Shown here: positions 1 through 64,000 of the stretch, piece by piece
Layout of the letters: each line of letters starts with the position of its first letter
Position numbering within the stretch: position 1 is the stretch's first letter
IMG/VR virus record: IMGVR_UViG_3300028048_000004
Location: 6,958-70,957 of that record
Strand: one strand, 5' to 3'
Source: a virus
Taxonomy: Duplodnaviria; Caudoviricetes
Length of the DNA stretch: 64,000 nucleotides
Program-made: the position numbers and the translations under genes
Notes under the pieces: generated by a model
Database searches by the model: none
What the model saw: the letters and a program-made list of their open reading frames with translations, nothing else
What the model was told of the DNA's origin: nothing

Positions 1-462
1 TCTAACTTCGGGCACATAATGTGTACCATTATTCTTCTCCGCAAATTCAAGTATTTCATCTGGTGTATATCTATCCATATGAAATACTGTTCCACGACTT
101 CTGATTGTTTCAAGAGTATTATTTTCATCCTCTAATGTCATTACAAAATATGCATTGTTGGGTGGTTCTTCTGTTACTTTCAAAAGTGCGTTTTTAGCGG
201 CATTTGACATAGTATCTGCATCGGCAAACAAATATATACACTGAGAACCAATCAATCTATAACTCTCTGTGATACTCTGTCTTACTGCGTCAACAGAAAT
301 ACCGATGTTACTCAATATGCCTGTCCCGAACTGCTGATAAATCCAATGAACAAGCGTTTTCTTTCCACTTCCCTTCAGCCCAACTAAAATGCTGAACCGG
401 GGAAATGTGTTGTCTTTAATAAGCTGTTCAGTTCGACTTTGTAGATTACGCTGTCCAATCAT
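1..462 (-). CDS. holB: Clamp-loader delta'-like subunit (HolB-like), truncated by the window edge
   Basis: Not in the ORF track. Manual translation from ATG at 462 (ATGA overlap with the dnaX stop): MIGQRNLQ...ILVGLKGSGKKT...AAKNALLKVTEEPP...LETIRSRG, an AAA+ clamp-loader pattern, open to position 1. Confidence 0.75.
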   Translation of the reverse strand, partial: MIGQRNLQSRTEQLIKDNTFPRFSILVGLKGSGKKTLVHWIYQQFGTGILSNIGISVDAVRQSITESYRLIGSQCIYLFADADTMSNAAKNALLKVTEEPPNNAYFVMTLEDENNTLETIRSRGTVFHMDRYTPDEILEFAEKNNGTHYVPEVR

Positions 463-1511
463 TCTACACCACCATTCCTACTATTTATAACAATAGTAGC
501 TTCTATATCATATTTAACGGACTGCGACCATTTAATGTCTGCATTAAGATTTACAAACACTGACAGCCAATCATTGATAGCATTAAATTCCCTGTCACCG
601 CAGTCTTTCAACCACTGTTCATAATCTGCTAACCTTGGAAGAGTAAGATATTTCCAGTTGCATCCAATTCCCCATTTAGACAGATCAAGTAAGAACTGAA
701 CGTACTGCCGGACAAAAGTTTTTAAATCCTTACCTTCATTGTAAATATTCTCAATAAGCTGTAATGCTAATCTGGTACTTTCTTCACCGTTCATTTGTAG
801 CAGATAATCAGTAAGTTTAAACATGGTATCATAGTCTGTAGTTCCTAATGCTTTCACTACATTTTCAAGGGTTAAATCTTTTGAATATGCTAAACACTTG
901 TCCAGATAAGTTATACTGTCCCTACACCCACCCTCACTTAATTTAGCTATATATTCAATAGCGTCCATATCATGAGCATCATCCTCATCACGTTCATTAT
1001 CGAGAATATAGTCCAATCTTTTTACAATTCCCTCTGTACTGATCCTCTGAAAATCGTATCTCTGTACTCTGGAAAGGATTGTCTTAGGTATCTTCTGAGG
1101 ATCGGTGGTGCAAAAGATAAAAATACTCTTTGCAGGCGGTTCTTCAATAATTTTCAACATAGCTTGCCACGCTGAATTACTGAGTGCGTGACATTCATCA
1201 ACGATAAAGATTTTATATTCACTATCCAGTGATTTTGTTTTTGCTTGCTGAATAATGTTTCGCACATCGTCAACACCGTTGTTACTTGCGGCATCAAGTT
1301 CAATGGGATTTCCTTCACCTTTATTAATATCATTCGCAAATATTCTTGCACACGTCGTCTTGCCACACCCGGCAGGGCCGCAGAAAAGATATGCATTCTT
1401 AACCTCTCCAGACTCCAACTGTTGCTGTAAAATTATTTTTGTACTACCCTGTTCCACCACATCTTCCCATGTTCTAGGACGATATTTTATTGCTAACGCT
1501 TTAGTTGCCAT
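459..1511 (-). CDS. dnaX: DNA polymerase III gamma/tau-like clamp loader
   Basis: KYRP start, Walker A GPAGCGKTT, IELDAASNNGVDDVR, DECH, KIIEEPP, TILSRVQ. Confidence 0.95.
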   Translation of the reverse strand: MATKALAIKYRPRTWEDVVEQGSTKIILQQQLESGEVKNAYLFCGPAGCGKTTCARIFANDINKGEGNPIELDAASNNGVDDVRNIIQQAKTKSLDSEYKIFIVDECHALSNSAWQAMLKIIEEPPAKSIFIFCTTDPQKIPKTILSRVQRYDFQRISTEGIVKRLDYILDNERDEDDAHDMDAIEYIAKLSEGGCRDSITYLDKCLAYSKDLTLENVVKALGTTDYDTMFKLTDYLLQMNGEESTRLALQLIENIYNEGKDLKTFVRQYVQFLLDLSKWGIGCNWKYLTLPRLADYEQWLKDCGDREFNAINDWLSVFVNLNADIKWSQSVKYDIEATIVINSRNGGVE

Positions 1512-1728
1512 TATTATCCTCCACTAATTTGTATAAACCATATCTGGTGCGTTCACCAAATCGATTTGTCCCATCTACCATAACGGTACTTATGTTATAC
1601 CCGGACTCCCTTAATTCTTGAATACGGGCAGACAGCCGTGCAATCCCTAAATCAAGAAGTGCATCACGGTTTGTGATACCGTGATGCTTTCTCATATAAT
1701 CAAGTATTCTTGGTTTACTTCCCGTCAT
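1501..1728 (-). CDS. Small winged helix-turn-helix protein
   Basis: ILDYM...GIT...LGIARLSARIQELRESGYNI pattern common in phage wHTH proteins. Confidence 0.7.
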   Translation of the reverse strand: MTGSKPRILDYMRKHHGITNRDALLDLGIARLSARIQELRESGYNISTVMVDGTNRFGERTRYGLYKLVEDNNGN

Positions 1729-2047
1729 TACTTATCGCCTCCCCGAAGTCGTAAAACTCAACACCATACAGTTCAAGGCACCAGTACCCATCATACTTAC
1801 CATACAAATAATCATCCGGGTCAAACTCTTTGAATTTAATCGGCTCTCCGATTACTTCTGCTACATCTTTAATCTTGTGTACACCGACACCCTTTTCTAA
1901 CTTATTATAACTGTCCGCTGTAACTTTCCATCTCGTATCGGATGTTTCCTCTGGTGCAAACTGCACTGATCTCATTGCGGCTCTTGCTCCGATTGCAAGT
2001 TCCATTAACCAATTCTTCACATCCTTCACATACTGCTCTCTCGTCAT
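1715..2047 (-). CDS. Hypothetical protein
   Basis: 110-aa ORF coupled to its neighbours. Confidence 0.6.
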   Translation of the reverse strand: MTREQYVKDVKNWLMELAIGARAAMRSVQFAPEETSDTRWKVTADSYNKLEKGVGVHKIKDVAEVIGEPIKFKEFDPDDYLYGKYDGYWCLELYGVEFYDFGEAISNDGK

Positions 2048-2048
2048 C

Positions 2049-2390
2049 TTAGTTTTCCTCCTCTAAATAGTTTTTGAGTGTTTCGAAAAGTCTTTCACTT
2101 ATTACATAGTACCGCTTATTTGCTGATGGGCCGAAGTCAAAACAAAGTGCTGAATTATTTTTACCCATTGCAAACGCTTCTTCCTCATTCTTCAGTAACC
2201 AATCTTCTTTAATTGTAAATGAAGAACAATCCTTTGTTTTAGTTTTACATTCGATTAACCAATCTTTTGTAGTTATGTCACCCTTCTGAAAAGGTGTTGC
2301 TCCACTGTTCGCTGTCCTCTTTCCGTTTACTGCTTTTGCTACCTTCTTTTCCTGCTGTTTTGAATAATACCGTGTTGACAACATCTTCAT
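2049..2390 (-). CDS. PD-(D/E)XK nuclease, Hjc-like Holliday junction resolvase
   Basis: QEKKVA...SGA...KGDI...LIECKT motif. Confidence 0.7.
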   Translation of the reverse strand: MKMLSTRYYSKQQEKKVAKAVNGKRTANSGATPFQKGDITTKDWLIECKTKTKDCSSFTIKEDWLLKNEEEAFAMGKNNSALCFDFGPSANKRYYVISERLFETLKNYLEEEN

Positions 2391-2408
2391 ATCCTCCTTA
2401 CAGTTATT

Positions 2409-2437
2409 AATATACTACATATTTAAAAATGTGTCAA
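2409..2437 (-). promoter_or_regulatory. Sigma70-type promoter
   Basis: TTGACA-17-TATATT upstream of AAGGAGG RBS. Confidence 0.7.
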
Positions 2438-2440
2438 CTA

Positions 2441-2647
2441 TTAATTTTCTCTTCTTTTCTTTTTTGCGTATGGTATCATTCGCTTCATGACCTCATACCT
2501 ATAACTACTTGCTATTGCATCATCAGACTTGGCTTTAATAATAGTAGCACGTTCCTCATCCAACTGCTTTTTCCAATTCTTATACTGCTCACAATTTGAA
2601 TGACAACTCTCATATCGTTCTGTACAATCTTTACACGGTGCTATCAA
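2441..2647 (-). CDS. Small Cys-rich hypothetical protein
   Basis: PCKDCTERYESCHSNCEQY, a metal-binding-like pattern. Confidence 0.6.
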   Translation of the reverse strand: MIAPCKDCTERYESCHSNCEQYKNWKKQLDEERATIIKAKSDDAIASSYRYEVMKRMIPYAKKKRREN

Positions 2648-3003
2648 AACAATCTCCTTTTCTTTCCCACATCTTTCTTCTTAGTTTCCGCTTCAGCATT
2701 ATGTCTTGTCAAAATTTTTGTTGCAATATCCACCACCCAGTCTAATGTAACCGGCAACTGCATTCCAGTGCTTGCATCCCAATCAATAAAATACTCTGCG
2801 AGCGTCACTTGTTCTGCTATCTGTGGATATGAAGTTTGTAGATGTTGCAATTCTTTTGCCCACACATTCCATTTCTGATCTGAAATAACAGAAGCGTTTA
2901 AATGATAATAAATGCAGGAGTGAATTAAAAGCTGATAGCGTCTCTGCTGTATCTTTTCCGCTATCTGTAATTCATCTCCTGTAAAAATTTCATATACTTT
3001 CAT
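2644..3003 (-). CDS. Stand-alone protein resembling the N-terminal Ia subdomain of NAD-dependent DNA ligase
   Basis: RRYQLLIHSCIYYHLNASVISDQKWNVWAKELQHLQ resembles the LigA Ia YY...ISD..YD..L..LE pattern; start taken at MKVYE (3003). Confidence 0.55.
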   Translation of the reverse strand: MKVYEIFTGDELQIAEKIQQRRYQLLIHSCIYYHLNASVISDQKWNVWAKELQHLQTSYPQIAEQVTLAEYFIDWDASTGMQLPVTLDWVVDIATKILTRHNAEAETKKKDVGKKRRLF

Positions 3004-3143
3004 CGTGACTCCCACTCTGAACACGTGTCCTTACTTTCAACTTCTAAACTGTTATTTTCTGAATATTCGTTGGTACAGTATCTTTCACCTTCTATAAACT
3101 GACACCAATAACAATTTGCACAGCAGTTATTTTGATTGCTCAT
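3000..3143 (-). CDS. 47-aa Cys-rich hypothetical protein (not in ORF track)
   Basis: AGGAGG RBS; MSNQNNCCANCYWCQFIEGERYCTNEYSENNSLEVESKDTCSEWESR; ATGA overlap with the next gene. Confidence 0.6.
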   Translation of the reverse strand: MSNQNNCCANCYWCQFIEGERYCTNEYSENNSLEVESKDTCSEWESR

Positions 3144-3167
3144 TACTACCTCCTATATTTTAATAAA

Positions 3168-3200
3168 CTGCCCCAGATGGACTCGAACCATCAAATGCAG
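3168..3200 (-). pseudogene. Orphan 3' half of a tRNA-Gln gene
   Basis: CTG CATTT GATGG TTCGAGT CCATC TGGGGCA G: T-arm plus acceptor strand pairing 7/7 with the 5' half at 3926-3932. Confidence 0.8.
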
Positions 3201-3219
3201 AACATATTCACAATTTTAA

Positions 3220-3291
3220 CAGCGGCAGTAGGAATCGAACCTACATTGTCAGGGTCAAAGCCTGCTGTACTAACCTTTATACTATACCGCT
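3220..3291 (-). tRNA. tRNA-Gln(UUG), intact, no encoded CCA
   Basis: Acceptor AGCGGTA/TGCCGCT; anticodon arm GCAGG-CTTTGAC-CCTGA; T-arm GTAGG-TTCGATT-CCTAC. Confidence 0.85.
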
Positions 3292-3297
3292 ATAAAA

Positions 3298-3747
3298 TTA
3301 CTTTCTGTTTCCAAATTTATCAATGAACTGGTTACCATTAAAACCTCGTAACTTTGCACTAGCACTACACTTTTGACAAAAATCTTTCGACATTTTTCTT
3401 CCCTTATTTACTGGTCCATGTTCCTTAACGTAATTTGCTAATCGCATATTACCTTTACTATGCAAACTTGAATGTTCACATCTTGATAATATCTGTAAAT
3501 TATTCAGTGCATTATTATGTGTATTTTCATCTATATGATGTACAATACAACCACGTGTGTAATCCTGCAAATACTTCATAGCAACAACTGTATGAACACC
3601 AAAAATATGTCTTTTATGATTAGTGTCAAATAATAATACTTGTAAATATTTATTAGACTTAAATGGTTTAATTTCTACTCCATTTTTATACACTCTACCA
3701 AGTTCATCAACATCATAATTTGGAAACATTTCTTGAAAGTTATACAT
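3298..3747 (-). CDS. Free-standing HNH homing endonuclease
   Basis: VHTVVAMKYL...VHHIDENTHNNALNNLQILSRCEHSSLH (HNH_3 type) with basic C-terminal tail. Confidence 0.85.
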   Translation of the reverse strand: MYNFQEMFPNYDVDELGRVYKNGVEIKPFKSNKYLQVLLFDTNHKRHIFGVHTVVAMKYLQDYTRGCIVHHIDENTHNNALNNLQILSRCEHSSLHSKGNMRLANYVKEHGPVNKGRKMSKDFCQKCSASAKLRGFNGNQFIDKFGNRK

Positions 3748-3868
3748 AATACCACTCCTTAAAATATAAAAACGCTATTGGAGTGCATGGTGCGAGCATA
3801 CACTTTTAGACCAATAGCGTTCTTAGCATAATTTAGTGGTGTAAAGTCTCGCACTCTTTACGAGTGAT
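3748..3868 (-). ncRNA. Structured kissing-loop leader RNA, copy 1
   Basis: Hairpin GTAAAG-aGTGCGAGa-CTTTAC; long hairpin CGCTATTGG..GTGTATG-CTCGCAC-CATGCAC..CCAATAGCG followed by T-tract and RBS; the two loops are exactly complementary. Confidence 0.7.
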
Positions 3869-3897
3869 ATTATAACATAACTTTATTAAATTGTAAA
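3869..3897 (-). promoter_or_regulatory. Sigma70-type promoter of the HNH cassette
   Basis: TTTACA-17-TATAAT. Confidence 0.8.
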
Positions 3898-3898
3898 T

Positions 3899-3932
3899 AA
3901 GTGCTGTGCCTTAACCATTTGGCGATGGGGCA
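3899..3932 (-). pseudogene. Orphan 5' half of a tRNA-Gln gene
   Basis: TGCCCCA TC GCC AAATGGT TAAGGC A CAGCA CTT, breaking in the anticodon loop; U1 start typical of tRNA-Gln. Confidence 0.8.
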
Positions 3933-3934
3933 AA

Positions 3935-4570
3935 AATTGTGGCAGAACCATATTCTTTCAAGCACGTTCACTTATTGGCTACTTTGCAATTCCAAACTAA
4001 CTTACTTACTGGAATATCCAATTAGTATATTTTCTACCTAATCCAACGGAGCGACCAACTCTTTGTATATAGTAGGAAACGGTAACAGTTTCAATCCAGT
4101 CTTTGATTAGGTGGGGGTATTCAAGCGTTCAATCTCCTTTTTCATTGCATACTCCAAACTTTCAGCCACCACAAACGGGAGCAGAAGGATTCGAACCTTC
4201 GTTTTCTGATTGATGGTTACCAGACTGTTGCCTTAGACATACTCTAACAAGCACATCACTCTTGTACCCTTTGTCTACACTTACACTCCCATATTGACCG
4301 CCCCTGTCTCGCAAACTCAGGCGGTCATTTCTGACTAAATAATCAGAAAAACTGGCGGCGGTCTTGGCCTTCGACCGCACTTTAATGCTCATTAACAAAC
4401 CAGTCTAAACTGCATGATATATCTACCATGACTAACTTCCAATCAGGTTTTCGTATACTCATATTGGAGTCTTTGCATACTAAGGTCTGCCTTTTCGTTA
4501 ATAACTCATCTGAAATTATTAACTACGCATATCTGCACTATGATAATAGAGGTATTACCAGACCACTCCT
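3935..4570 (-). ncRNA. Candidate large structured ncRNA within the tRNA island
   Basis: Many nested helices and no credible CDS; see findings. Confidence 0.55.
4176..4290 (-). ncRNA. 115-nt tRNA-like domain with an expanded D-arm region
   Basis: Acceptor GGGAGTG/TGCTCCC; canonical T-arm GAAGG-TTCGAAT-CCTTC; no 7-nt anticodon loop. Confidence 0.55.
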
Positions 4571-4572
4571 TA

Positions 4573-4680
4573 TTATGCGGGTAAGGATTTGCACCTTACA
4601 TGAACTGCATTTTCCAAGGCTCTGTCGACTCGACCTATCAGTTCTTATGCTTAAGCGTCTACCTATTCCGCCACCGCATA
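4573..4680 (-). ncRNA. tRNA-Leu-like RNA with non-canonical anticodon arm, copy 1
   Basis: Acceptor TATGCGG/CCGCATA + A73; D-arm GCGGAATAGGTAGACGC; T-arm TAAGG-TGCAAAT-CCTTA. Confidence 0.65.
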
Positions 4681-4737
4681 ACGTAGTCTTTCCCACTGTC
4701 AGACAAAGTCCTCCATTCTTGCACAACGAATGGGGAA

Positions 4738-4811
4738 TCGGGAATACTGGACTTGAACCAGTGACACATGGCTTATAAGGCCACCGCTCTAACCAACTGA
4801 GCTAATTCCCG
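4738..4811 (-). tRNA. tRNA-Ile(UAU)
   Basis: Acceptor CGGGAAT/ATTCCCG; D-arm GCTC/GAGC; anticodon arm GTGGC-CTTATAA-GCCAT; T-arm ACTGG-TTCAAGT-CCAGT. Confidence 0.9.
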
Positions 4812-4909
4812 TGAGTGCGTCTCAGGGGATAGAGGAGGACGCACTGTTGCGGTTCATATCTGCACCCCACAGTAACAGATTGTGCGTTGCTACCACAACA
4901 AAACGCTAA

Positions 4910-4993
4910 TGCGGGTAGTGGGAGTTGAACCCACACGATATTACTATCAGAGGATTTTAAGTCCCCTACGTCTGCCTATTCCGTCATACCCGC
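4910..4993 (-). tRNA. tRNA-Leu(UAA)
   Basis: Acceptor GCGGGTA/TACCCGC + A73; anticodon arm GGGGA-CTTAAAA-TCCTC; long variable arm; T-loop TTCAACT. Confidence 0.9.
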
Positions 4994-5002
4994 CGAACTT
5001 AC

Positions 5003-5167
5003 TTAAAGAATATCGAAAATATAATCATCTTCTAATCCTAAATAATCTTGAATTGCTTCATCGTTTCCGTCCATCAACGACTCTAAGCACTGATCAATTA
5101 AATCATTGGCTTCTTCTTTTGTCATACCATCCCGCTTCACAAGAATATTGACAACATCTTTTCTCAT
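5003..5167 (-). CDS. Small acidic hypothetical protein
   Basis: Start at MRKDVV after GGAGG RBS; ATGA overlap with the upstream gene. Confidence 0.6.
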   Translation of the reverse strand: MRKDVVNILVKRDGMTKEEANDLIDQCLESLMDGNDEAIQDYLGLEDDYIFDIL

Positions 5168-5709
5168 GCTACTTCCTCCTTCTCTGTAATAGCGGACCTG
5201 ATGATCCAACCTTCCCAAACTACATCAACAAGTTTCTGTTTAATTCCGTCTACATCGTTAATATCTAAATCCATAATGAACGGAACTTTTGTAATGCATT
5301 CCGGGCCAATGCCATATTTCTGAGAAATAGGATTTGTCAATGTTCTTCCACACCGCATACACCGAATAACTGGCTCTGCTTGTCCATGTAACTTCATGTA
5401 TACCATTCCACGGGTTTCTTTTTCAATAGTACCAACCATTGTTCTCAATGGCATTGGATTGTTATTATTGAACTTCGACATGAAGTCAAATCCGGGACTA
5501 GCATATTCTGTCATATACTTCTTGACTGTAACACGATACTGTGTCTTGTCGTTTAACGTGTCTACCACGCTCTTAATTGCGTTTTTAGTGTTTGACTGTA
5601 AAATAATACAATCGTTATCTGAAAGTGTCTTAAAATCGAAATTAGACGCTTCTACAGCAGTGTCGTTTATGAGTATTTCACCTTTCCAGTCTTTTAAGAG
5701 ATCTAACAT
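5164..5709 (-). CDS. Hypothetical protein with zinc-ribbon motif (DUF6011-like)
   Basis: CMRCGRTLTNPISQKYGIGPEC. Confidence 0.6.
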   Translation of the reverse strand: MLDLLKDWKGEILINDTAVEASNFDFKTLSDNDCIILQSNTKNAIKSVVDTLNDKTQYRVTVKKYMTEYASPGFDFMSKFNNNNPMPLRTMVGTIEKETRGMVYMKLHGQAEPVIRCMRCGRTLTNPISQKYGIGPECITKVPFIMDLDINDVDGIKQKLVDVVWEGWIIRSAITEKEEVA

Positions 5710-5746
5710 ACTTTAATTGTTTTCTCCTTTCTTGAGTTTTTATGAA

Positions 5747-5851
5747 TGATGCGGGTAAGGATTTGCACCTTACATACAAAGACTCTTGTCTAAGCACCAT
5801 CCTATGTATACAACACTCGGACGGCTCGGCTACCTATTTCGTCACCGCATC
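5747..5851 (-). ncRNA. tRNA-Leu-like RNA with non-canonical anticodon arm, copy 2
   Basis: Acceptor GATGCGG/CCGCATC + A73; same T-arm sequence as copy 1; different middle. Confidence 0.65.
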
Positions 5852-5883
5852 GACTTGTAAACCCCATATCGTTTACATTATGT

Positions 5884-5912
5884 AGTATAACATTTATTTC
5901 TATATTTGTCAA
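5884..5912 (-). promoter_or_regulatory. Promoter driving the tRNA/ncRNA island
   Basis: TTGACA-17-TATACT. Confidence 0.75.
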
Positions 5913-5921
5913 CAACTATTT

Positions 5922-6962
5922 TTAATTTTCTTTCATAACTTTATCTACCAACTTTTCCACACAATTTAATAGTGTCTGATCTGTTTTTAATTTCTCATAT
6001 ACACTGGATTGTCCATGTATCTTACCTTCCAAAAGTTCTCCAGTCTCTATATCTACTATATCAAACCACGCACCAGATTTTTTCACAATGTCATATTTAA
6101 TTGCCACTTCTATTAAATCACGCAGATAATCAATACCAATCTCATAATTAATGGTATAAAAACCAGTACGTCTAACAGGTGGACAGGTTTTGTTTTTGGT
6201 CATGGACATCATAACTATATTACCAACCGGACTCTCCGCAGACCGTGTTAATTCGTTACCCTTATCATCTATGAACTTGCCACGACTAAACTGCATACGA
6301 ACAGCACAAAAATGTTTCCACGCTTTGCCGCCGGGTGTAACTACTCCACCCCATGTACTGTTTAAGTCTTCTCGTATCTGATTGATGCCGATCCCGGTAC
6401 ACTTATGTCTCTGCATAAGCATTTCTATCTTTTTACCAAACAATGTGAGAGACTTCGCTATACCACCATATGTCTTGTCTTCCATTGTCTTTTCAAGTTC
6501 CTGACTAGACATTAATGCACCTATACTGTCAAGTACCCATAATCCTACTTCCCCGGTATCTACGCTGTCACAGATAATTTGAAAAATCTCTTCCGCAGAT
6601 TGAGATTTTGGCTGTAAAATGTACATCTTATCTACATCTACACCGATTTTCTTTGCCCACTCAACATCCAACGTGTTTTCAGCATCTATGTACAAAACAT
6701 CCCTATCATCCCCGGATTTCTGATAGTTTGCAACAATATCTAGCGCAGTTGTTGTTTTCCCACCATGCTCTTCACCGTAAAATTCTGTTATCTTACCTAT
6801 AGGAATGCCGCCGAACGTACAATAGTTCATTCTAGGAGAAGTAAACGGGATACGTTTATAAGAAAATTCACTTAAACCCTGTGTAATGATTTCTTCTTTA
6901 AACCGTTTGTTTGCATTTTTCATAATCTCATCAAGTTTTAATCCCATAAGTAATTCCCTCAT
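5922..6962 (-). CDS. recA: RecA-family recombinase
   Basis: GGIPIGKITEFYGEEHGGKTT; YIDAENTLD; VLDSIGAL; INQIRE; TPGGKAWKH. Confidence 0.95.
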   Translation of the reverse strand: MRELLMGLKLDEIMKNANKRFKEEIITQGLSEFSYKRIPFTSPRMNYCTFGGIPIGKITEFYGEEHGGKTTTALDIVANYQKSGDDRDVLYIDAENTLDVEWAKKIGVDVDKMYILQPKSQSAEEIFQIICDSVDTGEVGLWVLDSIGALMSSQELEKTMEDKTYGGIAKSLTLFGKKIEMLMQRHKCTGIGINQIREDLNSTWGGVVTPGGKAWKHFCAVRMQFSRGKFIDDKGNELTRSAESPVGNIVMMSMTKNKTCPPVRRTGFYTINYEIGIDYLRDLIEVAIKYDIVKKSGAWFDIVDIETGELLEGKIHGQSSVYEKLKTDQTLLNCVEKLVDKVMKEN

Positions 6963-7197
6963 CTAAAATTCTTTTAACAACCTGTTCTGCACGATTTTTA
7001 CCAATACCTTTGACAGACAATAAAATCTCCATAAGATGTTCCTCTGTCAAAGATGCTACGCAATCCTGTGTAGCGTACCTTACACCATCGTCATAAATCG
7101 AACCGCATAAATCCATCAACCAGTGATTAAAACCGTTTACAGACAATTTATGCACCTTTTTATAAGTAGCAAAGTCTATAGGTTTTGCTCTACTCAT
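6931..7197 (-). CDS. Hypothetical protein with a helix-hairpin-helix motif
   Basis: LLSVKGIGKNRAEQV. Confidence 0.55.
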   Translation of the reverse strand: MSRAKPIDFATYKKVHKLSVNGFNHWLMDLCGSIYDDGVRYATQDCVASLTEEHLMEILLSVKGIGKNRAEQVVKRILDEGITYGIKT

Positions 7198-7201
7198 GAT
7201 T

Positions 7202-7837
7202 TCACCCCACTATATCGGCAACATATGGTAATCCACGTAAAATCTCCACAAAGTCTCTCCACTCATCCAACTTATGTCCAGTACGCTCTTTTATAATCTT
7301 GAACACTGTTTCATAAGACATACAAACTGTTCTTCGCTGATTGTAAGAGGATGGAAGTAACTGAATTAACTGCCACCAGTATTCTTTATTCTTTGTACTC
7401 AAATATTGATTCCTATACTGATTCATCAAATTTATAACACCATTAAGAATAATAATAGATGTCCCTTTTATTAAATGCTCATGACTAAAATCGTCTAATT
7501 CAAATTCTTTGGCGGCAATCTTATGCATAGTAGAACATGATACCTGTGATTTACCTACAGTATAACGATCCATTTCTTTCCACCAGTATAACGGCGCTGT
7601 AATATCCATTGATACTTGTATCATTCTAGCATATGTCCTATGCTCTGTTCCTGCTTTATATAATCTTCTCATGAGATTTAAATCATTTTCTCCAATTCTT
7701 GCTTGGATTTCTGGGCTTCCGTTTGCACCTGTCACAACAAAAATACTATCACTTTTATCCCAACTATTCATAGGATTGCGAAGTCCTCGGATTGCTCCTT
7801 CAAAATTAGATACTTCAACGTGTTCCACTCTTATCAT
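7202..7837 (-). CDS. ThyX-like (Thy1 fold) protein
   Basis: AIRGLRNPMNSWDKSDS, HRTYARMIQVSMDITAPLYWWKEMDRY, LLPSSYNQRR; canonical RHRxxS motif not present. Confidence 0.6.
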   Translation of the reverse strand: MIRVEHVEVSNFEGAIRGLRNPMNSWDKSDSIFVVTGANGSPEIQARIGENDLNLMRRLYKAGTEHRTYARMIQVSMDITAPLYWWKEMDRYTVGKSQVSCSTMHKIAAKEFELDDFSHEHLIKGTSIIILNGVINLMNQYRNQYLSTKNKEYWWQLIQLLPSSYNQRRTVCMSYETVFKIIKERTGHKLDEWRDFVEILRGLPYVADIVG

Positions 7838-8369
7838 ACTTCTTCACCTCAAATCTTCCATATTGATTACCAATAAATTTTTGCAGACCGTTTTCAAATG
7901 AATGTAATGTATTATCACTATAAGTACACCACTCTAAATTCTCCGCCCTGTTATCATTTTTAATACCATTCTTATGATTAACACACGGTAAATCATTTGG
8001 GTTTGGAATAAAGCACTTTGCTATAACTCTATGTGACTGCTCTGTACTATTATCACCTGTGTTTATCCATAAATAATCATTGTTATCTGTTCTTTGTTTC
8101 ATTATTTTACAATTACGAATAGTAATAAACTGTCCTGTTGAAAAAACTAATATTCCCTTATACAATACGGCATCATCTAATTTCAAATTATTAATTTTGC
8201 AACATTCTTTTATCTTTTGAATTTTTCTATAACTTAATTCCAAAATAGCATCAAATTCTGTTGCAACTGTTATATAAGGTTTTGAATGTAACTCATATCC
8301 ATATTTGTTCTTATGATAACCTTTATTTTGATAATGATTAAATAGATATTTTAACAACTCTAATTCCAT
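7815..8369 (-). CDS. Free-standing HNH homing endonuclease
   Basis: HRVIAKCFIPNPNDLPCVNHKNGIKNDNRAENLEWCT. Confidence 0.9.
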   Translation of the reverse strand: MELELLKYLFNHYQNKGYHKNKYGYELHSKPYITVATEFDAILELSYRKIQKIKECCKINNLKLDDAVLYKGILVFSTGQFITIRNCKIMKQRTDNNDYLWINTGDNSTEQSHRVIAKCFIPNPNDLPCVNHKNGIKNDNRAENLEWCTYSDNTLHSFENGLQKFIGNQYGRFEVKKYDKSGTR

Positions 8370-8422
8370 GCCACGAATAGCATGTTTAAATTCCCATACA
8401 TCTATTTTTCTACTTTAATCAT
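8367..8422 (-). pseudogene. Frameshifted remnant of the original thyX-like 5' end
   Basis: ATG overlapping the mazG stop reads MIKVEK*; the shifted frame reads IDVWEFKHAIRGM, homologous to MIRVEHVEVSNFEGAIRGL of 7202-7837. Confidence 0.8.
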
Positions 8423-8751
8423 ATATCTCCTTTCTTTCTATGCAAACTATGTTCTGCATCAAATCCTTCTGGATATCTAGCCAGCAACTTATCAATATTC
8501 ATCTGCATTATATCTTCTAACTTCCAATTAAAAGCAGTACAATATTCGGCTATAAACCAAAGTAAGTCTCCCAACTCTTTTTGTGCATGAACTTTATCCC
8601 ATTTATGTCCTTGATATAATTTCTGATAAATACCGTGTAATTCACCAATTTCAGAAATCATACCGTGTAAGGCATGAAATTCCTTTTCTTGCACATTAAA
8701 TTCATCTGGTATCGTTCGACTTGCTAATGCTTGATATTCATTTCCTGTCAC
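8419..8751 (-). CDS. mazG: MazG-like nucleotide pyrophosphohydrolase
   Basis: ISEIGEL...KELGDLLWFIA...NIDKLLARYP. Confidence 0.85.
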   Translation of the reverse strand: MTGNEYQALASRTIPDEFNVQEKEFHALHGMISEIGELHGIYQKLYQGHKWDKVHAQKELGDLLWFIAEYCTAFNWKLEDIMQMNIDKLLARYPEGFDAEHSLHRKKGDI

Positions 8752-9278
8752 TTACCACTACCTCCGATTCTTGTTAATTCATATTCTGCCATTCTACGTG
8801 ATAATACTTTTTTACAGCTTGATAAAAGTTCCTGTGCGTTTTCTACCTTTGCTTTCATAGTTTTATAGGCTCTTGTATAAGACGATGAAATTATGTATTC
8901 TTCCTGACTTGCTAATTCTGCAAGCGAATCTTTATCTGCCACAGTTCCTTTTTCCTGACTTGCTCTAGCAGTATGATACATTTCTTTATATACTGCTTTT
9001 GCTATATCATCACGAATGCCTAACTGTTCACACATTCCACCAGCAAAATAAATATATGTGGAAAGATTAAGACAAAAATCATCAAGTTCATCTGTTGTTG
9101 GCGGATTCTCTCCATCTTTAAGACAGTCCTTAATAAACAGCACATACTTATCTAATGATGATACGTATGGAGATATGATTGAACTAACAATATCATCAAT
9201 TATTAAAGAATTTTTTTCTACATTCTCCCTAATACTGTTTATATTATCCATATTTAATTCATCAAGTGACATTTTCAT
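8748..9278 (-). CDS. Helical protein, possibly a UvsY-like recombination mediator
   Basis: Start at MKMSLD; C-terminal coiled coil GTVADKDSLAE...KAKVENAQELLSSCKKVL; located between recU and recA. Confidence 0.45.
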   Translation of the reverse strand: MKMSLDELNMDNINSIRENVEKNSLIIDDIVSSIISPYVSSLDKYVLFIKDCLKDGENPPTTDELDDFCLNLSTYIYFAGGMCEQLGIRDDIAKAVYKEMYHTARASQEKGTVADKDSLAELASQEEYIISSSYTRAYKTMKAKVENAQELLSSCKKVLSRRMAEYELTRIGGSGK

Positions 9279-9807
9279 TTTTACGCTTTTCCTCCCATCT
9301 ACGCTTTTGACTTTCAGACATTTTTCGTTTAGTCTCCTCCGAAGCAGGGCCGTACACTCTATTTCTCGCCTCCTTTTTACCATCACTTATTAACTTTTTA
9401 CGTTTAACCCAATTTTTCTTAACGCCATCTATTCTATGTGCTGTTGCATTATTATAATGATTATTGTAATAGTAAGAACACCACTCTAAATTATTTATGG
9501 AATTATTTGAAGGATTTTCATCTTTGTGATTAACACACGGTAAATTATCTGGATTTGGAATAAATGCTTCGGCTACTAAACGATGCACAAGTTTAAATTT
9601 ACTATCTACACCTTTTTGTAATCGAACTCTATAATAACCATTTCCTTGATTTACAGGTGTTAAAATTTTCTCACTGACTGGATATTTGTTATATCCATGA
9701 CTGCGATTTTTTCTAATTATAGTTCGTCTACAACTTTTTACATTACCTAAATTACTTACTTGATACAAGCCCTCATATCCAATAACATCTTTCCAAACTT
9801 CTTGCAT
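9262..9807 (-). CDS. NUMOD4-HNH homing endonuclease
   Basis: WKDVIGYEGLYQVSNLGNVKS (NUMOD4); VHRLVAEAFIPNPDNLPCVNHKDENPSNNSINNLEWC. Confidence 0.9.
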   Translation of the reverse strand: MQEVWKDVIGYEGLYQVSNLGNVKSCRRTIIRKNRSHGYNKYPVSEKILTPVNQGNGYYRVRLQKGVDSKFKLVHRLVAEAFIPNPDNLPCVNHKDENPSNNSINNLEWCSYYYNNHYNNATAHRIDGVKKNWVKRKKLISDGKKEARNRVYGPASEETKRKMSESQKRRWEEKRKNENVT

Positions 9808-9927
9808 AATAACCTCCTAAAATATAAAAACGCTTGTGGAGTGTATGGGTCGAGCATACACTTTTAGACCACAAGCGATTTTAACACTTTTAGAATTTGT
9901 TGTAAGTCTCGACCTCTTACAGAGGTT
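9808..9927 (-). ncRNA. Structured kissing-loop leader RNA, copy 2
   Basis: GTAAG-aGGTCGAGa-CTTAC and CGCTTGTGG..GTGTATG-CTCGACC-CATACAC..CCACAAGCG-TTTTT; homologous to 3748-3868 with compensatory changes. Confidence 0.7.
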
Positions 9928-9956
9928 ATTATACTATATTATTTAAAATGTGTAAA
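9928..9956 (-). promoter_or_regulatory. Sigma70-type promoter of the NUMOD4-HNH cassette
   Basis: TTTACA-17-TATAAT, overlapping the recU 3' end. Confidence 0.8.
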
Positions 9957-10445
9957 GAACTCTTCCATCCAATAATCAAAAAACACTCGTTTCTTTTTCC
10001 CCAATATTTTTATTGTTTCTATTTCTAACTCACCAGATGGGTAATACCCTAAAAACTGATTTTCATAGTCAAATCTTATACTCTTCTTACCCTCCAGTCT
10101 CTCTGCTTCTAAAATCTGTATAGGAATGAATAGTGTTGTATCTCTCTGCGTCCACCAACATATTACTCCTGCAAACACGCCTTCTATCTGAGACTTTTCC
10201 AACAACCCTTTCCACTGTGTATCTGTAATATTACTGAATGGTAATCTATTACCATGAACAGATTTACACTCGATATAATACTCATACGGTTCTTTATACA
10301 CAATGAAGTCGCAGATGTTCTGACTTCCTTTAAATCCGGTTGTTTGATCATGTAATCTGTCTATAGATACACCGGGAACTTTTTCAAAACATTGTCGCAC
10401 CACATCTTCAAATTGTTTTCCTCTATTTATACTCATACACATCAC
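9939..10445 (-). CDS. recU: RecU-like Holliday junction resolvase
   Basis: NRGKQFE...SQNICDFIVY...YIECKS...FSNITDTQWKGL. Confidence 0.8.
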   Translation of the reverse strand: MMCMSINRGKQFEDVVRQCFEKVPGVSIDRLHDQTTGFKGSQNICDFIVYKEPYEYYIECKSVHGNRLPFSNITDTQWKGLLEKSQIEGVFAGVICWWTQRDTTLFIPIQILEAERLEGKKSIRFDYENQFLGYYPSGELEIETIKILGKKKRVFFDYWMEEFFTHFK

Positions 10446-10681
10446 CCATGCAAATCACTATTAAGAATTGTCAAGATATCTTGTATCGGCACCTGTATAA
10501 TAAATCCATTATCTCCCTTACACTCCAACTGCATATATCCACCATCATTTTGCAACTCACAGCGAAGCGGTTTTGCCCCATCTGTTTTTGGATCAACCAA
10601 TAACGCTATTGATATCATATTAACCATCCTTTTTGCACTGTGTTTTATACATACAGTAAGAACACGCTTTTTTGCTGACAT
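10442..10681 (-). CDS. Hypothetical protein
   Basis: ORF coupled to recU; true start probably internal. Confidence 0.45.
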   Translation of the reverse strand: MSAKKRVLTVCIKHSAKRMVNMISIALLVDPKTDGAKPLRCELQNDGGYMQLECKGDNGFIIQVPIQDILTILNSDLHG

Positions 10682-11411
10682 CTTCTGGCTTCGGCGGTGC
10701 TACATGTCTACTTACATATCCATCACACTCCTCGATGTACCCAATCAAATCCTGCTTCATTTCCCCAGTCACAGTAAACATAAAAGATTTCATATCCAAC
10801 ACATCTCGACTAATGTACACAAAGAGTACCTGATCTATACCAAATGCAAGAGAATATGCCGTTGCCTGGTGATAATGTGATGGATCAACATCTTTTCGAT
10901 TTGCAAACTTAAAACTTCCTTCTGTTTTCAATTCCAAGATATAGTAATGATTGTGATACTTTATTATACCATCACACATAAAAGACATGTTTAATTTTTT
11001 ATGATACAGCTTTGTTTCCATACCACTTTTTGATACGATAGTTAAATCATCCAGACTGCGCTGTCTAACAAATTCCGCAACGTCAATATACTCACAGTCC
11101 ATGCCATTGTCTTTCATCTGCTCAACTGCTGTCTGAATACGAACGTGAATATCGGTCCCGCTGTTACAAATTCCAACGAGTGCATAGCTAGAACTTGCTT
11201 CATCTGGTTGAATACCCGATATCTGATAATAACTTGCCCGAATGCAATTCATCCCGGACGGTTTATACGTTTTTGATGGCAATCCACTACTCTTATCAGC
11301 AGTCATTTCGATTGATCTTTTCAAGTCATTTAAAAAATCCTGCTCTACAGGCAAAGTTTCTTTTACTGTATTAATCAGTCTACATACATTTTTTAGACTA
11401 CTTCTTGACAT
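10620..11411 (-). CDS. Cas4/RecB-like PD-(D/E)XK exonuclease
   Basis: KPSGMNCIRASYY; GTDIHVRIQ; CDGII...LELKT; HYHQATAY; C-terminal CSYCMYKTQC. Confidence 0.8.
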   Translation of the reverse strand: MSRSSLKNVCRLINTVKETLPVEQDFLNDLKRSIEMTADKSSGLPSKTYKPSGMNCIRASYYQISGIQPDEASSSYALVGICNSGTDIHVRIQTAVEQMKDNGMDCEYIDVAEFVRQRSLDDLTIVSKSGMETKLYHKKLNMSFMCDGIIKYHNHYYILELKTEGSFKFANRKDVDPSHYHQATAYSLAFGIDQVLFVYISRDVLDMKSFMFTVTGEMKQDLIGYIEECDGYVSRHVAPPKPEDVSKKACSYCMYKTQCKKDG

Positions 11412-11560
11412 CTACTATTTCCTCCACATATCCAAGTTCAATCCACTTCTTAGGCACCGTCTTGTCGTACTGTGTACTGACAAACTTACTACAAATTCGA
11501 GGAACGGTTTTCCCCAACTCTGTGATTACAAATCTACATCCATCTTTCGCTCTTGCATAC

Positions 11561-11758
11561 TCAACCATAGAACACACTCCTTATAATCGCAGGAACACAC
11601 AACACAAATCCAAATATCGTAGTAAAAACTGTTTTAATAATTGGATACTCCTGACCAATTTCTGCCATATAATCCACATGTCCAACTGCACCAATTATAA
11701 TGAACACACCAACCCACGCTAAAATAGTTACTCCAAGATTTAAAACTTTTCGTTTCAT
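11561..11758 (-). CDS. Small two-TM membrane protein
   Basis: Two hydrophobic stretches; own promoter and AGGAGG RBS. Confidence 0.55.
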   Translation of the reverse strand: MKRKVLNLGVTILAWVGVFIIIGAVGHVDYMAEIGQEYPIIKTVFTTIFGFVLCVPAIIRSVFYG

Positions 11759-11790
11759 AGTTATCTCCTCCTATGTTGTACTACTCTAAT

Positions 11791-11819
11791 ATTATACAAC
11801 ACAAAAACAGAACTGTCAA
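11791..11819 (-). promoter_or_regulatory. Promoter with overlapping inverted repeat
   Basis: TTGACA-17-TATAAT; TGTTGTA/TACAACA inverted repeat at 11774-11801. Confidence 0.7.
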
Positions 11820-11820
11820 T

Positions 11821-11860
11821 ACAAAACACGGCACTAACTAAAACCTAGTCAGTGCCGCGT
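11821..11860 (-). terminator. Intrinsic terminator after dnaN
   Basis: GGCACTGACTAG-loop-TTAGTTAGTGCC hairpin followed by GTGTTTTGT. Confidence 0.65.
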
Positions 11861-11872
11861 CCATCAAATTAC

Positions 11873-12973
11873 TCAGTTATCCATTCTATCATCCTCAAGT
11901 AATGCTACAACAATTTTGATGTTTCCATCAACCAATTTTATTGCATTATCTCCGCCATAATAAATCTCAATCACATCATTCTGAATTGCTTTAATTTCCT
12001 GCATAAGCATCTGAATATCTATAGCACAAGTAAAATCTCTAAAATTAGTGCTCGATACATAATTAATAATTTCTACGCCGCTCGCCGCTTTAGAAGAAAC
12101 TTGTAATCCATTTTGCGTAAAAGTAAGGTGGATTGCATTTTTGTCGTATGTACCAACAAACAGTGAGAGTCTATCCAAAAGCTGAAGAATAGCATTTTTT
12201 GACACGGAACAAAAACTATCAAACTTGGAATCTACTAATCCCATAATAGCCTCAATTGCATAATCATCGAGGCCTTCCATGAACTTGCCATACACGATAC
12301 AATCTGGGGTACTACACACAATGTCTGTATCGGTCATGTACACTGTAATTTTCTCATCGGTTATGACAGCAAGTAAATCCATAAACTCAGCGCTGACTAA
12401 TCTCGGATTGGTAAACAACGGTACATCCATGCTTGCAATTTTATAAGTATCTGTGGCAACTACATGATCTCCAACATAATACCCAGTATAACACGGATTT
12501 TCCAATGTTACAGCAAGTGCGGGTTTAATTGTATCCAAAATAACTTGTACAGTAGACCGGTTAATAGTTTTTTGAGTCCACGTATGTAAATCTGCCTTAG
12601 TGAGTGGATCGGGATATTTAATCGGTTCTCCGTCTTCATCTAACGGCAACTCAATCTTATAAGCTCCGTTTCCTTTCACATTAAGCACCCAAACACCAGA
12701 TGCTACTTCCAAGGTGACATTCTCACTTGTCATTTTGGAAATGAGTTTTGAAAAAACATTCGCATCAACAACTACATAAAAATCATCTGCTACAACTTTA
12801 TCCTCGACTACATATAAATAGTTTGTGGCATCTGTAGTAATGAGTGTGAATTTATTATCTTTCACTTCAATTGCCATAAGACTGGTTAAGGGAATGAGTT
12901 TATTATTACCAACACCCTTAATTGCCTTAGACACCATCTCTTTCAGCTTCTCTGTTTTCATTGTCAGTTTCAT
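11873..12973 (-). CDS. dnaN: DNA polymerase III beta-like sliding clamp
   Basis: About 366 aa from MKLTMK; N-terminal pattern like the beta clamp (KLIPLTSLMAIEVKDNKFTLITTD); three-domain length. Confidence 0.75.
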   Translation of the reverse strand: MKLTMKTEKLKEMVSKAIKGVGNNKLIPLTSLMAIEVKDNKFTLITTDATNYLYVVEDKVVADDFYVVVDANVFSKLISKMTSENVTLEVASGVWVLNVKGNGAYKIELPLDEDGEPIKYPDPLTKADLHTWTQKTINRSTVQVILDTIKPALAVTLENPCYTGYYVGDHVVATDTYKIASMDVPLFTNPRLVSAEFMDLLAVITDEKITVYMTDTDIVCSTPDCIVYGKFMEGLDDYAIEAIMGLVDSKFDSFCSVSKNAILQLLDRLSLFVGTYDKNAIHLTFTQNGLQVSSKAASGVEIINYVSSTNFRDFTCAIDIQMLMQEIKAIQNDVIEIYYGGDNAIKLVDGNIKIVVALLEDDRMDN

Positions 12974-13200
12974 TTCTTTTTCCTCCTTAAATCTATAGTA
13001 GGTACAGTGACCGTATCTCTCCAATTTTTAGCAAAGTAACTCTGCTGATACTCTTGCACAACCATACCAGTCATGGTTATATACTGAACATAATCATGCT
13101 TATTTACATGTTTAATTCCTACCCGCTCCATATTTTTGTGAGCGACTAACCTGTCCAGTCTACGAGTATGAACTGGCGTTGATACTCTTAATTGCTTCAT
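12970..13200 (-). CDS. Hypothetical protein
   Basis: ATGA-coupled to dnaN. Confidence 0.55.
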   Translation of the reverse strand: MKQLRVSTPVHTRRLDRLVAHKNMERVGIKHVNKHDYVQYITMTGMVVQEYQQSYFAKNWRDTVTVPTIDLRRKKK

Positions 13201-13210
13201 TCCTCTCCTC

Positions 13211-13801
13211 CTAAGAAATAATAGATATTTTATAACCCAACTGCTCTTCGATATCCTTAACTGTTAGCGTAACAGGTTTCTCCAAAAGGGATTTTTTAGT
13301 TTGCCTTACTTTCGGCATTATAATAGTTTTAAAATCGTTCTTTCGTAGCGCTATCTTCTTAGGCGTAACTAAAAAATTATTGATATTAAAAGATCTATCA
13401 ATCTTTGTTTTTACATAAAGGTCGATTTGATCTGTAGAGTATAATCTCAACAACTTCAATCCCTTTCGTTCCCCGGATAAAATAGGTGCTATATCCTTAT
13501 AAGAAGCTAGCTTCATCTTAACTAACTTTGTCATCATCGTAGATTCTTGATAAACATACCAGGAATCGTATTTATCACTGCTGAACTCGGTCATATCGAA
13601 ATATTGACCTATACGAGTTCCAGGATGAAACTCTAAGACTTTAACATCACCGACTGTTGCACGAAGATACAATTCATAATTGCACGTATACTCATCAAAC
13701 ACACTTTCTAACCATCTGGCATATTCTCTTACAGTTACAAGGGGAGGGCTTATTGCCCTGTCCCCGCTTGTAAAGACGAACGTTGTTAGTTTATCCTTCA
13801 T
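13211..13801 (-). CDS. Hypothetical protein
   Basis: 196-aa ORF in the operon; ends in the TVKDIEEQLGYKISI motif seen in other phage proteins. Confidence 0.6.
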   Translation of the reverse strand: MKDKLTTFVFTSGDRAISPPLVTVREYARWLESVFDEYTCNYELYLRATVGDVKVLEFHPGTRIGQYFDMTEFSSDKYDSWYVYQESTMMTKLVKMKLASYKDIAPILSGERKGLKLLRLYSTDQIDLYVKTKIDRSFNINNFLVTPKKIALRKNDFKTIIMPKVRQTKKSLLEKPVTLTVKDIEEQLGYKISIIS

Positions 13802-13803
13802 AA

Positions 13804-14475
13804 CTATTTATCCTCCACAGTTCTAGTAAAGAAATAAAAAAATGGAGTGTCCAAAAGTGCAATAATTAACTTAACAAGCCATTGTCCAAAAATCATCGCT
13901 CCAAGCATAGGCCGCATTGCGCTATCAAATAACCATCTAAAACCTAATCCAAAAGCAATCCCAGCATACAGAACGCTATCAATTAGCTGACTTGAAATTG
14001 TACCAACATTATTCCAGATCCAACGCCCGCCATTTCTACTACCATGTTTAGCAATGTATGCATTTCGAATTTTGTGAAAAATATATACATCCCAGCTCTG
14101 GGAGACCCAAAACGCTACTAAACTAGCAACTACAAATATCCAATTTTGCCCGAGAAGCATAATATAACTAGTTTGCATTGAACTATCAACCGCCGGTAAG
14201 TATCTTGCCGCTATTATAAAAACAGTTGAAACCATCTGACAAATAAACCCGCCTACAACTGCTGTTTGCGCTTCGGCCTTGCCCCAAATTTCTCCAATAA
14301 TATCAGTGATAAGAAAGGTAAATGGATAACATATTGCGCCAACTGTCAGTGTGATAGGATTTCCAAAAATGCTCAATCCCGTATTAAACACTTTTGATGC
14401 AATAGCATTTGCAGTTACAAGCATTACTCCGAAAATCATATAGAGCAGATAAAGATTTTTTTGTGTTTTTCTCAT
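13804..14475 (-). CDS. yhhQ: Queuosine-precursor (preQ0/preQ1) transporter, YhhQ/VUT family
   Basis: ANAIASK...GAICYPFTFLITDIIGEIWG...ASLVAFWVSQSWDV...RN-equivalent WNNVGTISSQLIDS...DTPFFY. Confidence 0.9.
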   Translation of the reverse strand: MRKTQKNLYLLYMIFGVMLVTANAIASKVFNTGLSIFGNPITLTVGAICYPFTFLITDIIGEIWGKAEAQTAVVGGFICQMVSTVFIIAARYLPAVDSSMQTSYIMLLGQNWIFVVASLVAFWVSQSWDVYIFHKIRNAYIAKHGSRNGGRWIWNNVGTISSQLIDSVLYAGIAFGLGFRWLFDSAMRPMLGAMIFGQWLVKLIIALLDTPFFYFFTRTVEDK

Positions 14476-14588
14476 TACAAATAATTCTCTCCTTCATTTG
14501 ATTAGTTGGTAAGGATAAACAACTATCCTCATTTTTAATTGGTAGGACTAAACAATATTATCTTTAAATCATATATATCACCACCTCC

Positions 14589-15494
14589 TTAAAATAATCT
14601 ATTTGAGACAAAACTTTTTGGGCCTTTATATTGATAATTTTTTGCCCATTCAAGCATTGTATCAATATTAAATTTTAACCTTGCTTTATAATCAGTTGAC
14701 ACTTGCTCTAACGTATACCCAGCCTCTTCGAGTTCCTGTTCTAATCTTTCTATAACATGATCCGGCGCAGCTAAAGCATTTCCTTTGATAAACTTCGACC
14801 TCTCGCTAACCGTAACAATTCCACAAGTCTTTGTGTTAATATTTCCATTTATGCCTAACTGTAACCATGTTGTTGAATCGGCGCTGTAAAAAGGAAATGA
14901 TTCAAGCAATCGTATCACAGTCATGCCAAATGCGTGAACTTTTACCTTAGGATTATTACTTCTCTGAATTGTAGCAAATATTTCGTGGAAATATTGTTTC
15001 TGCAATTCAGTTGACACGCCATGACGTCCGCCTATTCCAATATAATCAGGCAACTTTCCATCAACTTCAGTATTTAATATTCTAAGCAACGCTTCTTTTG
15101 GCTCACCGAAATGATATAATGGAAGCAATGTACACAGTGACGTAACTCTTTCTTTCATATACAAATAATTACGCCAACTGCCTTCGCTGCATTGCTTAGC
15201 AGTAACAGAATTTAATACAGGAAAAGGTATTTCGTCAAGTTCTACAAATATAGGAATGTCAGCATTATTATTTATATAATCGATATACTGATCTATATCT
15301 ACTTTCTTACCTGCATGAGCAACTGAAAAAGCTCCACTATCAACAAATAATTTTGAAGAACAATGAGCATCTTGCCATAATTTAATCCCAGAACGTTCAT
15401 TAACTTGTGAAAATAATCGAAGAGCTTGTTTTTCTTGTAAATATAAATCTATATCTTTTGGCTGTTGTCCTGCAAAGTATAAATTAAATGCCAT
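14589..15494 (-). CDS. dpdA: TGT-fold protein, probable DpdA DNA 7-deazaguanine transglycosylase
   Basis: LFVDSGAFS, ELDEIP, YIGIGG, VHAFG, SADSTTW motifs; adjacent to yhhQ and a queD-like gene. Confidence 0.75.
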   Translation of the reverse strand: MAFNLYFAGQQPKDIDLYLQEKQALRLFSQVNERSGIKLWQDAHCSSKLFVDSGAFSVAHAGKKVDIDQYIDYINNNADIPIFVELDEIPFPVLNSVTAKQCSEGSWRNYLYMKERVTSLCTLLPLYHFGEPKEALLRILNTEVDGKLPDYIGIGGRHGVSTELQKQYFHEIFATIQRSNNPKVKVHAFGMTVIRLLESFPFYSADSTTWLQLGINGNINTKTCGIVTVSERSKFIKGNALAAPDHVIERLEQELEEAGYTLEQVSTDYKARLKFNIDTMLEWAKNYQYKGPKSFVSNRLF

Positions 15495-16597
15495 TATATC
15501 AACTCCATTATCTCCAGATACCGATGCCAGCTGTTATTGTGCTTTTCTACAACATAGTTAAGATTTTCATCAAATGGACGAGCGATTAACCTTTCAAGTT
15601 TTGATCTACACTCTACAAGATTGCGCTTTTCGTAAAGATAATTTTCGTTGCCACGAAGTTCATATTCAAAATCTTTCCAAATAGGATACAATGGATTACA
15701 CTTAAATGTGATAGCTTCAAGTAACGTCCAACTAACCCAATCCTGATTAGCGCAATTAAACACTACCTTAGCACGATCTAATAACTGATAATAAGTTAAT
15801 TTATCAAATGTATTAACTACCTGTAAATTGCTGTAGCTACGCATTACTAAAGAATTGAGCCGTTTAACAACCTCTTCATTAGAGGTAATCGGTCTATCCT
15901 TTCTCGGATTTACAAGCTTAAACTGGATTTCCGGACACGCTTCAACTAAATCTAAGAAGAACATTGGATCTTTTTCATCGTCAAACCTAGAAGCAAATAG
16001 AACATAATTTTCTTTAGACGCGTGCTTAAATCCCATATCAACTAACTGTTTCTTTAACCGTTCACTATTATACGGCAATCCAACATGAAAAATATTATCT
16101 TCCCGAGCAATTCCAGCCACCACACATAATTGCTTTAAAATATGAGAACAAGTAAAGATAAAATCGTATTGATTGCCATATCCCTGTTCAATTGGACGCA
16201 TCCACTCTTTCATCTTCCAAGCAAAATCTGTATCATCAACTGATTGCGCGTGAATAAACGTTCCGATCTTAAATTTCATATTTTTAAGTTGTCGAATATA
16301 AAATAAACTTTCAATTCCTGGATGCCAAAAATCTTCAACATATATGATATCATTATCAGTAATAATTCCATCATTGATAAACCTAACTAATTTCATAATC
16401 TGAGACATGGCATAATAACTTCGGCCACATGCGTCCAGCACTACACCGTCTTTAATAGTGCTTCCTAATTTATCACCATCCACACGAACAAATGGAACTC
16501 CAAATTTATTAAAATTATCTTCGGCCCATCCATCTACAGCCGACATGAAATAAGTATATCTTTCAATATAAGGTTCTAACGGTACATAATATAACAT
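15494..16597 (-). CDS. GT-B fold glycosyltransferase
   Basis: VLFASRFDDEKDP; YYQLLDRAKVVFNCANQDWVSWTLLEA (GT4-like C-terminal motif). Confidence 0.75.
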   Translation of the reverse strand: MLYYVPLEPYIERYTYFMSAVDGWAEDNFNKFGVPFVRVDGDKLGSTIKDGVVLDACGRSYYAMSQIMKLVRFINDGIITDNDIIYVEDFWHPGIESLFYIRQLKNMKFKIGTFIHAQSVDDTDFAWKMKEWMRPIEQGYGNQYDFIFTCSHILKQLCVVAGIAREDNIFHVGLPYNSERLKKQLVDMGFKHASKENYVLFASRFDDEKDPMFFLDLVEACPEIQFKLVNPRKDRPITSNEEVVKRLNSLVMRSYSNLQVVNTFDKLTYYQLLDRAKVVFNCANQDWVSWTLLEAITFKCNPLYPIWKDFEYELRGNENYLYEKRNLVECRSKLERLIARPFDENLNYVVEKHNNSWHRYLEIMELI

Positions 16598-16600
16598 TGA

Positions 16601-17059
16601 TTAATCCTCCTCGTATAACATGACATCGCATGTAAACAAATTATTATCTTTTAACGTCTGAAGCGATGTTTGAGACACTGCGTTAAACATAGTTACCACC
16701 TTATTATCGTCGGTTTTAAACTGAAGGTTATTATATGTATAAGGCATGTCATAATTCACAACTATAAAGGTGGTAATAAGGTTATCATACTTATCTATGA
16801 ACAGGCGTAACTCTTCAAATGATACTTCTACGATAATTTCAATTGACCGCCTAAATAAATAATTGTATAAAGAAGTCCAATCATCCACTCCAGCGAACCT
16901 ATGTTTGCCCGCTCCAAAATAAATTCGACGAACATCCCTATTCTGCTCGAGCTGTGATATCACATATTTAATTGGTATAACAATATCAGAGCAGATAAAT
17001 AAAGTCTGAATGCCGACTTTTGTTCCCTCCATCTCAGGACCCTTCCAAATTCTAATCAT
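16601..17059 (-). CDS. Hypothetical protein within the DNA-modification cluster
   Basis: IWKGPEMEG...RIYFGAG; coupled between the queD-like gene and the glycosyltransferase. Confidence 0.55.
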   Translation of the reverse strand: MIRIWKGPEMEGTKVGIQTLFICSDIVIPIKYVISQLEQNRDVRRIYFGAGKHRFAGVDDWTSLYNYLFRRSIEIIVEVSFEELRLFIDKYDNLITTFIVVNYDMPYTYNNLQFKTDDNKVVTMFNAVSQTSLQTLKDNNLFTCDVMLYEED

Positions 17060-17412
17060 GATAGACTTACATCCTTTCTATAAATAAGCTCACATCCGTT
17101 CTCTGCATCCTCACTGACGGTTATCTCAATATCACGATTATATCCATAATTCTGCTGAACGTATGATAATATCTGATTCGCTATTGTTTCGCAAGAATTA
17201 TTTGTAAGAAAATCAAGCTTAAGATTTTTTTCTACTTCGTGCTTAAACATAATGAACTCAATTTCTCTATCGTTATTAAAAACTTCCACCTTGACCTTAA
17301 TATGTGCAACATGTCTATGTGGATATCTTAAATAACTTACCTCATCTGGCGCATCTTTATATTGATGAATAAATTCGGTCTGAGTTGTTATATAAATAAA
17401 TACTTGCTTCAT
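17056..17412 (-). CDS. QueD/PTPS-like T-fold protein
   Basis: H...HRH...SCETIA...VSEDAENG; start at MKQVF with ATGA overlap to the polymerase stop. Confidence 0.65.
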   Translation of the reverse strand: MKQVFIYITTQTEFIHQYKDAPDEVSYLRYPHRHVAHIKVKVEVFNNDREIEFIMFKHEVEKNLKLDFLTNNSCETIANQILSYVQQNYGYNRDIEITVSEDAENGCELIYRKDVSLS

Positions 17413-18113
17413 ACTGGGTCTCCGTACCACGCTTTGGTAATTTCGACATCACACTTGATAGGAATTGTTAATTTACTCATAGCCGCTCTTGACATAAGTT
17501 CTGCGAATCGCTTAGCGCATTCTTTCACATTCTCTTCTGGACACTCTGCTATCAACTCATCATGTACAGGTATAAGAAGTCTGAAACCTAACTCTTTTAG
17601 TCTTTCATCATTACCGACTAAAATCATTGCTAATTTGCTCATGTCTGCGGCTGATCCTTGAATACGTGCGTTTACGCATTGTCTTTGTGCATCTGCTATT
17701 TTAGCTCCGTTATCAACAATCCATATTCCTTCTTTATTTGCTTCTTCAAAAATTCTACGCTTCTGTCCGAAATAACAATTTCGTAGTTTTCTAATATAGC
17801 GTTCCTGCACATCTTCCGGGACATCCGTTTCTGCATCTTCATCTCCAGAGCCAAAGTCAAGCAAATCAGTGTCGGGTCGTACTCCGTCTTTCCACTTAAA
17901 CTCAAACTCAGGCAGTTGCAAATCAGGCAATCTTCTTTTTCTACCCCACAAGGTAGTAACATATCCTTTTTCATAAGCCATATCCAAACTATCTTCTTCA
18001 AATTTCGGTATTGCAGGAAATCCTTTGAATACAGAATCTTTTATTGCTTGTGCTTTTTTTGTTGTAGTTCCAAGTTGTTCAGCAATGGAAGGCACTCCTC
18101 TGCCATACAAAAC
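17409..18113 (-). CDS. polA: Family A DNA polymerase, exon 2
   Basis: Begins VLYGRG after the intron's terminal G; GYVTTLWGRKR, NARIQGSAAD, VHDEL (motif C). Confidence 0.9.
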   Translation of the reverse strand, partial: VLYGRGVPSIAEQLGTTTKKAQAIKDSVFKGFPAIPKFEEDSLDMAYEKGYVTTLWGRKRRLPDLQLPEFEFKWKDGVRPDTDLLDFGSGDEDAETDVPEDVQERYIRKLRNCYFGQKRRIFEEANKEGIWIVDNGAKIADAQRQCVNARIQGSAADMSKLAMILVGNDERLKELGFRLLIPVHDELIAECPEENVKECAKRFAELMSRAAMSKLTIPIKCDVEITKAWYGDPV

Positions 18114-18201
18114 CGTTCAACACTATATTTTCATATAGTACAGACTATATCATCAACCATTTAGGTTGCTATGCACTTCGGACAGTAACTCATCCTCTGC
18201 C

Positions 18202-18951
18202 CTACTCCCCTTCGGGATAGTCGTTACACTTTTCCCCTACCCAACCATATCCGTAAGCATTTGTTTGCTTGCCATATATTGTTTGATATATTCTATATGC
18301 AATCGAACTTTCTTTTGCTTTGGATAAATTATTGGAACTAATATATTCACAAACATCTTGAATTGTACTAAACCTATTGATTTCTTTTCCTGTACTTAAA
18401 TCTATCTGAACAAATATATATTTCCTATGAGCAATACTATTCTTCTGTTTAGTTTCTTCTGTATGATGTTTACCATAAAAAGAATTTTTTAAACCCGTTC
18501 TTTTCTTTGCCCATTCACTTAATTTTTTCTTGTGTTCTTCTGATTTAGGTCTACCCATTTGAGCAAAACTTATTTTTCTTGCCCGTTCTTCTGTATATAT
18601 ATCAGAATTATGATTTTCAGAAATCTTTTGTTTAGTTTCCTCTGAATGATGATACCCTCGTATTCCTCCACCACCAATAGTATTATTGTACCCGTGTTCA
18701 AACGTATCATATAATCCTATATAATATATTTCCCATGTATCTAATTCATCTTCTGGTAAATTATCTTTTAATATTGTAATATCAAAATTTTCTTTACCAT
18801 ATTTACGAATTGAGTTATACAGATACAAATTTCTATCAGTAGTATCAGCAATATGAAAATGCTCTTTTATACGTCTATCATCATCAAATTTTGTTTGTCC
18901 TATATATTTCTTTCCGTTAATTTTATTCGTTATACAGTATATATATCCCAT
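18202..18951 (-). CDS. Intron-encoded GIY-YIG homing endonuclease with NUMOD3 repeats
   Basis: GYIYCITNKINGKKYIGQT; YGKENF; HHSEETKQKIS and HHTEETKQK repeats. Confidence 0.9.
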   Translation of the reverse strand: MGYIYCITNKINGKKYIGQTKFDDDRRIKEHFHIADTTDRNLYLYNSIRKYGKENFDITILKDNLPEDELDTWEIYYIGLYDTFEHGYNNTIGGGGIRGYHHSEETKQKISENHNSDIYTEERARKISFAQMGRPKSEEHKKKLSEWAKKRTGLKNSFYGKHHTEETKQKNSIAHRKYIFVQIDLSTGKEINRFSTIQDVCEYISSNNLSKAKESSIAYRIYQTIYGKQTNAYGYGWVGEKCNDYPEGE

Positions 18952-18971
18952 AGTATATTACCCCCAATAAG

Positions 18972-19000
18972 AATATAACACACCGTACAACTATTGTCAA
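18972..19000 (-). promoter_or_regulatory. Intron-internal promoter for the GIY-YIG gene
   Basis: TTGACA-17-TATATT. Confidence 0.65.
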
Positions 19001-19145
19001 GTAAGTTATTTAGCACGGGATTGGCATATCTTTCGACTTAGCTTTCCCCGTTAGCACTGAAATTTATTTCAGCACACCCATGAGTAATATGGTTCACATA
19101 GTTTGCTTATGCTATTACTAACATAAGGGGCATTTTGTTTAGTCT

Positions 19146-20738
19146 ACCCAAAAGTATGGATTTTGCTTGTGACCTTCTGTTTTTGCCTTCAGGATTCGTT
19201 GTTCCATCAGGTCGGAACTCAAGGCAGTTATCATAGCTTGTATTAAAGGACAATGCCGCAATTTCTGCATATAAATCCTTTCCTTCTTGATATGCTTTGA
19301 TCATCTTTGGATCACTGCACATCTGAGTCATAACCTTTGGCTCTTGTTGTGAATAGTCACTTGACATTAAAACATATCCGTCAGCTGCCACAAACATCTT
19401 TCTAATATCTTTATTATGGCTAGGAATATTTTGAAGATTAGGGTCACTGCTTGAAAATCTTCCTGTATCTGCTCCATACTGATTAAAACTACAATGTATT
19501 CTTCCATCTTTTGGATTTACACATCCTGGCAATTTATCAATATAAGTAGATACTAACTTTGACATTTCACGATAATCCAAAATTGCTTTTGCTATTGGAC
19601 TATCAATCTTCTGTAAAATTGCTTCTCCTGTCCCTCTAGGACTTTTTGGATCTGGAGGTTCAACCTGCATAATATCGTACAACAGAGTTGCTATTTGAGT
19701 AGGACTACCGATATTAATAGGAGTATCAAGTTTATGATTTACATTTTTCTTTTTATATTCTTCTATCTCTTTATCATAAAGAGAACACACTTTATAAAAC
19801 TCTTGTGTTTTTTCCGCTAGTAATCTGTTATACTTTTCGGATAACTTTTGCTGATACTCAAAATCAAACTTCACCCCGTTATCTTCCATATCACAAACTA
19901 CTTTAATACATGGCATTTCAATGTTGAAAAATACCCAGGATACACCATTCATACCATTTCTATCTTCATTTGGTTTTGTTTCATCATAATACAAATACTG
20001 CTTTTGATACTGATACAATTCATATGTAATAATTGCATCATGTGCCGCATAAAGATAAAATGTTTGAATTGGTATTTTGTCCGCCGTTATTCCTTTAAAC
20101 AGAGTATCAAACTTAAATTCATCTTCTTTGCCGTCAAGTACATATTTTTGATGTAATGCTTTAAGTCCTTTTGATTCTTCATTTTCGTTAAGAAGTCTAC
20201 CTGCTAAATAACAATCCCATGTACAATAAATATCTTTAACACCTAATTGATTTCTTATTACACGAATATCAAATTTGGCATTAAACATGATTATGTCTGG
20301 ATGATACTTCAACAGCATATCAAATTGATTTGCCACCTGTTTCTCTGTCAACTGATTTTCCACTCGCACACCAGTTACATAAGAAACATGATTGATTGGA
20401 ACATACGCAGGTTTATGATTTGGTGTATAAATACATAATCCGACAATGCTATCCAAAATTGGATCGAGTCCCGTTGTTTCTGTATCTATACTGATTACAC
20501 CATTATCAATACAAAACGAAAAATATTTGTGTAATAATTCTTCCGATGTAAGAATAACATAATCATCTTTAAACTTTCCAAGATGTGTTTCAACCATTGC
20601 TTTAATCTGATTTATCTGTCCGAGCAGACCACTACCTTTTACGGTAGTGGTTGCTCTTGTCTTAGATTTAGATTTTGTAGCAATGGATTTATCCTGTTCT
20701 CTTCCGGGACGTTTTGGAACATTAAATAGTGCCATCAT
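19146..20738 (-). CDS. polA: Family A DNA polymerase, exon 1 (3'-5' exonuclease plus polymerase)
   Basis: SIDTETTG, FNAKFD, YAAHDA exonuclease motifs; TGRFSSSDPNLQNIP; SDYSQQEP (motif A); RRSQAKSILLG (motif B). Spliced product about 765 aa. Confidence 0.92.
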
Positions 20739-21016
20739 TCATCTTCTCCAAACATGGACATAAAAACCGTGATTCCATCTTCATTAATAAGTGCCTGATT
20801 TTTCTTAATGAATTTCTTCAGCTTATCCAGTTCTTCTTTCAACTTCTTACACTCCGTCTCTAACTCACGCTTTTCGCAATATTCTTTATACCACTTATCA
20901 TGCCACTCTCCCTCACTTTTCTGAGCCTCAAACTTCTCTGTGATCAAATCACGATATTCATCTGTACCAATAGTGACTGTACCAATTACACTATACTCTT
21001 TCTTATTCTCTTCCAT
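20735..21016 (-). CDS. Hypothetical coiled-coil protein
   Basis: ATGA-coupled ORF. Confidence 0.55.
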   Translation of the reverse strand: MEENKKEYSVIGTVTIGTDEYRDLITEKFEAQKSEGEWHDKWYKEYCEKRELETECKKLKEELDKLKKFIKKNQALINEDGITVFMSMFGEDE

Positions 21017-21029
21017 CTCTCATTCCTCC

Positions 21030-21704
21030 TTAAAATCTATCTCTTCTACCACTTGTTGCCGGAGTACGTCTTGAACCACGTCTATCTTCCTCAGACGGCA
21101 CGTCATCTGTACTACCAGATCTCCTTCTCACAGGTGCTTCATCACCATCAGGCGGAAAATAACCATTATCTAAGAAGAACTCCATATCATCTGCGGATTT
21201 ATCAAGCACAACTGTACCCAACACAGCACTCTGCTCCGGCAGATCTTCAAGCGTCGTTTCATCCCTATCTACTTCATAAATCTCATATGTAGTAGAAGTA
21301 TCACCCTTCTGTCCGTTCCGCTCAATCTCAAACACGTGCGATACTACATTAGGATATCTTGCGCAGATAGAAGAGATCTTTGAGATAAACTTCTTTCCCC
21401 TCTCCCAAATCTGACACCTGTCCTGATCAATATTGTAAATAGGTACAAACAGCTTTGCAGTTGTGAATTTCTTCTCTCGACAAAACGGACAAGTGTCAAC
21501 CGGCTGATCATACTCTCTAAGACAGTTAACATACCGCTTCTTTCCGTCAATCTCTACTTCATGTACAGCATATCCTGCTACATCCTCGATGCCGTTATAC
21601 ATGAACCTCACTCTTGCCACATCTTTATCATTTTTGAGTGAAAAGTATCCAGTTCCTCCCTGTCCGCCATACTTGTCTGCTGTTTCTGTGTTAAATCTCG
21701 CCAT
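21030..21704 (-). CDS. Single-stranded DNA-binding protein (gp32-like OB fold)
   Basis: YFSLKNDKDVARVRF; YVNCLR...CPFC; IERNGQKGDTSTTY; acidic/low-complexity tail; directly upstream of pol. Confidence 0.7.
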   Translation of the reverse strand: MARFNTETADKYGGQGGTGYFSLKNDKDVARVRFMYNGIEDVAGYAVHEVEIDGKKRYVNCLREYDQPVDTCPFCREKKFTTAKLFVPIYNIDQDRCQIWERGKKFISKISSICARYPNVVSHVFEIERNGQKGDTSTTYEIYEVDRDETTLEDLPEQSAVLGTVVLDKSADDMEFFLDNGYFPPDGDEAPVRRRSGSTDDVPSEEDRRGSRRTPATSGRRDRF

Positions 21705-21724
21705 AGTTTCAATTTTCCTTTCTT

Positions 21725-22117
21725 TTAATATTCAATATACCATAACCCACAATCACTATCAAGTTTGGGGGTATATTCCTTATCTCGAATAAATTTTGAA
21801 GTTTCTTTGTTATACTGTATAGACAGCACGCGTAACTTATTCTTATGTTTAGCATTAGTAGGAATTGTTAATTTATATGCGGAATCGGACTCACCACAAA
21901 ACATAAAATACAACCGATTTCCAGCAAGTGCATAAACACAATAATTATTGCTACTATACAATGTATCACAGCTTCTAAATCTAAAAACTACTTTCTTTGT
22001 GCCGTGACCCTTATTCATACTGGAACAACACACATTGGGATATGAATAAGTTCTGCCGACACTGCTATATCCACCTCTTCTACATTTTTTCTGAAAAACA
22101 AGATTTTCTATTTTCAT
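21725..22117 (-). CDS. Hypothetical protein
   Basis: Follows promoter and AAGGAG RBS. Confidence 0.55.
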   Translation of the reverse strand: MKIENLVFQKKCRRGGYSSVGRTYSYPNVCCSSMNKGHGTKKVVFRFRSCDTLYSSNNYCVYALAGNRLYFMFCGESDSAYKLTIPTNAKHKNKLRVLSIQYNKETSKFIRDKEYTPKLDSDCGLWYIEY

Positions 22118-22166
22118 AGTGTTCTCCTTTCGTTTTAGAGTTTGCTGTGTTCTTTACTACTCTTAT

Positions 22167-22195
22167 ATTATAATACATATTTCTATATATGTCAA
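22167..22195 (-). promoter_or_regulatory. Sigma70-type promoter
   Basis: TTGACA-17-TATAAT. Confidence 0.8.
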
Positions 22196-22212
22196 CTACT
22201 ATTTTAACTTAT

Positions 22213-22485
22213 TTATTCTTCACACGAACACACTAGTTTCGGCACAAATTCATCATACTTCTGCTCTAACTCTTTCTCAAGTCCCTGTAACTCATCTAAC
22301 CTATTATTTCTTCTTAATAAAGAGTCTTGCTGATACTCCATAGATATAACTATCTGTTTCCAATAATGTACAAGTTCTTGATTGGCATAATTTAATTGCT
22401 GTGATGCTTCGACAAACTCAGTTTGATGTTTTGCATAATTTCTTAATTCATCTTCATTCATATGGTTAATTACTTCATCAAACAT
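22213..22485 (-). CDS. Hypothetical protein
   Basis: ORF track; coupled to neighbour. Confidence 0.5.
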   Translation of the reverse strand: MFDEVINHMNEDELRNYAKHQTEFVEASQQLNYANQELVHYWKQIVISMEYQQDSLLRRNNRLDELQGLEKELEQKYDEFVPKLVCSCEE

Positions 22486-22486
22486 T

Positions 22487-22837
22487 CTAATACCTCCAAT
22501 TCTTAAAGGTTTTTAACCAATCTTCATAACTCATCTTTTCAGAACCAAGTACAGTACACTCTGTTTCACAATATTTAGCCAAAGACTCGATTGTTTTAAA
22601 TACAGGAGATATGGGCGAACCCTCTGATGTAGTTTCCCAAAGCTGATATCCATCACCTTTTGGTGGATCAAGTTCAAAATCTGGACAACCATAATCTTTG
22701 AATTTTAATCCCTTTAATCTGGCATACAACTTACAATCATCACAATTCCCGCCACATAAATGATGTAAATATCCGTACCATATCTTATTTATGGGCCAAT
22801 CAAAATCTAATGGTACTCTTTTTAATTCCCTTCCCAT
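22487..22837 (-). CDS. Hypothetical protein
   Basis: MGRELKRVPLDFDWP...GYQLWETTSEGSPISPVF, a recognisable conserved phage hypothetical pattern. Confidence 0.6.
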   Translation of the reverse strand: MGRELKRVPLDFDWPINKIWYGYLHHLCGGNCDDCKLYARLKGLKFKDYGCPDFELDPPKGDGYQLWETTSEGSPISPVFKTIESLAKYCETECTVLGSEKMSYEDWLKTFKNWRY

Positions 22838-22840
22838 CGT

Positions 22841-23038
22841 TTAGAACACCTCCTCAAGTTGCATAAGTTCTTCTTTGGTACATTCATTAGCGTCCTTTCT
22901 TCCTTTCGGAAAAATATACTCTGTTACTATCTTTCTATTCTGCATATTCATTCTTATTCTTTTTCTTGCGGCTAATCCGCTTTCATCCATATCTGTTGCA
23001 AGAATTATTTTTCTACATGGTAATTCTCTTAGCTGTTC
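22841..23038 (-). pseudogene. Orphan 3' remnant of the original primase gene (65 codons, no start)
   Basis: EQLRELPCRKIILATDMDESGLAARKRI...KIVT...KDANECTKEELMQLEEVF*, paralogous to the C-terminus of 23842-24816. Confidence 0.88.
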
Positions 23039-23840
23039 TTCCTTTATGATAGCCTTCTGGAATATCGTCTGTAGTTTTCAAACGTATATTATTTATTCCA
23101 TTTGTTACCCACATCCAAACACCTTTTTCTCCCTTATTATACGGCTCTTTTCCTTTCATAGGATTCTGCCATCCGCTTGCATATCTTTCTTTTAATAACT
23201 GTGATTTTAATTTTCGTGTTTCTTCTGATTGCTTTGTACCTACTAACTTTTGCCTTATCTTTTCTTTTGTTTCTTCTGTATGACAACCTGTAAAACCAGA
23301 ACTTCCTTTCTTAAACATTCCATCATTTCTAAAATCTGGATGTTCTCTATGAAATTTTTTCTTTGCTTCACTTCTTGTTTTATCTCGTTCTGGTGTATGT
23401 AAATATCCTTCAATAAACCCATCGTCTAAATACTTTTGTAATTCAGATTGTTTCACATATTTTTCGATTTCACCATTATTTATAACAGTGCGTCCGGACA
23501 TAGACATTTTCATTTTCTCCCGTCTATGTTCTTTTTCAGCATCAGTTAATCCAGAAAATGTATCTCCACCATCACCACCTTTAGAAATATTATATCCGAT
23601 AAACATATTATCACTATGGTGTATGTGAATATAAATCTTTTCAAATCTATTTATATCAGAACGTGTTTCACACCATTTCAACAATTCAACTTTGAAATTC
23701 TCAATACCATATTTATCAAATGCTCTACGAATTAACTTACCGCTACCCTTATATTCTTTATCAAATACTTGTGATTTATGCTGACCTATATAAATCTTGC
23801 CGTTTATTAAATTTGTTGTCTTATAAATATACCCATACAT
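23013..23840 (-). CDS. Free-standing GIY-YIG homing endonuclease
   Basis: GYIYKTTNLINGKIYIGQH; YKGSG; NUMOD3-like HTEETKEKIR. Confidence 0.9.
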   Translation of the reverse strand: MYGYIYKTTNLINGKIYIGQHKSQVFDKEYKGSGKLIRRAFDKYGIENFKVELLKWCETRSDINRFEKIYIHIHHSDNMFIGYNISKGGDGGDTFSGLTDAEKEHRREKMKMSMSGRTVINNGEIEKYVKQSELQKYLDDGFIEGYLHTPERDKTRSEAKKKFHREHPDFRNDGMFKKGSSGFTGCHTEETKEKIRQKLVGTKQSEETRKLKSQLLKERYASGWQNPMKGKEPYNKGEKGVWMWVTNGINNIRLKTTDDIPEGYHKGRTAKRITM

Positions 23841-23841
23841 A

Positions 23842-24816
23842 CTAAAAAACTTCTCCTAACGCATAAAATTCTTCTCTTGTCATATCATTCATATCTTTAG
23901 CATGGTCTGGATATGTTCTATAATCTAACTGGGTGACGATTTTATTATTTATTTCCTTTCTCAACCTTATTCTTGCTTTTTTGCCGGCATCATCTTTATC
24001 AGTTGCCAATATAACTTTTCTACACGGAAGTTTCTTTATCTGTGCAATAGATAATTCATTACCCAAACCATTTAATGCTACTGCATATTTATTATAACAC
24101 CAAATAGTTAAAGCGTCAAGCATACTTTCACAAATATAAACTTCATCTGGAAACTTCTCTAACCGACTTAACTCATACAATCCGTAAAGTGGTTTTTCTA
24201 CTCCTTCCGGGTAATGAAAAAACTTATTTTTGACAGAACGTCTTGCAACAAATAGGCAATTACCATTAACATCCCTAACAGGAAAAGTGATGCAATCGGT
24301 ATCACTATCATAACCAATATCAAATAATTCAATAACATCATCTGTTAATCCTCTTTTATACATATATGGATGTGTATATCTATATTTATCTAATTCTTCT
24401 TCCGTAACATACCTTGTACGATTATTATGGCTAACAGATTTATTATCACGGTAAAAATCAAGTGATACATCTTTTCTCTCCTCCACTTGTACTGTAGCAA
24501 AATTCTTTAATAACCACTGCCACCCAAATTTACCTACAATATCATCTGTGTACCCGAAACAATGAGATATTACTTCCTGTAAAGAATGCACTTCACCACA
24601 GGCAAAACAGTGAAAAATCCCATCCTCTTTTCGTATTCCGGCAGACGGTCTACGTTCTTGTCCACCGCTGTGGTATGGACATTGAACCATAACATGAGTT
24701 GATGTCGGCTTCATTTTTTGCAATAGCAAAACATTATTTGCAGATAATTGATTCCTTAATTCCATTAAAATGTCAATTAATTCTACACTAAACTGAACAT
24801 CATTAATTATCATCAC
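23842..24816 (-). CDS. dnaG: DNA primase (CHC2 zinc finger + TOPRIM)
   Basis: QCPYH...HCFAC; ICESMLDAL; ATDKDDAG; KDMND. Confidence 0.9.
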   Translation of the reverse strand: MMIINDVQFSVELIDILMELRNQLSANNVLLLQKMKPTSTHVMVQCPYHSGGQERRPSAGIRKEDGIFHCFACGEVHSLQEVISHCFGYTDDIVGKFGWQWLLKNFATVQVEERKDVSLDFYRDNKSVSHNNRTRYVTEEELDKYRYTHPYMYKRGLTDDVIELFDIGYDSDTDCITFPVRDVNGNCLFVARRSVKNKFFHYPEGVEKPLYGLYELSRLEKFPDEVYICESMLDALTIWCYNKYAVALNGLGNELSIAQIKKLPCRKVILATDKDDAGKKARIRLRKEINNKIVTQLDYRTYPDHAKDMNDMTREEFYALGEVF

Positions 24817-25126
24817 TAACCCCTATCGTTACACCGTGCATATATTCCGTGACTTCAAACTTTTTTGCTTCTGCATACCGACTATAATTGCCAACGATTT
24901 TGCCCTTATCCGTTGGGTACTCAACGGTGACTTCTTTGTCCATGTCAAAATCTAACAGGATGGTTATCAAATCTTTTACAGTCATTTTATTTTCCCTTTC
25001 ATTCCCCAACTGTTCTAATATTCTTCTCACAGCGTGTGGTGCTGTGTATCCACAGAATGTATCCCACCGTAAATTATCTTCTGGAAACTCATTAATTGCC
25101 GCCTGTCTACTGATCAAGTTATCCAT
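24803..25126 (-). CDS. Hypothetical protein
   Basis: ORF track; may contain an internal start (MTVKDLI). Confidence 0.45.
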   Translation of the reverse strand: MDNLISRQAAINEFPEDNLRWDTFCGYTAPHAVRRILEQLGNERENKMTVKDLITILLDFDMDKEVTVEYPTDKGKIVGNYSRYAEAKKFEVTEYMHGVTIGVSDDN

Positions 25127-25415
25127 TCTGTCTCTCCCATTCTAATTTCTTCTGGCTTAACTTTGTCTGCTGTGTTCTTAAAGTAGCAAGTTTCTTTTTA
25201 TATCTATCCGGGTAACAAAGGTGAATAAGTTCTTCGATCTGTCTAACATCAAAATCAATGCCACCATAATCTGCTCTCAACTCGGCGGACTCAAACAATC
25301 TGTCCATAAACAAATTAAACTTTGTATTTTCGGATTTGATCTGATTATAAGATCCTGTTGACAATAGCACTGTGTTTTCTTTCATTTCCATAATTTTCCT
25401 CCTGTATATTTCCAT
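25119..25415 (-). CDS. Hypothetical protein
   Basis: ORF track. Confidence 0.5.
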   Translation of the reverse strand: MEIYRRKIMEMKENTVLLSTGSYNQIKSENTKFNLFMDRLFESAELRADYGGIDFDVRQIEELIHLCYPDRYKKKLATLRTQQTKLSQKKLEWERQNG

Positions 25416-25506
25416 ATACTAAATCCTATCTCCGGCATCTTCATGCTCCGTTCCTATACTAAGATACATTTCTTTCATCCACTCTTCATGTTCTTCCATC
25501 TCTACT

Positions 25507-25764
25507 TCAAGTTTTTTCAACTCTTCTATACCTAACTTCATCCTTCCACCTCTTTATGCGTTGACTCCTATCTTTATTTGCTCCTAAGCATCTACTTGAA
25601 TATACTCGTATAAAATGTTTACCGGATTTCCACGCTTCTGTTGCTGATATTCTTTTTGAACACTCTGCATGGGCAAGAAAATAATCTAAATCCCATTTAT
25701 CTTCAAAATTAAAAATCATGTCTTTATATTGAGCATAAGTAGTATGACTCCAAGCAAATCCCAT
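25507..25764 (-). CDS. Hypothetical protein
   Basis: Coupled to the dnaB stop. Confidence 0.5.
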   Translation of the reverse strand: MGFAWSHTTYAQYKDMIFNFEDKWDLDYFLAHAECSKRISATEAWKSGKHFIRVYSSRCLGANKDRSQRIKRWKDEVRYRRVEKT

Positions 25765-27065
25765 TAGAACACATCCTCCTTATCTCCGCTAAACTGCTTT
25801 TTTACTTCCCGAACTTTTCTTTCGGTTCTTTGACGTGGTTCTGCATCATCGTAAGATGGTACAAAAACAAAATCCCCTGTATCAATATCCCACTTATAAC
25901 TTAACTTTCCACCAACAGCACCGAACCGCTGTTTCTTAACTTGCATTTTTAAGATGCCATCTTTTGTCTGTCTAATTGCTATAACCTTACTAGCATTGTG
26001 AGATATCCCGTCACTATCCCGAATCGTTTCAAGAGCCGGTGTATCATCACTATCCTCTTCCTGCACACCGCTTCGATTTGCTTGTACTACAATAAGAATT
26101 GGAACTTTAACTTCCATTGACAATGCCATTAGATCTTCACTAATGTTTGTTAGTGTAGTTGTTTTATTATCACCCCTCCGGTATCTCTCATCTGTCATAT
26201 ATGTAATACCGTCTATAGCAACTAAATCCAATTTATACTGCTGTATCCAGTTCTTTAATTTTGTAACTGTAATCTTCCGATCAAAATCATTTGGTGTAGC
26301 AACCATAAAAGAGTTTTTAGTTTCTTTTAAATCTCTCAAATAGTCTGCATAAGCAGTTTCATCAACATCATCCTTTCCCCACATTAACCCACGATTGCTA
26401 AAATTCTTGTACAGGGTATCAAATCTGTACCCGATACTACTAGCACCCATCTCAGGACTTATATATCCAACGTTATATCCAATCTGCCACACATGAGTAC
26501 ACATCTTTTCAAGCACCCACGACTTTCCCTGATTAGTGCGGGCAAAGATAACAAACAACTCTTCTTCTCTCTGGATACCGTGAATTAAATCATCCAACTC
26601 TTCAAATCCACAAGTAAAAAACCAGTCTGTCTGATGCTCCTTGCGCTCCAAAAATTGTGTGTACCTATCCTCTGCGTCCGATATAATATTCACACCACCC
26701 AATCTATAATTTGGCTGTAAATCCTTTAACGCATGTACCATGTACTCTGCGGCCGCATTTGCATCTGTCTTTAACAGTTCTGCAACCTTCTGTACAACTG
26801 GGACTGACTTATAATAAAGATATTCCTCACGAATTGTATCAACAAGGTATCTGTCCGACTCTGTGACCTCTACCAAATCAATTTCTGGAAACTTCGACAA
26901 AAACGTTGCTTTATCAGGCACACCACCATACTCTTTGTTGTGCTGTAAAATAAACTGATATTCCTGCTCATATCCTACAAAATAATCTTCTGTAAGAAGA
27001 TTATCTTCGATAATGGATAAATCTTTGGTTGATAAAACTTTTGACAAAATCTGGAGGCTTACCAT
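25764..27065 (-). CDS. dnaB: DnaB-like replicative helicase
   Basis: FARTNQGKSW; ISPEM; VAIDGITYM; VVQANRSG; DSDGISHNAS. Confidence 0.9.
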   Translation of the reverse strand: MVSLQILSKVLSTKDLSIIEDNLLTEDYFVGYEQEYQFILQHNKEYGGVPDKATFLSKFPEIDLVEVTESDRYLVDTIREEYLYYKSVPVVQKVAELLKTDANAAAEYMVHALKDLQPNYRLGGVNIISDAEDRYTQFLERKEHQTDWFFTCGFEELDDLIHGIQREEELFVIFARTNQGKSWVLEKMCTHVWQIGYNVGYISPEMGASSIGYRFDTLYKNFSNRGLMWGKDDVDETAYADYLRDLKETKNSFMVATPNDFDRKITVTKLKNWIQQYKLDLVAIDGITYMTDERYRRGDNKTTTLTNISEDLMALSMEVKVPILIVVQANRSGVQEEDSDDTPALETIRDSDGISHNASKVIAIRQTKDGILKMQVKKQRFGAVGGKLSYKWDIDTGDFVFVPSYDDAEPRQRTERKVREVKKQFSGDKEDVF

Positions 27066-27715
27066 TCTGCCCTCCTGTCTTTACCTTTAAATTCAATTCG
27101 TGTTGATGTGTTCCAAATTCTGCTCGCTAACCTATCACCAACGGCAAGTTCCAAAGCAGATTGACTTGTTATATTACCTGTATAAATGTTAGATAATCCA
27201 CTTGACACCCGGCTGTCAATGATAATAAGTAACTGCTGCCGGTCAAAATCCGACAATTTTGTGCTTGCTATATCATCCCACACAACTAAATCTACGGTTT
27301 CCAACGTACTTTTCAACACTTCATGTGATTTACTAAAATCCTTCAGTGTGTTAAAAAGTGTTGGTACGTGTTGAAAATATCCCCTAACCCGAAAACCATT
27401 TCCTGCCCAAATGCTATCAAAATATTTCAGTAATAACTTTAAAGCCCAACTTGTCTTTCCATTTCCAGTGTATTCACTGTAGATATAAAGAGACTCTCCA
27501 TTATCCACAAAATTCTGAATATCCAAACGAATTTTATCCAATTCCAAAAACGCTTTCAAGTCTCGATCTCCGTTTAAAGATGTCGGATACTGTTTTTTCT
27601 TTGGTATTCCACTCTCATCCATCAGATACTTCATCTCAGCGTATCTAATACAATTAATACAATTATCATAAGTACAAACATATTTATACCAACAATCTTC
27701 GTTTCTTAAAACCAT
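27059..27715 (-). CDS. DnaC/IstB-like helicase loader ATPase
   Basis: YSEYTGNGKTS; VVWDDI; GLSNIYTGN; GDRLASRI. Confidence 0.85.
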   Translation of the reverse strand: MVLRNEDCWYKYVCTYDNCINCIRYAEMKYLMDESGIPKKKQYPTSLNGDRDLKAFLELDKIRLDIQNFVDNGESLYIYSEYTGNGKTSWALKLLLKYFDSIWAGNGFRVRGYFQHVPTLFNTLKDFSKSHEVLKSTLETVDLVVWDDIASTKLSDFDRQQLLIIIDSRVSSGLSNIYTGNITSQSALELAVGDRLASRIWNTSTRIEFKGKDRRAEW

Positions 27716-28551
27716 ACACGCTCACCCCGTGCGATCCTGTTCTCTCTTTCTTTCTCTATCTGCTGTTTTTCTTCATCTGTATATGTATCACACTTTACAC
27801 CCTTTTCCCACGGCTTCTCTTTTACTGAATAATTTCTAACAAATTCGTTATCTGTCAGCTCATAAAAATGTTTCCAGCCTCTAATTGTACTTGTATTAAC
27901 AATTTCCCAAGCTAATTTTACATCTAATTTGCCGTCTTTGATTGCCAACTGTTTTAACTCAGCTAACAAATGTGTCCACATACCATAATAAAATGATTTG
28001 CCTTCATCTCTTGCCATCTGTAAACGTAATTGTAAAAAATTTTCCAATTCACTTCTCAAATCTTTGTCAGATGTAAATGTTTGAATTGATGTAACACACT
28101 TTGTATACAGATTTTCCTTTTTAGATTTTTGTTTGCCAAACTCAAATTCTGTAGTAGTATCTTTAGATACTACTTTTTCTTTTTTACTAGTTGTTTGTTT
28201 ACTAGTATTATTAAGTAAAGTTTCTTTACTACCCCCTCGTAAAGTTTCTTTACTACCCTCGTAAAGTTTCTTTACTACCTCAAGATTTACCCAATATACA
28301 TTTGGATTAACAAAATCATCGAATCCTTCTTTATTCAAATACTGTTTATCCACAAGATTTTGAAGCGCCTTATCTACGGTTGGTAATGATATATTAAAAG
28401 TATTTGCTATGTATTTTCTACCGCCGTAGAATTTAGAAACTTCGTCTTGCGAGAATCCATAAATAAGAGCAAAAATTAAAAGTTCATTTCCCTTTAGTTC
28501 AAGTTCGTTACACATCCATCCGTGAATAATTACACTATTTGTCGATTTCAT
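27706..28551 (-). CDS. Replication initiator with N-terminal HTH
   Basis: LKGNELLIFALIYGFSQ...YIANTFNISLPTVDKALQNLVDK; internal iterons; upstream of loader and helicase. Confidence 0.75.
   Translation of the reverse strand: MKSTNSVIIHGWMCNELELKGNELLIFALIYGFSQDEVSKFYGGRKYIANTFNISLPTVDKALQNLVDKQYLNKEGFDDFVNPNVYWVNLEVVKKLYEGSKETLRGGSKETLLNNTSKQTTSKKEKVVSKDTTTEFEFGKQKSKKENLYTKCVTSIQTFTSDKDLRSELENFLQLRLQMARDEGKSFYYGMWTHLLAELKQLAIKDGKLDVKLAWEIVNTSTIRGWKHFYELTDNEFVRNYSVKEKPWEKGVKCDTYTDEEKQQIEKERENRIARGERVWF
28215..28279. repeat. Three 19-bp direct repeats, candidate origin iterons
   Basis: GTAAAGTTTCTTTACTACC at 28215, 28239 and 28261, flanked by an AT-rich stretch inside the initiator gene. Confidence 0.7.
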
Positions 28552-28750
28552 TAAAAGTCTCCCAATAAACAAATAAGTCTATACATTTACAGCCGCTACT
28601 CAGTAAATGTATAGACTTGTTAGCCTGTTCTCCGTATGAGGTATCTTTTGCAAGCACTGTAGCGGAGTGCAAGCTAACCTATTTGTTCTCTATCTATTAC
28701 CAGTAGATAAAGAGTGTATTAATGTTCGAAAGGACTCAGAACTAATACTC
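28552..28750 (-). ncRNA. Structured 5' leader of the initiator with a kissing loop
   Basis: Perfect 16-bp hairpin at 28575-28618 whose loop GTAGCGG complements loop CCGCTAC of an upstream hairpin. Confidence 0.6.
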
Positions 28751-28754
28751 TTTA

Positions 28755-28783
28755 ATTTTACTATATACGCTCATTTGTGTCAA
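28755..28783 (-). promoter_or_regulatory. Promoter of the replication operon
   Basis: TTGACA-17-TAAAAT. Confidence 0.7.
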
Positions 28784-29011
28784 CTATTTTTTACTAAAGG
28801 ACTTTAAGATATCTTCGATTTGTGCATCTACTTCTGTATTGCATGTGTCCCAGAGTTTCTTTCTTTCCTCTTCTACTACATCATCCGGGTCAAGTGACCG
28901 CTCTTCACAGTATTCAACCGTGTAAAAAGAGTCTGCTACTTTTACGGATGCCCTACTCGTTGCCCGAATTGTCGTTATCGTCATTCCTACTCCTCCACAT
29001 TGCATATCCAA
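28784..29011 (-). CDS. Hypothetical protein
   Basis: ORF track; probable start MTITTI. Confidence 0.55.
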   Translation of the reverse strand: MDMQCGGVGMTITTIRATSRASVKVADSFYTVEYCEERSLDPDDVVEEERKKLWDTCNTEVDAQIEDILKSFSKK

Positions 29012-29083
29012 TCAATCCTGCACACAGGATAAATTCAACACCGACCGTTGCTAAGACACCGGCCCAAAATTCCGGTATGTACA

Positions 29084-29488
29084 TCAATTTTCCTCCTTCT
29101 CTGCATCTTTTACTTTCGTCACTCTAAGCTGTACCACTTCTTTGGTTTCTTTCGCTCTATCCATTTCCAATAAAATCTCATCCGGAATTTTATTGTTATA
29201 GATAGCGTTTTCAAGCGCATCATAATCAATGTACTCTTTTGTTTTTACAATTTCTGATATACCGTACTGGTGGGCAATTTCAAGAAGCATTGCTTCATTC
29301 ATTGTTTCTCGAACAGATACAGAATAGCTTGCCTTGTAACTACCGGCAGTATATTTCTGTACGGAAAAGTCTTTCATGATAGCTTTAATCTGAGCATTTT
29401 CTTTATCACAGATTTTCTTATAACTATCCAATTCATTTTTGTTTGCCGCATACTGCGGAATTAATTCATCAAGATCATTCAGTTTCAT
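29084..29488 (-). CDS. Hypothetical protein (coiled coil, Gam/Gp157-like context)
   Basis: ORF track; family assignment uncertain. Confidence 0.45.
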   Translation of the reverse strand: MKLNDLDELIPQYAANKNELDSYKKICDKENAQIKAIMKDFSVQKYTAGSYKASYSVSVRETMNEAMLLEIAHQYGISEIVKTKEYIDYDALENAIYNNKIPDEILLEMDRAKETKEVVQLRVTKVKDAEKEEN

Positions 29489-29780
29489 TCTTTTTCTCCT
29501 CCTTCTTCTTATAATACTTCTGAGTCACTGATCCCATAATTCCGTTTCGTCCTTGTGGAATTTTGTGCTTAAATTCTAGCAATTTCCAGATGTCTGACTC
29601 TCTCCAGTATCGAGTCTGTCTACTTCCCATCTGTATAAAATCCGGTAGCATTTTTGCATATTCGTTTCTTGGATTTTCTCGTTTAAACCAATACCAATTA
29701 TTGATTGATTTCGAGGAACTACCAATAATAACAGCTACCTCTTCAATTTTTAACAACCTCTCCTCTGCCATACAATACAC
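29475..29780 (-). CDS. MerR/AlpA-like HTH DNA-binding protein
   Basis: LLKIEEVAVIIGSSSKSINNWY...RYWRESDI. Confidence 0.65.
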   Translation of the reverse strand: MYCMAEERLLKIEEVAVIIGSSSKSINNWYWFKRENPRNEYAKMLPDFIQMGSRQTRYWRESDIWKLLEFKHKIPQGRNGIMGSVTQKYYKKKEEKKNETE

Positions 29781-29820
29781 CTCCTATTCCATATAATCAC
29801 ATCCTTTGTACAGAGATTAT

Positions 29821-29865
29821 TTGTTGTACTACAATGATTATACATGTAGTACAACAAACTGTCAA
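29821..29865 (-). promoter_or_regulatory. Promoter overlapped by a 13-bp perfect inverted repeat (operator-like)
   Basis: TTGACA-17-TATAAT; TTGTTGTACTACA-11-TGTAGTACAACAA at 29821-29857. Confidence 0.75.
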
Positions 29866-29869
29866 TATG

Positions 29870-30952
29870 TCAACCAACAAGAAAATCAAGTAAATCTGCT
29901 TTGTTTACTGCAATCTTACCATCTACAAGTGCATCTGCCATCATTCCTTTTTTCTCTACAAGCTGATTAATACGTTCATCAATCGTATCTTTGCAAACAA
30001 GGGTGTAAATAGTAACATTCTCTTTGGTTCCTACACGGTGGCATCTATCCTCTGCCTGTTCTTTGTTTGCACGGTTCCACGGTTCATCCATGAAGATTTC
30101 AATTGTACCTGCGGTTAACGTAAGACCTGTACCCATAGCACCGATTGTACCTACAATTACATTACAAGTTTTATTTTTCTGGAATGTTTCTACCATTACC
30201 TGTCTTTCTGTATCATTCGTTTGTCCAGTAATTACAGCGGGGGAATATTTAATCAGTCTTGCACAAACGGCATCCGTCATCTGTGTCCAGTTGCTAAAGA
30301 TAACAACCTTCTTTCCATTTTCTACAGCTTCCTCAACAAGTTCTTCCATTCTATCAAGTTTAGCGGACTCTTTAATCGTAGAAGAAAGAATACCTGTATA
30401 ACCAGTTGCTTGACGCATACGAATAAGTTCAGCAAGAGGATTATTCGCCATCTTAATCTGGTCGATATTCATCTTAATCTCCGCTGTAACTTCATCATAA
30501 ATCTGCTTCTGCTTCGGAGTCATTTCAACGTATTCTGTAATATGTGTTTTCTCCGGAAGATCAAGAACATCATTCTTTAATCTTCTAAGCATGATTTCAT
30601 TAAGCTGTGCCTGAAGTTCATCGAGATACTTATATCCTACAACTTCATATCCACCGTATCCACCGAACATACCATAATGTTTCTTGAATGCGTAGAATGC
30701 GTGTTTTTCATATCCCAACCACTTCAGAATGATATACAGGTCAAACGGGTTATTCATAAGTGGTGTACCAGTCATTGCAATTCTACATTCTGGCTGAACT
30801 TTAAGAATACCTTTACCCTGCTGAGAAGTCGGGTTTTTACAGTTATGTGCAAGTATTCCTTCTGCGTAGTAATTATGGTTATCTTCAACTTCTATATCAT
30901 AGGTAAGAAATGATATATCCTCTACTGTTCGTTTAGATATGAGTTTAGCCAT
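29870..30952 (-). CDS. SNF2 helicase C-terminal half preceded by a 37-aa IntC
   Basis: MAKLISKR...YDIEVEDNHNYYAEGILAHN|CKNP; then TGTPLMN, LRRLK, QAEDRCHRVG. Confidence 0.9.
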   Translation of the reverse strand: MAKLISKRTVEDISFLTYDIEVEDNHNYYAEGILAHNCKNPTSQQGKGILKVQPECRIAMTGTPLMNNPFDLYIILKWLGYEKHAFYAFKKHYGMFGGYGGYEVVGYKYLDELQAQLNEIMLRRLKNDVLDLPEKTHITEYVEMTPKQKQIYDEVTAEIKMNIDQIKMANNPLAELIRMRQATGYTGILSSTIKESAKLDRMEELVEEAVENGKKVVIFSNWTQMTDAVCARLIKYSPAVITGQTNDTERQVMVETFQKNKTCNVIVGTIGAMGTGLTLTAGTIEIFMDEPWNRANKEQAEDRCHRVGTKENVTIYTLVCKDTIDERINQLVEKKGMMADALVDGKIAVNKADLLDFLVG

Positions 30953-31988
30953 TTTCTAAATTCTCCTTTATCAATCTGTTCATGTGTACATCATCATAAC
31001 TTGTTAAATCTTCGGCTCTAACCCAGCCACGATTTTTGGTAAAGAATTTGTGTCCTTTTGTACACTTTATAGTTTTAATTCCATCATCAGTTTCAAACTG
31101 TAACTCTAACAACTGTTCTGCTACGATATTTTCGTGCCAATCTACAACTCGTTTCCACTCATTTTTTCCAGTAGTTTCATTATAAGATAATACTGAACAA
31201 CTAAGTTGATCTTTAACGATGTCACCAATTTTCAATGTACCGATGTCTGTTGTTATCAATGTATCATAATCAAAACACTTATGTATTTCATCAATCGCCA
31301 CAAGTCCAATCGTACCATCCTTACAAAGTTTCTGAAGTTCTTTTACAACTTCCTCATTTCTAAGTGTTTCAACATTAGTAATAAGGAAATACGGATTAAT
31401 GTTGTCAATGTTCTGTAAGTCTTCTACTCTATCTGCTACTGAACCAACTGTGAGTTTTCCGGCTTTATATCTCTGTCCTAAAATCCATACTTCCTCATTA
31501 CTATGGGTATGGATTTCATTTAACCAGTTCCATTTCAGTCCGTTGACTCCACAAACAATCAGACAGTGTTTATAACCCTTCTGCAATTTTTTTGCAACTG
31601 CAATATCAATGACCTGTTTTGTTTTGCCCAGACCCTGCTCATCACCGAGCAACCATCTATCATTGTTAAGCCCATATTCAAACCCTTCGATCTGATGCTG
31701 AAACGGAGTCGTTTTAAATTGAAATCCGGCCGGCATTTCCAATTTTTTCTTCTCTTCAAATGCTTTCCAGTTACCATAAATTTTAAAATTCTGCTGTGGA
31801 AGTGCATCGATGAGAGGTTTGAAATACTTAAACGGAAGTTCCCACTCTTTCTTTTCCTTATCCCAAAATCTAGACGGAAACTCTCTTATGGCTTTTATTA
31901 TAGCTTCCTCATACGGAAAGGTCACATACAGTGACCAATCCCCGTTACATTTTTTAGCTATATCAACTCGAATATCAATCATGTGCAT
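30945..31988 (-). CDS. SNF2 helicase N-terminal half fused to a 110-aa IntN
   Basis: GDEQGLGKT (Walker A); IDEIHK|CFDYDTLITT (intein block A); CTKGHKFFT (block B TxxH). Confidence 0.9.
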   Translation of the reverse strand: MHMIDIRVDIAKKCNGDWSLYVTFPYEEAIIKAIREFPSRFWDKEKKEWELPFKYFKPLIDALPQQNFKIYGNWKAFEEKKKLEMPAGFQFKTTPFQHQIEGFEYGLNNDRWLLGDEQGLGKTKQVIDIAVAKKLQKGYKHCLIVCGVNGLKWNWLNEIHTHSNEEVWILGQRYKAGKLTVGSVADRVEDLQNIDNINPYFLITNVETLRNEEVVKELQKLCKDGTIGLVAIDEIHKCFDYDTLITTDIGTLKIGDIVKDQLSCSVLSYNETTGKNEWKRVVDWHENIVAEQLLELQFETDDGIKTIKCTKGHKFFTKNRGWVRAEDLTSYDDVHMNRLIKENLENG

Positions 31989-32011
31989 TTCTCCTTTCTG
32001 CTTATGTAAAC

Positions 32012-32040
32012 AGTATACTACATGATTAATCTATTGTCAA
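32012..32040 (-). promoter_or_regulatory. Sigma70-type promoter for the helicase
   Basis: TTGACA-17-TATACT. Confidence 0.75.
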
Positions 32041-32051
32041 TACCTTTTTAA

Positions 32052-32083
32052 ATAAAAAAGAGATACATCACTGCATCTCTTTA
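32052..32083 (-). terminator. Intrinsic terminator ending the late/accessory operon
   Basis: AAAGAGATG-cagtgatg-TATCTCTTT followed by a T-tract. Confidence 0.6.
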
Positions 32084-32439
32084 ATCATTTGTTTGATTAA
32101 CTGCCGTTCTTTCTCTGTGTCGGTACAACTAAATAGTGTCTGTAAAAATTCTTTTATCTCTTGACAGAGTTGATTCATATTTATATATACAGCATCTTCT
32201 GTGGTTTCATGTAACTGATATTTTCGTTTGGTGTCTATATAAGTTAGATATGTTGGAAGTATATCATTTAATTCTTTTGTGGTGCTATCGTAATTATTCG
32301 ATCCTAATAGATGTGATTTTACATTGTATAGCGCTGATAAATTTCTTATGTTAGATAAGGAAGTTTCTCCATTTTCCAACTCATCGATTAAATCGTTAAT
32401 TGTCGATATGTTTATCATAGCGTATAACCCCTTTACCAC
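32068..32439 (-). CDS. Hypothetical protein (accessory block)
   Basis: ORF track. Confidence 0.6.
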   Translation of the reverse strand: MVKGLYAMINISTINDLIDELENGETSLSNIRNLSALYNVKSHLLGSNNYDSTTKELNDILPTYLTYIDTKRKYQLHETTEDAVYINMNQLCQEIKEFLQTLFSCTDTEKERQLIKQMIKEMQ

Positions 32440-32476
32440 CGTTATATAGGGAGGGAATTAACCCTCCCTATATAAT

Positions 32477-33247
32477 TTACTGTCTTTCCAGTTTGTCAAC
32501 ACACTGCTGTAATGTACGCCGTTCTTTTTCTGACGGAGCATCGTCCATCATATCTTCAAGTTTTCCGATCATGCGCTGTTTATCCATTGCACGACTGTAT
32601 CCTCTATTACTGCTGTCACGACTCACATATCTGCCAGTTCTCTGATCACGTCCTCTACGATAAGAGTTGTCGTTAGACGCATCCATAGAACCATCGTAGC
32701 TTCCGTCATAACTTCCATCGTATGAACCATCGTAAGCACCGTCATACGCACCATCGTAAGCACCGTCATAAGAACGATTGTAAGAGTTGTCTCGACTATT
32801 ACCACGTCCGGTTCCCCTTACACCACGTCTGGTACTGTTGCCACCATCCTGTGACTGCAATTCATGCATAGAACGATTTTCCATATCCTGATTCCAAATC
32901 GGCCCATATGAATTACCGGTATTCGACATATCCATACTACCACCGTACATAAACCACGGATAGTGAGTAGACTGTCCATCATTAGAACCGTTCGTATCAT
33001 AAGAGCCTCTGCGGTTACTCATGTTGTAACTGTTCATAGACTGTCCACCACGCTGTGACTGACCACCTTGACCCTGTTTCTGCTGTTCTTCTGCTTTCTT
33101 CATAGCTTCTTTTGTTTCGAAGTCTAAACAGATTGCAGATGCTTTATACAGATTATCAAGTTCCTGCGGAGTTATGTCTCCTTTTTTAACGATCTTTTTA
33201 ATCTGATCTTCCAGAATCTCCTTAACCGCTTCATAATTCTTTTCCAC
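32477..33247 (-). CDS. Low-complexity G/S/N/Y-rich protein with YDG[AS] x7
   Basis: Translation; helical N- and C-terminal caps. Confidence 0.7.
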   Translation of the reverse strand: MEKNYEAVKEILEDQIKKIVKKGDITPQELDNLYKASAICLDFETKEAMKKAEEQQKQGQGGQSQRGGQSMNSYNMSNRRGSYDTNGSNDGQSTHYPWFMYGGSMDMSNTGNSYGPIWNQDMENRSMHELQSQDGGNSTRRGVRGTGRGNSRDNSYNRSYDGAYDGAYDGAYDGSYDGSYDGSYDGSMDASNDNSYRRGRDQRTGRYVSRDSSNRGYSRAMDKQRMIGKLEDMMDDAPSEKERRTLQQCVDKLERQ

Positions 33248-33265
33248 TTGACATACCTCCTTTCT

Positions 33266-33721
33266 TTAAGCTATTCTACTGATTACCAGATTTGCGTTCT
33301 GGACATCAATCACTGGCGCCGGTGTCACGGTCGGATCAGTTGTTGCGGCTACATGTTCTACAGCTAAAGAGAAGCAACAACCCTTCGGAACTTTAATGAT
33401 GGCAGTGCTTGTCACATTGCCGTATTCATCTACTGCCGCAGGTGTATAGATTGCTCTCGATGTGACTTTAGGTTCACCGTTAATAGTGATTGCCACAGCT
33501 ATCGGAGTAACAGTGCCACCCTCTGGGATGGCAATGTTACCATTGAATGTTACCTGATAGGTAGCAAAACACTGATTACAGGTGATACCACGGAGAATAA
33601 AAATTCCAGTTTCGTCCTCGTGGTATACCCAACCACGATTACAAGGAATAGAAGCACTGAACAGGATAGGTGCATTGAGGGCAACTTCCTGTATTGGATT
33701 TGCTAAATATTCTGCCGCCAT
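33266..33721 (-). CDS. Beta-rich hypothetical protein (BclA C-terminal/C1q-like by inference)
   Basis: NPIQEVALNAPILF...YQVTFNGNIA...VQNANLVISRIA. Confidence 0.5.
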   Translation of the reverse strand: MAAEYLANPIQEVALNAPILFSASIPCNRGWVYHEDETGIFILRGITCNQCFATYQVTFNGNIAIPEGGTVTPIAVAITINGEPKVTSRAIYTPAAVDEYGNVTSTAIIKVPKGCCFSLAVEHVAATTDPTVTPAPVIDVQNANLVISRIA

Positions 33722-33734
33722 ATCGTCACCTCCA

Positions 33735-34655
33735 TCAGATCAGACCGTTGTTACCACCACATCCGCACCCGCAGTTGTTATTGCAAGTAAAGATGGGTGT
33801 TCTGCCGTATACCGGAGTGGACGGAACCGGGCAAGAATTGAGTCTGTTATACAGAGCATCGACCTCGTTTGCGAAACCGTTCTGGATAAGTGCGTTCTGA
33901 GCAGACTGAGAAGCTGCCAGATTTGCCATGTTAAGCTGAGTCTGAAGTTCAGAAATCCTATCATTCTTCGCTTCAACCTGTGCTTTAACACCGTCCAGTT
34001 CAAGCTGGCACAATTTATCCAGAATAGCCTGAGTACCACGTGTCTGGCTATCAATTATGTCTCTTGTATTCTGGTAAGCCGCAGTTCTGTCGGCGCAGTT
34101 TTCCGTAGCTACCGTGTACTTGAGATCAGCTAAACCAAGTCTGTTCTCACAGCAACAATCGGCAAACTGAGAACCGATGTTGTTGAATCCTTGCATCATA
34201 GCTGTCTGGGCATTGAATGCCTGATTCATATTTGCCATCTGACGGGCATTTGCCGCTGTTTCAGCATTAGCGAATCCACTATTAACTGTTGCATTAACTC
34301 CTGCGAAACCATTGCATAAGGACTGTTGCACATCTGCACAGCATCCACACAGTTGAGTAGATAATCCAGAAATACCAGACTGTAAACCGGAAATCCCACT
34401 CATTACAGCTTGCTGATCAAAACCACGCTGAACATCTGCATTGGTAGTATTGCTCATGATGTAAGGCATAGCACCTCCACCACCATAGCCACCGCCGAAA
34501 CCATTGCCCCAACCGCCGAGAGCAAACAGGAACAGAAGAATAATCCACCAACCGTTATCGCCGCCCCAGCCACCAAAGCCAGAACCACCACCATACATAG
34601 GTGCTACAGGCATAACCATATCGTTACCTCCATTTCCACCTTCTGTTAAAGACAT
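33735..34655 (-). CDS. Gly-rich N-terminus, Cys-dotted coiled-coil hypothetical protein
   Basis: GFGGWGGDNGWW; DCCCENR; CNNNCGCGCG tail. Confidence 0.7.
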   Translation of the reverse strand: MSLTEGGNGGNDMVMPVAPMYGGGSGFGGWGGDNGWWIILLFLFALGGWGNGFGGGYGGGGAMPYIMSNTTNADVQRGFDQQAVMSGISGLQSGISGLSTQLCGCCADVQQSLCNGFAGVNATVNSGFANAETAANARQMANMNQAFNAQTAMMQGFNNIGSQFADCCCENRLGLADLKYTVATENCADRTAAYQNTRDIIDSQTRGTQAILDKLCQLELDGVKAQVEAKNDRISELQTQLNMANLAASQSAQNALIQNGFANEVDALYNRLNSCPVPSTPVYGRTPIFTCNNNCGCGCGGNNGLI

Positions 34656-34713
34656 AACTTTAACTCCTTTCGTTTTTTATTTATACCTAACCTTGCGCAA
34701 TGGTATTAGTATC

Positions 34714-34947
34714 TCACTGATTGTGTGTTAACATGTTCTGTATCTGAGTTGCCATCTGTGAAAGCTGATTATACTGATTTTGAGACATTTTACCCGTATT
34801 AAGTAACTGTTGTACTTGTTGTTTTGGATCACCTTGAAATGACTGCTTAAATTGATTAAGTTTCTGGATCATGTTCTGCATATTACCAAATGGGCCGGGC
34901 AATTTAGGATTTCCGCCCAATGCGTTGAATAAAGAATTAGCCATCAA
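34714..34947 (-). CDS. Q/N-rich small protein
   Basis: GDPKQQVQQLLNTGKMSQNQYNQL. Confidence 0.65.
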   Translation of the reverse strand: MMANSLFNALGGNPKLPGPFGNMQNMIQKLNQFKQSFQGDPKQQVQQLLNTGKMSQNQYNQLSQMATQIQNMLTHNQ

Positions 34948-35377
34948 TAATCACCTCTTCTTTCTTAGCAGAAATCAATTCATTCAGTTTTTTATTAAAC
35001 TCTTCCCGTGTAACAAATTGAGATGTATCAATGTCCGAGTGCTGTGCTACTTGCGGTTGAGTTTGCTGAGTTGTTCGTTCCTTATAATCAAAAATTCTTA
35101 ACGGCATCGGCATACCGCTATTGTCAGAAGATTTGATGTAGAAAGTATTTGACTCACTATCCATGAGCATTACACTTTTACCGGGTGCGACTGCCCATGA
35201 CTTTGCTCCTGCTTCACCCTGTACCCATAAAATCCCATTATCATTTACGGGTTGTTGCATCATTTGAGGTTGCTGTTGAGTCATCTGTGGTTGAAATGAC
35301 GAAGCTACATACTGCGGATACATCTGCTGATAAGTCATAGGAAAACCATTATTATATGCCATTATTCTTTCCTCCAA
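34937..35377 (-). CDS. Q/P-rich hypothetical protein
   Basis: WVQGEAGAKSWAVAPGKSVMLMDSE core flanked by Q-rich tracts. Confidence 0.65.
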   Translation of the reverse strand: MEERIMAYNNGFPMTYQQMYPQYVASSFQPQMTQQQPQMMQQPVNDNGILWVQGEAGAKSWAVAPGKSVMLMDSESNTFYIKSSDNSGMPMPLRIFDYKERTTQQTQPQVAQHSDIDTSQFVTREEFNKKLNELISAKKEEVIIDG

Positions 35378-35784
35378 TAGTAAATTGGTATCTCGTTACC
35401 ACTATCCCATGTATCAAAATAATCACCGTTTGCAACTGCTACTACATGTGTCCCGGTTGCTAAAATACCTGTTAATTCTGGATTATCTCTTACAAACTGA
35501 GAAACGGTATAACAGTTTGGACACGTATCTGGTATCACATATCGTTTAAAACCATGCTCTGCTAAATATGTACCCCACACGTCATTTGATGATGGCATAT
35601 CATGCATGGTAAATCCCTGTAACATCACATCCAGATAAGTATCTTCCCACGGCATACCCACTGTTTTAGAAATTGCTCTTATCACACAATCTCCTACCAG
35701 TTTTCGCCGGGGATTTGGATTGAAATTTACGAACCCTATGTCTACCACCTTCTTTCCGATTTTCGGACAATAAAACAAAGGCAC
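35362..35784 (-). CDS. Hypothetical protein, possible papain-like/peptidase fold
   Basis: VGDCVIRAI...HVVAV...DTWDSG gives a putative Cys-His-Asp triad. Confidence 0.5.
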   Translation of the reverse strand: MPLFYCPKIGKKVVDIGFVNFNPNPRRKLVGDCVIRAISKTVGMPWEDTYLDVMLQGFTMHDMPSSNDVWGTYLAEHGFKRYVIPDTCPNCYTVSQFVRDNPELTGILATGTHVVAVANGDYFDTWDSGNEIPIYYWRKE

Positions 35785-35929
35785 AGATTGGTGAACACTG
35801 CTTGTTTTGCATCACTTGATTTAATGCCAAACCAATGTCTTTCATATCTGCACCTCCGTTTTTTGTTTTATTGTAAACAAAAAAGACACCGTACATTTGT
35901 ACGATGTCTTTACGAATTTTATACAGTTT

Positions 35930-36151
35930 TTATTTAAGGTATGGTAGAACTCTGATTATTTTGTTTCTTACTCGTTTCGCCAATTTAGATACTTGTGCTT
36001 CTGATACATGCAATTCCATAGCAATAAAAACATTAGATTTATGTTTAGCCCGTAAATTGAAATACGCCAATTCATCGTCAGAAAAGTTGCACTGTTCTCT
36101 GAATATTTTCAATTCTGGGACAGTAAAATCATAAAGCTGTGGGATTTGCAT
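35930..36151 (-). CDS. LuxR/GerE-like HTH regulator
   Basis: FSDDELAYFNLRAKHKSNVFIAMELHVSEAQVSKL. Confidence 0.65.
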   Translation of the reverse strand: MQIPQLYDFTVPELKIFREQCNFSDDELAYFNLRAKHKSNVFIAMELHVSEAQVSKLAKRVRNKIIRVLPYLK

Positions 36152-36416
36152 TTACATTCGCCTTCAATTCGTCTACCCGTTTCCACATGGTTGCAACGGA
36201 TGCTTCAACTTTAATCAATCTATCATGATCTTCTTTCTGGTCATTTTTTAATCCGGCAATTTCAGTCTTTATATCAGCAATTCCAGACCCGATATTTTCC
36301 AGTTTAACAATGACCGTTGTCAGTTCCGTTGTGTTTTCCTTATTGCTTTTGCTCATAAAAGAGTAAAGTGCTAACAATAGTGATACAAAAGATATGGCGA
36401 TTGGTGCGTATTCCAT
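36129..36416 (-). CDS. Membrane-anchored coiled-coil protein (XhlA/holin-accessory-like)
   Basis: N-terminal TM followed by coiled coil HDRLIKVEAS. Confidence 0.55.
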   Translation of the reverse strand: MEYAPIAISFVSLLLALYSFMSKSNKENTTELTTVIVKLENIGSGIADIKTEIAGLKNDQKEDHDRLIKVEASVATMWKRVDELKANVNANPTAL

Positions 36417-36431
36417 TTTACAGTCTCCTTT

Positions 36432-36557
36432 TTAATCTGATCCTTTTACTTTATCTGCAAAATTACTTAAAGTATTTCCAATAAGTAAAACGGATATTCC
36501 TAAAATTATTGGTGATGCTATTACTATTATTAATGCTATGATATCATATCTATTCAT
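36432..36557 (-). CDS. 41-aa single-TM peptide (not in ORF track)
   Basis: MNRYDIIALIIVIASPIILGISVLLIGNTLSNFADKVKGSD. Confidence 0.5.
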   Translation of the reverse strand: MNRYDIIALIIVIASPIILGISVLLIGNTLSNFADKVKGSD

Positions 36558-36567
36558 TATGTTGCCC

Positions 36568-36864
36568 TCACTTTTGACCGATAATTTGTGCTATTGTTTG
36601 TTTAATTTTATCAAATCCAAGCATGGCTGACAACCAAGACATGATGACAAGAACTACAATTTGTACCCAAACTTTCGTATCTAATGTGACATCGTGCATA
36701 ATAATATGTACCGCACATACTGCTCCTGCTACAACAATAGATACAATCGCCGCTAAGATATTGGAACTAAACTTAAACTTGTCTCCAATCATCTTCTTGA
36801 TTGCTTCCGTCACCAAACCTGTCAGTGTTGCGGCTGCTGCCAGTAAAACCATCATCTGATCCAT
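36568..36864 (-). CDS. Holin-like three-TM protein
   Basis: Three hydrophobic segments; C-terminal GFDKIKQTIAQI. Confidence 0.6.
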   Translation of the reverse strand: MDQMMVLLAAAATLTGLVTEAIKKMIGDKFKFSSNILAAIVSIVVAGAVCAVHIIMHDVTLDTKVWVQIVVLVIMSWLSAMLGFDKIKQTIAQIIGQK

Positions 36865-37063
36865 TGCTATACCTCTCTTTCGTATTTTTTATCCATGCCA
36901 TAAATCCAAATTCACCTAAACATGCGCCGAACACCGCTGTAATCAACACATCCGGTACTCCACCTACATGCCAGTATGTAATTATCATACTGATTGTGAA
37001 AAGTGTAAGAATTACAGCAATTACTTTCAGCACAATGTCCATTGTACGTTTTTCTTTTTTCAT
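36773..37063 (-). CDS. Two-TM membrane protein
   Basis: VPDVLITAVFGACLGEFGFMAWIK. Confidence 0.55.
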   Translation of the reverse strand: MKKEKRTMDIVLKVIAVILTLFTISMIITYWHVGGVPDVLITAVFGACLGEFGFMAWIKNTKERYSNGSDDGFTGSSRNTDRFGDGSNQEDDWRQV

Positions 37064-37287
37064 GACTGTGACTCCTCAACTACTGCATGATTAAATGCTT
37101 TTCCTTCTAATGCAAATCCTTGGTTATCCATCAAGACTGCGGCGTGTACCGACACTGTGCTAATTGCCGCCGCCGACAAAACCGCATAATATTTATGTTG
37201 CGCTTCTGCCAGTGTGTCATGATCTGTTACAATGTTTGCTACCTTTCCATCTGTTCCCGTCTGCAATTCTATTACTATGTATTTCAT
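37060..37287 (-). CDS. Hypothetical protein downstream of the tail fibre
   Basis: KYIVIELQT...AQHKYYAVLSAAAIS. Confidence 0.6.
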   Translation of the reverse strand: MKYIVIELQTGTDGKVANIVTDHDTLAEAQHKYYAVLSAAAISTVSVHAAVLMDNQGFALEGKAFNHAVVEESQS

Positions 37288-37299
37288 ATATTACCCTCC

Positions 37300-38298
37300 T
37301 TATTGTGCAAGTGGTGCATATAGTGACCCGTTGAGAAAATAAAAAGTTCCACTTTCTGATCCAAGAAGATCGCCGTTGGCGTTGAGATTCCCTGTTCCCG
37401 CTTGAAAAGCTGCGGCATAGCATCTACCTGTACTTGCTTGCATCATAAATATATCTTGTGGCGATGACACCGTAACCCCCGAAAAGTTGCACAGGTTCCC
37501 ACCATTAGATATGGTCGCATAAACCCTCAAAACCATGTTAATCATGATGAAATTACCAAGGCGATAGCAGTTATTTCGATACAGCGAAACGTTGGCTGCC
37601 ATCGTTGGAACAACCCTATCTGCATATGCGGGATGCAGCTCGTCCTCTAAGATTTTGCCCTGGTATGCATCCAACACTGCGCTTCCGGCGGAAGCCGTTG
37701 TCAGGTCATTCGCCACACTTTTGCTTGCAGCATCTCCGAGTGTTGGCCTGTTTGACAGGTCGCTGTAACTCCCAGAAAACGCTACGGTCTTAAGATCTGC
37801 AAACCATTTTGAAATCTTACCCCAAATCGTTTTGATCGACTCGCCGCTTGTGAGATTTGTGCGTGAAGACGCTTGTGTGAAAGTTGTTACATCTTCATTC
37901 AATTTAGCTTCTGTTACTGCACCCGTATCTATTTTATTTGTAGTAACAGCACCGTCATTTATCTTTGATGTAATTACAGCGTATGTTGCAAGTTTAGCAG
38001 ATGAAATTGACCCGTCTTCAACTGTTGCTCGCCACTCTGGATGCTCGTCTAAAGCATCATTCACCGCACTTGTTACATATTGTTGGAACTCTGGATCATC
38101 TTCCAACGCCTGCTGAATACTTGCGGCCATTTCTTCATAAGTGGACAGTCTTTGTACATCACCGGAAGCAAAACAAATATATACTCCTTTTCCCGTGCTT
38201 GTAGTAGAGTCCCCACTTAAAACTACCGCAAATTCTCCGGGTATCATTTTGCCAGTATCAAAATCAGCAAATATACCCCTCCTCATTTGTATTGCCAT
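37300..38298 (-). CDS. Tail fibre / receptor-binding protein
   Basis: MAIQMRRG start; AVTxxK repeats; LKTVAFSGSYSDLSNRP fibre motif; variable C-terminal head. Confidence 0.7.
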   Translation of the reverse strand: MAIQMRRGIFADFDTGKMIPGEFAVVLSGDSTTSTGKGVYICFASGDVQRLSTYEEMAASIQQALEDDPEFQQYVTSAVNDALDEHPEWRATVEDGSISSAKLATYAVITSKINDGAVTTNKIDTGAVTEAKLNEDVTTFTQASSRTNLTSGESIKTIWGKISKWFADLKTVAFSGSYSDLSNRPTLGDAASKSVANDLTTASAGSAVLDAYQGKILEDELHPAYADRVVPTMAANVSLYRNNCYRLGNFIMINMVLRVYATISNGGNLCNFSGVTVSSPQDIFMMQASTGRCYAAAFQAGTGNLNANGDLLGSESGTFYFLNGSLYAPLAQ

Positions 38299-38310
38299 AT
38301 TGCTATCTCC

Positions 38311-38514
38311 TTACTCAAACGCATCAACGAATGCCTGTGCGATCTCCTCGACTGCTTCCACAGCTGTTTTCTGTGCGCTGCCGGTAACTACCCTGTCGAT
38401 TCTCTTGTTGTCCGTGATAATTCTCCCTGTAGCATCGTCTATCTCTGAGTACACAATGCTCATTCTTTTCCCTACCGCATCGTTCCATACGGTTGTGGCT
38501 GTGACTACCTTCAT
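38311..38514 (-). CDS. Small tail-associated protein
   Basis: GKRMSIVYSEIDDATGRIITDNKR; follows the large tail protein. Confidence 0.55.
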   Translation of the reverse strand: MKVVTATTVWNDAVGKRMSIVYSEIDDATGRIITDNKRIDRVVTGSAQKTAVEAVEEIAQAFVDAFE

Positions 38515-41500
38515 GCCGATATTCTCCTTTCTTGTTCAATCTCAGTGATATGGTTTATCGCATCCGCGCCATAGTCGCGAGTCTCCGGGTCTGCCGTCTG
38601 TTTGAAGATGTCCAGCCTCCGCTGATCCAGGTCGAACTGTTTCGCCTTCAGTTCCCAGCCAAACCGCAATCCCGGTTCTCCGTTTACGGTAAAGAATGCC
38701 CCGTTCCTTTCGGACACATAGCATTCGCCGATGCCGTATTTCTGTAAGAACACCTGATACCCGTCAGCAGAGATCGTTTCCGCGAAGACGGGATCGATGT
38801 AAATTCTTGTTTCTCCGTTCTCCCCGATTTCGCCCTCTCCGACATCTCCGAACATTGGAGCGGACGTTTCATAACAGTACATGAGCCGCTTGCTGTAGTC
38901 AGGTGTCTTGACGATTCGGTTCTTCTCGCCATTTGTGTATATACCCGTTCTGTCAGCGAGGAATGTTGTCTCTTGGAGTTCGCCTACGCCGTTGTCGTAT
39001 GTAGTCAACATCATGTTTGCGGCGATGAATGTCCTATATGCCCCGTTGGCTGTTTCGAGATACACGCCGCATGTCGGATCTACAACTGCCGCATTTACCT
39101 CATTGGTTGTAAGCTGAATGTATCCGTCACGCATAACGGCCTTCTGGGACCACGAAGACGCACACGATACTCCCGCCCCTCCGACGTATACACCCGGAGA
39201 GTTGGAATCCACTCCGCTGTGAGACTTCGTATACAGGCTGTCGCCCGCAATCGTGAAACTGGCAATCTCGCCAGATTCCGAATATATAGAGCCCTCGAAC
39301 GAACCTGCGGATGCGTGAATGCCAGTATTATCCCAATATCCAATAGTTTGTCCAGAAGCGTTTTTAATTGTTAACTTACCACTGGTATTATTTTGACCTC
39401 CTAAAACAATATTCGTACCTATTGCCCAATCAAATGCTATACCTAAAGCACTAATTCTTTTAGCAATAATAGAACCATCTGCTGTAATACCTGTATTCCA
39501 TACAGTAGCACTAGGATTAGAGCCCTTATAATCTGTGGTAACAGATATAACCTTGTCACTCATTCTCCAAACAATTTTGGATGAGGCTAATTGTTGTTGG
39601 TCGTGGAGATAGTAAATCGTTCCGGTGGAATCCGTTTGTCTTGTACAATACAATCCTGCGGAAGTTGCTATAGCTTGTTCCAAACTTTCTATGGCTTGAT
39701 CTATAGCGGACGTTTCTTTGTTTAGTAACTTCCTAGCTTCTACATAACTCTTTGTTGAAGATGAATATTTTGTAACACTGTTTCTGGACGGGGTAGACGC
39801 TCCACAAACTACAGTCTGTAATCCATCAGCAGAGAATGTCATACGAGTAACCAGTATTGGATACATATTTTGTTTACGGTCTATAACAACTGCTACATCA
39901 CCGGCTTCTATTGATGGATCACCACGATGTGTAACATTAAGTTTTCTGAACCGCAATCCAATTAACGCTGTACCTAACCAGTTAAGAATTGTGTTAACAT
40001 TGGAAGATGTGATGAATGGATTTTCATCTAATTCCAAAACATATCCAGATGTACCGACCAAATCGGATTGTGTTATGTTGCCCTCTTCATCTTTTAAATT
40101 CGCAATTACACCCGTGATAACTACATCATCGACACTCATTGTTTGAGAATTTAATCCCCAAATAAAATGAATGTCCTCATAATCAGCAAATGTGCCACTG
40201 TCTATTACATCACCAACACTCCACGGATTAAAGGAACCACCATCCGCAGTATCACCGCTCTGATAAGACGTTGCATTGTTTATTAACCAACCTGTATCGG
40301 ATCTGTGAGCGTACATAACACCAACAGCAGGCGTAAATGCCGTAGATACACCGTTTTCAACAATACTACTTGTTCCCAGATAGGAACTTATAGACGGAAC
40401 CTGTATAACATTAATATAAACATAACCGTCACTCACTAAGAAAATTTCATACTGGATCACAGTGGTAGAAGAAGACGATGTGCGTGTGTTACCGCTAAAA
40501 TAAATTTTGATTGCCGACCAGTCATCCTTTGCTATCAGCTGATAACGAATGTTGCCAGATCTTCCATTTCTCGTAAATATATTAATGTCCCTAATGGTCG
40601 TATGTCCGTGATCAGTCGGTTCTTCATTGCCAAAATAAATACAACTGTCAGAATCTATAAATATCTTCTCGCTTACTACGCCATTCCATTCAAATTCGAT
40701 CTCATTTTCTATGCTAAACCACGCATCATCCACATTCGAATTTGGCAGAAGTGTCATCCCAGTCGTTGTGTTAAGATACGGCCTTACCCTGTCTACACCG
40801 GATCGACCACCATCAAAATAACCACCGTCAAGACCTTCGTGAAGTTCATCCAATGCGGTTGTATCAAACCACTTTAATTCCAACTCACCGGCAGGATTAC
40901 ATTTTACATAGCATCCCGCTACCGTTGCTACATAAGACAGCACTTCCCGGAACGTAGTGGAGTCTTTATCTGGAGCATTTGCGGCAGAAAGTTGATATGT
41001 TCTGTGCGGAAAAGTTAAAGAAGAATTTGCAAGCGCAACACCGCACTTACTACACGCATCCTGTACGATAGACAGTAATGTTGGGCTACTGGCATAATTT
41101 ATGGAACTACTAGAATACGGTCTATCAAATTGTGCCATGTTATCCAAAAGAGTAAGTCGGATTGTAGCACCGTTATATTCTGCTTCATCTACCGTATAAA
41201 CACCGATTGCAAGATTAGTTGTTCGACTTTCGGAAAGTTGTAAGACAAGATTAATTGTGACTTTTGCATTTGCAAAGTCGTACATGGAAAAGTCATCATC
41301 AATGTTGTTAAGAATTAACGTAGCAGAACCAATAACTACTCCACCCAAAGCTGTAAAACTGTCATCTTCAGACACAGCTTCTTCGTAAGAAAATCCACCA
41401 GTCCAGATTTGATTATTTGTGACACCACTTAATAATGTACCGTCCTCAAACTCAAAATCAGACGATACTATATAATGTGCTTCGTCATCATAAATTTTAT

Positions 41501-41528
41501 TTCTAAATTCTACTGGTATTGTTTTCAT
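38511..41528 (-). CDS. Large minor tail / baseplate hub protein
   Basis: Position after the distal tail gene; GDPSIEAGDV motif; 1005 aa. Confidence 0.75.
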   Translation of the reverse strand: MKTIPVEFRNKIYDDEAHYIVSSDFEFEDGTLLSGVTNNQIWTGGFSYEEAVSEDDSFTALGGVVIGSATLILNNIDDDFSMYDFANAKVTINLVLQLSESRTTNLAIGVYTVDEAEYNGATIRLTLLDNMAQFDRPYSSSSINYASSPTLLSIVQDACSKCGVALANSSLTFPHRTYQLSAANAPDKDSTTFREVLSYVATVAGCYVKCNPAGELELKWFDTTALDELHEGLDGGYFDGGRSGVDRVRPYLNTTTGMTLLPNSNVDDAWFSIENEIEFEWNGVVSEKIFIDSDSCIYFGNEEPTDHGHTTIRDINIFTRNGRSGNIRYQLIAKDDWSAIKIYFSGNTRTSSSSTTVIQYEIFLVSDGYVYINVIQVPSISSYLGTSSIVENGVSTAFTPAVGVMYAHRSDTGWLINNATSYQSGDTADGGSFNPWSVGDVIDSGTFADYEDIHFIWGLNSQTMSVDDVVITGVIANLKDEEGNITQSDLVGTSGYVLELDENPFITSSNVNTILNWLGTALIGLRFRKLNVTHRGDPSIEAGDVAVVIDRKQNMYPILVTRMTFSADGLQTVVCGASTPSRNSVTKYSSSTKSYVEARKLLNKETSAIDQAIESLEQAIATSAGLYCTRQTDSTGTIYYLHDQQQLASSKIVWRMSDKVISVTTDYKGSNPSATVWNTGITADGSIIAKRISALGIAFDWAIGTNIVLGGQNNTSGKLTIKNASGQTIGYWDNTGIHASAGSFEGSIYSESGEIASFTIAGDSLYTKSHSGVDSNSPGVYVGGAGVSCASSWSQKAVMRDGYIQLTTNEVNAAVVDPTCGVYLETANGAYRTFIAANMMLTTYDNGVGELQETTFLADRTGIYTNGEKNRIVKTPDYSKRLMYCYETSAPMFGDVGEGEIGENGETRIYIDPVFAETISADGYQVFLQKYGIGECYVSERNGAFFTVNGEPGLRFGWELKAKQFDLDQRRLDIFKQTADPETRDYGADAINHITEIEQERRISA

Positions 41529-41535
41529 AACTGCC

Positions 41536-41904
41536 TCAAATCCTGATGAACTGGAGAGTAATATCTCTCCACGTGTTCGTTTGGTTATTTAAGTTATTAG
41601 CCTTGCCACTTCTCTTACCAACATAAAAATCGTTGATTAAAATCTGCTCTGGAAATCTAGGATCAACATATGTCAATTTAATCTTTGTTTTCCCATTTAC
41701 AAGATTTAACAATGCCGCTGTTTCTGCCCATCCCAACTTTTTCCATGTACATGTGTAATAGTCTTTGACATCGATTACATCTTTATGCATTACGCCATCC
41801 AGTGTTCTTCCTGACCGCTCAGATGATAAATCTTCGATATCAAATCCATACTCAGATGGGGTAGGTATAGCTACCCCATTGATTTTAAAAGGTTGTGAAA
41901 TCAT
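41536..41904 (-). CDS. Distal tail (Dit-like) protein
   Basis: Follows the tape measure; SGRTLDGVMHKDVI. Confidence 0.7.
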   Translation of the reverse strand: MISQPFKINGVAIPTPSEYGFDIEDLSSERSGRTLDGVMHKDVIDVKDYYTCTWKKLGWAETAALLNLVNGKTKIKLTYVDPRFPEQILINDFYVGKRSGKANNLNNQTNTWRDITLQFIRI

Positions 41905-41915
41905 ATTTTCACCTC

Positions 41916-44900
41916 TTACTTAATTTTACTATAACGTCTATCTAAAATCAAGTTTCCATTGTTTACATGGCGAGCCAGTTGTTCATCGCCAACATACCAA
42001 CCGAGGTTCATATACTCATTAAACATTTCTACCAGTAGGGGTCGTAAATCTTCCACAGTTAATTGATTAGCTGTAAGATTTTCCAGAAGTCCCTTTACAC
42101 TAGAAACATCTTCCGAAGATGCACCATAAGCGGTTGCATATGCCGGTACTACCTTACCTTGTGCAACTGCCGGTACAGATGCGCTAATATTTCCAAGTCC
42201 TGCAAATACAGAAGCCATGCTATCAAACTTAGAAATAATCGTATCCGAAAACTGTGTAAGAACATCATCCAGTTTATCAATCCAATCATTGATGGATGTA
42301 TCGAGCGCAACTGTGGGACTGTTCTTTTCGGCTTCATCTACCATTGCATCTGTCATATCTGTAACAGCATTTACAGCATTGTCCTGATTATCTGCAATGC
42401 CTTCGCCCATACCTTCTGTGATCATCTCACCGACATAAGCAAACTTACGTGATGGAGAATGAATACCTAATGCACGGCAAGCGGAATTGTACATTCGAAC
42501 AGCGGTATTCCACGCTAAAACTTCCAACCAAGACGAATGGGCAAATAACCCATTGTAAATACCAACAGCAATGTTATAGCCAACATTCCACCAATTTAAT
42601 TTATTGGCTGAGTTGTACATTGATGCTATAACACCGTTACTTGCAGACTCTGCTTTACCTTTGTTATTGGTAATACCAGTTGATAAGGAGTCCATTAAAT
42701 CTCGTCCAAGATTTGTAAACTGTGTCTTTGTCCGTTCTATAGTAGACATCATTTCAGATATAATAGTCTGTACTAGAGTTACAAGTTTTGACTTTTGTTG
42801 TTCAAGTCCAATGAATAATCCTTGAGCCAAATATCCTCCAAGTTTTTGTGTAACTCTGGACGGAGAATGCATTTGTCCCTCTTCTTCCATACCATCTATT
42901 GATGCACTGACAATTTTCTCACCGGCTTTTTTTGACTCTCCAGTTTTGGATTCCAAAGTTTTTGTATATCCATCACCGATGTTTGTCGCACCCGTTTTTG
43001 CATTTTCTTCACCTGTCTTCGCAATTTCCATGATTGATTGTGCTACTTTACCAAACTCTTTTCGTGTATTTGCATCAGCAGTTATTCCTGCTGTAGCTAT
43101 AGCAGTTGCAAGTTCCTGTGAAGATATGCCAGTTTTTTCAAACGCCTTTTGAACTTTTGCCATGTTCTTTTCAGTTGGATTTGCATCATATTCGTTTAAC
43201 GTTTTTTGAAGTTCTTGCGTTTGTTCATCTGACAGTGAACCACTATCTCCTAGTGCCTTAATTGCACCAGACATAAGAGCAAGTTTTAATCCGGTTGTCC
43301 AACTCACGTTGTCAAATAGTCCAAACACATCCTGTAAATCAGATGTTTGTTGACTTGATGTATCCGCACTATTACCCATCTGCTGAATGTAAGATGTTAA
43401 GACACCCAAATCATCCGATGTAAATGCTCCAGAATCAATCATAGATTGTAAAGCAGATTTTAATGAGTCAGAACTAATCCCGGCTTTATTTAAACTACCC
43501 TCAACCTGTCCCATAGTTTCTATAAATTTTTTACCATCATTAGAAGCTACCTGTGAAATCGGATTAAGTAATCCTAATAACTCCACATATGTTATTCCTG
43601 CTTCATCTGCTGTACTAGATAACGCATCCCCTAATCCATACCAAATATCAGTTGTATTAATATATGTATCTTGAGATTCGCTTATTTTTTTGTCGTTTGC
43701 TTCCCAAACAGCAATAAATGCCCCTAACCCGGCTACGGTTTTTCCAAGTGCCATAGCTAATCCACCAACAGCACCTCCACCACCGCCAACTAAAGCAGTA
43801 GTAGCATTCTTAGCCGGTAAAACAAGTTTTTCAAGATTTGTAGCAAATGTAGCAATTAAATTAACAGCGGAACTAACTAAGTTAAACGCAAGTAAACTTC
43901 CCGCACAAATACCTAATGCGGTTCCAATCGCTTCTAATACGTCTGGTGGCACTGTTCGTATTGCGTCTGCTATCTTTTGTAATGCCGGGCCGAGAGCCAC
44001 AAGAAAATCTGTTCCAATATCAACTAGTGCTTCAAATACAGCAATAAATCCGACACCAAACCCCTCTATTGCAGGAGCAAGTGCATCTACTACTGCTTTA
44101 ACACCATCCGCTATGGTCTGAAAATCTATAAGACTAGCGGCTCTATTAATAGAACTTTGCAATTTATCAATCGCAGTTGTAAAAGGACTTTCAATATTAT
44201 CAGTGTTAAATATTCCCTTGAAAGTTTCAATGGCGGCATTAATAGCTGACCAAACTACCTCGCCTATATTATTAAGAAGTGTTGCCCACGGAATATCTTT
44301 TATAAGCTGTGATAACTTAGCACCAAAATCATACCAATGAACTTCGGATAAAAATGATATAAGTGTATCATGAAAACCGTGTATGAATGTCAATATTCCT
44401 GCGGCTAATCTTTGCGGACTAAATCTCTGTAAAAAGCTGTTCAATCCAGTCGCAAGTGATACACCAAACTGTCCCCAATTAAATTTTTCACCAAAAGTAG
44501 CTAAAACTGTGAAAGCCGTTTCCAGTGTTGTATACAGCGTGTCACCGAGTACAGCAAAATTCTCTGGTGTGAGTAACGAGTTAAGAAATAATGCTAAACT
44601 AGACCCAAAATTAGCCGCCGCAGAAAATATTGATTGGCGTAATGACTCTGACCCAAACAGTGATCTAAACGCCTCGCCTATTCCCATACCCAGTTCAAGT
44701 ACAGTACGTTTAATAAGAGGCCAGTCTAAATTGTCCAATGCCCCAATAACTAAATCCGATATCGCCTTCCCTAAATTTGACCACTCAAAATTTGATATAA
44801 ATGACTCCACAAATGTAAATGCGGAATTGATTGCCTGTGCAATAGTTGTACCTATAGAAGAAAACAATCCGGGAGTGGATAAAAATCCATTGAAAAACGT

Positions 44901-45716
44901 AGCTATACTTTTTGCAATGAGATATAACTTATCCTTAATATCTTGCCATGGTATGTTATCAAGGGCAGTTTTTAACTTTTCCCCTAACATTCTTCCGATG
45001 TCTGTGAAATCTGCTTTCGCCCATGCCGCTTTAAAGTCAGCGGCAAATTTACTTATAGCATCACCGATTGGAACCGTTGAAAAAGCAGACACTGGAGTAG
45101 TTGTCGTAGCCGGTGATGTGGATGTATCTTCATCATTACGGTCATGTAAAATTACAAGATCATCAAAATGGGTGATTTCCCTATTTAATTCCTTCTGTGC
45201 TTTTGTTTGTTGTTTAGTAGCACTCGTTTGTTTTTTAGTGTTAGCAGTTGACCCCGCTACAGAAGATGCATAGTCTTTTTGTACTGAACCGGCACTAACA
45301 TATTCTTTTCCTGTCAGTGCCGCTATAAATTGTCCAATTTTGGCAACCGCTTCCGCCATTAAATTTATAAACGTTGTCACAGCAGGAGCAACCGTTTCAA
45401 TTATTGGGGCAAACGCCGATGCAAAAGAATTGCGCAATAAATTCAACGATGTCATTATACTTGACATGGCATCATTGAATGGTTGGTTTACCTGTGCTAA
45501 TTCTTCAAATCCCTTAAATAATGCCGTTCTTAACTTACGAATTAAGGCATAAACAGACCTTACGCCAAAACCAATACGGATAGCATTTTTTAATCCTTTA
45601 GAGATAGTTTTTTGTAGATTTCCAATCTGTTTGCTTATACCTGACGAGTCTAGTCCGGCTTTTAAAATGATATCACCATCTACAGGCATGATTAACCTCC
45701 TGTATTTGTGTTCCAC
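41916..45716 (-). CDS. Tape measure protein
   Basis: 1266 aa; Ala/Gly/Trp periodic repeats; MHSPSRV and IHSPSRK motifs. Confidence 0.9.
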   Translation of the reverse strand: MEHKYRRLIMPVDGDIILKAGLDSSGISKQIGNLQKTISKGLKNAIRIGFGVRSVYALIRKLRTALFKGFEELAQVNQPFNDAMSSIMTSLNLLRNSFASAFAPIIETVAPAVTTFINLMAEAVAKIGQFIAALTGKEYVSAGSVQKDYASSVAGSTANTKKQTSATKQQTKAQKELNREITHFDDLVILHDRNDEDTSTSPATTTTPVSAFSTVPIGDAISKFAADFKAAWAKADFTDIGRMLGEKLKTALDNIPWQDIKDKLYLIAKSIATFFNGFLSTPGLFSSIGTTIAQAINSAFTFVESFISNFEWSNLGKAISDLVIGALDNLDWPLIKRTVLELGMGIGEAFRSLFGSESLRQSIFSAAANFGSSLALFLNSLLTPENFAVLGDTLYTTLETAFTVLATFGEKFNWGQFGVSLATGLNSFLQRFSPQRLAAGILTFIHGFHDTLISFLSEVHWYDFGAKLSQLIKDIPWATLLNNIGEVVWSAINAAIETFKGIFNTDNIESPFTTAIDKLQSSINRAASLIDFQTIADGVKAVVDALAPAIEGFGVGFIAVFEALVDIGTDFLVALGPALQKIADAIRTVPPDVLEAIGTALGICAGSLLAFNLVSSAVNLIATFATNLEKLVLPAKNATTALVGGGGGAVGGLAMALGKTVAGLGAFIAVWEANDKKISESQDTYINTTDIWYGLGDALSSTADEAGITYVELLGLLNPISQVASNDGKKFIETMGQVEGSLNKAGISSDSLKSALQSMIDSGAFTSDDLGVLTSYIQQMGNSADTSSQQTSDLQDVFGLFDNVSWTTGLKLALMSGAIKALGDSGSLSDEQTQELQKTLNEYDANPTEKNMAKVQKAFEKTGISSQELATAIATAGITADANTRKEFGKVAQSIMEIAKTGEENAKTGATNIGDGYTKTLESKTGESKKAGEKIVSASIDGMEEEGQMHSPSRVTQKLGGYLAQGLFIGLEQQKSKLVTLVQTIISEMMSTIERTKTQFTNLGRDLMDSLSTGITNNKGKAESASNGVIASMYNSANKLNWWNVGYNIAVGIYNGLFAHSSWLEVLAWNTAVRMYNSACRALGIHSPSRKFAYVGEMITEGMGEGIADNQDNAVNAVTDMTDAMVDEAEKNSPTVALDTSINDWIDKLDDVLTQFSDTIISKFDSMASVFAGLGNISASVPAVAQGKVVPAYATAYGASSEDVSSVKGLLENLTANQLTVEDLRPLLVEMFNEYMNLGWYVGDEQLARHVNNGNLILDRRYSKIK

Positions 45717-46273
45717 ATATCCTTTACTAAATTATCCAGTTCATTTTGCTCAACCGTTTTACTGTTCCATGTAAAGTATTGTGGATTATTTAATTTATAT
45801 TGTCGTTCGTGCTTTTCTAATTTTTTACCCCGCACCATTTTATCACGAATGCTTATAATGGTAGAAATTGGAGACTCACCGATAGCTGTAAAGTATCCCA
45901 TGAACGTCCACCAGTGAATATACTTTTCAGCACGAATTTCTTTGTCTGCCACCTTATTTATAGCAGAACAGATTAGTTGTTCATCTTGTACCCAATCAAT
46001 CAATTTTGGGCTAGGTCTATCATTTACAGAGTCACTACCGCAATTAAAAAAATTGTACATCTCTTTAACTAGAGACTCCAATAGTTCATCTGTAATAGTC
46101 AGGTTTAGGAAATCTGGATAAAAAATGATGAGGGCTGCGAGTAATCTCTCCCGAGCCGTCAGTTCCGCATCTCCTAATGCTTGGAAACAATCTAGGATCA
46201 CTCTATAGTCCCCATCATTTCTAATTCCATATTCCACACCATTAATTTTAACTGATGTTGGAATTGTATACAT
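45692..46273 (-). CDS. Tail assembly chaperone (A118 Gp15-like)
   Basis: IRNDGDYRVIL; YIHWWTFMGYF. Confidence 0.75.
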   Translation of the reverse strand: MYTIPTSVKINGVEYGIRNDGDYRVILDCFQALGDAELTARERLLAALIIFYPDFLNLTITDELLESLVKEMYNFFNCGSDSVNDRPSPKLIDWVQDEQLICSAINKVADKEIRAEKYIHWWTFMGYFTAIGESPISTIISIRDKMVRGKKLEKHERQYKLNNPQYFTWNSKTVEQNELDNLVKDMWNTNTGG

Positions 46274-46276
46274 GAT

Positions 46277-46771
46277 TTATCCTATATATTTAGATGTATG
46301 CTTTTTAACCCTCGCTGAAATCTGGTTCAGTTCTGTAGAAACATCTGTTTCATACAGATTGGAAAGAAGTTCTATGATATGTTCGAACCGGAATTTGCCA
46401 TTAATCGGATCGTACATTGACCCATGCGGTGCGCAAACTTCAGACACGTTAGAGTCAAAAATGTAATCCACAAGTTCTCTCATCCTTGTATCTGCCTCTG
46501 TCAACGCATTAATCAGTTGTGCAGTAGCTTCATCCGTGATAAGATCATAGTTCTCTTCATCCACTTCGATTTCTGGAATTTGCTTAAAAGCATTATTTGC
46601 GAGAGAAACGAGTTGTGGATATGCTTCTTTCAATCTTGCCAGAATATTTAAGTCGGATGTATTCAACTCCAATATTCTGTTATCATCGTGGTCAATCCTA
46701 ATTCGTTTCCTGCGTATAACATCTAAACTGAGATCCTGTATACCATCTGGACTAGATTTTGTCTTTCCCAT
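46277..46771 (-). CDS. Tail assembly chaperone
   Basis: Position between the major tail protein and the Gp15-like gene. Confidence 0.65.
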   Translation of the reverse strand: MGKTKSSPDGIQDLSLDVIRRKRIRIDHDDNRILELNTSDLNILARLKEAYPQLVSLANNAFKQIPEIEVDEENYDLITDEATAQLINALTEADTRMRELVDYIFDSNVSEVCAPHGSMYDPINGKFRFEHIIELLSNLYETDVSTELNQISARVKKHTSKYIG

Positions 46772-46802
46772 TAATAGTTCCTCCTTGTAAAGTAGTTAAT
46801 TA

Positions 46803-47342
46803 TTAATCCGGTGTGAACTCAAAATCATCGGACAGCTTATCAACTGTACCAGTAGTAATCTTATTACTGAAATACACACTGATCGGGAAGTTTACGTTTG
46901 CATCGCCACCAATGCTATTGTAAGTGATTGTACAACCTTCGTGTTTCTCTGTTGCATAGCCGTTTGTAGAATCGCCAACAAATGCTGTAATGATGTACAG
47001 TGTAAACTGGCTCAGTTCAGACAGAGCATTTCTACGTCTGATATCATTCAGCTTTGCACCGAGTTTGGAACCACCAAGGACAAGATACGGATCAAAGTCC
47101 TGTTGCGGCTGAGTTCTGTTAAGGTCGGTATAGTTGATACCAAGAATATCTGTAGTAGTCTCAATGTCCGGGTTGTAATCAATGCTAGAGTCCTCAGTAC
47201 GAGTACCAAGAATTTCTCTCTGCGTAGTGCTAGTGCCAGTTCCACTTTCTGTCCACTCTGCTACTGTAATTAAAAGTTTTCTTTCGGCTCTCTGACCAGT
47301 TGCAAGATTAAATTGCTGAACTGCCATCGTAATTACCTCCAC
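46803..47342 (-). CDS. Major tail (tube) protein
   Basis: LGTRTEDSSIDYNPDIET...DILG; position. Confidence 0.75.
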   Translation of the reverse strand: MEVITMAVQQFNLATGQRAERKLLITVAEWTESGTGTSTTQREILGTRTEDSSIDYNPDIETTTDILGINYTDLNRTQPQQDFDPYLVLGGSKLGAKLNDIRRRNALSELSQFTLYIITAFVGDSTNGYATEKHEGCTITYNSIGGDANVNFPISVYFSNKITTGTVDKLSDDFEFTPD

Positions 47343-47815
47343 ACTTTCTTGCTGATATCCAAATAAGGAATTTCTATTGTGATACTGTATATAGCTAACG
47401 GAGGAGACACTTGATCATCAATCCCATCAAAACTAGGGTTGTCTGTCAAAGTGTCTATATCATCAATGATACAATCTGCTCCGAAGTCCGGGTAGTTGTG
47501 TAACTCTTTCTGTTCTTTTATCCAATCTATCAATGCTTGAATGTCAGACATATCTGACATATTCTCATTGGGATACCCACCAACTTTAACAACCGCAATA
47601 TCTGCCGCAGATTTGTATAAGATAATCGTAAATGAATAAATCTTTAGCACGCTTCCGTCAACATATCGTCTACTTGCATATCTATCACTAACCTGTGTGA
47701 TAAATTGGTTTGTATCATCCTCAACATTGATAAAATTGAAGTACAGAGGACTGTTTTGAATTGTTGGGCATTGGATTATATAGTCTACAACTGCCTGATT
47801 TTTATCTACACTCAT
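47333..47815 (-). CDS. Tail terminator / neck protein
   Basis: Position before the major tail protein. Confidence 0.55.
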   Translation of the reverse strand: MSVDKNQAVVDYIIQCPTIQNSPLYFNFINVEDDTNQFITQVSDRYASRRYVDGSVLKIYSFTIILYKSAADIAVVKVGGYPNENMSDMSDIQALIDWIKEQKELHNYPDFGADCIIDDIDTLTDNPSFDGIDDQVSPPLAIYSITIEIPYLDISKKVWR

Positions 47816-48339
47816 GTATTTAGCCCTCGTTCCTTACACTCGCGCTTCAAATATCGTGTTATTTCAATATTTGCCTTTGCTTTCCAACGCCTATCCTTAT
47901 TAAATAATCTGTCCCAATGATGTCCTGTACCCGGTGTGGTGTATCCAAACGGCCATCCCATCCACTCATTTGCAGGATCATACGGTTGTGTTTTTCTTCC
48001 CGTTGGATGTTTTTTTACTCCAGGTTTGGAATACCAACCAACTATTCTGCCGCCTCTTATAATAGGATAGTTTTTACCATAAATTTCACCTTCGTATTGA
48101 TAAATTCCATAGGCTAATCCGTGTCCCCAAGAAATAGACTCGTATGTAGCAACTGCCGATCTTCTCAATGCGCCGTGATGTTTTGGAACAAAATGATTTA
48201 TATAGTCTTTAAGTATCTCATTGGCTTGTTTTTGAACACGTTTATCATTCAACATCTTCAATAATTTTTGCTGTTTAGTCGTTTTAAATTCCGAAACATC
48301 TATATCAATAACAGATGTGAATGATGTAGCCATATTCAA
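47812..48339 (-). CDS. Neck / minor capsid protein (A118-like)
   Basis: FVPKHHGALRRS...YGIYQY...TPGTGHHW. Confidence 0.6.
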   Translation of the reverse strand: MNMATSFTSVIDIDVSEFKTTKQQKLLKMLNDKRVQKQANEILKDYINHFVPKHHGALRRSAVATYESISWGHGLAYGIYQYEGEIYGKNYPIIRGGRIVGWYSKPGVKKHPTGRKTQPYDPANEWMGWPFGYTTPGTGHHWDRLFNKDRRWKAKANIEITRYLKRECKERGLNT

Positions 48340-48818
48340 ATACCTTTCACATAATAATGTTCGTTACCACGTCCACCTCCGGTATTATCTGCCCATTCTT
48401 GTATTTCCAAACAACCTTGCAATGCTTTATATTTTTTCTTTAAATCAGTTGATCGTTTACCAGAAACATATTCATTAATCTCATCCGTAACTTCTCCCCT
48501 TACGATGATATCACCCTGACTTAAAGTAAAGTATTGAGACATTTTATCATTTGGAATTGCAATCCAATCTGCTTTCTCTCTAAAGAAATCATCTTTTCGA
48601 ATACGACAAATAATATCTTTGGTTTCTAATACAGTATTGCCGACAACAACCTTATCACCTGTATACTTCCAGAATGCTCCATCAATAGTGTGGCGATACC
48701 AAGTAACTAGATTAGTCAGCTTGTCTTCATACCGATTATATACAGTTATTGTGGTATTCCACCATTGCGGATAATTATTCATTTGGATATAGACCCCTGT
48801 ATAACAGATTTTGACCAA
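48336..48818 (-). CDS. Head-closure protein
   Basis: TITVYN...FTLSQGDIIVRGEV; position. Confidence 0.6.
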   Translation of the reverse strand: MVKICYTGVYIQMNNYPQWWNTTITVYNRYEDKLTNLVTWYRHTIDGAFWKYTGDKVVVGNTVLETKDIICRIRKDDFFREKADWIAIPNDKMSQYFTLSQGDIIVRGEVTDEINEYVSGKRSTDLKKKYKALQGCLEIQEWADNTGGGRGNEHYYVKGI

Positions 48819-49197
48819 GTGAATTATAGATTCCTGTTAGATACATTCTAACCGTAGTCTGTAATTCAGTTCCCATAGCATCCACAGCTTCTTTCGCAGA
48901 TAGTGTATTATAAGTGGTAGATACACCATCATTTGATTCACTTGCAATACCGGCTCTTACACTGGTATTAGATTCTGATGGTGTTGCATCCACAATCATT
49001 GCTTGTTGCTTTTCGGCAATCAATGATATCAATTTATACATACATCGTGTAACTGCTTCGGAATACTCAGTTTCTCTATGTAGCCGGTTAAATGTCCACC
49101 AGTCTATTACGGCTCTTGCTTCAAACTCCAGTTGGTTAAAGGTGGTTTCATCTAATGTGCCACCATATTCCTCATACTGATCATATGTCAGATACAT
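48775..49197 (-). CDS. Head-tail connector (adaptor)
   Basis: YLTYDQYEEYGG...SESNDGVSTTY...LLYRG. Confidence 0.75.
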   Translation of the reverse strand: MYLTYDQYEEYGGTLDETTFNQLEFEARAVIDWWTFNRLHRETEYSEAVTRCMYKLISLIAEKQQAMIVDATPSESNTSVRAGIASESNDGVSTTYNTLSAKEAVDAMGTELQTTVRMYLTGIYNSLGQNLLYRGLYPNE

Positions 49198-49224
49198 TAT
49201 AATCCACCACCTTTATCCTAAATA

Positions 49225-50568
49225 TTAGCCAAGAGAGATAATTCTGGCAATCGGAATAGCTTTGATGTCGATGTACTGCTTATTGGAAGCACCACCCGTA
49301 TTAACCAGTTCCCAGTTTGCTCCGTTTGCAAGTTCTGCATTAGTCGGAGACAGTGTAGCCATAACAGCTTTGGTAAAGCTAATACCATAAGGCGCCCAAC
49401 ATTTTCTCTGTCTGTTATACAGAGTATCCTGACCACCGTTGGTCTTCGGATCACGGCTCATTTCTGCCGGAACCTTCGCACCGCAGTTGGTGTACTCAAT
49501 AGAACCATCACCAAGTACAAATGTGGTATAAGATGTATCAACAACAGGGGCAGTAGTTGTAGCTACAGCAGTCTTACCACTGGTAGTTGTAGCTGTCACA
49601 CCGGGAGCGCCTGTTCCATAATGACCAGACTTTTCAGTAAATGTGAGTGTTCCAGAAGATGCGCTAACAGTATACTCATCGCCGTCATATGCACTAGCGA
49701 ATGCAGTTGCAATAGCACTAGCAGAAGTGCTGCCAGATACCACAGTATATTCGACACCTGCAATAGTGAGTGTGTCATTTGCAGCCCATGTACCAGTCAG
49801 AGTAACTGTATAAACACCGGCAGTTGTTTCAACTTTTGCGGTCGGCATACTATCGTCAATCAGTACAAGTCTACCATTCAGTGTAGCCATACCAGTTTCA
49901 CGTTCCATACCGTTCGCATCGTTATATTTAAGATAAACAAGGATCTTCATGTTCTCAAGGTTAGTAGCAACCTTAGAATGCATAATTGCAAGAGAGAACG
50001 CTCCTTTATGATCTCCGCAAGCCTTCTGAATAGCGGTATTAAGTGTGGTGCCGTCCATAACACCAGTCTTGCCTTCGCTATTCTGGATTGCTCTGATATC
50101 ATGAGTATGTGTATCGGCAAACTTAGCACCTTCTACATCGGACATAGAGAAGATACCGGAAAGAATTGCTACAAGAATATCCTGATCAATTTCATCCCAA
50201 TATTCTGCTACTTGCTGTGCTACATTCTCCATGAAATCAACTCCACCTGTGATGTCATAGGAGAAGTCTTTCTCAGTCCACGCTTGCGCTCTACCTACAA
50301 CTACTCTAGAATGACTATAAGTCTGTGTGGTCTGAGATGTAATATTCGTAACACCATCATAGTTGACCGGGACAGAACCACGAATCAGTCCTTTCAGTGG
50401 AGTAGTAAGATAGTTACCACCGACCTGATCTGCCATTGCAGTTGCTAAATCCTGTCTAGATACAACTGCTCTAGATTTAAGCAGTTCATTCAGTTTCAGA
50501 TTCGGTACTCTATCAACGTATCGTTGAAATACTTCGCCGTTAAAAATTTTGCTATCAAACTGCGGCAT
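49225..50568 (-). CDS. Major capsid protein with an internal Thr/Ala-rich insertion
   Basis: FDSKIFNGEVF; GRAQAW; MHSKVATNL; DPKTNGGQDTLY. Confidence 0.85.
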   Translation of the reverse strand: MPQFDSKIFNGEVFQRYVDRVPNLKLNELLKSRAVVSRQDLATAMADQVGGNYLTTPLKGLIRGSVPVNYDGVTNITSQTTQTYSHSRVVVGRAQAWTEKDFSYDITGGVDFMENVAQQVAEYWDEIDQDILVAILSGIFSMSDVEGAKFADTHTHDIRAIQNSEGKTGVMDGTTLNTAIQKACGDHKGAFSLAIMHSKVATNLENMKILVYLKYNDANGMERETGMATLNGRLVLIDDSMPTAKVETTAGVYTVTLTGTWAANDTLTIAGVEYTVVSGSTSASAIATAFASAYDGDEYTVSASSGTLTFTEKSGHYGTGAPGVTATTTSGKTAVATTTAPVVDTSYTTFVLGDGSIEYTNCGAKVPAEMSRDPKTNGGQDTLYNRQRKCWAPYGISFTKAVMATLSPTNAELANGANWELVNTGGASNKQYIDIKAIPIARIISLG

Positions 50569-50584
50569 GTTTTATACCTCCATA

Positions 50585-51229
50585 TTATATATCAAATGTC
50601 GCATCCGGATTTTCGTTTTTCATTCTCATCATTTCGGAGAGTGACAGTTTTCCGGGTTTCGGTTGATTTGTTCCTGCGGCAAATTGCGGTTTCGGATCAG
50701 CAGGAGGAGTCGCTTTTACAAAAGCATCATCATTATCTTTACTGTATATCTGTACAAAATCCTCTGCCCCGATTATCTTGCCGTCTTCAAACTGGAGATT
50801 TTTTGCTAACATCGCATTGGTAAAATCCCTTTTTGCGGCTTTACTTGTAAAAGATTTACTGTTAGCAAACTCTTTTACTGCAAATTCGTATGCTTGCCGT
50901 GCTAATTGTGCTTGATAATCTTTAGTTTCTTTTTCATACTGCTTTTGCAAATCCGCCAAATTTTTAGATGCCTGTTTCAGTGCTTCTAAATCTCCTGCGT
51001 CTTTTAATGTCTGTTGGAGAGTTGCTAAATCCTTATCCCGTGTGGAAATGGTAGTTGTTAAATCAGTAATACGAGTTTCCTTTTGGGCAAGTTCATCGTC
51101 GTATTTCTGTTTAGAAACATACTTACCTTCCGTCAGGTCAACAAATTTTGCGTCTCCCATCGCCGCTTGAAATTGCTCCCATGTAAGAGTGCCATTTTCT
51201 GATTTGTCAAAAAGTTCTTTTACCGTCAT
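50585..51229 (-). CDS. Capsid scaffolding protein (Gp20-like)
   Basis: YVSKQKYD; coiled coil; directly upstream of the MCP. Confidence 0.8.
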   Translation of the reverse strand: MTVKELFDKSENGTLTWEQFQAAMGDAKFVDLTEGKYVSKQKYDDELAQKETRITDLTTTISTRDKDLATLQQTLKDAGDLEALKQASKNLADLQKQYEKETKDYQAQLARQAYEFAVKEFANSKSFTSKAAKRDFTNAMLAKNLQFEDGKIIGAEDFVQIYSKDNDDAFVKATPPADPKPQFAAGTNQPKPGKLSLSEMMRMKNENPDATFDI

Positions 51230-51422
51230 GTTACAATCTCCTTTACATTCATTTATATCTGCTTAACTTGTAAATCCGCAGTCGCAGTTCTGCGTTTAGA
51301 ATGTGCATGGGTTTAAATGTCTTCATGCTAGACTTACAATAATGTGGGCATATAGAAACCATATACCCACATTACCAAGGAGGACTAAGAATGAAAAAAG
51401 ACTTCACCTAATCCATACATAC

Positions 51423-51451
51423 ATTATATAACAGTTTTTACTACATGTAAA
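51423..51451 (-). promoter_or_regulatory. Promoter for the scaffold/capsid operon
   Basis: TTTACA-17-TATAAT followed by a roughly 190-nt leader. Confidence 0.7.
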
Positions 51452-51479
51452 TAGTTTCCATAAATTTTATGTTAATTTT

Positions 51480-52688
51480 TTATATTTTTCTGTATCCCGT
51501 GACAGCGGCACGATCTTTATGAATTGATAATCCACACTGTTTGCTAAATTTATAGTATTCTTTTGTATATCGAATTACTTTTTGCTGCGATATCTTTGCC
51601 CGTTCAATGTCCCTGGACTGTTGAAACACCATCTGTTCATCCTTGGCATACCGTATTTTAGTTTCCATTTGTCTCTGAATTTGAGTACATTCATATAGTG
51701 TTATATGTTTTCCATCTGGTAAAACAAATCCCTTATGATTATCGTCAATAAATTGCTGTAGTTCTTCTGGAGAATATAACGGTTTTGTAACACCAACAAA
51801 AATACTTCTTGCAACGTGTCTGCAATTCCACATTCCAATAACACGTTCTACACCTGTAAATCTTTGTCCATTTATATCTGTAAAATCTTCACTGTTTTGT
51901 AGTTTTTCCCACTCTTCATTTGTGAATTGATGTCCTTGAAACGGTTCGTGATCTAGCGCACAATTAATATGTACACTTAATTCTTTACCGTCCGCTCCAA
52001 GTTCTGCACCAATCATATCTTCGGTTGCTTGCTGTATAGCACGAATGCCTTCTAAAATATTTCTTCTTACTGCTGTATCCAGTCTTTGAGTATAACCGCT
52101 GTCCCACGATAATCTACGAATGCCGCTGTCTGCTAACTGTTTTAAAGTTCTTCGCATAGCCGTTCTATAGTCTACAACACCGCTTGCGCTTGCTTGAATT
52201 GCTTCGTCAATTACAGATTGATATGTATTGTCTATAGTTTGAAATCTTAACACTCCGGGATGCTGTAAATCACGAATTAAAAATCCAGTTGCTCTTGAGT
52301 GGGAAAGATTTTCGTATGTCCCGGCAGTTCTATCACCAACAATTTTAACCATATTCTGCAATCTTGTATTCTTTTCATAGGGAATAAACGATTTGTGTCT
52401 GTAATCATATAATGGTTTTGCATCAAGATTTGTTTTAACCGCTACCGTTTTTATTGTAGATTTTATCTCTCTTACTTGCACACCAGACAATCGTGCTAAT
52501 TCTGCATTCATTTCCCGAATGTCAGTACCATACTCTACAAGTAATTTTAGGCGATTGATTTCAGAGGGAGATATGGTGCCTATCTCCCTCACACTTTGCG
52601 CTATCTTAGTAATAACATAGGTATTTATTGCTTCTTGTCTATTTACTATTGGTTGTACTAATTTATCAAGTGTGCTTTCACTTAACAT
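51480..52688 (-). CDS. Minor capsid protein (A118 gp4 / min_cap2-like)
   Basis: LDTAVRRNI; HINCALDHEPFQG; WNCRH. Confidence 0.8.
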   Translation of the reverse strand: MLSESTLDKLVQPIVNRQEAINTYVITKIAQSVREIGTISPSEINRLKLLVEYGTDIREMNAELARLSGVQVREIKSTIKTVAVKTNLDAKPLYDYRHKSFIPYEKNTRLQNMVKIVGDRTAGTYENLSHSRATGFLIRDLQHPGVLRFQTIDNTYQSVIDEAIQASASGVVDYRTAMRRTLKQLADSGIRRLSWDSGYTQRLDTAVRRNILEGIRAIQQATEDMIGAELGADGKELSVHINCALDHEPFQGHQFTNEEWEKLQNSEDFTDINGQRFTGVERVIGMWNCRHVARSIFVGVTKPLYSPEELQQFIDDNHKGFVLPDGKHITLYECTQIQRQMETKIRYAKDEQMVFQQSRDIERAKISQQKVIRYTKEYYKFSKQCGLSIHKDRAAVTGYRKI

Positions 52689-53053
52689 TACTGCTCACCT
52701 TCTGGTGTTACTTCTTCTTCCGGTTCTACAATAACTTCCGGTTCTGGCACGGGTGTCATATCCGGGAACGCACCCCGGCTGTCTCGCCGAACCTGTCTGC
52801 CTGCTGCTGTGGTGAGAGTGACAGACCACATGGCGCGGTTTCCTGCGTTGAGGAAAGCACTGACACGGCTGTAAAATTCAGCCTGTGCGACTTCGAGGGC
52901 TCTAGCTTCGTCACCGTTGGGGTTTTCTTCTGTGGCGTTATAGTTGCGGCTGTCGTACTGTTTCGGGTATCCGTCTACAGTGGAGAATACTCCTTCGGGA
53001 TGACTGGAACTCACGACAACCTGTTTTGCATCTACTATGAATATGTTTCGCAT
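52688..53053 (-). CDS. Hypothetical fibre-associated protein
   Basis: GC-richer module; P/E-rich tail. Confidence 0.55.
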   Translation of the reverse strand: MRNIFIVDAKQVVVSSSHPEGVFSTVDGYPKQYDSRNYNATEENPNGDEARALEVAQAEFYSRVSAFLNAGNRAMWSVTLTTAAGRQVRRDSRGAFPDMTPVPEPEVIVEPEEEVTPEGEQ

Positions 53054-53066
53054 GGTATGCTCCTTT

Positions 53067-54113
53067 CTAATGCGTCCAGAATTTTACTTCTGCGCTGTCT
53101 GCATCTGAATATATGTTATTGATGCCTTTTAGAGTTTTGATTTGGGCTGGGGTGAGAGAATAGTGGATTGGTTCTTTGATCATATACACAATCGTAAGCG
53201 GAGTACCATTATCATACTGGTCTTTGCAAAACTGTTTCCATCCGCTTTGGTCATATATGTTCCCATCAAAAGTACAGCTTCGTTCATTGTACATTACTCC
53301 GATTTTCCCACGACCATATGGCGCATATGGGTAGTGTGAACAATATCCTTTGTAAGGCCATGCCGCTACTAATGATGGGTTTGCTATAATCCACGAGCCT
53401 GTAGTATAGAATGTTTCGTCACCCGTAAATGTATAGCCAGTGCACTCAGCCACCAACTCCCCACTCACCAAGTCCACATACCCACCATAAAATGTGCCTT
53501 GCTGTGTCCATGAGATGGGGAAGGTTGAAGCGGTGTAGGGATGATACTGCGTGTCGGTTGATGGGTAATTGATTGAAATACGATCGTATCTTGTACCGCC
53601 CTGCATTTTTATTAGCATATAGCTTGTACCGTCAAGCGTTTTGAATACCTTGTTTGCGGTATTATTACCACTCCCAATATCAATAGGTCTCATTCTTCCT
53701 ATGAAGTTTTTATCAAAATCATAAGCATATGCCCATAATCCACCACCGCCAACAACATCTGCAAAACTTGCGTAATAATTGGTATTTTGTTTTACTGGAA
53801 TATAATTTGCTGACCGCACCTGACTTGCAGATATTTTTTCCCCCGTAGTATCATCAATGCCGCCATTTTCCATTTCTCCATCCCAAATATTAACGCCTGA
53901 CCGATAAATCGTCACCCCATCCCATCCGCTTATAGGTCTGATGTTCGTAGGCGAAGGATCACCACTCCCAGACTGTTTCGGCAGGAAATTTATCTTGCAT
54001 CCCTTCAGCGGTGCAATCATGTCGGTTTTGAAATTCGCCACACCGCCCGATGCTGTCTCGATGTGAGGTGTATTCAGCAAAATTCGCCGCCTTGCGTCCA
54101 TTACGTTGCCCAT
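53067..54113 (-). CDS. Fibre/structural beta-rich protein
   Basis: QSGSGDPSPTNIRPISGW; YGGYVDLVSGEL; LKGINNIYSDA. Confidence 0.55.
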   Translation of the reverse strand: MGNVMDARRRILLNTPHIETASGGVANFKTDMIAPLKGCKINFLPKQSGSGDPSPTNIRPISGWDGVTIYRSGVNIWDGEMENGGIDDTTGEKISASQVRSANYIPVKQNTNYYASFADVVGGGGLWAYAYDFDKNFIGRMRPIDIGSGNNTANKVFKTLDGTSYMLIKMQGGTRYDRISINYPSTDTQYHPYTASTFPISWTQQGTFYGGYVDLVSGELVAECTGYTFTGDETFYTTGSWIIANPSLVAAWPYKGYCSHYPYAPYGRGKIGVMYNERSCTFDGNIYDQSGWKQFCKDQYDNGTPLTIVYMIKEPIHYSLTPAQIKTLKGINNIYSDADSAEVKFWTH

Positions 54114-54192
54114 CGGGAATCACCGCCCTTCCTGCTTCCACAGTAAAACGAACACCAACAACACGGAAGTCCTGTTACACCGCATATATACA

Positions 54193-55896
54193 TCACGCTT
54201 GCCATGACATCACCGCCCCATATCCGTCTGCAAAGGACATTTCATACACTGTGTCTGCCTCAAGTGCCGTATAATCAAACCACTCAGGCATTGTAAACGT
54301 CTGCCCGCTCGCCGCATTCACTGTCAGCACCGTAGGCGTTGAGCCGCTCTCGAACTGAATATCCACGCACCCACTCGCCGGGAGGTTGACTGTCAGGATT
54401 GATACCTCTCCACAGATGTACCGCAGACCGGGGAGGGCGTTGATTGTGGGTGTTGTGCCGGTAACTGTGATTGAGCCGGAGAGCATTTCGTGGATTTTGC
54501 TTTTGGCATCTTCGGTGTAGTTGCCGACTGTGTTTGAGGATGCTGACTGAGTTGCGTCTCCTGCGGCTTTTGCGAGACCGTAGAAAGCAGAGTTGTGCTG
54601 ATACCCGGAAGTTATTGGTTTAAACGAATCAATACCCGGTTTTATTTGGGTGAGGGTTGCGTAATCCGTAAATATTGATTTATCATTGGCGTTCTGTGCT
54701 ATACCTCTTCCCAACTTAAGTGCAACAAGACCGAAATTCCCCGGATCATCACCAGATGCCGGGAGCATAGCAACAGGAATATCTCCCCACTCGGTGTCAT
54801 AATCCGTGCCGCTTGACTTCTTAAGCACCTGCCCTGTCGTGCCGCCTGTGGGCACGCCTTCACCCGGTGAGCCGTTCGGAACATCAAAGCTGATTCCCCC
54901 CGGATGGTCTGCATCCGTGATGGTTACCCGATGACCGCCTGTGATATCTTCAACCGTGATGGTTGGTGATACGCCGGGGATGCCTTGGATACCCTGTGCG
55001 CCAGTGTCTCCTTTTGCTCCTGTGTCTCCTTTCGCTCCGGTATCGCCTTTATCGCCTTTGTCTCCTTTATCGCCCTTTGCTCCGGTGGCTCCAGTTGCTC
55101 CGGGATCACCTTTGTCACCCTTATCTCCTTTTTCACCTGCCGGGATACCAAGCGAAAGAGTATTTGTGTCTCCATCCCAATCAGCAGTTGCGGAAGAACC
55201 GGAAGTAAGAGTATCTGCTTCAACATTCATATTCTGGATGCTTTCAGCGTACCTTTGTGCGTCTTGTGCGGAAGTCTGGGCTGTGTTTGCTGACTGAGAA
55301 GCCGCACCTGCCGACTGAGAGGCGGATGTCGCTGACTGTGATGCGTTTGTTGCCGACTGACCTGCATTTGTCGCTGACTGAGCCGCATTCCCCTCTGCCT
55401 CTTCAGCCCCTTCCTTATACCCCTTCGCCTCTTCCGCACTGTCCGCCGCATCCGAAGCCGATGCCTCTGCCGATTCTGCATCCTGCCCTGTCTGGGTGAC
55501 TGCGGAGTTGAGCGCCGCAATAGCCTGTGTGATGGCATCCTGCTGTACAGGTGTTGGTTCTGTTTCTGTGGGTTCTGGTCTAGGTACAACCGGCATCTTT
55601 ATTCTATACCGTGTTTCACCGTCCGTTTCAGTATCGTGTAATACGATAAACGCATATACTGGTTCACCACTTACTACATACTCATCTGGTATTGCTACAC
55701 TACCATCTGCATAAATTTGTGGTTTTGAGTATCCGGTTTTTTCGTGATTTGAAAAATGAACTTCAAATGTTGGTGGTAAATCTAATCCTTCTATCTGTAA
55801 AATTTGTCCCCAATCGTGTTGCCACAATTTTGGTACAATTACAGTTCTTCCACCGTTTGTAAATCGTGCTACAGCTATATGATTGCTCTCACTCAT
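54193..55896 (-). CDS. BppU-like N-terminal domain + Ala/Ser stalk + collagen Gly-X-Y fibre protein
   Basis: LWQHDWGQILQIEGLDLP; GEKGDKGDKGD triplets; GGTTGQVLKKSSGTDYDTEW. Confidence 0.7.
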   Translation of the reverse strand: MSESNHIAVARFTNGGRTVIVPKLWQHDWGQILQIEGLDLPPTFEVHFSNHEKTGYSKPQIYADGSVAIPDEYVVSGEPVYAFIVLHDTETDGETRYRIKMPVVPRPEPTETEPTPVQQDAITQAIAALNSAVTQTGQDAESAEASASDAADSAEEAKGYKEGAEEAEGNAAQSATNAGQSATNASQSATSASQSAGAASQSANTAQTSAQDAQRYAESIQNMNVEADTLTSGSSATADWDGDTNTLSLGIPAGEKGDKGDKGDPGATGATGAKGDKGDKGDKGDTGAKGDTGAKGDTGAQGIQGIPGVSPTITVEDITGGHRVTITDADHPGGISFDVPNGSPGEGVPTGGTTGQVLKKSSGTDYDTEWGDIPVAMLPASGDDPGNFGLVALKLGRGIAQNANDKSIFTDYATLTQIKPGIDSFKPITSGYQHNSAFYGLAKAAGDATQSASSNTVGNYTEDAKSKIHEMLSGSITVTGTTPTINALPGLRYICGEVSILTVNLPASGCVDIQFESGSTPTVLTVNAASGQTFTMPEWFDYTALEADTVYEMSFADGYGAVMSWQA

Positions 55897-55910
55897 ATAA
55901 CATCACTCCT

Positions 55911-57584
55911 TTACTTGCGATCAAACTGTGCTGATTGCATCATCAAATCTGATTCCTGTGCTTGTCTGTTTTCCTCGTCTATTTTTGCTAATGCTTCTCT
56001 TGCCTGTGCTTCTGTTTCACCGAAGTACCACATACGATTTTCAAGTTTAGATGTAAGACCATTCTGCATCAATGTGAGACGCTTATTTATTTCCTCATCA
56101 ATATCAACAATAATACTATCGTCCCACTCGAAATTAACTTCATATTCACCTTCCGGGGTAATCTCATACAATGTTGCATAAACGTTCATTACATAAATAA
56201 CATCTCGTACAGCATCTTCAATAGCTCGCTGAATGTCTGCGTTTGTCTGATAAGAACGTTGTCTGAGGATTTTTAATTCTGTAGCAGTTCTTGCTACATC
56301 TGCACTATCAGACAGTGTACCCCTACTTATACCACACACATCTTCTATGCGCATGAGTACGGTGTTAAGACCTTGAATATAATTTGTGTCTCTAAGCGCC
56401 GGTGTAAACGGATTATAAGTATCGGAGTCAGAACCTAAGTCAACTTTTCTAAACAGTCGTTGCTGTAAATGATTTGACTTAGAATGAATGTTTCCCTGAT
56501 CATCTAGTTCTGGACGTAGTGCATCACGGTCAATGTCAATCGCCATCTCACCGGCTTCATATTCCCAAAGCAGTCTGCTGTATTGCATATCCGCATCACG
56601 AATAAGATTTACTGCTCTACTAAATCCAGATACGCCTAATGGACTGCTAGGATCAACCGTATTTGCTTCCGGCATTCTAAAATAACCAAACAACGGTTTT
56701 GTTACATTTTTAATCGTTGCTTTCGGCTCCAATTCTTTCCATTCCGGTACTTCAGACAGTTGGATTTCCTCGCCTAAATCTGCGTTGTCTGTATCTCCTG
56801 TACTTCTCACATTATTTGAGCGGTATGCTTTATTAATGACTGTGACAACATTATTTTCCCATTTATGATATTCCAGTCTACGGTAGATTTGATTTTTCTC
56901 TACTTTAGATTGTACAAATGCCGCCTCTGTAATTCGTCCAGAAGCATCAAAAGCAAGTGGATAAAAAGCGTCCGCCTGTATAAAATCAAATTCTATTTCG
57001 ACTGTAGGTGTCAAGTCAGAGTCAACACCCTCACTATTACTCGCTTTATTAGTTACTATATAAGGTTTTATAACTAATCCGCCTTTAGCAATTCCATACT
57101 CTATTTGCTTTCTTAACTGTTTTTTCAGCTTCTTATACTGACGCTCTAAATACTCTGCTCTGGATGTATCACCAACTGGACGCTCTTCCATAATTGTTTC
57201 CGGTGCAGTTGGTTGTGGAATTGGAACTTGTTCCCCGTCTGCCCCAATCGTAAATTGCTGTTCGCCCGGATAATCTGGATTTGGAACTTCTACCTCTTCC
57301 ACGGGCGCTGTTATCTCTGACTCCAATTCCAGTAATGCGGTTCTTGCTTTTTCACTTGCAATCATAGCAGGAAGTCCAAGAGATGCTACTAATGTTGGAT
57401 CGTTATCGTCCGGCTCATGTAACCACGGTGCTTTATTCAGATATAAATTTGTCCATGTTTGAATTGCTGTTTCCATTTTAGGTGAAATAGCATAGGACAC
57501 GTGTAGTTCATTTTGGATTGTTCTACTTCCTATCATGCCACGTATTAACTCCCTCAACTTTGATATAATACTTGACCATTTCAT
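55911..57584 (-). CDS. Portal protein (SPP1 Gp6/A118 type)
   Basis: IASEKARTA; GISRGTLS; TATE; WDDSII; YFGETEAQA. Confidence 0.9.
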   Translation of the reverse strand: MKWSSIISKLRELIRGMIGSRTIQNELHVSYAISPKMETAIQTWTNLYLNKAPWLHEPDDNDPTLVASLGLPAMIASEKARTALLELESEITAPVEEVEVPNPDYPGEQQFTIGADGEQVPIPQPTAPETIMEERPVGDTSRAEYLERQYKKLKKQLRKQIEYGIAKGGLVIKPYIVTNKASNSEGVDSDLTPTVEIEFDFIQADAFYPLAFDASGRITEAAFVQSKVEKNQIYRRLEYHKWENNVVTVINKAYRSNNVRSTGDTDNADLGEEIQLSEVPEWKELEPKATIKNVTKPLFGYFRMPEANTVDPSSPLGVSGFSRAVNLIRDADMQYSRLLWEYEAGEMAIDIDRDALRPELDDQGNIHSKSNHLQQRLFRKVDLGSDSDTYNPFTPALRDTNYIQGLNTVLMRIEDVCGISRGTLSDSADVARTATELKILRQRSYQTNADIQRAIEDAVRDVIYVMNVYATLYEITPEGEYEVNFEWDDSIIVDIDEEINKRLTLMQNGLTSKLENRMWYFGETEAQAREALAKIDEENRQAQESDLMMQSAQFDRK

Positions 57585-57662
57585 TTATTGTTCCTCATTC
57601 ATTACAGACATGCTTTACTCTTTATATGTATTATAACACATAATTCATATTTGTACATGCTT

Positions 57663-57974
57663 TTATCTTCTTCTAGGACGTTTTTTATAATCTCCCGCTG
57701 TAAATCCCATAGCTTCTGCCTGTCGTAATGCATCTTTATAAGATATTGCAGAAAATGTATGGATTCCTAAAATTGGATTAGAAAACGTATAAGTATCGGA
57801 TCTAGATCCCTCAAATTCTCTCTCAGTTCCCCAATCTTTTGGTGTAAGTTCCCGTCTCTGTCCTGCATCATCATTTCCGTAATATCCAGTGCCGTTAGGA
57901 TTAGCACTAGGATATTTACCCATATAGACTTTCTTCTTATTTACACTATCCCAACCATATGCATATTTTGCCAT
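57663..57974 (-). CDS. Hypothetical basic protein
   Basis: Coupled to the DUF4417-like gene. Confidence 0.55.
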   Translation of the reverse strand: MAKYAYGWDSVNKKKVYMGKYPSANPNGTGYYGNDDAGQRRELTPKDWGTEREFEGSRSDTYTFSNPILGIHTFSAISYKDALRQAEAMGFTAGDYKKRPRRR

Positions 57975-58624
57975 TATATAGCCACCTTAGAATTGATTAA
58001 TCTCTTAAATACAATATTGCCGGGTAACTCTTTGGATAAATCTTTTCCATATAACAGAATTGTTTCCGGTTCTAGTTTATCCATAACTCTTTCCCAATTT
58101 GCTTTCAACGCTTTGAAGTTTGCCCATCTACCCTCACCCATCGTAGATATTGCTATTGTACTGTGTTTCGGCACACCGTCAAGACACCAATCTAAATCTT
58201 CGTCGTTGCCCCAGGTAATTGTAGGAATAACTTTCATTCCGTGTTCTTGCCAATATCTACCACACCACATTTTACGATAAATATTAAACACTTTCAGTGC
58301 TTTAGGTATATCCGCATACGGAGAAAAATCAGGAGATAAAACGAACGCAAATTTTGACAGACATTCTGTATATCTATCTGGATATTTCCACACACGTTCA
58401 AATTGATAATCATGTAGAAAGAAATGCACTCCTACATTCTCCGGATGTTGTTCTTTTAAAGCATAATTAAATCCTTGTAAAGGTACGTCCGATAAATTAT
58501 CAATATGTACTGGATACATCGGAGGTATGCCGTATTCCCCTACGCCCTCAAATTGAGCATAAACAAGATTATGAATATTCTGTTCTAATATTCGGGTCTG
58601 ATGCTTTCCTCCATCGTAATGCAT
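57974..58624 (-). CDS. DUF4417-like protein
   Basis: VHFFLHDYQFERVW...LSPDFSPY...N.YR...G.YWQ..G.KVIPT..W. Confidence 0.8.
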   Translation of the reverse strand: MHYDGGKHQTRILEQNIHNLVYAQFEGVGEYGIPPMYPVHIDNLSDVPLQGFNYALKEQHPENVGVHFFLHDYQFERVWKYPDRYTECLSKFAFVLSPDFSPYADIPKALKVFNIYRKMWCGRYWQEHGMKVIPTITWGNDEDLDWCLDGVPKHSTIAISTMGEGRWANFKALKANWERVMDKLEPETILLYGKDLSKELPGNIVFKRLINSKVAI

Positions 58625-59935
58625 TTAATTGCCCCTTCGATTTGCGTATTTTTCCATTGCATAACGTACAGCGTCTATACTGTGATTATCGGCATCTGGA
58701 TAAGCTGATATAAAATTACCGTCTTTATCCATTTCATATTCATATTGCGTAAATTCCCTAAATGTATAAGGACACCGACGCTTATCTATATAAATATGTC
58801 TTAGTCCCTGCAACCACTTTATACCGTATCTAACACTATCTGGCCCTTTTGCTGCCCCTCTTATAAAAGCACCGTATGCTTTAAAGTCCATTATAGACTT
58901 TGGTTCAGCACTATCTGCTATAAGCAACTCATCTTTTCGAATTTTCTTTTCTTCGTTATACAAAGCATCGAATACAGTTTTATTTCGACAATGTGTTGTA
59001 CGATACTCATCAAATATATACAAATCTAAGTGATTTCTATCGAAATGACATCTTACAAATTGAAACGGGTCTTTTGCAAAACCCCAGTCAAGACCACAAT
59101 AGATATTAGAAAATGTTTGCCACTTAGGTAATACTGCTATAGTATTTCCATTGGCATCAAATCTAGGAACAGGTTCATTCATGTCCATATCACAAACATT
59201 TTGAAATACATCCCCACCAGTACCCGTAGCAATACCCATATATTCATGCATATATGCTTTTGGATTTATTTGTTTTAAATCTTCTGCTTCGTTAATAAAT
59301 TCGTCGCCGAGCCATTCCGGAGGAACATCCAGATATGTATTTCTTACAACTAATGTGCTGTCTTGTCTATATACTTCACAATCTTCAGTGTATTCATTCG
59401 CCCAGTTGTTTTTACTGATAGGTGGATTGAATGTTCTAAAATCCCAGAACTTATCTCCACCACGCATTGTGGACTGCGTAACAGTACGCAACTCGTTTTC
59501 ACCGGAGAATTGATCTAATTCCTCAAACCATGTTATTCCTATATATCCAAATGGAGGCTTTATAGATTTTACTTTCATAGGATCATCTAATCCCATAAAG
59601 TAAATTTTTTGTCCCGTAGGTAAATAAGTGATCGGTGTACTATAAGTTTTTGGTATCTTGAATAGGTGCTCTAGATGGAGTTGATAAATTCCCCAAACAA
59701 CCTGTGAAAAAATACTATTTTGAATAGTATTTGCAACTTTACGAAAACAAATTGCATGACACATCGGATTCTGCACAATAAGCAGGGGAATATCGATTCC
59801 CCCCACAAACGATGATTTTGTACTACCGCGACCACCTGGAAAAACATAATGCGTATGACGATGCTCTAATATATCTTGTAGAACATCATCATACATTGGA
59901 ATTATACAATCTTTAAGTGAAATTACTGTTGACAT
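58625..59935 (-). CDS. terL: Terminase large subunit (PBSX type)
   Basis: GGRGSTKSS; WFEEL; FNPP; GLDWGF; ADSAEP; DADNHSIDAVRY. Confidence 0.95.
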   Translation of the reverse strand: MSTVISLKDCIIPMYDDVLQDILEHRHTHYVFPGGRGSTKSSFVGGIDIPLLIVQNPMCHAICFRKVANTIQNSIFSQVVWGIYQLHLEHLFKIPKTYSTPITYLPTGQKIYFMGLDDPMKVKSIKPPFGYIGITWFEELDQFSGENELRTVTQSTMRGGDKFWDFRTFNPPISKNNWANEYTEDCEVYRQDSTLVVRNTYLDVPPEWLGDEFINEAEDLKQINPKAYMHEYMGIATGTGGDVFQNVCDMDMNEPVPRFDANGNTIAVLPKWQTFSNIYCGLDWGFAKDPFQFVRCHFDRNHLDLYIFDEYRTTHCRNKTVFDALYNEEKKIRKDELLIADSAEPKSIMDFKAYGAFIRGAAKGPDSVRYGIKWLQGLRHIYIDKRRCPYTFREFTQYEYEMDKDGNFISAYPDADNHSIDAVRYAMEKYANRRGN

Positions 59936-59936
59936 A

Positions 59937-61292
59937 TCATAATCCTATAATACACTTCCACGTCTTTGGCCCGCAAATACCATCTGCATCTAATTTGTGA
60001 GCATTCTGGTAATTTTTAATCGCCCAAACTGTTTTCGGCCCCGCTTCGCCATCTAACACAAGTGGTTGTCCATCTGAACCGTTGTATCCCTTGCCCTTTA
60101 ACAGTGTTTGCAAAAGCAAAGCAGATTTTCCAGTTGTGCCGTTTTGCACTGTGGTTGTTTCAAACATGTAATTCGTCTCCTTTTTCACAGGTGTAACTGT
60201 TTCTGGTACACTTCCGCCGGATGCAACTATGCTATAATCGGGGATGAAGTATTTTGTATGTTGGGAAAGTTCGTTAATAGAATATACCTTCTCACACACT
60301 CCACCACCATTAGCAATTATACCAGATGCACCAGAAGTATTTCCTTCAATCGTTGTTATCGAATATTTAGAAACTTCTTTTACAATTCCTGTATGAGCAT
60401 ATTCGCCACCCTTGTAAAACAGAATAATACTGCCTCGTTTTGGTGTCTTATTACTTGTCATATCTGCAAGAGTAGGACAATAAACAAAAGGCCAGTGCTT
60501 CAGTAGTTTTCTAGCGATTTCCAGTCCAAACGCTCTCATAAAACACCACGATACAAAATCCGCACACCACGGTTGCCCCTGATATACAGGATATGTATCT
60601 CGCCAATATTTAGTGTAGTTTCTACTTCCTGCATTCAGTGTTTTGCTGTCAAGTTCTGCAAGAGATGCTTTTTCCAGATAACCCTTTTCTGCACTTGCTA
60701 TATTTAACACTTTAGTTATAGCTTGGTCAGTGGTCATTGAGTTTTTCTCCCTTGTTGCAAACTGTTTATAAAACCGCATTGATGCATCATACCGTTCGTT
60801 TTTGATAGTTGCCCCAGTATCTGCTGGTTGCTCAAATCTTATAAGAACCGTATCAGACGCATCTTTTACATCATGTGTGGTTGTCAATATAAGCCACACA
60901 GAACGGAAACTCATTTTTAATTCCGTCACTAGATATTCAAGCTGTGTATCTAAATCACCTATAGATTTCCCCCGTGATTTACATAAATCATACAACTTTT
61001 CTTTTCTGCTTGGGCTTGTCCATTGCGCAAGTCCATAACCATACTGTTTTCCGGGTAACGGGTGTAAAAAGGAATTTCTGCTAATTGTCCCGTCATCCAC
61101 AAATGCAGTGTACGTTGCATCTGTATAAATTTTACCCAATTCACGTAAACGCTTTAAACATAGAATTTCTACTTTGTTTGGGATTAGTCCAGACTCACAC
61201 TGTAAATTTCCCATGAGTCCAGATGCCCCCTCTTGTGTTAACCCAGAATCTACTAAATATTTAAAGATCTTCGCTTCATGCATATGTATCAT
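59937..61292 (-). CDS. Endolysin: phage-tail-lysozyme domain + CHAP + PG-binding domain
   Basis: GLMGNLQCESG...GYGLAQWT; QPWCADFVSW...HTGIV...IEGNT; DGICGPKTW. Confidence 0.85.
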   Translation of the reverse strand: MIHMHEAKIFKYLVDSGLTQEGASGLMGNLQCESGLIPNKVEILCLKRLRELGKIYTDATYTAFVDDGTISRNSFLHPLPGKQYGYGLAQWTSPSRKEKLYDLCKSRGKSIGDLDTQLEYLVTELKMSFRSVWLILTTTHDVKDASDTVLIRFEQPADTGATIKNERYDASMRFYKQFATREKNSMTTDQAITKVLNIASAEKGYLEKASLAELDSKTLNAGSRNYTKYWRDTYPVYQGQPWCADFVSWCFMRAFGLEIARKLLKHWPFVYCPTLADMTSNKTPKRGSIILFYKGGEYAHTGIVKEVSKYSITTIEGNTSGASGIIANGGGVCEKVYSINELSQHTKYFIPDYSIVASGGSVPETVTPVKKETNYMFETTTVQNGTTGKSALLLQTLLKGKGYNGSDGQPLVLDGEAGPKTVWAIKNYQNAHKLDADGICGPKTWKCIIGL

Positions 61293-61789
61293 TCCTCACT
61301 GTCTCTTGTCCAGTCAAGTTTTATTTCAATCCGCTGATCTGAGTTTCCTGCTTGTCGGTTTTCTATGTCTATCGTTCTTTTCGCAAGTTCTTGTGCTGCT
61401 CGTGTTCGTTCCGATAAAGGAGCCTCTAAGCCAAATTGATCCTTCACTTCTCCGCGCATCACTGCTGTAAAATACGACATTACCTCCTGAGCAGTAGCAA
61501 CTGTTTCGGGTTTAAGCTCTTCGTTTATCACTCGAACAATCTCCTTTTTTACATTTGGCTGATTTAACATTTTATATGCAGCATTTCTATACGACACGTC
61601 ATTTTCCAGTTGCAGTCCTGTATCCTTCAGTGCTTGAATTGCTACCCCACACTTAATATAATTAGTAACGAATTTTTGCTCTAATGCTGTGAGGGGCGTG
61701 CTCTCAGTAATACTGCCACATCCCGACCCTCTGCCCGGCGCTTGGCGTGGCTTCGGGCGAGACTTCACTTGCTTCTCTTGTTCCCGCAT
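61289..61789 (-). CDS. terS: Terminase small subunit
   Basis: FVTNYI...AAYKMLNQPNV...ATAQEVMSYFTAVMRGE. Confidence 0.85.
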   Translation of the reverse strand: MREQEKQVKSRPKPRQAPGRGSGCGSITESTPLTALEQKFVTNYIKCGVAIQALKDTGLQLENDVSYRNAAYKMLNQPNVKKEIVRVINEELKPETVATAQEVMSYFTAVMRGEVKDQFGLEAPLSERTRAAQELAKRTIDIENRQAGNSDQRIEIKLDWTRDSEE

Positions 61790-62093
61790 ACTGTTTTTTT
61801 AACTCCTCCCATGTATCGTTATCGGTGGGAACTTCCCAACCATTTAATTCATACCAGTAATCCCGCAACCACAATACCATCTGTACTTGTGAATAAGTAC
61901 GAAACAGCTCAACATTATGCCTGTATAACTTATCACCGTCAGTTATGCTCTGCTTTATAACATAACTGGTAATTGTTCTGCCCTTATCCTTGCTATACCA
62001 TTGCTGTGTGTTTATCAATAATTTGGCGCCATCTCCAGTTGACTGATTTATAGCCGACTGGAGTTTTTTGGCAAGGCGGGCATAACTTGCCAT
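61704..62093 (-). CDS. Hypothetical protein
   Basis: ORF track. Confidence 0.55.
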   Translation of the reverse strand: MASYARLAKKLQSAINQSTGDGAKLLINTQQWYSKDKGRTITSYVIKQSITDGDKLYRHNVELFRTYSQVQMVLWLRDYWYELNGWEVPTDNDTWEELKKQYAGTREASEVSPEATPSAGQRVGMWQYY

Positions 62094-62111
62094 TAACGAC
62101 GCCTCCGTCGT

Positions 62112-62390
62112 CTACTCCGTGTTACTCTCCGTTTCCTGGTTACCGTCTGTCGAATTCGTGCCATAATCATTCCCTACTTTCTGTGAAATATTACTACCGT
62201 TAATATCTTCCATATCCTGGGATACCGTCGTTTCCTCAACAGGCAAAGAAATGTACCAAAGAAATCCGGCTACAGTTGTTGCCTCAACAGCTACCATAAC
62301 TAAAAATGCTATAAACCACCTACGGGCACTTGCCTTAAGTTCCTGAAATATTTCTGTTGCCAACGTTGTACCTTCCTTGTCCATGTACAT
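62112..62390 (-). CDS. Single-TM membrane protein
   Basis: Start MYMDKEG after GAGG RBS; RWFIAFLVMV TM segment. Confidence 0.6.
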   Translation of the reverse strand: MYMDKEGTTLATEIFQELKASARRWFIAFLVMVAVEATTVAGFLWYISLPVEETTVSQDMEDINGSNISQKVGNDYGTNSTDGNQETESNTE

Positions 62391-62750
62391 AGGTACCTCC
62401 TCTATTAATATATAACACACTATTGGTAACCTGTAAAGTAGACATTTCTGCCTGCCTTGTTTTTCTGTATACACACCCTGTCCATACTGGATTCGTTGTG
62501 CCCGGACACTTTCCTTCTTGGTAACGTTTGCATGCCGGGCAAATGCCGTTCAACTGCTGCTCTTTGTTCTCTGCTGTTCCCTCGATTTTATACATATTAT
62601 TTCCTCATTCTGTAACATATTGTTGATAGTGCATTGTTTCTTGTATAGTTTCCACAACTGCCATTTTATTTCCTCCGGGAATAAAAAATACCCTATTGTG
62701 AAAAGTGTACAGCACTTTCGGTCTATTTACTGCCCGGAGGACTTCGTGCC

Positions 62751-62972
62751 CTATAATATGTTACTTGCGATTATATTGTCCAGTACCCACTTTTCCCGCC
62801 AGCCGTATGTCCAGTCTGTATAATCATGCATTGCGTCGCTGTTATCGTTTTCCGGCAACGGTCCAACTGCATAGCCGTGTGCAAGCTTTTGTATCTGACC
62901 CCATCCGGGAACAAGTAATGTTTCCCCGCTTACCAGTGCTCTCATTGCTTTCCGCACTTCCTTGATCGTCAT
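62751..62972 (-). CDS. Small early hypothetical protein
   Basis: GGAGG RBS. Confidence 0.55.
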   Translation of the reverse strand: MTIKEVRKAMRALVSGETLLVPGWGQIQKLAHGYAVGPLPENDNSDAMHDYTDWTYGWREKWVLDNIIASNIL

Positions 62973-62987
62973 ATCCTCTTCCTCCCT

Positions 62988-63110
62988 TTACTGTACATAT
63001 TTACAAGCCAGTTCTCCATTGCTCTCTGCCACTATTTCCAATGCTTCCTGCCTGTCTGTTACGCCAATACCCTGCTCCCAACTGTCGTCTCTAAAGTATA
63101 CATACCACAT
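62988..63110 (-). CDS. 40-aa early hypothetical protein (not in ORF track)
   Basis: AGGAG RBS; MWYVYFRDDSWEQGIGVTDRQEALEIVAESNGELACKYVQ. Confidence 0.5.
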   Translation of the reverse strand: MWYVYFRDDSWEQGIGVTDRQEALEIVAESNGELACKYVQ

Positions 63111-63179
63111 GCTGCTGTTCTCCTGTTTTGAGTGTTTGTAATGTGCCCGCCTATGTCCCGGACGGGCACGGGTATTACT

Positions 63180-63386
63180 TTAAACTGGAAAATCCTTACC
63201 TGTTGCCGTAAGCAAATCCATACCCCTAAAATACTTATCTACTCGCTGTTCCAATTTCTTGATATGTCGCATAATACTGCTTGCCGTTGCCTTGTCCAAA
63301 TTCCGGTAAACTTTGATATGCCCACCCGTGAATGTACCACAATACATCACATCGTTGTCCAACCTGTTCCCTGCCCAGTCCTTCAT
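63180..63386 (-). CDS. Small early hypothetical protein
   Basis: AAGGAGG RBS. Confidence 0.55.
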   Translation of the reverse strand: MKDWAGNRLDNDVMYCGTFTGGHIKVYRNLDKATASSIMRHIKKLEQRVDKYFRGMDLLTATGKDFPV

Positions 63387-63434
63387 CTTATCCTCCTTCT
63401 GGGCAGTTTAGCCGCTGCCCGTCGGCTTATATGT

Positions 63435-63728
63435 TTACACCTGTGCCATCTTCTCTTCCATTATGTCTAAGCACTGCTCGATGTAATCGCACACTTCATT
63501 CCATACACGATAATTGGTTGTGAGTTTCTTCACTTCATCAAACAATGTCATCTCAGTCGCTTTTTTAAGTACATCCAGCTTTGTTTCTGTAACGATGACC
63601 CACGGTACAAAACTGTTTCCGCCCAGTGTTTCTCTGAAATTCTTAATGCTAGTTCCTTCGCAAGCAACGCTTGTAATATTCTCGTTTCCCGCCCAGTGTC
63701 CGATAGCCAAATACTTCTTCATCTCCAT
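63435..63728 (-). CDS. Small early hypothetical protein
   Basis: GAGGAGG RBS downstream of a promoter. Confidence 0.6.
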   Translation of the reverse strand: MEMKKYLAIGHWAGNENITSVACEGTSIKNFRETLGGNSFVPWVIVTETKLDVLKKATEMTLFDEVKKLTTNYRVWNEVCDYIEQCLDIMEEKMAQV

Positions 63729-63779
63729 ATCCTCCTCTGCCGTGTACCGGGTCCAGTGCCCGTCCTCTACTGTACTTAT

Positions 63780-63808
63780 ATTATACTACACGAATATCTA
63801 TATGTCTA
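63780..63808 (-). promoter_or_regulatory. Early promoter
   Basis: TAGACA-17-TATAAT. Confidence 0.7.
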
Positions 63809-64000
63809 CCACTTTCGGACAATTTTATGAAGAAATTTGATCCGTGGTACCTTTGTTCTGGGTAAGGTTTTTGCTATGGGTAAAATACCGTTTACTGTTT
63901 TTCCAGTATATCCATACCGTCATACTGTACATTTGGTACCAGACACAGCAGCTTAAATTCTGCGTCCAGCAGTGCCTGTCCCTCACTGGTAGCCTCTACC

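Follow-up and report, generated by a model that had tools for sequence, protein, structure and literature searches.

Among the closest described counterparts of the locus reported here is SegB of phages T4 and T6, a free-standing GIY-YIG homing endonuclease encoded in a tRNA gene cluster, which cuts inside tRNA genes of phages lacking SegB and spreads with neighbouring tRNAs by repair; its expression is believed to be held in check when the transcript of the cluster is processed (PMC2330249; PMC13096335). Intronless homing by free-standing endonucleases is also described for T4 SegF and SegG in the same literature (PMC13096335, PMC2330249), which further covers the F-Tfl HNH endonucleases of the T5 tRNA region (Akulenko 2004, as cited in PMC2330249). 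In fractured genes, a free-standing endonuclease gene interrupts a conserved gene, whose product is made whole by a split intein (PMC2677866). I-HmuI, a nicking HNH homing enzyme of Bacillus phage SPO1, is encoded within a self-splicing group I intron that interrupts a protein-coding gene, and the host gene is thereby mended at the RNA level. To our knowledge, homing endonuclease genes are thought to persist in essential genes only by way of a self-splicing intron or intein, or else beside their target.

Here we describe a locus in a cattle-gut phage, found in a window of 64,000 nucleotides (the whole stretch of DNA that was analysed) from a 70,957-bp genome. At this locus a mobile unit, composed of an I-HmuI-like HNH gene and an adjoining tRNA-Gln(UUG) that we refer to as the cargo, stands where a resident tRNA-Gln gene would have its anticodon loop. 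This pairing of HNH and tRNA turns up in many phage backbones, in most cases downstream of a 5' fragment from a resident-type tRNA-Gln. We consider it likely that the unit is an intron-free homing cassette that targets tRNA-Gln genes by "cut and replace", destroying its target and bringing a replacement.

The cassette resembles SegB in placing a phage nuclease gene amid tRNA genes. SegB, however, is a GIY-YIG enzyme whose gene has intact tRNA genes on either side and whose recognition site is the conserved T-loop found in many tRNAs, and it neither destroys a single host tRNA gene nor brings a paired replacement of the same tRNA, whereas the cassette has both features. Unlike I-HmuI, the cassette is intronless and the lost function comes from a second gene. 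SegF, SegG and the F-Tfl enzymes share with the cassette the absence of an intron or intein, the co-conversion of adjacent markers and the presumed resistance of the nuclease-linked allele, but their genes lie between genes, while the cassette HNH is located within its presumed target, both halves of which stay in place. Among the traits of Seg/Mob-type elements, co-transfer of a linked marker is found here (the cargo is present in 12/12 contexts), but a location between genes is not. With fractured genes the cassette shares a nuclease gene in mid-gene and two separately encoded halves (PMC2677866); there, protein trans-splicing rejoins the halves, whereas the RNA-gene halves of this locus lack the anticodon loop, show no apparent rejoining and are replaced by the cargo.

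Results

Every feature of the locus lies on the minus strand. The 5' fragment of the resident tRNA-Gln (3902..3932), read from the sequence and also picked up by a regex scan, spans tRNA positions 1-31 and consists of the acceptor strand TGCCCCA beginning at T1 (3932), the D arm and the 5' strand of the anticodon stem, CAGCA (3906-3902). The 3' fragment (3168..3202), likewise read from the sequence, spans positions 39-73 and contains TTCTG (3202-3198), the variable loop CATTT, the T arm GATGG/CCATC, the acceptor strand TGGGGCA (3175-3169) and G73 (3168). The outer acceptor strands pair 7/7, as a sequence-only reading of this DNA had seen, and the distance of about 700 bp that it gave between them corresponds to a cassette of 699 bp (3901-3203), which stands in for the seven-base anticodon loop of the resident tRNA-Gln. 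Comparison with the sister cassette L032 sets the cassette borders at tRNA positions 31/32 and 38/39. The layout proposed by that reading therefore stands with adjusted ends, the 3' piece beginning at 3202 instead of 3200 and the 5' piece ending at 3902; its placement of the cassette in the anticodon loop was right, but the loop is wholly replaced and there is no insertion after position 34.

The cassette opens with CTT, which is also how the loop begins, but positions 32-38 are missing from the flanks, and the best anticodon stem that the two halves can form pairs 4/5. Because the resident gene is split by the cassette, no decoding tRNA can be obtained from it. A split tRNA of the Nanoarchaeum type, joined in trans, was rejected because the anticodon-loop positions are absent from both halves.

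The only ORF of at least 60 aa on the gene strand of the insert is an I-HmuI-like HNH homing-endonuclease gene of 149 aa (3298..3747, minus strand), which matches Pfam HNH_3 (PF13392) at 26.1 bits against a cut-off of 24.8 and at 28.8 bits in the genome search. As this is the sole such ORF and the resident gene is not restored, an integrase-type island at a tRNA gene was also rejected. The HNH family profile matches I-HmuI (PDB 1U3E, E 2.8e-12), its nearest solved relative by sequence, over the N-terminal DNA-binding sheet and the HNH motif, and residues H70, H71, N83, H92 and H96 of the beta-beta-alpha-metal motif, which aligns to I-HmuI, are invariant across 61 HNH homologues. The gene is under purifying selection (dN/dS = 0.13-0.20). 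From this ratio, the invariant motif residues and the nearest solved structure, we infer that the cassette HNH is a live nuclease. In all, 104 homologous HNH clusters were found, to which an IMG/VR scan with the HNH alignment added only L022-L024, all distant, and a species-genome scan with the same alignment only weak HNH-motif matches in MAGs. Among GenBank phage records, tblastn of the HNH gave no match at E <= 1e-8, blastn of 2600-5200 returned short tRNA matches only, and no cultured relative of this HNH subfamily was found.

Beginning 6 nt past the HNH stop is the cargo, a complete tRNA-Gln(UUG) (3220..3291, minus strand; Rfam tRNA 62.6 bits, E 1.6e-12; ARAGORN 3219-3292), so that both tools bear out the earlier description of a whole tRNA-Gln of different sequence at this spot. 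Its acceptor is AGCGGTA/TGCCGCU and its D arm GTAT-AAAGGTTA-GTAC. Because cargo and resident tRNA share an anticodon, they are one tRNA species, of which the cargo is a divergent copy; their loop sequences are nearly alike (CTTTGAC in the cargo against CTTTGAA in the resident), and any discrimination between them by the HNH must therefore reside in the stems or the D arm. A whole-genome scan found three tRNAs in total, among which the cargo is the only tRNA-Gln, in keeping with the earlier claim that the resident tRNA-Gln has been replaced by the insert's own. The codon CAA accounts for 44% of the 510 Gln codons. With its counterparts in L032 and L012 the cargo shares 96-97% identity, and an exact search of IMG/VR for its first 25 nt gave no match outside the window's own genome.

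The ends of the cassette are imperfect inverted repeats, by which the anticodon stem is lengthened to about 19 bp. The left arm, CTTATTTACAATTT (3888..3901, minus strand), includes the -35 box and starts where identity to L032 rises from 80% to 98.7% (3902/3901); the right arm, AAATTGTGAATATG (3203..3216, minus strand), ends where identity to L032 drops past 3203. A duplex of 3888-3901 with 3216-3203 has an energy of -15.3 kcal/mol, compared with -6.4 +/- 2.4 in shuffles. The best promoter of the region is a sigma-70-type site, TTTACA-17-TATAAT (3869..3897, minus strand; 11/12 matches), with TG upstream of the -10 box. It is followed by a structured leader (3748..3866, minus strand; MFE -40.8 kcal/mol, z -5.5 vs shuffles) made up of a small hairpin (3864-3848) and a long hairpin (3829-3764), the latter backed by two compensatory pairs, and then a T-run; a predicted pairing of 3840-3835 with 3756-3751 overlaps the ribosome-binding region. 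Promoter, leader, HNH gene and complete tRNA-Gln are the four elements that the sequence-only reading had placed between the halves, and each was recovered. The HNH gene is free-standing, with its own promoter, leader and ribosome-binding site and a location outside any intron or intein. A paralogue of the leader occurs in the window at 9926-9808 (z -4.9), and this leader is likewise found upstream of other HNH genes in L003, L040, L041 and L042; the promoter-leader is a module common to unrelated HNH genes.

Group I introns do occur in bacterial tRNA anticodon loops, as is well established (PMC2330249), and the 5' exon end GCACTT of the window could pair with GAGTGC of the leader in a P1-like manner, as would suit a self-splicing intron (group I or other) that carried the ORF and the tRNA in peripheral loops and was spliced out of the outer tRNA-Gln. 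The GAGTGC motif, however, is part of a leader hairpin, and this leader is also found ahead of HNH genes outside any tRNA. No Rfam intron family was matched at E <= 10 over 2500-5500, and in the cassettes L033, L034, L008, L018 and L037 the non-coding stretches are too short to accommodate a ribozyme core: relatives have 6-16 nt from position 31 to the ATG, and between stop codon and cargo anything from a 16-nt overlap to 11 nt. The absence of group I hallmarks noted earlier is thus upheld. Furthermore, the exons lack loop nucleotides and no join of the halves gives a CUUUGAN loop, the chance 'TGAA' of the window is 'TAAA' in L032, and a 3' exon is altogether missing from half of the loci. We regard splicing of the insert as scarcely credible.

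ARAGORN, run on the halves joined at all nearby points, reports many 'tRNAs' with arbitrary anticodons. Contigs of four sequencing runs, compared with 2400-5100, contained the cassette in three runs and none joined across it, many of the joints seen being unrelated tRNAs at 85% likeness; one of the four is labelled metatranscriptomic but is probably DNA. The comparison as a whole is neutral towards expression of the cassette and towards ligation of the halves.

An unbroken resident-type gene, which the sequence-only reading expected in related phages, is present in the sister phage L003 (= L005), where a TGCCCCA-type tRNA-Gln(UUG) lies at the syntenic place without an HNH gene and without a second, AGCGGTA-type tRNA-Gln. 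It agrees with the 5' half in the window throughout its first 26 nt and with the 3' half in 28/30 of positions 44-73, and the neighbours are as in the window (an odd tRNA-like RNA; a small Cys-rich ORF and an Nlig-Ia gene). L003 is a relative, with a neighbouring protein about 70% identical to that of the window, and no cassette-free allele of the window's own phage species was seen. L004 and L006 also have one tRNA-Gln each at the syntenic place, and no HNH-less relative was seen that holds the halves together with a full tRNA, an arrangement that would have spoken against the replacement reading. Judged by the unbroken L003 counterpart, the outer halves are no chance likeness.

Between the window and L032, the leader matches in 152/154, the HNH in 88.7% and the cargo in 71/74, whereas outside the cassette the halves match in only 24/30 and 25/35, the downstream flank is 65% identical and the upstream flank cannot be aligned. 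L012 similarly shares the HNH (83%) and the cargo (77/79) with the window within unrelated flanks. Synonymous divergence (dS) is 0.17-0.69 in the HNH versus 1.1-1.2 in two flanking genes of about 50 codons each. By these sequence comparisons the cassette is mobile, being less diverged than its flanks and polymorphic for presence or absence at a fixed site.

We read 12 distinct HNH contexts, with amino-acid identities of 48-87% to the window HNH: window, L032, L012, L013 = L010, L033, L034, L008, L018/L020, L037, L035/L036, L038/L039 and L015-L017. A tRNA-Gln(UUG) adjoins the HNH in 12/12, starting -16 to +11 nt relative to the stop codon, so that HNH and replacement tRNA are inherited together across all contexts. 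HNH identity correlates with cargo identity (Spearman 0.71, 66 pairs); over the same 36 pairs, the correlation is 0.83 for the cargo and 0.52 for the 5' fragment. This fragment, from a different tRNA-Gln and ending at position 31, is found in 9/12 contexts, where its D arm is almost invariant and lies beside the HNH start, and also in the truncated contig L011; the other 3/12 comprise two with 5' fragments cut in the D loop and one without a fragment. The 3' fragment is retained less often than the 5' fragment (6/12), and each 3' acceptor strand pairs 7/7 with that of its own 5' fragment.

That free-standing nuclease genes occur in phage tRNA clusters and carry neighbouring tRNAs along, as SegB does (PMC2330249; PMC13096335), suggests another account, namely that the HNH is a mere passenger beside a tRNA gene and does not target tRNA-Gln, the fragments being left over from recombination of tRNA-Gln genes that lay in tandem or were exchanged. 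The pair in L015-L017, which lies downstream of a tRNA-Tyr with no Gln fragment, would agree with this. A fixed break point, however, is not expected from random recombination debris, and the break falls at position 31 in 10 loci (the 9/12 contexts and L011) whose HNHs are only 48-87% identical to that of the window, while the 3' fragment starts at position 39 in 5/6 loci. The same layout is also found around tRNA-Leu(UAA) in a related HNH clade of distant relatives (42-43% identity). We consider this account improbable.

The conservation of the halves raises a further possibility, that the broken outer tRNA functions as an RNA device: in read-through transcripts, the halves and the cassette-end helix would together adopt a tRNA-like shape with an elongated 'anticodon' arm. 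Such a scaffold might steer processing of the nuclease message or block its translation, as an entry site for RNase P/Z or RNase III or by occluding the HNH start, or act as a half-site for self-repression by the nuclease; the halves would then be kept by selection, the broken target having been domesticated as a control element, which is compatible with homing. Cassette ends lengthen the anticodon stem in the window, L032 and L033, with duplex energies of -15.3, -16.3 and -16.6 kcal/mol (<= 0.2% of shuffles being as good), and in L033 the helix is built from a different sequence and stops 2 nt short of the ATG; in L008, a 9-bp pairing spans the start codon. Acceptor pairing is 7/7 in all six two-fragment loci, compensatory changes set the window apart from L032 at tRNA positions 7-66, 29-41, 49-65 and 50-64, and the near-invariant D arm of the 5' fragment beside the HNH start points the same way. 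On the other hand, the terminal helix is absent in L012 and L008 and the 3' fragment is missing from 6/12 contexts, so neither can be essential. In the window, moreover, transcription from the cassette promoter begins downstream of the left helix arm, and recent homing into a working gene would likewise leave intact-looking halves. The well-kept halves (7/7 in 6/6 loci, with compensatory differences) fit recent homing into different alleles and equally fit selection for an RNA role. Overall, we think a working RNA device rather unlikely.

Discussion

In the cut-and-replace mechanism that we favour, the HNH would, during a mixed infection, nick or cut an unbroken resident-type tRNA-Gln gene near the anticodon arm, and the cassette would then be copied across from the donor during repair. 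Here the conserved halves of the tRNA may act as short, portable homology arms, a role that on the right side could be taken by the cargo tRNA itself. The cargo would escape cutting by the HNH because its D arm and stems differ from those of the target, and the insertion would be of little cost because the nuclease brings the tRNA function along. The structured leader, together with tRNA processing at the very stop codon of the ORF, may hold nuclease expression down. Target choice, cut position, cargo resistance and the neutrality of the insertion are our suggestions from sequence comparison. I-HmuI-type enzymes reportedly cut their own intron-containing DNA as well (Goodrich-Blair and Shub 1996, a reference of PMC13096335), and cargo resistance may therefore be unnecessary.

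The cassette has the appearance of a naturally occurring "cut and replace" gene drive, and our literature search found no paper describing a cassette that combines an HNH gene with a replacement tRNA. Synthetic 'cleave-and-rescue' and 'home-and-rescue' drives are engineered Cas9 systems in animals, in which the nuclease is linked to an uncut, recoded copy of the gene that it disrupts. The cassette would follow the same logic, but it is a natural, protein-guided phage element whose rescue function is proposed here, and if the suggested cutting takes place, it would be the natural counterpart of the engineered 'home-and-rescue' drives.

For the biology of homing endonucleases, the cassette represents a third route to persistence, open to RNA genes, in which the target is occupied and destroyed and a divergent working copy is carried along. 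The family comprises probably sequence-specific nicking enzymes whose targets could be read from the flanking fragments. If the suggested cutting is borne out, it would account for the tRNA half-genes and duplicated-looking tRNAs of phage tRNA clusters, and tRNA alleles could sweep between unrelated phages with the tRNA gene serving as a portable homology arm.

Split tRNA-Gln gene and replacement tRNA

The source record in IMG/VR (70,957 bp, with 127-bp terminal repeats) is rated complete; the window covers its bases 6958-70957, and many bovine and goat gut metagenomes have contigs with DNA near-identical to the window. The phage's resident tRNA-Gln gene lies on the minus strand in two pieces, a 5' piece at 3932-3902 (TGCCCCA, TC, a GCC/GGC D arm, A26 and CAGCA) and a 3' piece at 3202-3168 (TTCTG, CATTT, a GATGG/CCATC T arm, TGGGGCA and G73), whose acceptor strands pair 7/7 and whose anticodon-stem strands pair 4/5. 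Between them, also on the minus strand, lie a near-consensus promoter (3897-3869; 11/12 matches, TG upstream), a 119-nt leader (folding energy -40.8 kcal/mol, z -5.5), an HNH_3 ORF of 149 aa (3747-3298) and, 6 nt past its stop, a canonical tRNA-Gln(UUG), the cargo, at 3291-3220 (Rfam 62.6 bits, E 1.6e-12; also called by ARAGORN). The sequence-only reading had described this content between acceptor-paired tRNA halves, and that description is borne out. A whole-genome scan finds three tRNA genes in total, Gln(UUG), Ile(UAU) and Leu(UAA), and the cargo is therefore the sole tRNA-Gln; the resident tRNA has been lost and one replacement is present.

Besides the window's own genome, a single viral contig, L003 (= L005), has an exact match to the opening 26 nt of the 5' piece; there this stretch starts an unbroken tRNA-Gln(UUG) with the anticodon arm CTGGT-CTTTGAA-GCCAG; positions 44-73 of this gene are identical to the window's 3' piece at 28/30 sites. 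The neighbours are also alike: upstream lies an odd 113-nt tRNA-like RNA, and downstream come a small Cys-rich ORF and an Nlig-Ia-domain gene. Both the HNH gene and a second tRNA-Gln are absent from L003 at that locus. Relatives L004 and L006, found via the Nlig-Ia gene, have one tRNA-Gln each at the same place. The empty site expected by the sequence-only reading, an intact resident-type gene without HNH or second tRNA-Gln, therefore exists, and no HNH-less relative among L003, L004 and L006 carries both the halves and a full tRNA, the arrangement that would have spoken against that reading.

Other tRNA-like elements

The 113-nt RNA (window 4176-4290, minus strand; L003:6970-7085; upstream of tRNA-Gln in L004) has an acceptor-like stem of 9 bp, a D-like arm, a T arm containing GGTTCGAATCC and two additional hairpins, with compensatory changes in one arm among the three; its Rfam tRNA match is weak (16.6 bits), and ARAGORN recognises it only with an intron allowed. 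The ~240-nt block between this RNA and the tRNA-Gln 5' fragment (3933-4175) is missing from L003 and from one metagenome contig, in which 3933 is joined to 4174 with one letter between. A second tRNA-like element (4574-4680, minus strand; shared with L004 and L032) has 7/7 paired acceptor strands, TATGCGG/CCGCATA, changed in compensatory fashion to TATGTGG/CCACATA in L004, and a type-II-like D arm and T arm, with ~55 nt of other sequence replacing the anticodon and variable arms; the L004 version has a longer insert starting AAGGAG. This element may be what is left of an earlier cassette insertion that has lost its nuclease.

Recurrence of the architecture

Homologues of the window HNH form 104 clusters (48-99% identity), nearly all from metagenome assemblies, and 12 distinct contexts were read for the counts that follow. 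In 12/12 contexts the HNH gene is followed by a tRNA-Gln(UUG), which overlaps the end of the ORF by as much as 16 nt or lies up to 11 nt beyond it. These tRNAs all belong to a single sequence type with a four-pair, GTAT...GTAC-like D stem. The fragments and intact resident genes, unlike the cargo, have a GCC...GGC D arm. A resident-type 5' fragment ending at position 31 is present in nine of the contexts and in a truncated contig, L011; it lies directly against the HNH ribosome-binding site or start region in L008, L011, L018, L033, L034 and L037, adjoins the promoter in the window, L032 and L013, and adjoins a 24-nt leader remnant in L012. Two further contexts have the 5' fragment cut in the D loop, and one (L015-L017) has none. 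Six of the 12 retain a 3' fragment, starting at position 39 in 5/6 loci and at the T arm in L034; each pairs 7/7 with its own 5' acceptor strand, even as acceptor sequences vary by locus.

The same layout occurs with tRNA-Leu(UAA) for more distant HNH genes, 42-43% identical to the window's (L022:1300-2180, L023:1200-2170), in the order 5' fragment, complete tRNA-Leu(UAA) and 3' fragment of another tRNA-Leu; the outer acceptor strands of L022, GCCGCTG and CAGCGGC, pair 7/7. The architecture is thus recurrent.

Among closely related cargo tRNAs (window, L032, L012, L013, L033, L034, L015), the D and T arms hardly vary and the anticodon stems carry compensated changes (GCAGG/CCTGA, TTTGG/CCAGA, TCAGA/TCTGA, GTAGC/GCTAA, CATGG/CCATG), a pattern repeated in the resident fragments. 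Either escape from nuclease recognition or ordinary drift of the stem could account for this variation. In L018:3045-5150 and L020:795-2972, immediately following an HNH plus tRNA-Gln cassette, the clamp-loader gene has Hom_end/LAGLIDADG matches, suggesting that it holds an intein; two kinds of homing element would then be adjacent there.

Mobility and co-inheritance

Comparison of the window with the sister cassette in L032 shows identity stepping at tRNA positions 31/32 and 38/39. Inside, the leader (152/154), HNH (88.7%), cargo (71/74) and end spacer (14/16) are close, compared with 24/30 for the tRNA 5' half, 25/35 for the 3' half, 65% for the downstream flank and an upstream flank that is not alignable. 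Synonymous divergence in HNH is 0.17 over the first third and ~0.67 over the remainder, versus 1.1 and 1.2 in two flanking genes (~50 codons each); HNH dN/dS is 0.13-0.20. L012, in a different tRNA array, shares with the window only the leader's last 24 nt, HNH (83%) and cargo (77/79). Cargo identity correlates with HNH identity (Spearman 0.71; 66 non-independent pairs, descriptive), and for the 36 pairs also having a 5' fragment, likewise non-independent and descriptive, the correlation with HNH is 0.83 for cargo and 0.52 for the fragment. The cassette moves, is younger than its flanks, and its HNH and cargo are inherited together.

We rejected an intron as explanation: as the sequence-only reading had held for group I hallmarks, no Rfam intron family matches in 2500-5500, even at E <= 10; homologous cassettes have no non-coding space for a ribozyme core, the 3' exon is absent at half of the loci, and positions 32-38 are missing from the flanks. 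The window's seeming 'CTT ... TGAA' is a chance resemblance, because L032 has TAAA at that place.

Nuclease, leader and cassette ends

Among solved structures, a profile from 61 HNH homologues matches one, phage SPO1 I-HmuI (1U3E, E 2.8e-12), across the N-terminal sheet and HNH motif; H70, H71, N83, H92 and H96 are invariant in these homologues. One homologue has a second Pfam domain, PF07460, which we take to be the NUMOD3 DNA-binding motif. Two further HNH_3 genes in the genome (7815-8369 and 9262-9807, minus strand) do not adjoin a tRNA.

Promoter and leader form a module. It recurs at 77% identity ahead of the second, unrelated HNH gene at 9807-9262, and in near-identical form ahead of such genes in L003, L040, L041 and L042, none of which lies within a tRNA. 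The conserved loci are window 3748-3875 and 9808-9935 (minus strand), L003:12320-12455, and those in L040, L041 and L042. The leader has a small hairpin, then a long hairpin with two compensatory pairs and a T-run after it, and another pairing, over the ribosome-binding region, is predicted; Rfam has no match for the promoter-leader RNA. It is a candidate cis-regulatory RNA for nuclease genes of these rumen phages. L012 and L013 are without the leader hairpins, so the window's lineage probably gained them by recombination.

At its two ends the cassette has imperfect inverted repeats (CTTATTTACAATTT, 3901-3888; AAATTGTGAATATG, 3216-3203) that lengthen the anticodon stem to ~19 bp, with a terminal duplex of -15.3 kcal/mol versus -6.4 +/- 2.4 for shuffles. 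The helix recurs in L032 (-16.3 kcal/mol), and L033 has an unrelated perfect 14-bp helix ending 2 nt before the ATG. Of the cassette ends checked for pairing, those of L012 and L008 lack a terminal helix; the L008 start codon is able to pair with sequence following the cargo.

HNH stop and cargo, 6 nt apart in the window, overlap in some other contexts, and given this tight spacing, tRNA 5'-end maturation would sever the message at or within the end of the ORF. Such an effect resembles the tRNA-cluster processing suggested to limit nuclease expression for SegB and T5 enzymes (PMC2330249).

Proposed mechanism and known systems

SegB of T4/T6 cuts within tRNA genes and carries tRNA genes along, but is located between intact genes, unlike the window HNH, which lies inside one (PMC2330249, PMC13096335). 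Fractured genes are also split by a nuclease gene, but are mended by split inteins (PMC2677866). In the full-text literature searched, no nuclease gene was described that sits inside a tRNA gene and comes with a replacement tRNA.

We propose that the HNH enzyme would cut unbroken tRNA-Gln genes of the resident type close to the anticodon arm. Repair would copy the cassette, with the tRNA halves serving as short arms of homology, which would explain the regular keeping of the 5' fragment. The 3' fragment would be dispensable, since the cargo's own 3' part could serve as a homology arm. The cargo, through its different D arm and stems, would be a poor substrate.

Follow-up and report, generated by a model that had tools for sequence, protein, structure and literature searches.

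The 64,000-nt window analyzed here, which belongs to the 71-kb genome of an uncultured phage, has on its minus strand three sites at which an endonuclease gene lies within another gene, with two versions of the same piece of that gene on its flanks. The part that was cut off, and that is supplied anew, is the whole tRNA-Gln at the first site, codons 1-19 of a ThyX-fold gene at the second, and the last 66 codons of the primase at the third. The features are as follows (labels such as L116 denote related loci).

3899..3932, minus strand: native displaced 5' half of tRNA-Gln, with acceptor, D arm, 5' anticodon stem, and loop CTT (97% identity to L116)
3748..3898, minus strand: promoter-like element and structured leader (hairpin, T-run, ribosome-binding site) before the HNH gene (77% identity to two leaders)
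3298..3747, minus strand: HNH endonuclease gene, 149 aa (Pfam HNH_3)
3219..3292, minus strand: replacement tRNA-Gln(UUG) of the cassette (ARAGORN and Rfam, 62.6 bits)
3168..3202, minus strand: native tRNA-Gln 3' half, with 3' anticodon stem, variable loop, T arm, acceptor, and G73 (90% identity to L116)
8367..8422, minus strand: native codons 1-19 of the ThyX-like gene, displaced (match to the nuclease-free consensus)
7815..8369, minus strand: HNH endonuclease gene, 184 aa, inserted after codon 19 (Pfam HNH_3)
7745..7837, minus strand: re-coded ThyX-like 5' end (codons 1-19, 7837-7781) and conserved RNPMNSWDKSDS block (shared tract)
7202..7837, minus strand: intact ThyX-fold gene, 211 aa, host of the second cassette (PHROG 6721)
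23842..24816, minus strand: intact primase, 324 aa, host of the third cassette (Pfam Toprim_2, Zn_ribbon_DnaG)
23845..24042, minus strand: foreign re-coded last 66 codons of the primase, copy A (identity to L001 and L002)
23013..23840, minus strand: SegE-like GIY-YIG endonuclease gene, 275 aa (Pfam SegE_GIY-YIG)
22841..23035, minus strand: displaced native last 64 primase codons and stop, copy B (85-92% aa identity to nuclease-free C-termini)

At the first site, the tRNA-Gln gene is split in its anticodon loop by the promoter and leader, the HNH gene, and a complete, divergent tRNA-Gln. The acceptor strands of the severed halves, TGCCCCA and TGGGGCA, still pair at 7/7 positions, and the halves are 97% and 90% identical (blastn E values of 1e-8 and 2e-12) to the tRNA-Gln(UUG) gene of L116, which stands unbroken in the same synteny. 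Apart from this replacement, the genome has no intact tRNA-Gln. Identity of the replacement is 58-60% with the native gene and 78-84% with its cassette counterparts in L197 and L198. Homologues of the HNH protein, with 55-66% identity, occupy the same split-tRNA-Gln layout in L197, L198, L199, and L112. The order of 5' half, HNH gene, replacement tRNA, and 3' half recurs in L197, L198, and L112, with differing native acceptor stems, and in L199 the 5' half and HNH gene are visible up to the contig end. Cassette tRNAs are 72-84% identical to each other, as against 54-60% to their own native genes. The leader, which is 77% identical both to the one before a further HNH gene (9807-9262) and to L116 12494-12340, is an optional module, since it is also found in L198 and is absent in L197, L112, and L199.

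At the second site, an HNH gene follows codon 19 of the ThyX-fold gene and is followed in turn by a re-coded copy of codons 1-19. The severed 5' end survives as a 56-nt remnant (8422-8367), the start of which overlaps the mazG stop codon and the final codon of which, ATG, is the HNH start; it reads MIKVEK, suffers a 1-nt deletion in an A-run, and continues as DVWEFKHAIRGM, matching the consensus of nuclease-free relatives, MIKVE(K/N)(I/V)DVWGF(E/K)HAIRGM. The intact gene (7837-7202), with MIRVEHVEVSNFEGAIRGL at its N-terminus, starts inside the HNH ORF (8369-7815), and the ribosome-binding site of this re-coded gene sits within the HNH 3' end. The re-coded 5' end and the remnant are 61% identical, with a longest exact run of 5 nt. 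An N-terminus of the form MIRV..VEV(S/F)NFEGAIRGL is present in every locus with this HNH gene and in none of the nuclease-free loci shown. Between the window and L048, L073, and L077, the HNH protein is 94-97% identical but the ThyX-like genes just 55-59%, and nucleotide identity of 86-100% to L073 and L077 is confined to about 8385-7752, the RNPMNSWDKSDS block ending the shared tract. The junction falls at codon 19 in three different ThyX backgrounds, and each remnant matches its own lineage. In L077, the HNH gene is in frame and is read from the ribosome-binding site and ATG of the host gene. The frameshift in the window's remnant means that its HNH gene has lost the host start, and no obvious ribosome-binding site precedes its ATG; this enzyme may be inactive in the window.

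The designation of this host gene as ThyX-like, made in the sequence-only reading, holds at the level of the predicted fold only. An AlphaFold2 model of the product of 7202..7837 (mean pLDDT of 81) has top Foldseek matches that are all ThyX (E of 2e-5, TM of 0.5). On the other hand, the protein has no Pfam Thy1 match at an E value of ≤0.01, and the RHRxxSxxxxSxR (RHR..S) motif is absent, the corresponding stretch being MDRYTVGKSQVSCSTMH; on both counts, membership in the flavin-dependent thymidylate synthases (Pfam Thy1) was rejected. A PDB sequence search, profile included, gave no match either.

At the third site, the last 66 primase codons are foreign, the GIY-YIG gene comes next, and 64 native codons lie just downstream. 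Primase residues 259-324 match the translation of 23035-22844 with 49% identity over 67 aa (E of 2e-13). At the amino acid level, copy A is 92% identical to the primase end of L001, 88% identical to that of L002, and 47-50% identical to those of nuclease-free relatives, the primase bodies of L001 and L002 being only 69% and 64% identical to that of the window; the GIY-YIG protein is 92% identical in L001 and 77% in L002. In a phylogenetic tree, copy A groups with L001 and L002 (96/95 support), and copy B nests in the native clade. Nucleotide identity to L001 reaches 81-100% only from 24190 to 22990, the shared tract beginning upstream of copy A at about 24190. The GIY-YIG gene starts 1 nt past the primase stop, and its own stop codon is within the remnant. 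Copy B lacks a start codon and is free of frameshifts, and the gene that follows (ATG at 22837) has its ribosome-binding site, GAGGAGG, within the final codons of copy B. The copy B pN/pS of 0.10 equals the native-versus-native value, indicating no decay, and its synonymous divergence from the native genes is that seen among them. Recent insertion fits this undecayed state, and selection for another reason fits it equally. The remnant is not always kept, since L002 and L004 have a nuclease after the primase with no remnant.

The three sites share an anatomy. The cassettes are 88-97% identical between phages and their host genes only 55-70%; the remnants match nuclease-free phages at 85-92%; and the junctions are the same in differing backgrounds. 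Spare copy and remnant have 58-61% nucleotide identity, with longest exact runs of 5-9 nt, and the junction sequence differs between native and replacement allele. No cassette lies in an intron or intein: the free-standing nuclease ORFs (3747-3298, 8369-7815, and 23840-23013; Pfam HNH_3 or GIY-YIG) directly abut the host gene and are not in frame as inteins would be, and the primase and ThyX-like ORFs align over their full length with relatives. The original observation is confirmed at all three sites, and comparison with relatives strongly supports its core idea, an endonuclease and a re-coded target piece that travel as one unit, three times in one genome and splicing-free. As read from the sequences, the tRNA-Gln, ThyX-like, and primase genes would stay functional thanks to the re-coded spare piece. 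The accompanying description of the three endonucleases as unrelated was overstated: there are indeed two HNH enzymes and one GIY-YIG enzyme, but the former both have the HNH_3 domain and are therefore not unrelated.

A refutation test set beforehand asked whether such remnants are commoner beside nucleases than beside other ORFs. They are: in 200 related loci, displaced native gene ends adjoin 8/39 nuclease ORFs versus 4/1294 other ORFs, though these counts are not independent events because the loci were fetched via homologues of the window's own genes and include related ones. Among the window's relatives, the displaced ends fall into no fewer than seven protein-gene element/site combinations; counting the tRNA-Gln cassette makes it eight.

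We propose with considerable confidence that the three sites are homing-endonuclease cassettes of a replace-the-piece type, each combining a free-standing nuclease with a re-coded copy of the target part that was cut off. During co-infection with a relative, the nuclease would cut the latter's native allele at the insertion point or close to it, and repair of the break would be templated by the cassette-bearing genome. One crossover would lie in the host-gene body and the other in the displaced native fragment, which would serve as the far homology arm. The recipient would thereby acquire the nuclease gene together with an unbroken chimeric gene, its former piece being displaced. Such arms would be very short, about 35 nt for the tRNA halves and 57 nt for the 5' remnant. 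The re-coding is likely to have two effects: it would abolish a recognition site that an unaltered copy would restore at the junction, making the supplied copy immune, and, the longest exact run being just 5-9 nt, it would deny the two copies the identity needed for a recombination that deletes the nuclease. Local expression signals are commandeered as well, with the ThyX-site HNH gene predicted to use the ribosome-binding site and start codon of its host gene, the GIY-YIG gene probably coupled to the stop of the re-coded primase, and the primase remnant retaining the ribosome-binding site of the gene that follows.

The most serious alternative is that the remnants are accidental scars without a role, still awaiting deletion and left by ordinary free-standing nucleases, which spread by intronless homing with co-conversion and occasional one-sided or illegitimate repair, the spare piece being merely the donor allele and no component of a defined mobile unit. 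The absence of a remnant after the nuclease-bearing primases of L002 and L004, the decay of the L017 remnant, and the frameshift at the window's ThyX site are all in keeping with this, as is the co-conversion tract upstream of copy A, which exceeds the duplicated part as in T4 Seg homing. However, scars of random origin would not yield the excess beside nucleases found in the survey; nor would they be expected to give a codon-identical junction in three ThyX backgrounds with remnants that each match their own lineage, or the same tRNA-Gln layout in five loci whose HNH proteins share only 55-66% identity. Further, nuclease frames take their start (L077) or stop (the window's GIY-YIG gene) from remnant sequence, and divergence of the spare piece in every case goes well beyond that of an ordinary allele. 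We hence regard the scar explanation as unlikely.

A second alternative, that the inserts are spliced out as group I introns or inteins or through rejoining of a split tRNA, the remnants being used exons, gains some plausibility from the company that the cassettes keep. As the sequence-only reading had pointed out, this genome also has the classical solutions: PolA is interrupted by an intron-like 1032-nt insert (19145-18114) with a GIY-YIG gene, the boundaries of which, GGU| and G|, restore LLG|VLYGRG, and the SNF2 helicase bears a split intein. Moreover, the anticodon loop is the site of bacterial tRNA group I introns, and the acceptor halves of the split tRNA remain perfectly complementary. 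Yet the host ORFs are complete without splicing, the primase remnant comes after a stop codon and in a different frame from the GIY-YIG gene, and the ThyX-site remnant is frameshifted. The two tRNA halves cannot rebuild an anticodon loop, and the only intact tRNA-Gln of the genome comes from the cassette itself. A group I intron was rejected for all three cassettes, which had no Rfam intron match at an E value of ≤5 and whose flanks would yield no functional tRNA or ORF on joining. Splicing is accordingly very improbable. Least probable of all is a local tandem duplication at nuclease insertion with fast divergence of one copy and no horizontal transfer of the spare piece, which would suit the collinear copies abutting the nuclease gene on both sides but is already contradicted by incongruent identities: identity to L001 is 92% for the expressed end of the primase against 69% for its body, the primase remnant is as close as 85-92% to nuclease-free relatives and as diverged from them at synonymous sites as they are from one another, and the re-coded ThyX N-terminus is common to all bearers of this HNH gene and to no nuclease-free locus shown.

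Replace-the-piece homing cassettes, on the reading preferred here, have close parallels in eukaryotes. The WHO elements at the aldolase gene FBA1 of Torulaspora and Lachancea yeasts (Coughlan et al. 2020, PMC7282813) comprise an endonuclease gene and a resistance-conferring replacement of the host gene 3' end, with the old 3' end pushed downstream as a proposed homology arm, no splicing, and a chimeric host gene with discordant phylogeny; the homing model put forward for them is identical and is accompanied by experimental cleavage data. The primase cassette reproduces this layout point for point. WHO elements differ in having intein-derived LAGLIDADG-zinc-finger enzymes in a nuclear meiotic setting, as opposed to HNH and GIY-YIG enzymes in a phage, and in replacing 3' ends only, whereas the phage adds a 5'-end version with the host start codon and a whole-RNA-gene version. 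A recent preprint (Osborne et al. 2026, doi 10.64898/2026.08.13.744650) treats replacement-type homing as a third category, "considerably more rare" than introns and inteins; it discusses yeasts only and leaves phages unmentioned. The mobile-ORF gene hybrids of fungal mitochondria, reported for atp6 of Allomyces macrogynus and atp6, atp9, cox2, and nad3 of Glomus (Beaudet et al. 2013, PMC3630166), are described in the passages of that paper devoted to them as a foreign C-terminus, an endonuclease ORF, and then the native C*-terminus, the native piece being closest to the sister species and the inserted piece divergent. In these same passages, they are confined to organelle genomes and C-terminal cases, with no 5'-end or tRNA replacement and no use of a host start codon described. 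Partial 3' duplications of atp6 and cob have also been found beside GIY-YIG or LAGLIDADG ORFs (PMC6279837). The three phage cassettes display the traits of both groups, namely, an abutting free-standing nuclease, a divergent supplied copy, a native fragment on the far side, and discordant co-inheritance.

Among phages, the free-standing Seg and Mob nucleases of the T4/T5 type share with the cassettes their enzyme families (SegE-like GIY-YIG and HNH), a spread from phage to phage during co-infection that co-converts flanking markers, and a location within tRNA clusters, as in SegB (PMC2988022). The T4-type systems differ in comprising intergenic nucleases and gene-splitting insertions, such as mobE in nrdA and mobA in gene 60 (PMC2988022); the hallmark of the type, a nuclease between intact, undivided genes without duplication, is absent from the three cassettes. 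Group I introns and inteins with homing endonucleases resemble them in their site-specific insertion at the best-conserved motif of an essential gene, which still functions, but the cassettes have no RNA or protein splicing, function being restored by a spare copy at the DNA level. We found no paper in the phage literature describing the present layout; word searches returned none of "duplicat," "remnant," and "pseudogene" in a T4 review (PMC2988022) and neither "remnant" nor "pseudogene" in Barth et al. 2023 (PMC10448857).

The suggestion in the sequence-only reading that the cassettes form a new general class does not stand, as the same organization and homing model have been published for the yeast and mitochondrial elements. 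The match in mechanism makes them a known kind, of which the 5'-end form, using the host start codon, and the whole-tRNA form are variants. The claim of that reading that the cassettes diversify core replication genes holds only at the level of mosaic gene ends. The occurrence of at least eight element/site combinations in the relatives suggests that such elements are frequent in the setting richest in homing endonucleases. We see an even chance that replace-the-piece homing is a common phage lifestyle in essential genes, with 5'-end and whole-tRNA extensions, functional displaced fragments, and a major share in generating mosaic gene ends. If so, it would be no yeast or mitochondrial rarity, and both phage extensions would be undescribed elsewhere; the displaced fragments would be working parts, providing homology arms and carrying signals for expression of the nuclease or of the following gene; and repeated invasion of the same motifs would be a main source of mosaic ends in phage replication genes. 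Chimeric core genes made by such cassettes distort phage phylogenies, and their start-less or frameshifted fragments are skipped or misread by annotation pipelines. The cassettes also point to candidate natural triples of nuclease, target, and immune allele.

A single phage genome thus combines three replacement elements with an intron-like insert, a split intein, and a nuclease of the classical intergenic type, the HNH gene at 9807-9262. The SegE_GIY-YIG and HNH_3 Pfam matches are those of the three cassette nucleases, and NUMOD3 and NUMOD4 are found in the other two nucleases of the window (18951-18202 and 9807-9262) and in related cassettes.

The phage genome is a single contig of 70,957 bp with a terminal overlap of 127 bp and is therefore probably complete, and the window covers most of it. 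The genes in the window lie almost all on the minus strand and encode, among others, RecA, a sliding-clamp-like protein, PolA, primase, DnaB, an SNF2 helicase, portal and terminase; the structural genes are preceded by a known RNA motif:

51234-51337, minus strand: Rfam GP20-a RNA motif (67.6 bits), upstream of structural genes

A megablast search with the region found no close relative among GenBank phages. The nearest named phages, e.g., Clostridium phage phiCTP1, share about 40% protein identity, and closer relatives came from IMG/VR and metagenome contigs (numbered below as loci, e.g., L001). All five HNH or GIY-YIG genes of the genome fall within the window. The sequence-only reading held that three of these nucleases each interrupt a conserved gene and are accompanied both by a divergent substitute (the re-coded or spare piece) and by the displaced native piece (the remnant). 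This layout is real at all three sites, namely, a tRNA-Gln gene (HNH), a ThyX-like gene (HNH), and the primase gene (GIY-YIG).

ARAGORN and Rfam called three tRNAs, one of which, Gln(UUG) at 3292-3219, has the halves of a second tRNA on either side of it:

3932-3899, minus strand: 5' half of the second tRNA, acceptor strand complementary to the 3' half
3202-3168, minus strand: 3' half of the second tRNA, acceptor strand complementary to the 5' half

Intact versions of the split tRNA, retrieved by an exact-pattern search, are all Gln(UUG). The copy in L116 has the same Leu-Ile-Gln synteny, matches the window halves with 97% (5' half) and 90% (3' half) identity, and lacks the ~700 bp separating them. 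This insert comprises a promoter-like element with a leader, the HNH gene (3747-3298), and the replacement tRNA. Four other contigs (L197, L198, L199, and L112) carry HNH homologues (55-66% identity) that start right after a tRNA-Gln 5' half and are followed, wherever the contig extends that far, by a replacement tRNA and the matching 3' half. The native acceptor stems vary by locus (TGCCCCA, AGGGCTA, TGCCCGT, TGAGGTG), and their strands pair inside each locus that has both halves on the contig. The cassette tRNAs are 72-84% identical among themselves versus 54-60% to their own native genes, and the cassette version is the sole intact tRNA-Gln of the genome. Rejoining the halves, with many junctions tried, gave tRNA-like folds with an inconsistent anticodon; hence, the anticodon loop has been lost.

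The tRNA island (4173-4724, minus strand) contains tRNA-like pieces not called by ARAGORN, including a Leu-like scaffold (~4680-4573) and a T-arm/acceptor-like end (~4200-4172). About 280 nt of it (4573-4294) is missing in L116, which, for its part, contains an additional odd tRNA (7241-7310).

At the second site, ORF 7837-7202 has no Pfam match, and sequence searches of the PDB with its protein found nothing; only the fold search was informative, with the predicted structure (pLDDT 81) matching ThyX structures only. In nuclease-free relatives the ThyX-like protein starts with MIKVE(K/N)(I/V)DVWGF(E/K)HAIRGM, and in L033 its gene adjoins mazG directly. The window retains this start:

8422-8367, minus strand: native ThyX-like start, a remnant with a one-base deletion

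Codon 19 of the remnant (ATG) serves as the start of the HNH ORF (8369-7815), whose 3' end overlaps the new ThyX-like start, reading MIRVEHVEVSNFEGAIRGL. In L048, L073, and L077, the same HNH (94-97% identity) is found upstream of ThyX-like genes with no more than 55-59% identity, all of which start in the re-coded way (MIRV...VFNFEGAIRGL). At the nucleotide level, the window matches L073 and L077 with 86-100% identity solely over ~8385 to 7752. The native-type remnant is retained locus by locus, each with its own version and the same terminal codon. The L077 remnant is in frame and, because its codon 19 is Ile, it is the remnant's own RBS and ATG that the HNH uses there. A different enzyme, of the GIY-YIG type, occupies nearly the same place in L063, with a 14-codon remnant. 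The ThyX-like gene behind it (L063:1300-2090) begins with the re-coded motif of the HNH cassette (VEVFNFEGAIRG), which suggests, from the shared motif, either successive invasions or nuclease exchange on a common resistant piece.

At the third site, primase residues 259-324 match 23035-22844, 3' of the GIY-YIG gene (49% identity, E 2e-13), and the C-termini of nuclease-free relatives are 85-92% identical to this remnant versus 47-50% to the expressed end. Two loci, L001 and L002, share the GIY-YIG (92% and 77% identity, respectively) and the expressed primase end (92% and 88%) of the window, with primase bodies of only 69% and 64% identity. L001 has its own, different remnant, and its identity to the window is 81-100% over 24190 to 22990 and ~40-70% outside. 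In a tree, the expressed end clusters with those of L001 and L002 (support 96/95), and the remnant falls among native ends. The remnant starts just upstream of the Toprim motif LPCRKIILATD; the stop codon of the GIY-YIG gene falls within it, and its last codons hold the GAGGAGG RBS of the next gene. The re-coded end, in turn, carries the GGAG ahead of the GIY-YIG start. Other nucleases have entered primase genes elsewhere: NUMOD4-HNH in L009 and L017, with native remnants of 29 and 24 codons, and GIY-YIG/NUMOD3 in L003, with a 5' remnant of 41 codons. Since synonymous sites are saturated among the relatives sampled, the pN/pS of the window remnant gives no date for the insertion. Within the remnant (22841-22990, minus strand), an in-frame ATG (M of DMDESG) opens a 49-codon ORF that stops 3 nt ahead of the start of the next gene; its translation, if it occurs, could preserve coupling to that gene.

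At each of the three sites, the insertion falls in the locally best conserved stretch: the anticodon arm, the AIRGM/RNPMNSW block (here and below, the slash marks a junction), and the Toprim motif. Homing enzymes typically target such conserved sites. Spare pieces and remnants share 58-61% identity with exact runs of no more than 9 nt. Judging from the sequences, this would not let the two recombine and would alter any recognition site spanning the junction. By analogy, the simplest model for the three sites is the scheme of WHO elements, in which the nuclease would cut the native allele, repair would copy its gene along with the presumably resistant piece, and the displaced fragment would supply the distal homology. 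For WHO elements, this model has been put forward and in part tested (PMC7282813).

The expectation that remnants accumulate beside nucleases was borne out in a survey of 200 related loci (1.9 Mb). For ORFs of 100-350 aa, the ends (terminal 60-75 residues) of homologues of the neighboring genes were searched on the far side of the ORF with a cut-off of 25 bits or more. A displaced native gene end lies beside 8 of 39 nuclease ORFs versus 4 of 1294 others, counts that, since the sample favors homologues of window genes and includes related loci, express an association and not a frequency for phages at large. They leave out one intron-split PolA and take in one HNH_5 protein missed by the profiles; as the HNH and GIY profiles drifted into each other, only the union of both sets was used. 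A preliminary survey that compared the flanks of each ORF directly was weak (3/35 versus 1/1231), because 19-codon remnants fell below noise and tandem paralogues inflated the controls, and was superseded by the search with native ends. In one new case, from L116, a SegE-like GIY-YIG is accompanied by a 5' remnant of a clamp-loader-like gene; the window (1511-459) represents the empty site for that gene.

The interpretation drawn from these sites was right in substance, but the class is not new. The same organization, for 3' ends, is seen in the mORF gene hybrids of fungal mitochondria, as described by Beaudet et al. 2013 (PMC3630166), and in the yeast WHO elements (Coughlan 2020, PMC7282813). 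A 2026 WHO preprint (doi 10.64898/2026.08.13.744650) counts the replacement type as a third category of homing elements, rarer than the others, and makes no mention of phages. A review of T4 mobile elements (PMC2988022) and a 2023 study of ICP1 nucleases (PMC10448857) describe intergenic and gene-splitting nucleases, and word searches of the two found no remnants or duplicated ends. Literature searches, mostly covering work outside subscription journals, found no phage description of the layout. What we describe is a phage version of a known class, to which two variants are added: one replaces the 5' end and captures the host start codon, the other replaces a whole tRNA.

Further loci of the same genome carry a nuclease gene or an intein:

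9262-9807, minus strand: NUMOD4-HNH gene, exactly between two genes that adjoin in L033
18114-19145, minus strand: PolA insert of 1032 nt within PolA (17409-20738), interrupting motif B
29870-31988, minus strand: SNF2-type helicase as two overlapping ORFs, with intein N-part and C-part

The first, also found in L038 (82% identity), is a classical intergenic free-standing nuclease; a search of its surroundings found no hidden remnant. A leader of ~130-150 nt, 77% identical between 3748-3898 and 9808-9938 (minus strand), precedes two different HNH genes and recurs in L198 and in L116 (about 12340-12494). It contains a long hairpin, a T-run, and an RBS, and is an optional module, absent from the tRNA cassettes of L197, L112, and L199.

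The PolA insert carries a GIY-YIG/NUMOD3 gene under a TTGACA-17-TATATT promoter of its own, and PolA is uninterrupted in more than 60 relatives. The insert boundaries are GGU/ and ...AACG/, and rejoining would give LLG/VLYGRG. A P1-like pairing of GGGU with GCCC and a GATATAGTC element also occur in L188, where a different GIY-YIG occupies the same PolA site. A permissive Rfam search of the region and of five related loci detected no intron; the insert is probably a group I intron that escapes Rfam. L188 also has a weak match to a type I hammerhead ribozyme (L188:1907-1969; 28.4 bits, below the gathering score of 34; E 0.005).

The first ORF of the SNF2 helicase ends in an intein N-part starting right after DEIHK/C, and the second opens with an RBS and ATG of its own and an intein C-part that ends in HN/C. 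The intein is naturally split (a fractured gene), and no nuclease gene separates its halves.

Follow-up and report, generated by a model that had tools for sequence, protein, structure and literature searches.

The gene of an HNH endonuclease in a Caudoviricetes genome (IMG/VR record IMGVR_UViG_3300028048_000004; 70,957 bp, with terminal repeats) is preceded by a promoter and by two hairpins, the loops of which are exact complements. Do the two loops pair within a single leader RNA, and what would such a leader do for a nuclease gene? Expression of a homing-endonuclease gene must neither poison the carrier nor disturb the invaded operon. Two solutions are known, mostly from T4-like coliphages and gene by gene: sequestration of the ribosome-binding site, and weak termination. 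We analysed a 64,000-nt stretch of the phage genome (positions 6,958 to 70,957 of the record, hereafter the window) and the relatives of the leader in other genomes.

Two copies of the leader in one phage genome

The window contains two copies of the leader, spanning 3745-3897 and 9805-9956 (Table 1). Both are located on the minus strand, as are the genes that surround them, and both feature, in the same order, all the elements that the initial annotation had described: a promoter close to consensus, a 5' hairpin (A) of low stability, a long hairpin (B) with a terminator-like U-tract, and 7-nt complementarity of the two loops. The length of the leader is approximately 115 nt. Both leaders fold much more stably than shuffled sequences, with z = -5.0 in copy 1 and z = -4.6 in copy 2. 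In copy 1, hairpin A begins approximately 7-8 nt past the -10 box, at the predicted 5' end of the transcript, and is weak when taken alone (-2.5 kcal/mol). Paired as isolated strands, the two loops would form a duplex with a dG of -11.8 kcal/mol in copy 1 and -12.0 kcal/mol in copy 2. A search of the window with a covariance model of the leader (R1) detected these two copies only. A third HNH_3 gene (7815-8369, minus strand), located approximately 50 nt past a MazG-like gene, has neither a leader nor a promoter of its own.

The leader had not been recognised as a named riboswitch, and database searches agree. None of the Rfam 15 families, among them HEARO, riboswitches and self-cleaving ribozymes, matched, at either gathering or permissive thresholds, the window copies or members of the three subfamilies described below. 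The sole signal over the leaders was noise (mir-455, 19 bits versus a threshold of 70). Elsewhere in the window, a GP20-a RNA motif (Rfam RF02991, 67.6 bits) maps to 51234-51337 on the minus strand.

Table 1 Features of the two leader copies and of the copy-1 surroundings (window coordinates; dG in kcal/mol)
Feature	Position	Strand	Remarks
Copy 1			
Promoter	3869-3897	-	-35 TTTACA 3892-3897; 17-nt spacer; TGn-extended -10 TATAAT 3869-3874
P1, 5' strand (-10 box and 7-nt discriminator)	3862-3874	-	Only in RNAs initiated upstream
Hairpin A	3841-3861	-	6-bp stem, 9-nt loop; kissing heptad GUGCGAG 3848-3854
AU-rich linker, 21 nt	3820-3840	-	Across members, sequence variable, length 15-26 nt
Hairpin B	3773-3819	-	dG -19.5
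Hairpin B, lower stem	3811-3819 / 3773-3781	-	9 bp, GC-based
Hairpin B, A-rich bulge	3804-3810	-	7 nt
Hairpin B, upper stem	3797-3803 / 3783-3789	-	7 bp
Hairpin B, kissing loop	3790-3796	-	CUCGCAC, 7 nt
U-tract	3761-3772	-	Immediately 3' of hairpin B; intrinsic-terminator signature
Translation initiation region	3745-3760	-	SD 3755-3760; ATG 3745-3747
P1, 3' strand	3745-3757	-	Within initiation region
HNH_3 endonuclease gene	3298-3747	-	149 aa; Pfam PF13392; PHROG HNH endonuclease families
Apparent tRNA 5' half	3899-3932	-	Flanks cassette
Apparent tRNA 3' half	3168-3200	-	Flanks cassette
tRNA-Gln, intact	3219-3292		5 nt past HNH stop codon
Copy 2			
Promoter	9928-9956	-	-35 TTTACA 9951-9956; -10 TATAAT 9928-9933; 11/12 match
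P1, 5' strand	9921-9933	-	13-bp duplex with 9805-9818, dG -14.9
Hairpin A	9902-9920	-	5-bp stem; kissing heptad GGUCGAG 9908-9914
Hairpin B	9831-9877	-	dG -21.4
Hairpin B, lower stem	9869-9877 / 9831-9839	-	Compensatory changes relative to copy 1
Hairpin B, bulge	9862-9868	-	
Hairpin B, upper stem	9855-9861 / 9841-9847	-	
Hairpin B, loop	9848-9854	-	CUCGACC
U-tract and initiation region	9805-9830	-	U-tract 9819-9830; SD 9813-9818; ATG 9805-9807
NUMOD4 and HNH_3 endonuclease gene	9262-9807	-	181 aa; Pfam PF07463, PF13392

Relatives and subfamilies of the leader

Approximately 27 instances of the leader, corresponding to 16 distinct backbones, were found in phage contigs and metagenome-assembled genomes (MAGs). 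Instances were gathered by scanning collections of viral, metagenome and genome sequences for exact words and patterns, from loci derived from endonuclease proteins, and by screening with model R1. The last approach, which the initial annotation had proposed, added to the collection. Megablast searches of the INPHARED phages with the region revealed no near-identical relative. Since R1 detected no further members among 80 endonuclease-relative loci searched with default filters, or among 72 of them searched filter-free, the leader family is narrow. Loose DNA pattern matches were mostly due to chance and were discarded by R1; matches of the L217 type correspond to a coding start on the opposite strand, and those in L219, L242, L244, L245 and L250 are fortuitous.

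Leaders fall into three subfamilies and one outlier. Subfamily I includes both window copies, the L004/L007/L204/L202 set, L006, L005, L199, L203, L036 and L226. Subfamily II includes L109, the L228 group, L246/L248, L247 and L249. Subfamily III (L221, L238 and L243) features a Bacteroidetes-type TAnnTTTG promoter and no SD sequence. The outlier, L111, has the same architecture, and its homology to the others is uncertain. Members were assigned by automatic parsing combined with reading of the sequences by eye, and the automatic parse is suboptimal for hairpin A and/or the lower stem of hairpin B in L246, L247, L243, L221 and L111. Measured from the base of hairpin A, the start codon is 109-116 nt away in members of subfamilies I and II, versus 94-95 nt in those of subfamily III. 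L036 is a 75-kb contig (JBGUIU010000309.1) binned as Paludibacteraceae, in which the SD and promoter signals accompanying a subfamily I leader are Firmicutes-style; possibly, this is a misbinned phage contig.

The two loops covary

Six kissing codes were identified over the 16 backbones. The loop A/loop B pairs are GUGCGAG/CUCGCAC, GGUCGAG/CUCGACC, GGGUAG/CUACCC, GUGUCAG/CUGACAC, GUACGAG/CUCGUAC and GUCGCA/UGCGAC, and the two loops are perfectly complementary in every instance. Codes and backbones are not tied to each other: one code is found on differing backbones, and similar backbones carry differing codes. In an alignment of 15 sequences (A4), double changes occur in four of the seven pairs of the kissing helix, one-sided changes in none, and 99% of the cells are paired, the sole exception being an alignment gap in L109. 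Sliding the register lowers pairing to 22-50% in the same alignment. None of 500 shuffles, in which the tested structure comprised the kissing helix and the inner upper stem of hairpin B, matched the observed percentage of paired cells, the cells changed on both sides or the covariation score. Strict criteria, requiring two hairpins whose loops are complementary over at least 6 nt, retrieved 9 of 851 control segments (1%). Given this rate and the maintenance of six paired codes in 16 backbones, the complementarity is not due to chance, and the loop-loop pairing predicted by the initial annotation is borne out.

The stems vary to a different extent. The stem of hairpin A and the lower stem of hairpin B have unrelated sequences in different subfamilies and retain pairing; within the close family, three pairs of the lower stem show double changes. 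The inner 5 bp of the upper stem of hairpin B are invariant in 15 backbones. Such invariance suggests a sequence-specific constraint (protein, RNA polymerase or tertiary contacts) that lies outside the model proposed below, and an additional partner.

The YUNR-type U-turn loop motif is a marker of fast RNA-RNA kissing. Loop B, read by eye, begins with C-U-N-purine, a YUNR-type start, in five of the six codes. The presence of a fast-pairing motif suggests that the decision is made while transcription proceeds.

Comparison of the sequences thus establishes the fold and the kiss, together with two points described in the following section, namely the association with endonuclease genes and the membership of the leader in a cassette.

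The leader is part of a mobile endonuclease cassette

Every member of the family is located directly upstream of an endonuclease gene. Five types of endonuclease are represented overall. Most members precede NUMOD4 and HNH_3 proteins, and copy 1 precedes a protein with HNH_3 alone. The cargo is a GIY-YIG protein, which also matches PHROG homing-endonuclease families, in L203, a phrog_374 HNH protein in L228 and a phrog_2340 endonuclease in L238; for L036, L243, L246, L247 and L249, the cargo was judged by eye from the protein N-termini only.

Leaders are inserted at no fewer than four sites. The copy-2 site provides a comparison of filled and empty alleles. In three alleles lacking the endonuclease (L208, L212 and L216), the leader and the promoter are also missing, and the RecU-like gene overlaps the next gene. 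Promoter, leader and nuclease gene therefore form a single inserted cassette. The presence or absence of this unit between conserved neighbours is the pattern of a free-standing homing-endonuclease cassette, which would home by site-specific cleavage. The junction 3' of the RecU-like gene is an insertion hot spot.

The copy-1 cassette is inserted in a different context, being flanked by what appear to be the two halves of a tRNA gene, with an intact tRNA-Gln gene nearby (Table 1). In L115, a homolog of the copy-1 HNH protein (55% identity) is also encoded after a tRNA 5' fragment, but has no leader. Within the tRNA island, approximately 800 nt (3935-4737, minus strand) contain no credible ORF and carry tRNA-like fragments, including a weak tRNA match at 4179-4244 (16.6 bits). 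A 30-nt repeat is common to 4572-4601 and 5746-5775 (97% identity).

Two further observations concern related loci. In L207, L209, L210, L211 and L215, varied small ORFs (just after 1960-2000) replace the endonuclease cassette. Other NUMOD4-HNH genes, found in L117/L118 (~1010-1200), L139 (~1110-1200) and L145 (~1130-1190), have unrelated leaders composed of a promoter and a 5' hairpin, the loop of which is complementary to a hairpin loop at or near the SD sequence.

Promoter and terminator signals

Promoters of subfamilies I and II feature a TTGACA-like hexamer, a 17-nt spacer and TGnTATAAT. The copy-1 promoter (11/12 match) is one of three equal-best promoter-like sites in the 3200-10500 interval of the window, and its TGn-preceded -10 box is shared by L004/L007, in which the flanking context differs. 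The copy-2 promoter spacer contains the stop codon of the upstream RecU-like gene. The promoter of subfamily III is TAnnTTTG. Hairpin A follows the end of the promoter by approximately 0-8 nt in subfamilies I and II and in L111, and by 13-14 nt in L221 and L243. The phage's own promoters (2413-2442, 22171-22200, 28759-28788 and 5884-5912, minus strand) have a common AGTTGACA -35 region and an AT-rich spacer (repeat family D1), which the copy-2 promoter spacer resembles.

Hairpin B has the anatomy of an intrinsic terminator. Its base is CGC/GCG, and it is followed by five U's and then by AUAUUUU. Across copies, dG ranges from -19 to -21 kcal/mol and the base of the stem is GC-rich; the tail of every member of subfamilies I and II opens with a U run. 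A simple terminator scan skipped hairpin B because of its internal bulge. From these signals we infer promoter activity, the transcription start and termination at hairpin B. Folding of the segments located 5' of the 3' arm of B revealed no antiterminator helix conserved across subfamilies. At the copy-2 site, no separate promoter is evident for the phage genes located downstream; strong constitutive termination at this site would be costly to the phage.

The -10 box pairs with the start codon in subfamily I

The strongest regulatory pairing in the leader is one that the initial annotation missed. In subfamily I, the -10 hexamer and the 7-nt discriminator form 13 contiguous base pairs (P1) with the 3' part of the SD sequence, the spacer and the start codon. 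P1 stops exactly where the base of hairpin A begins. The dG of the duplex is -13.8 kcal/mol in copy 1 (13-nt strands, 3862-3874 with 3745-3757), versus about -5 kcal/mol for shuffled strands. When flanking bases are included, values range from -12 to -19 kcal/mol in subfamily I, and from -6 to -7 kcal/mol in shuffled controls. Compensatory variants were found in eight backbones, as exemplified by the pairs AUCACUC/GAGUGGU, AUUACUC/GAGUAGU and AACCUCU/AGGAGGUU; where GUG replaces AUG as the start codon, pairing is kept by a G-U wobble. P1 was not found in subfamilies II and III.

An RNA initiated 7-8 nt past the -10 box lacks the 5' strand of P1. Two kinds of transcripts may therefore be compared. 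In subfamily I, the predicted unpaired probability of the initiation region is 0.02-0.21 in read-through RNA versus 0.30-0.58 in promoter-initiated RNA; mean values are 0.16 versus 0.56 in copy 1, and 0.02 versus 0.39 in copy 2. On the basis of these predictions, we infer an effect of P1 on translation: RNAs reading through from upstream carry the 5' strand of P1 and should not be translatable, and translation would be confined to RNAs initiated at the cassette promoter.

The 5' strand of P1 also bears on hairpin A, which is weak in subfamily I (-1.2 to -2.5 kcal/mol). Here, hairpin A is predicted to represent 73-93% of the ensemble in promoter-initiated RNA, and 0-2% (47% in L203) when 60 nt of upstream RNA are added. 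In the predicted folds, suppression in the extended RNA is due to pairing of the P1 strand with the 5' half of hairpin A. The two-state switch previously proposed, in which CACUC pairs with GAGUG and excludes hairpin A, is thus supported by ensemble predictions in subfamily I, where the pairing covaries in most members (CCUCU/AGAGG in copy 2) and is reduced to 3 bp in L203 and L036. It does not extend to subfamilies II and III, in which the switch is missing and hairpin A is strong in both RNA contexts. Modelling makes the switch plausible for subfamily I, rather than as part of the universal core.

A proposed portable attenuator for a toxic nuclease

We propose that the leader controls expression in cis within a mobile, free-standing homing-endonuclease cassette, as a portable, insulating attenuator for a toxic nuclease. 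The explanation as a whole, which draws on sequence comparison, is in our opinion moderately probable. The promoter, fitted to the host, would move along with the nuclease gene. Hairpin A would be the extreme 5' end of RNAs begun at this promoter. Hairpin B and the U-tract would act as an intrinsic terminator, such that only a fraction of the transcripts gets to the nuclease gene, and the 6-7-bp kiss between loops A and B would turn the leader into one compact pseudoknotted fold. In subfamily I, read-through RNAs would close a three-way junction (P1, A and B) and would not be translated, whereas cassette-promoter RNAs, which lack the 5' strand of P1, would be translatable. The net outcome would be low nuclease expression, insulated from the transcription of neighbouring genes. 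An attenuator limiting a toxic nuclease was one of the roles suggested in the initial annotation, and it is the best-supported reading, the 5' terminator of T4 mobE being a direct precedent (PMC2790892).

P1 is missing in subfamilies II and III, and therefore cannot explain a kiss that is universally conserved. A plain terminator requires neither hairpin A nor a kiss, and no conserved antiterminator was found. Our preferred guess is that the kiss is a fast-forming clamp, which would fix hairpin A and set or gate the efficiency of terminator B. In subfamily I, formation of the kiss would have to await the release of hairpin A from the upstream strand.

Two additional candidates were discarded. 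An extended A:B duplex spreading from the kiss is possible in subfamilies I and II, is absent in subfamily III, and is less stable than the kissing state. A leader mini-ORF of seven codons (NUG to a UAA located in the bulge of B) is open in several members of subfamily I; it has no SD sequence, and no start codon in L226.

A bolder extension of the proposed module, which we regard as speculative, is that the leader is a self-contained RNA device reading where a transcript began. Only RNA from the cassette promoter would present hairpin A, the A-B kiss would decide between termination and read-through, and the six orthogonal codes would be determinants of specificity or incompatibility between co-resident cassettes. 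If true, such a device would be a protein-free, ligand-free and host-independent insulator of transcription, moved by selfish nuclease genes from phages of one bacterial phylum to those of another.

Alternative explanations

The ~105-nt terminated RNA may itself be a product of the cassette. Taken further, this short, kiss-closed RNA, extending from the promoter to the U-tract, could be the main product and act in trans, the nuclease being made only by leaky read-through. Possible roles would be an incompatibility or dosage signal between cassettes of the same code, or a stable decoy. A near-consensus promoter followed by a canonical terminator is indeed the anatomy of a small-RNA gene, and the six mutually orthogonal codes, two of which distinguish the copies in this genome, recall the incompatibility loops of plasmid antisense RNAs; the YUNR-type start of loop B in most codes and the invariant upper stem of hairpin B fit as well. 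Yet the leader is always found at a fixed distance directly before the start codon of an endonuclease, and P1 links the RNA to that codon in subfamily I, which favours action in cis. Moreover, the two loops satisfy each other within one molecule, so that little of their surface is free for partners in trans; the linker lacks conservation, and targets are not known. We consider a trans-acting RNA unlikely as the main function.

Slightly less likely still is a conditional attenuator, in which the choice between termination and read-through would depend on recognition of the A-B kissing complex by a ligand, by a protein of host or phage origin, or by RNA polymerase itself (cf. HK022 put RNA). In favour of this reading, the leader adjoins a terminator and lies directly 3' of a promoter. 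The three-way junction with kissing loops formed in the presence of P1 resembles purine aptamers, cobalamin riboswitches pair a kissing loop with an expression-platform hairpin, and the invariant upper stem and A-rich bulge of hairpin B suggest a specific recognition surface. However, neither the junction nor the linker is conserved, which leaves no candidate ligand pocket, no alternative antiterminator helix was found, and no Rfam riboswitch matched. The occurrence of cassettes in phages of two bacterial phyla also argues against a host-specific factor.

Alternatively, the kissing pseudoknot could be a 5' stabiliser, protecting the endonuclease mRNA from 5'-end-dependent decay (RNase J1, RNase E, RppH); hairpin B would then be structural, and the U-rich tail a mere AU-rich translation enhancer. 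This would suit a compact, pseudoknotted fold with hairpin A at the predicted 5' end and the initiation region immediately 3' of the structure. We hold it to be improbable: a U run abuts a GC-rich stem base in all members of subfamilies I and II, a terminator signature that goes beyond an AU-rich leader, and homing endonucleases are typically repressed rather than boosted (PMC2790892, PMC3014915).

Finally, although the two heptads form an inverted repeat in the DNA, approximately 55-65 bp apart, it is highly improbable that they act at the DNA level (e.g., as inverted protein-binding sites) or arose by chance in AT-rich phage sequence, as they are placed exactly in the loops of two hairpins with independently covarying stems, all six codes are complementary with no one-sided change, only 1% of the control segments show the same pattern, and the fold z is about -5 versus shuffled sequence.

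Comparison with known systems

One close parallel to the cis-acting module proposed here is a logic used for homing-endonuclease genes. In T4 gene e, I-TevI and Aeh1 mobE, the promoter is located inside a hairpin that sequesters the ribosome-binding site (PMC3014915). The leader shares with these systems a strand that hides the ribosome-binding site and lies upstream of the promoter start, such that read-through RNA would be silent and promoter RNA translated. A strand complementary to SD and AUG, upstream of the start and in a helix maintained by selection, is found in subfamily I only, in which the effect on translation is a model prediction. In contrast to the T4-type hairpins, the helix of the leader is long-range, with strands ~115 nt apart, closes a three-way junction and uses the -10 box itself as 5' strand; the promoter belongs to the housekeeping-sigma type and not to the T4 late promoters; and a terminator and a kissing pair are located between the helix strands.

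T4 mobE, in turn, has a 5' intrinsic terminator that limits the HNH transcript and occurs only with the endonuclease gene (PMC2790892). The putative terminator of the leader is likewise tied to homing-endonuclease genes, the transcripts of which it would limit. In mobE, which lacks a dedicated promoter, the terminator is a simple hairpin within the coding sequence; in the leader, by contrast, the terminator is located 3' of the cassette's own promoter, and its loop is paired to a 5' hairpin.

Intramolecular loop-loop contacts are also found in cobalamin (L5-L13) and purine (L2-L3) riboswitches. Such a contact links an upstream hairpin to a hairpin of the expression platform, as in the leader, which with P1 is similarly a three-way junction with kissing loops. 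Riboswitches differ in that the leader has no conserved ligand pocket (the 15-26-nt linker varies) and no Rfam match, and its kiss is a full Watson-Crick helix of 6-7 bp, the sequence of which is free to vary.

ColE1 RNAI/RNAII, CopA/CopT and par of pAD1 form loop-loop helices of 6-7 nt, with a YUNR-like loop start and with variants acting as specificity codes; in par of pAD1, the terminator loop is the contact point. Helix length, loop start, terminator-loop contact and codes are all shared with the leader. In these antisense systems, however, pairing occurs in trans between partners derived from the same DNA, and complementarity is automatic. The loops of the leader are separate sites of one RNA and must co-evolve.

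The initial annotation had also likened the leader to HEARO and to the omega RNA of IscB, which are structured RNAs adjoining an HNH-domain gene. This comparison fails. Endonucleases of five unrelated types, GIY-YIG among them, use the same leader, which rules out a role as a cofactor of the HNH protein; it is an upstream mRNA leader and not a guide RNA, and has no Rfam HEARO match.

The strict kissing pattern was found in 6 of 84 upstream regions, versus 9 of 851 control segments. Leaders of the kissing or anti-SD type may have evolved more than once in association with homing-endonuclease genes.

The principles underlying the leader are already known. Their combination was found neither in Rfam nor in the literature searched; the motif may be listed, unnamed, in a 2023 catalogue of phage structured RNAs (PMC10690425). 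The combination consists in the joint occurrence of a 5' hairpin that kisses the loop of a terminator in six codes, of a -10 box used as an anti-start-codon strand, and of five nuclease families in phages of two phyla. For phage genomics, the leader marks mobile nuclease cassettes and their boundaries. For RNA biology, it provides a clean natural example of loops that kiss within one molecule, in six codes, and is a candidate ligand-free insulator of transcription and translation. Compared with the solutions known from T4-like phages, the leader would pack both, together with a promoter and a covarying kissing pseudoknot, in a compact gene-borne module, which has been reused by five nuclease families and refitted, with another promoter type and without an SD sequence, for a second bacterial phylum.

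Follow-up and report, generated by a model that had tools for sequence, protein, structure and literature searches.

Positions 9,808 to 9,956 (minus strand) of the window, the 64,000-nt stretch of phage DNA analyzed here, hold a promoter followed by a structured leader that ends directly before a NUMOD4-HNH endonuclease gene. On balance, we favor the view that this leader is a cis-acting, attenuator-like 5' RNA of a mobile homing-endonuclease cassette, which would limit expression of the nuclease, and that it belongs to an uncatalogued family of kissing-loop terminators. The fold, its conservation through matched mutations, the modular link to endonuclease genes, and the promoter and terminator signatures were all observed in the sequence.

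Homing endonucleases have to be expressed at levels that are high enough to spread and low enough to spare the phage, and only a few controls of their expression are known (the T4 hairpins and the mobE terminator), all from a single phage group. Documented here is a portable promoter-plus-RNA module that is common to unrelated endonuclease genes and occurs in phages of both Firmicutes-type and Bacteroidota-type hosts. Moreover, a terminator whose loop kisses an upstream hairpin is not a described terminator or attenuator design.

Two leader copies in one phage genome

The window corresponds to bases 6958-70957 of an IMG/VR record of 70,957 bp with direct terminal repeats. Judged by RecA, the closest cultured relatives are phages of Streptococcus and Clostridium (approximately 40% identity), and both the promoters and the ribosome binding sites (RBS) of the phage are of the Firmicutes type. 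The genes around both leader copies are carried on the minus strand. The coordinates of all features are compiled in Table 1.

Table 1. Features of the two leader copies and of their surroundings, in window coordinates.
Feature	Position	Strand	Description
Copy-2 promoter	9928-9956	-	-35 box TTTACA 9956-9951; 17-nt spacer; -10 box TATAAT 9933-9928
Copy-2 alternative 5' hairpin	9912-9926	-	6-bp stem, 3-nt loop
Copy-2 hairpin A	9902-9920	-	5-bp stem, 9-nt loop; loop core GGTCGAG 9914-9908
Copy-2 linker	9878-9901	-	24 nt, A-rich, not conserved
Copy-2 hairpin B	9831-9877	-	outer stem of 9 bp, 9877-9869 with 9839-9831; bulge 9868-9863
Copy-2 hairpin B, upper tier	inner stem 9862-9855 with 9847-9840; loop 9854-9848	-	inner stem of 8 bp; loop CTCGACC
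Copy-2 U-tract	9819-9830	-	TTTTTATATTTT; directly 3' of the G+C-rich base of hairpin B
Copy-2 RBS	9818-9813	-	AGGAGG; followed by ATG 9807 of the NUMOD4-HNH ORF
ORF behind copy 2	9262-9807	-	NUMOD4 and HNH_3 domains; phrog_59 HNH endonuclease; ATG 9807, stop at 9262
RecU-like ORF upstream of copy 2	stop codon 9941-9939	-	stop codon inside the spacer of the copy-2 promoter
Copy-1 module	3748-3897	-	-35 box 3897-3892; -10 box 3874-3869; RBS 3760-3755
Copy-1 hairpin A	3861-3841	-	loop core GTGCGAG 3854-3848
Copy-1 linker	3840-3820	-	
Copy-1 hairpin B	3819-3773	-	loop CTCGCAC 3796-3790; U-tract 3772-3761
ORF behind copy 1	3298-3747	-	HNH_3-only endonuclease
Third HNH_3 endonuclease ORF	7815-8369	-	related to 9262-9807 by repeats
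tRNA genes (three)	3220-3291, 4738-4811, 4910-4993	-	
GP20-a RNA (RF02991)	51234-51337	-	67.6 bits, exceeding the gathering score
Similar promoter regions	2413-2442, 9932-9961, 22171-22200, 28759-28788; also 5866-5917, 22149-22200, 63762-63813	-	-35 box, conserved spacer, -10 box

An earlier note, made from the letters of the window, had presented this element as a second copy of a leader with compensatory changes in its kissing loops and stems, and every change that it listed was confirmed. The module at 9808-9956 repeats the architecture of that at 3748-3897. Two positions differ in each loop (GTGCGAG to GGTCGAG in loop A, CTCGCAC to CTCGACC in loop B) and 7/7 complementarity is kept in both copies; two pairs of the outer stem differ and both are compensated; the bulge and the tail are unchanged, and divergence is concentrated in the linker. 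Further, the inner stem has U.G in copy 1 and U-A in copy 2, and one A-U pair of hairpin A is lost in copy 2 relative to copy 1. Otherwise, the helix differences between the copies, the loop match included, are pair-preserving.

The copy-2 promoter is of the sigma-70 type, matches the consensus boxes at 11 of 12 positions and is, together with that of copy 1, among the three best promoter-like sites in 8 kb. Hairpin A begins 7 nt past the -10 box, at about the predicted start (+1). Taken alone this hairpin is weak (-1.2 kcal/mol, and -2.5 kcal/mol in copy 1), and its loop core is the exact complement of loop B, with a duplex energy of -12.0 kcal/mol; in both copies the loop pairing is flanked by mismatches on both sides. 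The bulge of hairpin B, TCTAAA, is one-sided and 6 nt long. Hairpin B (-21 to -25 kcal/mol) and the 12-nt T-rich tail behind it, which includes 5 U, are shaped like an intrinsic terminator; a simple terminator scan overlooks the hairpin owing to the bulge.

Both folds are far more stable than those of shuffled sequences (z of about -5 to -6; none of 200 shuffles was as stable), and the chance of a perfect 7-nt complement to one given loop within approximately 60 nt upstream is about 0.003. Across the whole 70,957-bp genome, these two copies were the only ones: a loose descriptor scan returned about 13 chance hits per genome, from which only both known copies stood out.

Several features of the surroundings were also recorded. 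The copy-1 cassette sits within an island formed by the three tRNA genes. The copy-2 promoter is a 73%-identical member of the family of similar promoters in the window, so that the cassette uses the phage's own promoter type. The third HNH_3 endonuclease ORF has no such leader, and the gap to the MazG-like ORF upstream of it is only about 50 nt. Within the copy-2 linker, positions 9881-9891 (minus strand) are an exact 11-nt repeat of the bulge and the first inner-stem bases of hairpin B; this repeat could weakly compete for the 3' arm of hairpin B and is absent from copy 1 and from a related leader, L258.

A family of leaders with covarying loops

Upstream regions of NUMOD4-HNH genes were gathered from viral, metagenome and genome collections, yielding 198 non-redundant regions, and terminator-like hairpins, called blind to loop complementarity, were present in 53 of them. 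Within 130 nt upstream, 13 of these 53 regions contained a Watson-Crick complement of at least 7 nt to the apical loop, whereas 500 permutations of the loci against each other gave 1.1 on average and never more than 5. With complements of at least 6 nt, 19 regions were observed and the permuted mean was 4.7. These complements were located in small hairpin loops, at 24-42 nt on the 5' side of hairpin B.

A covariance model (R1) was built from five members only (L329, L336, L261, L263 and L088), with the window copies excluded. It recovered both window copies at full length, with 37.3 and 33.2 bits (E of 3.5e-5 and 3.2e-4 in a search of 249 kb), as well as L029, L081, L059 and L258. The model was too narrow for members with a Bacteroidota-type promoter, which were placed correctly at E values of 3-6, within noise, and it detected no further copies in five related records.

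Pair counts were taken from a model-guided alignment of ten sequences (A6). Another alignment (A5) was left out of the counts since noise sequences were mixed into it, as were the MAFFT alignments of divergent members (A3, A7 and A8), in which hairpin A or the outer stem was misregistered by 1-3 columns. Standard pairs occupied 94.1% of the cells in A6, compared to 79.8% in shuffles, none of 500 of which reached the observed value; when partners were slid by 1-3 columns as a control, 30-46% of cells were paired. The kissing helix was 93.5% paired, and four of its seven pairs were changed on both sides. As this helix lies outside R1, it had no influence on the alignment. L088, in which the 6-nt kiss appears to be shifted by two columns, is the probable source of the unpaired cells. 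G.U pairs occur in three helices on one strand only, which identifies the RNA as the sense strand of the endonuclease gene. The selection on an RNA fold with kissing loops that had been proposed from the two copies was thus backed by family-wide evidence for hairpin A, both stems of hairpin B and the kiss.

The curated family comprises 16 members with 11 different loop codes, from Firmicutes-type and Bacteroidota-type phages. What unites them, the window copies included, is a terminator-like hairpin (hairpin B) preceded at 10-26 nt by a small hairpin, with loops that are complementary to each other over 6-8 nt. Loops with unrelated codes match at 1-4 nt; the consensus tends towards G-NNNN-AG in loop A and CU-NNNN-C in loop B, and the four middle positions covary. 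Eight members have a sigma-70-type promoter (the window copies W1 and W2, L258, L329, L336, L261, L263 and L088), and in seven of them hairpin A lies 6-7 nt past the -10 box, at about the predicted +1; the exception is L263 (8 nt), where hairpin A was shortened by a deletion. Another seven (L275, L222, L252, L235, L091, L090 and L098) are of the Bacteroidota type, with a TAnnTTTG box and without a Shine-Dalgarno sequence, and here hairpin A follows the promoter box at a variable spacing of 1 to 15 nt. The remaining member, L233 (581-700), is a simpler two-hairpin kissing pair with a 7/7 match and no outer stem; a tRNA gene immediately precedes it, and a promoter-like site and the endonuclease gene follow. 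Such a position suggests that the module can also serve to terminate upstream transcription, a role that fits L233 better than that of a leader.

A T-rich tail follows hairpin B in 15 of the 16 members. In hairpin B, a two-sided AGUA/GAA internal loop, which we take to resemble the loop E (bulged-G) motif, separates the outer from the inner stem in 10 of 16 members, in opposite orientations in the two host groups. This feature is frequent yet not universal: the one-sided 6-nt bulge takes its place in the window copies, L258, L029 and L081. The absence of the internal loop from the window copies and the weakness of their hairpin A count against the reading favored here.

One member, L258, is a natural recombinant: its hairpin A stem and its linker (the latter with four point changes) are those of copy 1, both of its loops and its outer stem are those of copy 2, and it thus displays three coordinated double changes within otherwise copy-1-like sequence. 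Over 135 nt the copy-1 leader shares 99% identity with L029, and over 146 nt it shares 98% with L081; this similarity begins near the -10 box and stops exactly at the ATG, and the ORFs behind these relatives encode another endonuclease type. Further, L336, which was found through a DNA pattern alone, precedes a third endonuclease type (phrog_374). The promoter-plus-RNA module is portable among unrelated endonuclease genes.

A similarity search with the 149-nt element against 50,697 phage records found nothing. Two pattern scans of IMG/VR gave mostly chance matches, with the true relatives L029, L059 and L081 and one new sequence present in four loci (L336-L339). The leader had no match in Rfam 15 at gathering thresholds; at E values up to 10, copy 1 gave only noise (mir-455, 19 bits) and copy 2 gave no match. 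No description of a kissing-loop terminator leader was found in full-text literature searches.

How the leader may act

In the mechanism that we favor, transcription from the strong sigma-70-type promoter would start at about the first base of hairpin A and, approximately 95 nt later, would encounter hairpin B and the U-tract, with the form of an intrinsic terminator. Loop A would pair with loop B (7 nt each), tying both hairpins into one compact fold, and only transcripts reading through hairpin B would get to the RBS and the endonuclease gene, so that the leader would dose transcription into a nuclease gene that may be harmful, from the cassette promoter as well as from the upstream genes. 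We infer that hairpin B terminates and that the kiss alters the efficiency of termination; a promoter with a terminator immediately behind it seems wasteful unless termination is partial or regulated. If the kiss does tune termination, the leader would constitute a compact, protein-free and reprogrammable part, of which 11 natural codes were seen, and would explain the quieting of selfish nuclease genes in many uncultured phages.

The loop-loop kiss does not compete with the terminator stem, and no conserved alternative helix sharing sequence with a terminator arm was found in the family. Short antiterminator candidates (6 nt in copy 1 and 5 nt in the copy-2 linker) are not conserved in L258. 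An antiterminator reading was rejected for want of a conserved competing helix. The RBS lies 3' of the U-tract in both copies; it is unpaired in the minimum-energy fold of copy 1 and marginally paired in that of copy 2.

It is unlikely that the main product is instead a stable small RNA of about 100 nt that acts alone, or a 5' stabilizer of the endonuclease mRNA that merely extends the life of read-through transcripts, with the hairpins and the kiss shielding the RNA from exonucleases. Such a role would suit the compact fold, the strong promoter and the placement of hairpin A at the predicted +1 in nearly all sigma-70-type members, and a 5'-terminal stem-loop stabilizes RNA in Firmicutes. However, the linker, which is the sole single-stranded part, lacks conservation, no target for it was found in the phage genome, hairpin A stands at anything from 1 to 15 nt from the promoter box in the Bacteroidota-type members, and the element always directly adjoins the start codon of the endonuclease. 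A guide role for the linker, which had also been raised, was not upheld: its matches to the phage genome were no better than those that shuffled linkers give, and between W1 and L258 the linker drifts through point changes in a spacer-like manner.

Quite unlikely is a switch set, in this lineage at least, by the transcription start point, in which transcripts from the cassette promoter would form hairpin A and kiss, while those reading in from upstream would form the alternative 5' hairpin, which conceals part of loop A, and could not. The terminator would then treat the two transcript classes differently, in a transcription-level analogue of the T4 late-promoter leaders. In copy 2, the 3' arm of this hairpin shares sequence with hairpin A, including the initial 3 nt of loop A. 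The 5' arm coincides exactly with positions -6 to -1 relative to the predicted start site, so that transcripts from the cassette promoter would lack that arm. At -6.1 and -6.4 kcal/mol in copies 1 and 2, respectively, it is stronger than hairpin A, and no terminator lies between the upstream RecU-like ORF and copy 2. The earlier note had counted this hairpin among the covarying helices. It is indeed present in both window copies and varies in step with loop A between them, but in L258 loop A has changed and the 5' arm has not, leaving an uncompensated hairpin of only -3.2 kcal/mol, and nothing comparable was found in the other 13 family members. The start site on which the switch depends is, moreover, a predicted one. 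The alternative hairpin is thus at most a lineage-specific feature that would act on read-in transcripts from upstream genes.

Binding of the leader RNA to a protein, either the endonuclease itself (inhibited as by a type III antitoxin) or a host or phage factor that recognizes kissing complexes or the internal loop, appears improbable. The order of elements in ToxIN (promoter, structured RNA, terminator, toxic gene) resembles that of the leader and its gene, and the AGUA/GAA internal loop in 10 of the 16 members is a common protein-binding motif. This is at odds with the window copies, which are without that motif, and with the use of the same leader by unrelated endonucleases from three families; nor are there tandem RNA repeats, the leader being a single unit whose only internal repeat is the 11-nt one in copy 2.

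Chance complementarity or a DNA-level feature (a recombination or cleavage site, or an operator palindrome), to which the inverted repeat over the predicted start site in both copies might point, is very improbable and is contradicted by the covariation, as 16 members keep the same pairs with different sequences, G.U pairs occur on one strand only, neither the permutation nor the slid controls reproduce the signal, and two copies in one genome would require two DNA-binding specificities.

Returning to the attenuator-like leader, cognate loop duplexes have calculated energies of about -12 kcal/mol and crossed ones of about -5 kcal/mol, which fits the proposal that different loop codes would insulate the two copies from each other; the same loop codes recur in other phages. 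A bolder extension, to which we assign a small probability, is that the 7-nt loop pair acts as a private address code. Only transcripts from the cassette promoter would then dock hairpin A on the terminator, the efficiency would be set per transcript class and per cassette without a protein, and the codes would keep several cassettes in one genome from interfering. If this were true, it would amount to promoter-specific, RNA-only control of termination.

Known systems and other leader classes

The phage T4 gene mobE carries an intrinsic terminator at its 5' end, where 30-50% of transcripts stop; this terminator is retained in all instances of the gene and has been read as an adaptation that down-regulates a harmful HNH nuclease (PMC2790892). 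The likeness lies in a Rho-independent terminator placed where it restrains transcription of a homing endonuclease gene of the free-standing HNH kind (Wilson and Edgell 2009, PMC2790892). For mobE there is no dedicated promoter, and the terminator, a simple hairpin of 9 bp, is located 27 nt into the coding sequence (PMC2790892). This is in contrast with the leader described here, which has a dedicated promoter and a two-tiered terminator whose loop pairs with a second hairpin. We regard the mobE terminator as the closest tested precedent.

Leaders of T-even endonucleases (I-TevI and relatives) contain a hairpin that hides the RBS, which is freed by transcription from an embedded late promoter. 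Shared with the window leaders are a cis RNA structure directly before the endonuclease start codon and a promoter placed such that the start point could decide the fold; in the window copies, the alternative 5' hairpin may operate in a similar manner. Here, however, the RBS is outside hairpin B and is not sequestered, so that control would act on termination rather than on translation.

Kissing loops with full complementarity over 7 nt are also formed by RNA I and RNA II of ColE1, while the CI RNA of phage P4 pairs with sites in its own leader and causes early termination. The present leader resembles the former in its fully complementary 7-nt hairpin loops and the latter in having complementary sites within one leader that are tied to termination; most B loops begin with C-U, and the YUNR pattern applies to some of them. 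It differs from both in that a single short RNA contributes both loops, separated by about 40 nt, with the apical loop of the terminator itself as one of the two, in the lack of a separate antisense gene, and in the lack of an Rfam match to those families. Its elements are arranged in the same order as in riboswitch and attenuator leaders, and purine riboswitches likewise have a tertiary contact between loops, but the present leader has neither a shared antiterminator helix nor a conserved core resembling a ligand pocket, and its loop sequences vary freely.

Other structured leaders were encountered in the survey of NUMOD4-HNH genes. One class (L089, L116, L204, L205 and L096/L097/L107/L120) has a terminator-like stem enclosing a hairpin with a near-palindromic loop (AGUAGCUA or similar) and a second hairpin; the complement of this second loop is located 3' of the U-tract or close to the RBS. 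In another (L131, L321, L141, L136/L206 and L229), an upstream anti-Shine-Dalgarno loop is complementary over 6-7 nt to the loop of a second hairpin, which is located just before the ATG and has the Shine-Dalgarno sequence in that loop, and such leaders would represent a kissing-loop form of RBS masking. In L114, L220, L278 and L109, 12-13 nt of a large terminator apical loop pair with the adjacent upstream segment (1-2-1'-2'); these helices are too long to coexist and may form a true antiterminator/terminator pair. Finally, a true RBS-sequestering hairpin was seen in L093, beside the kissing-loop family.
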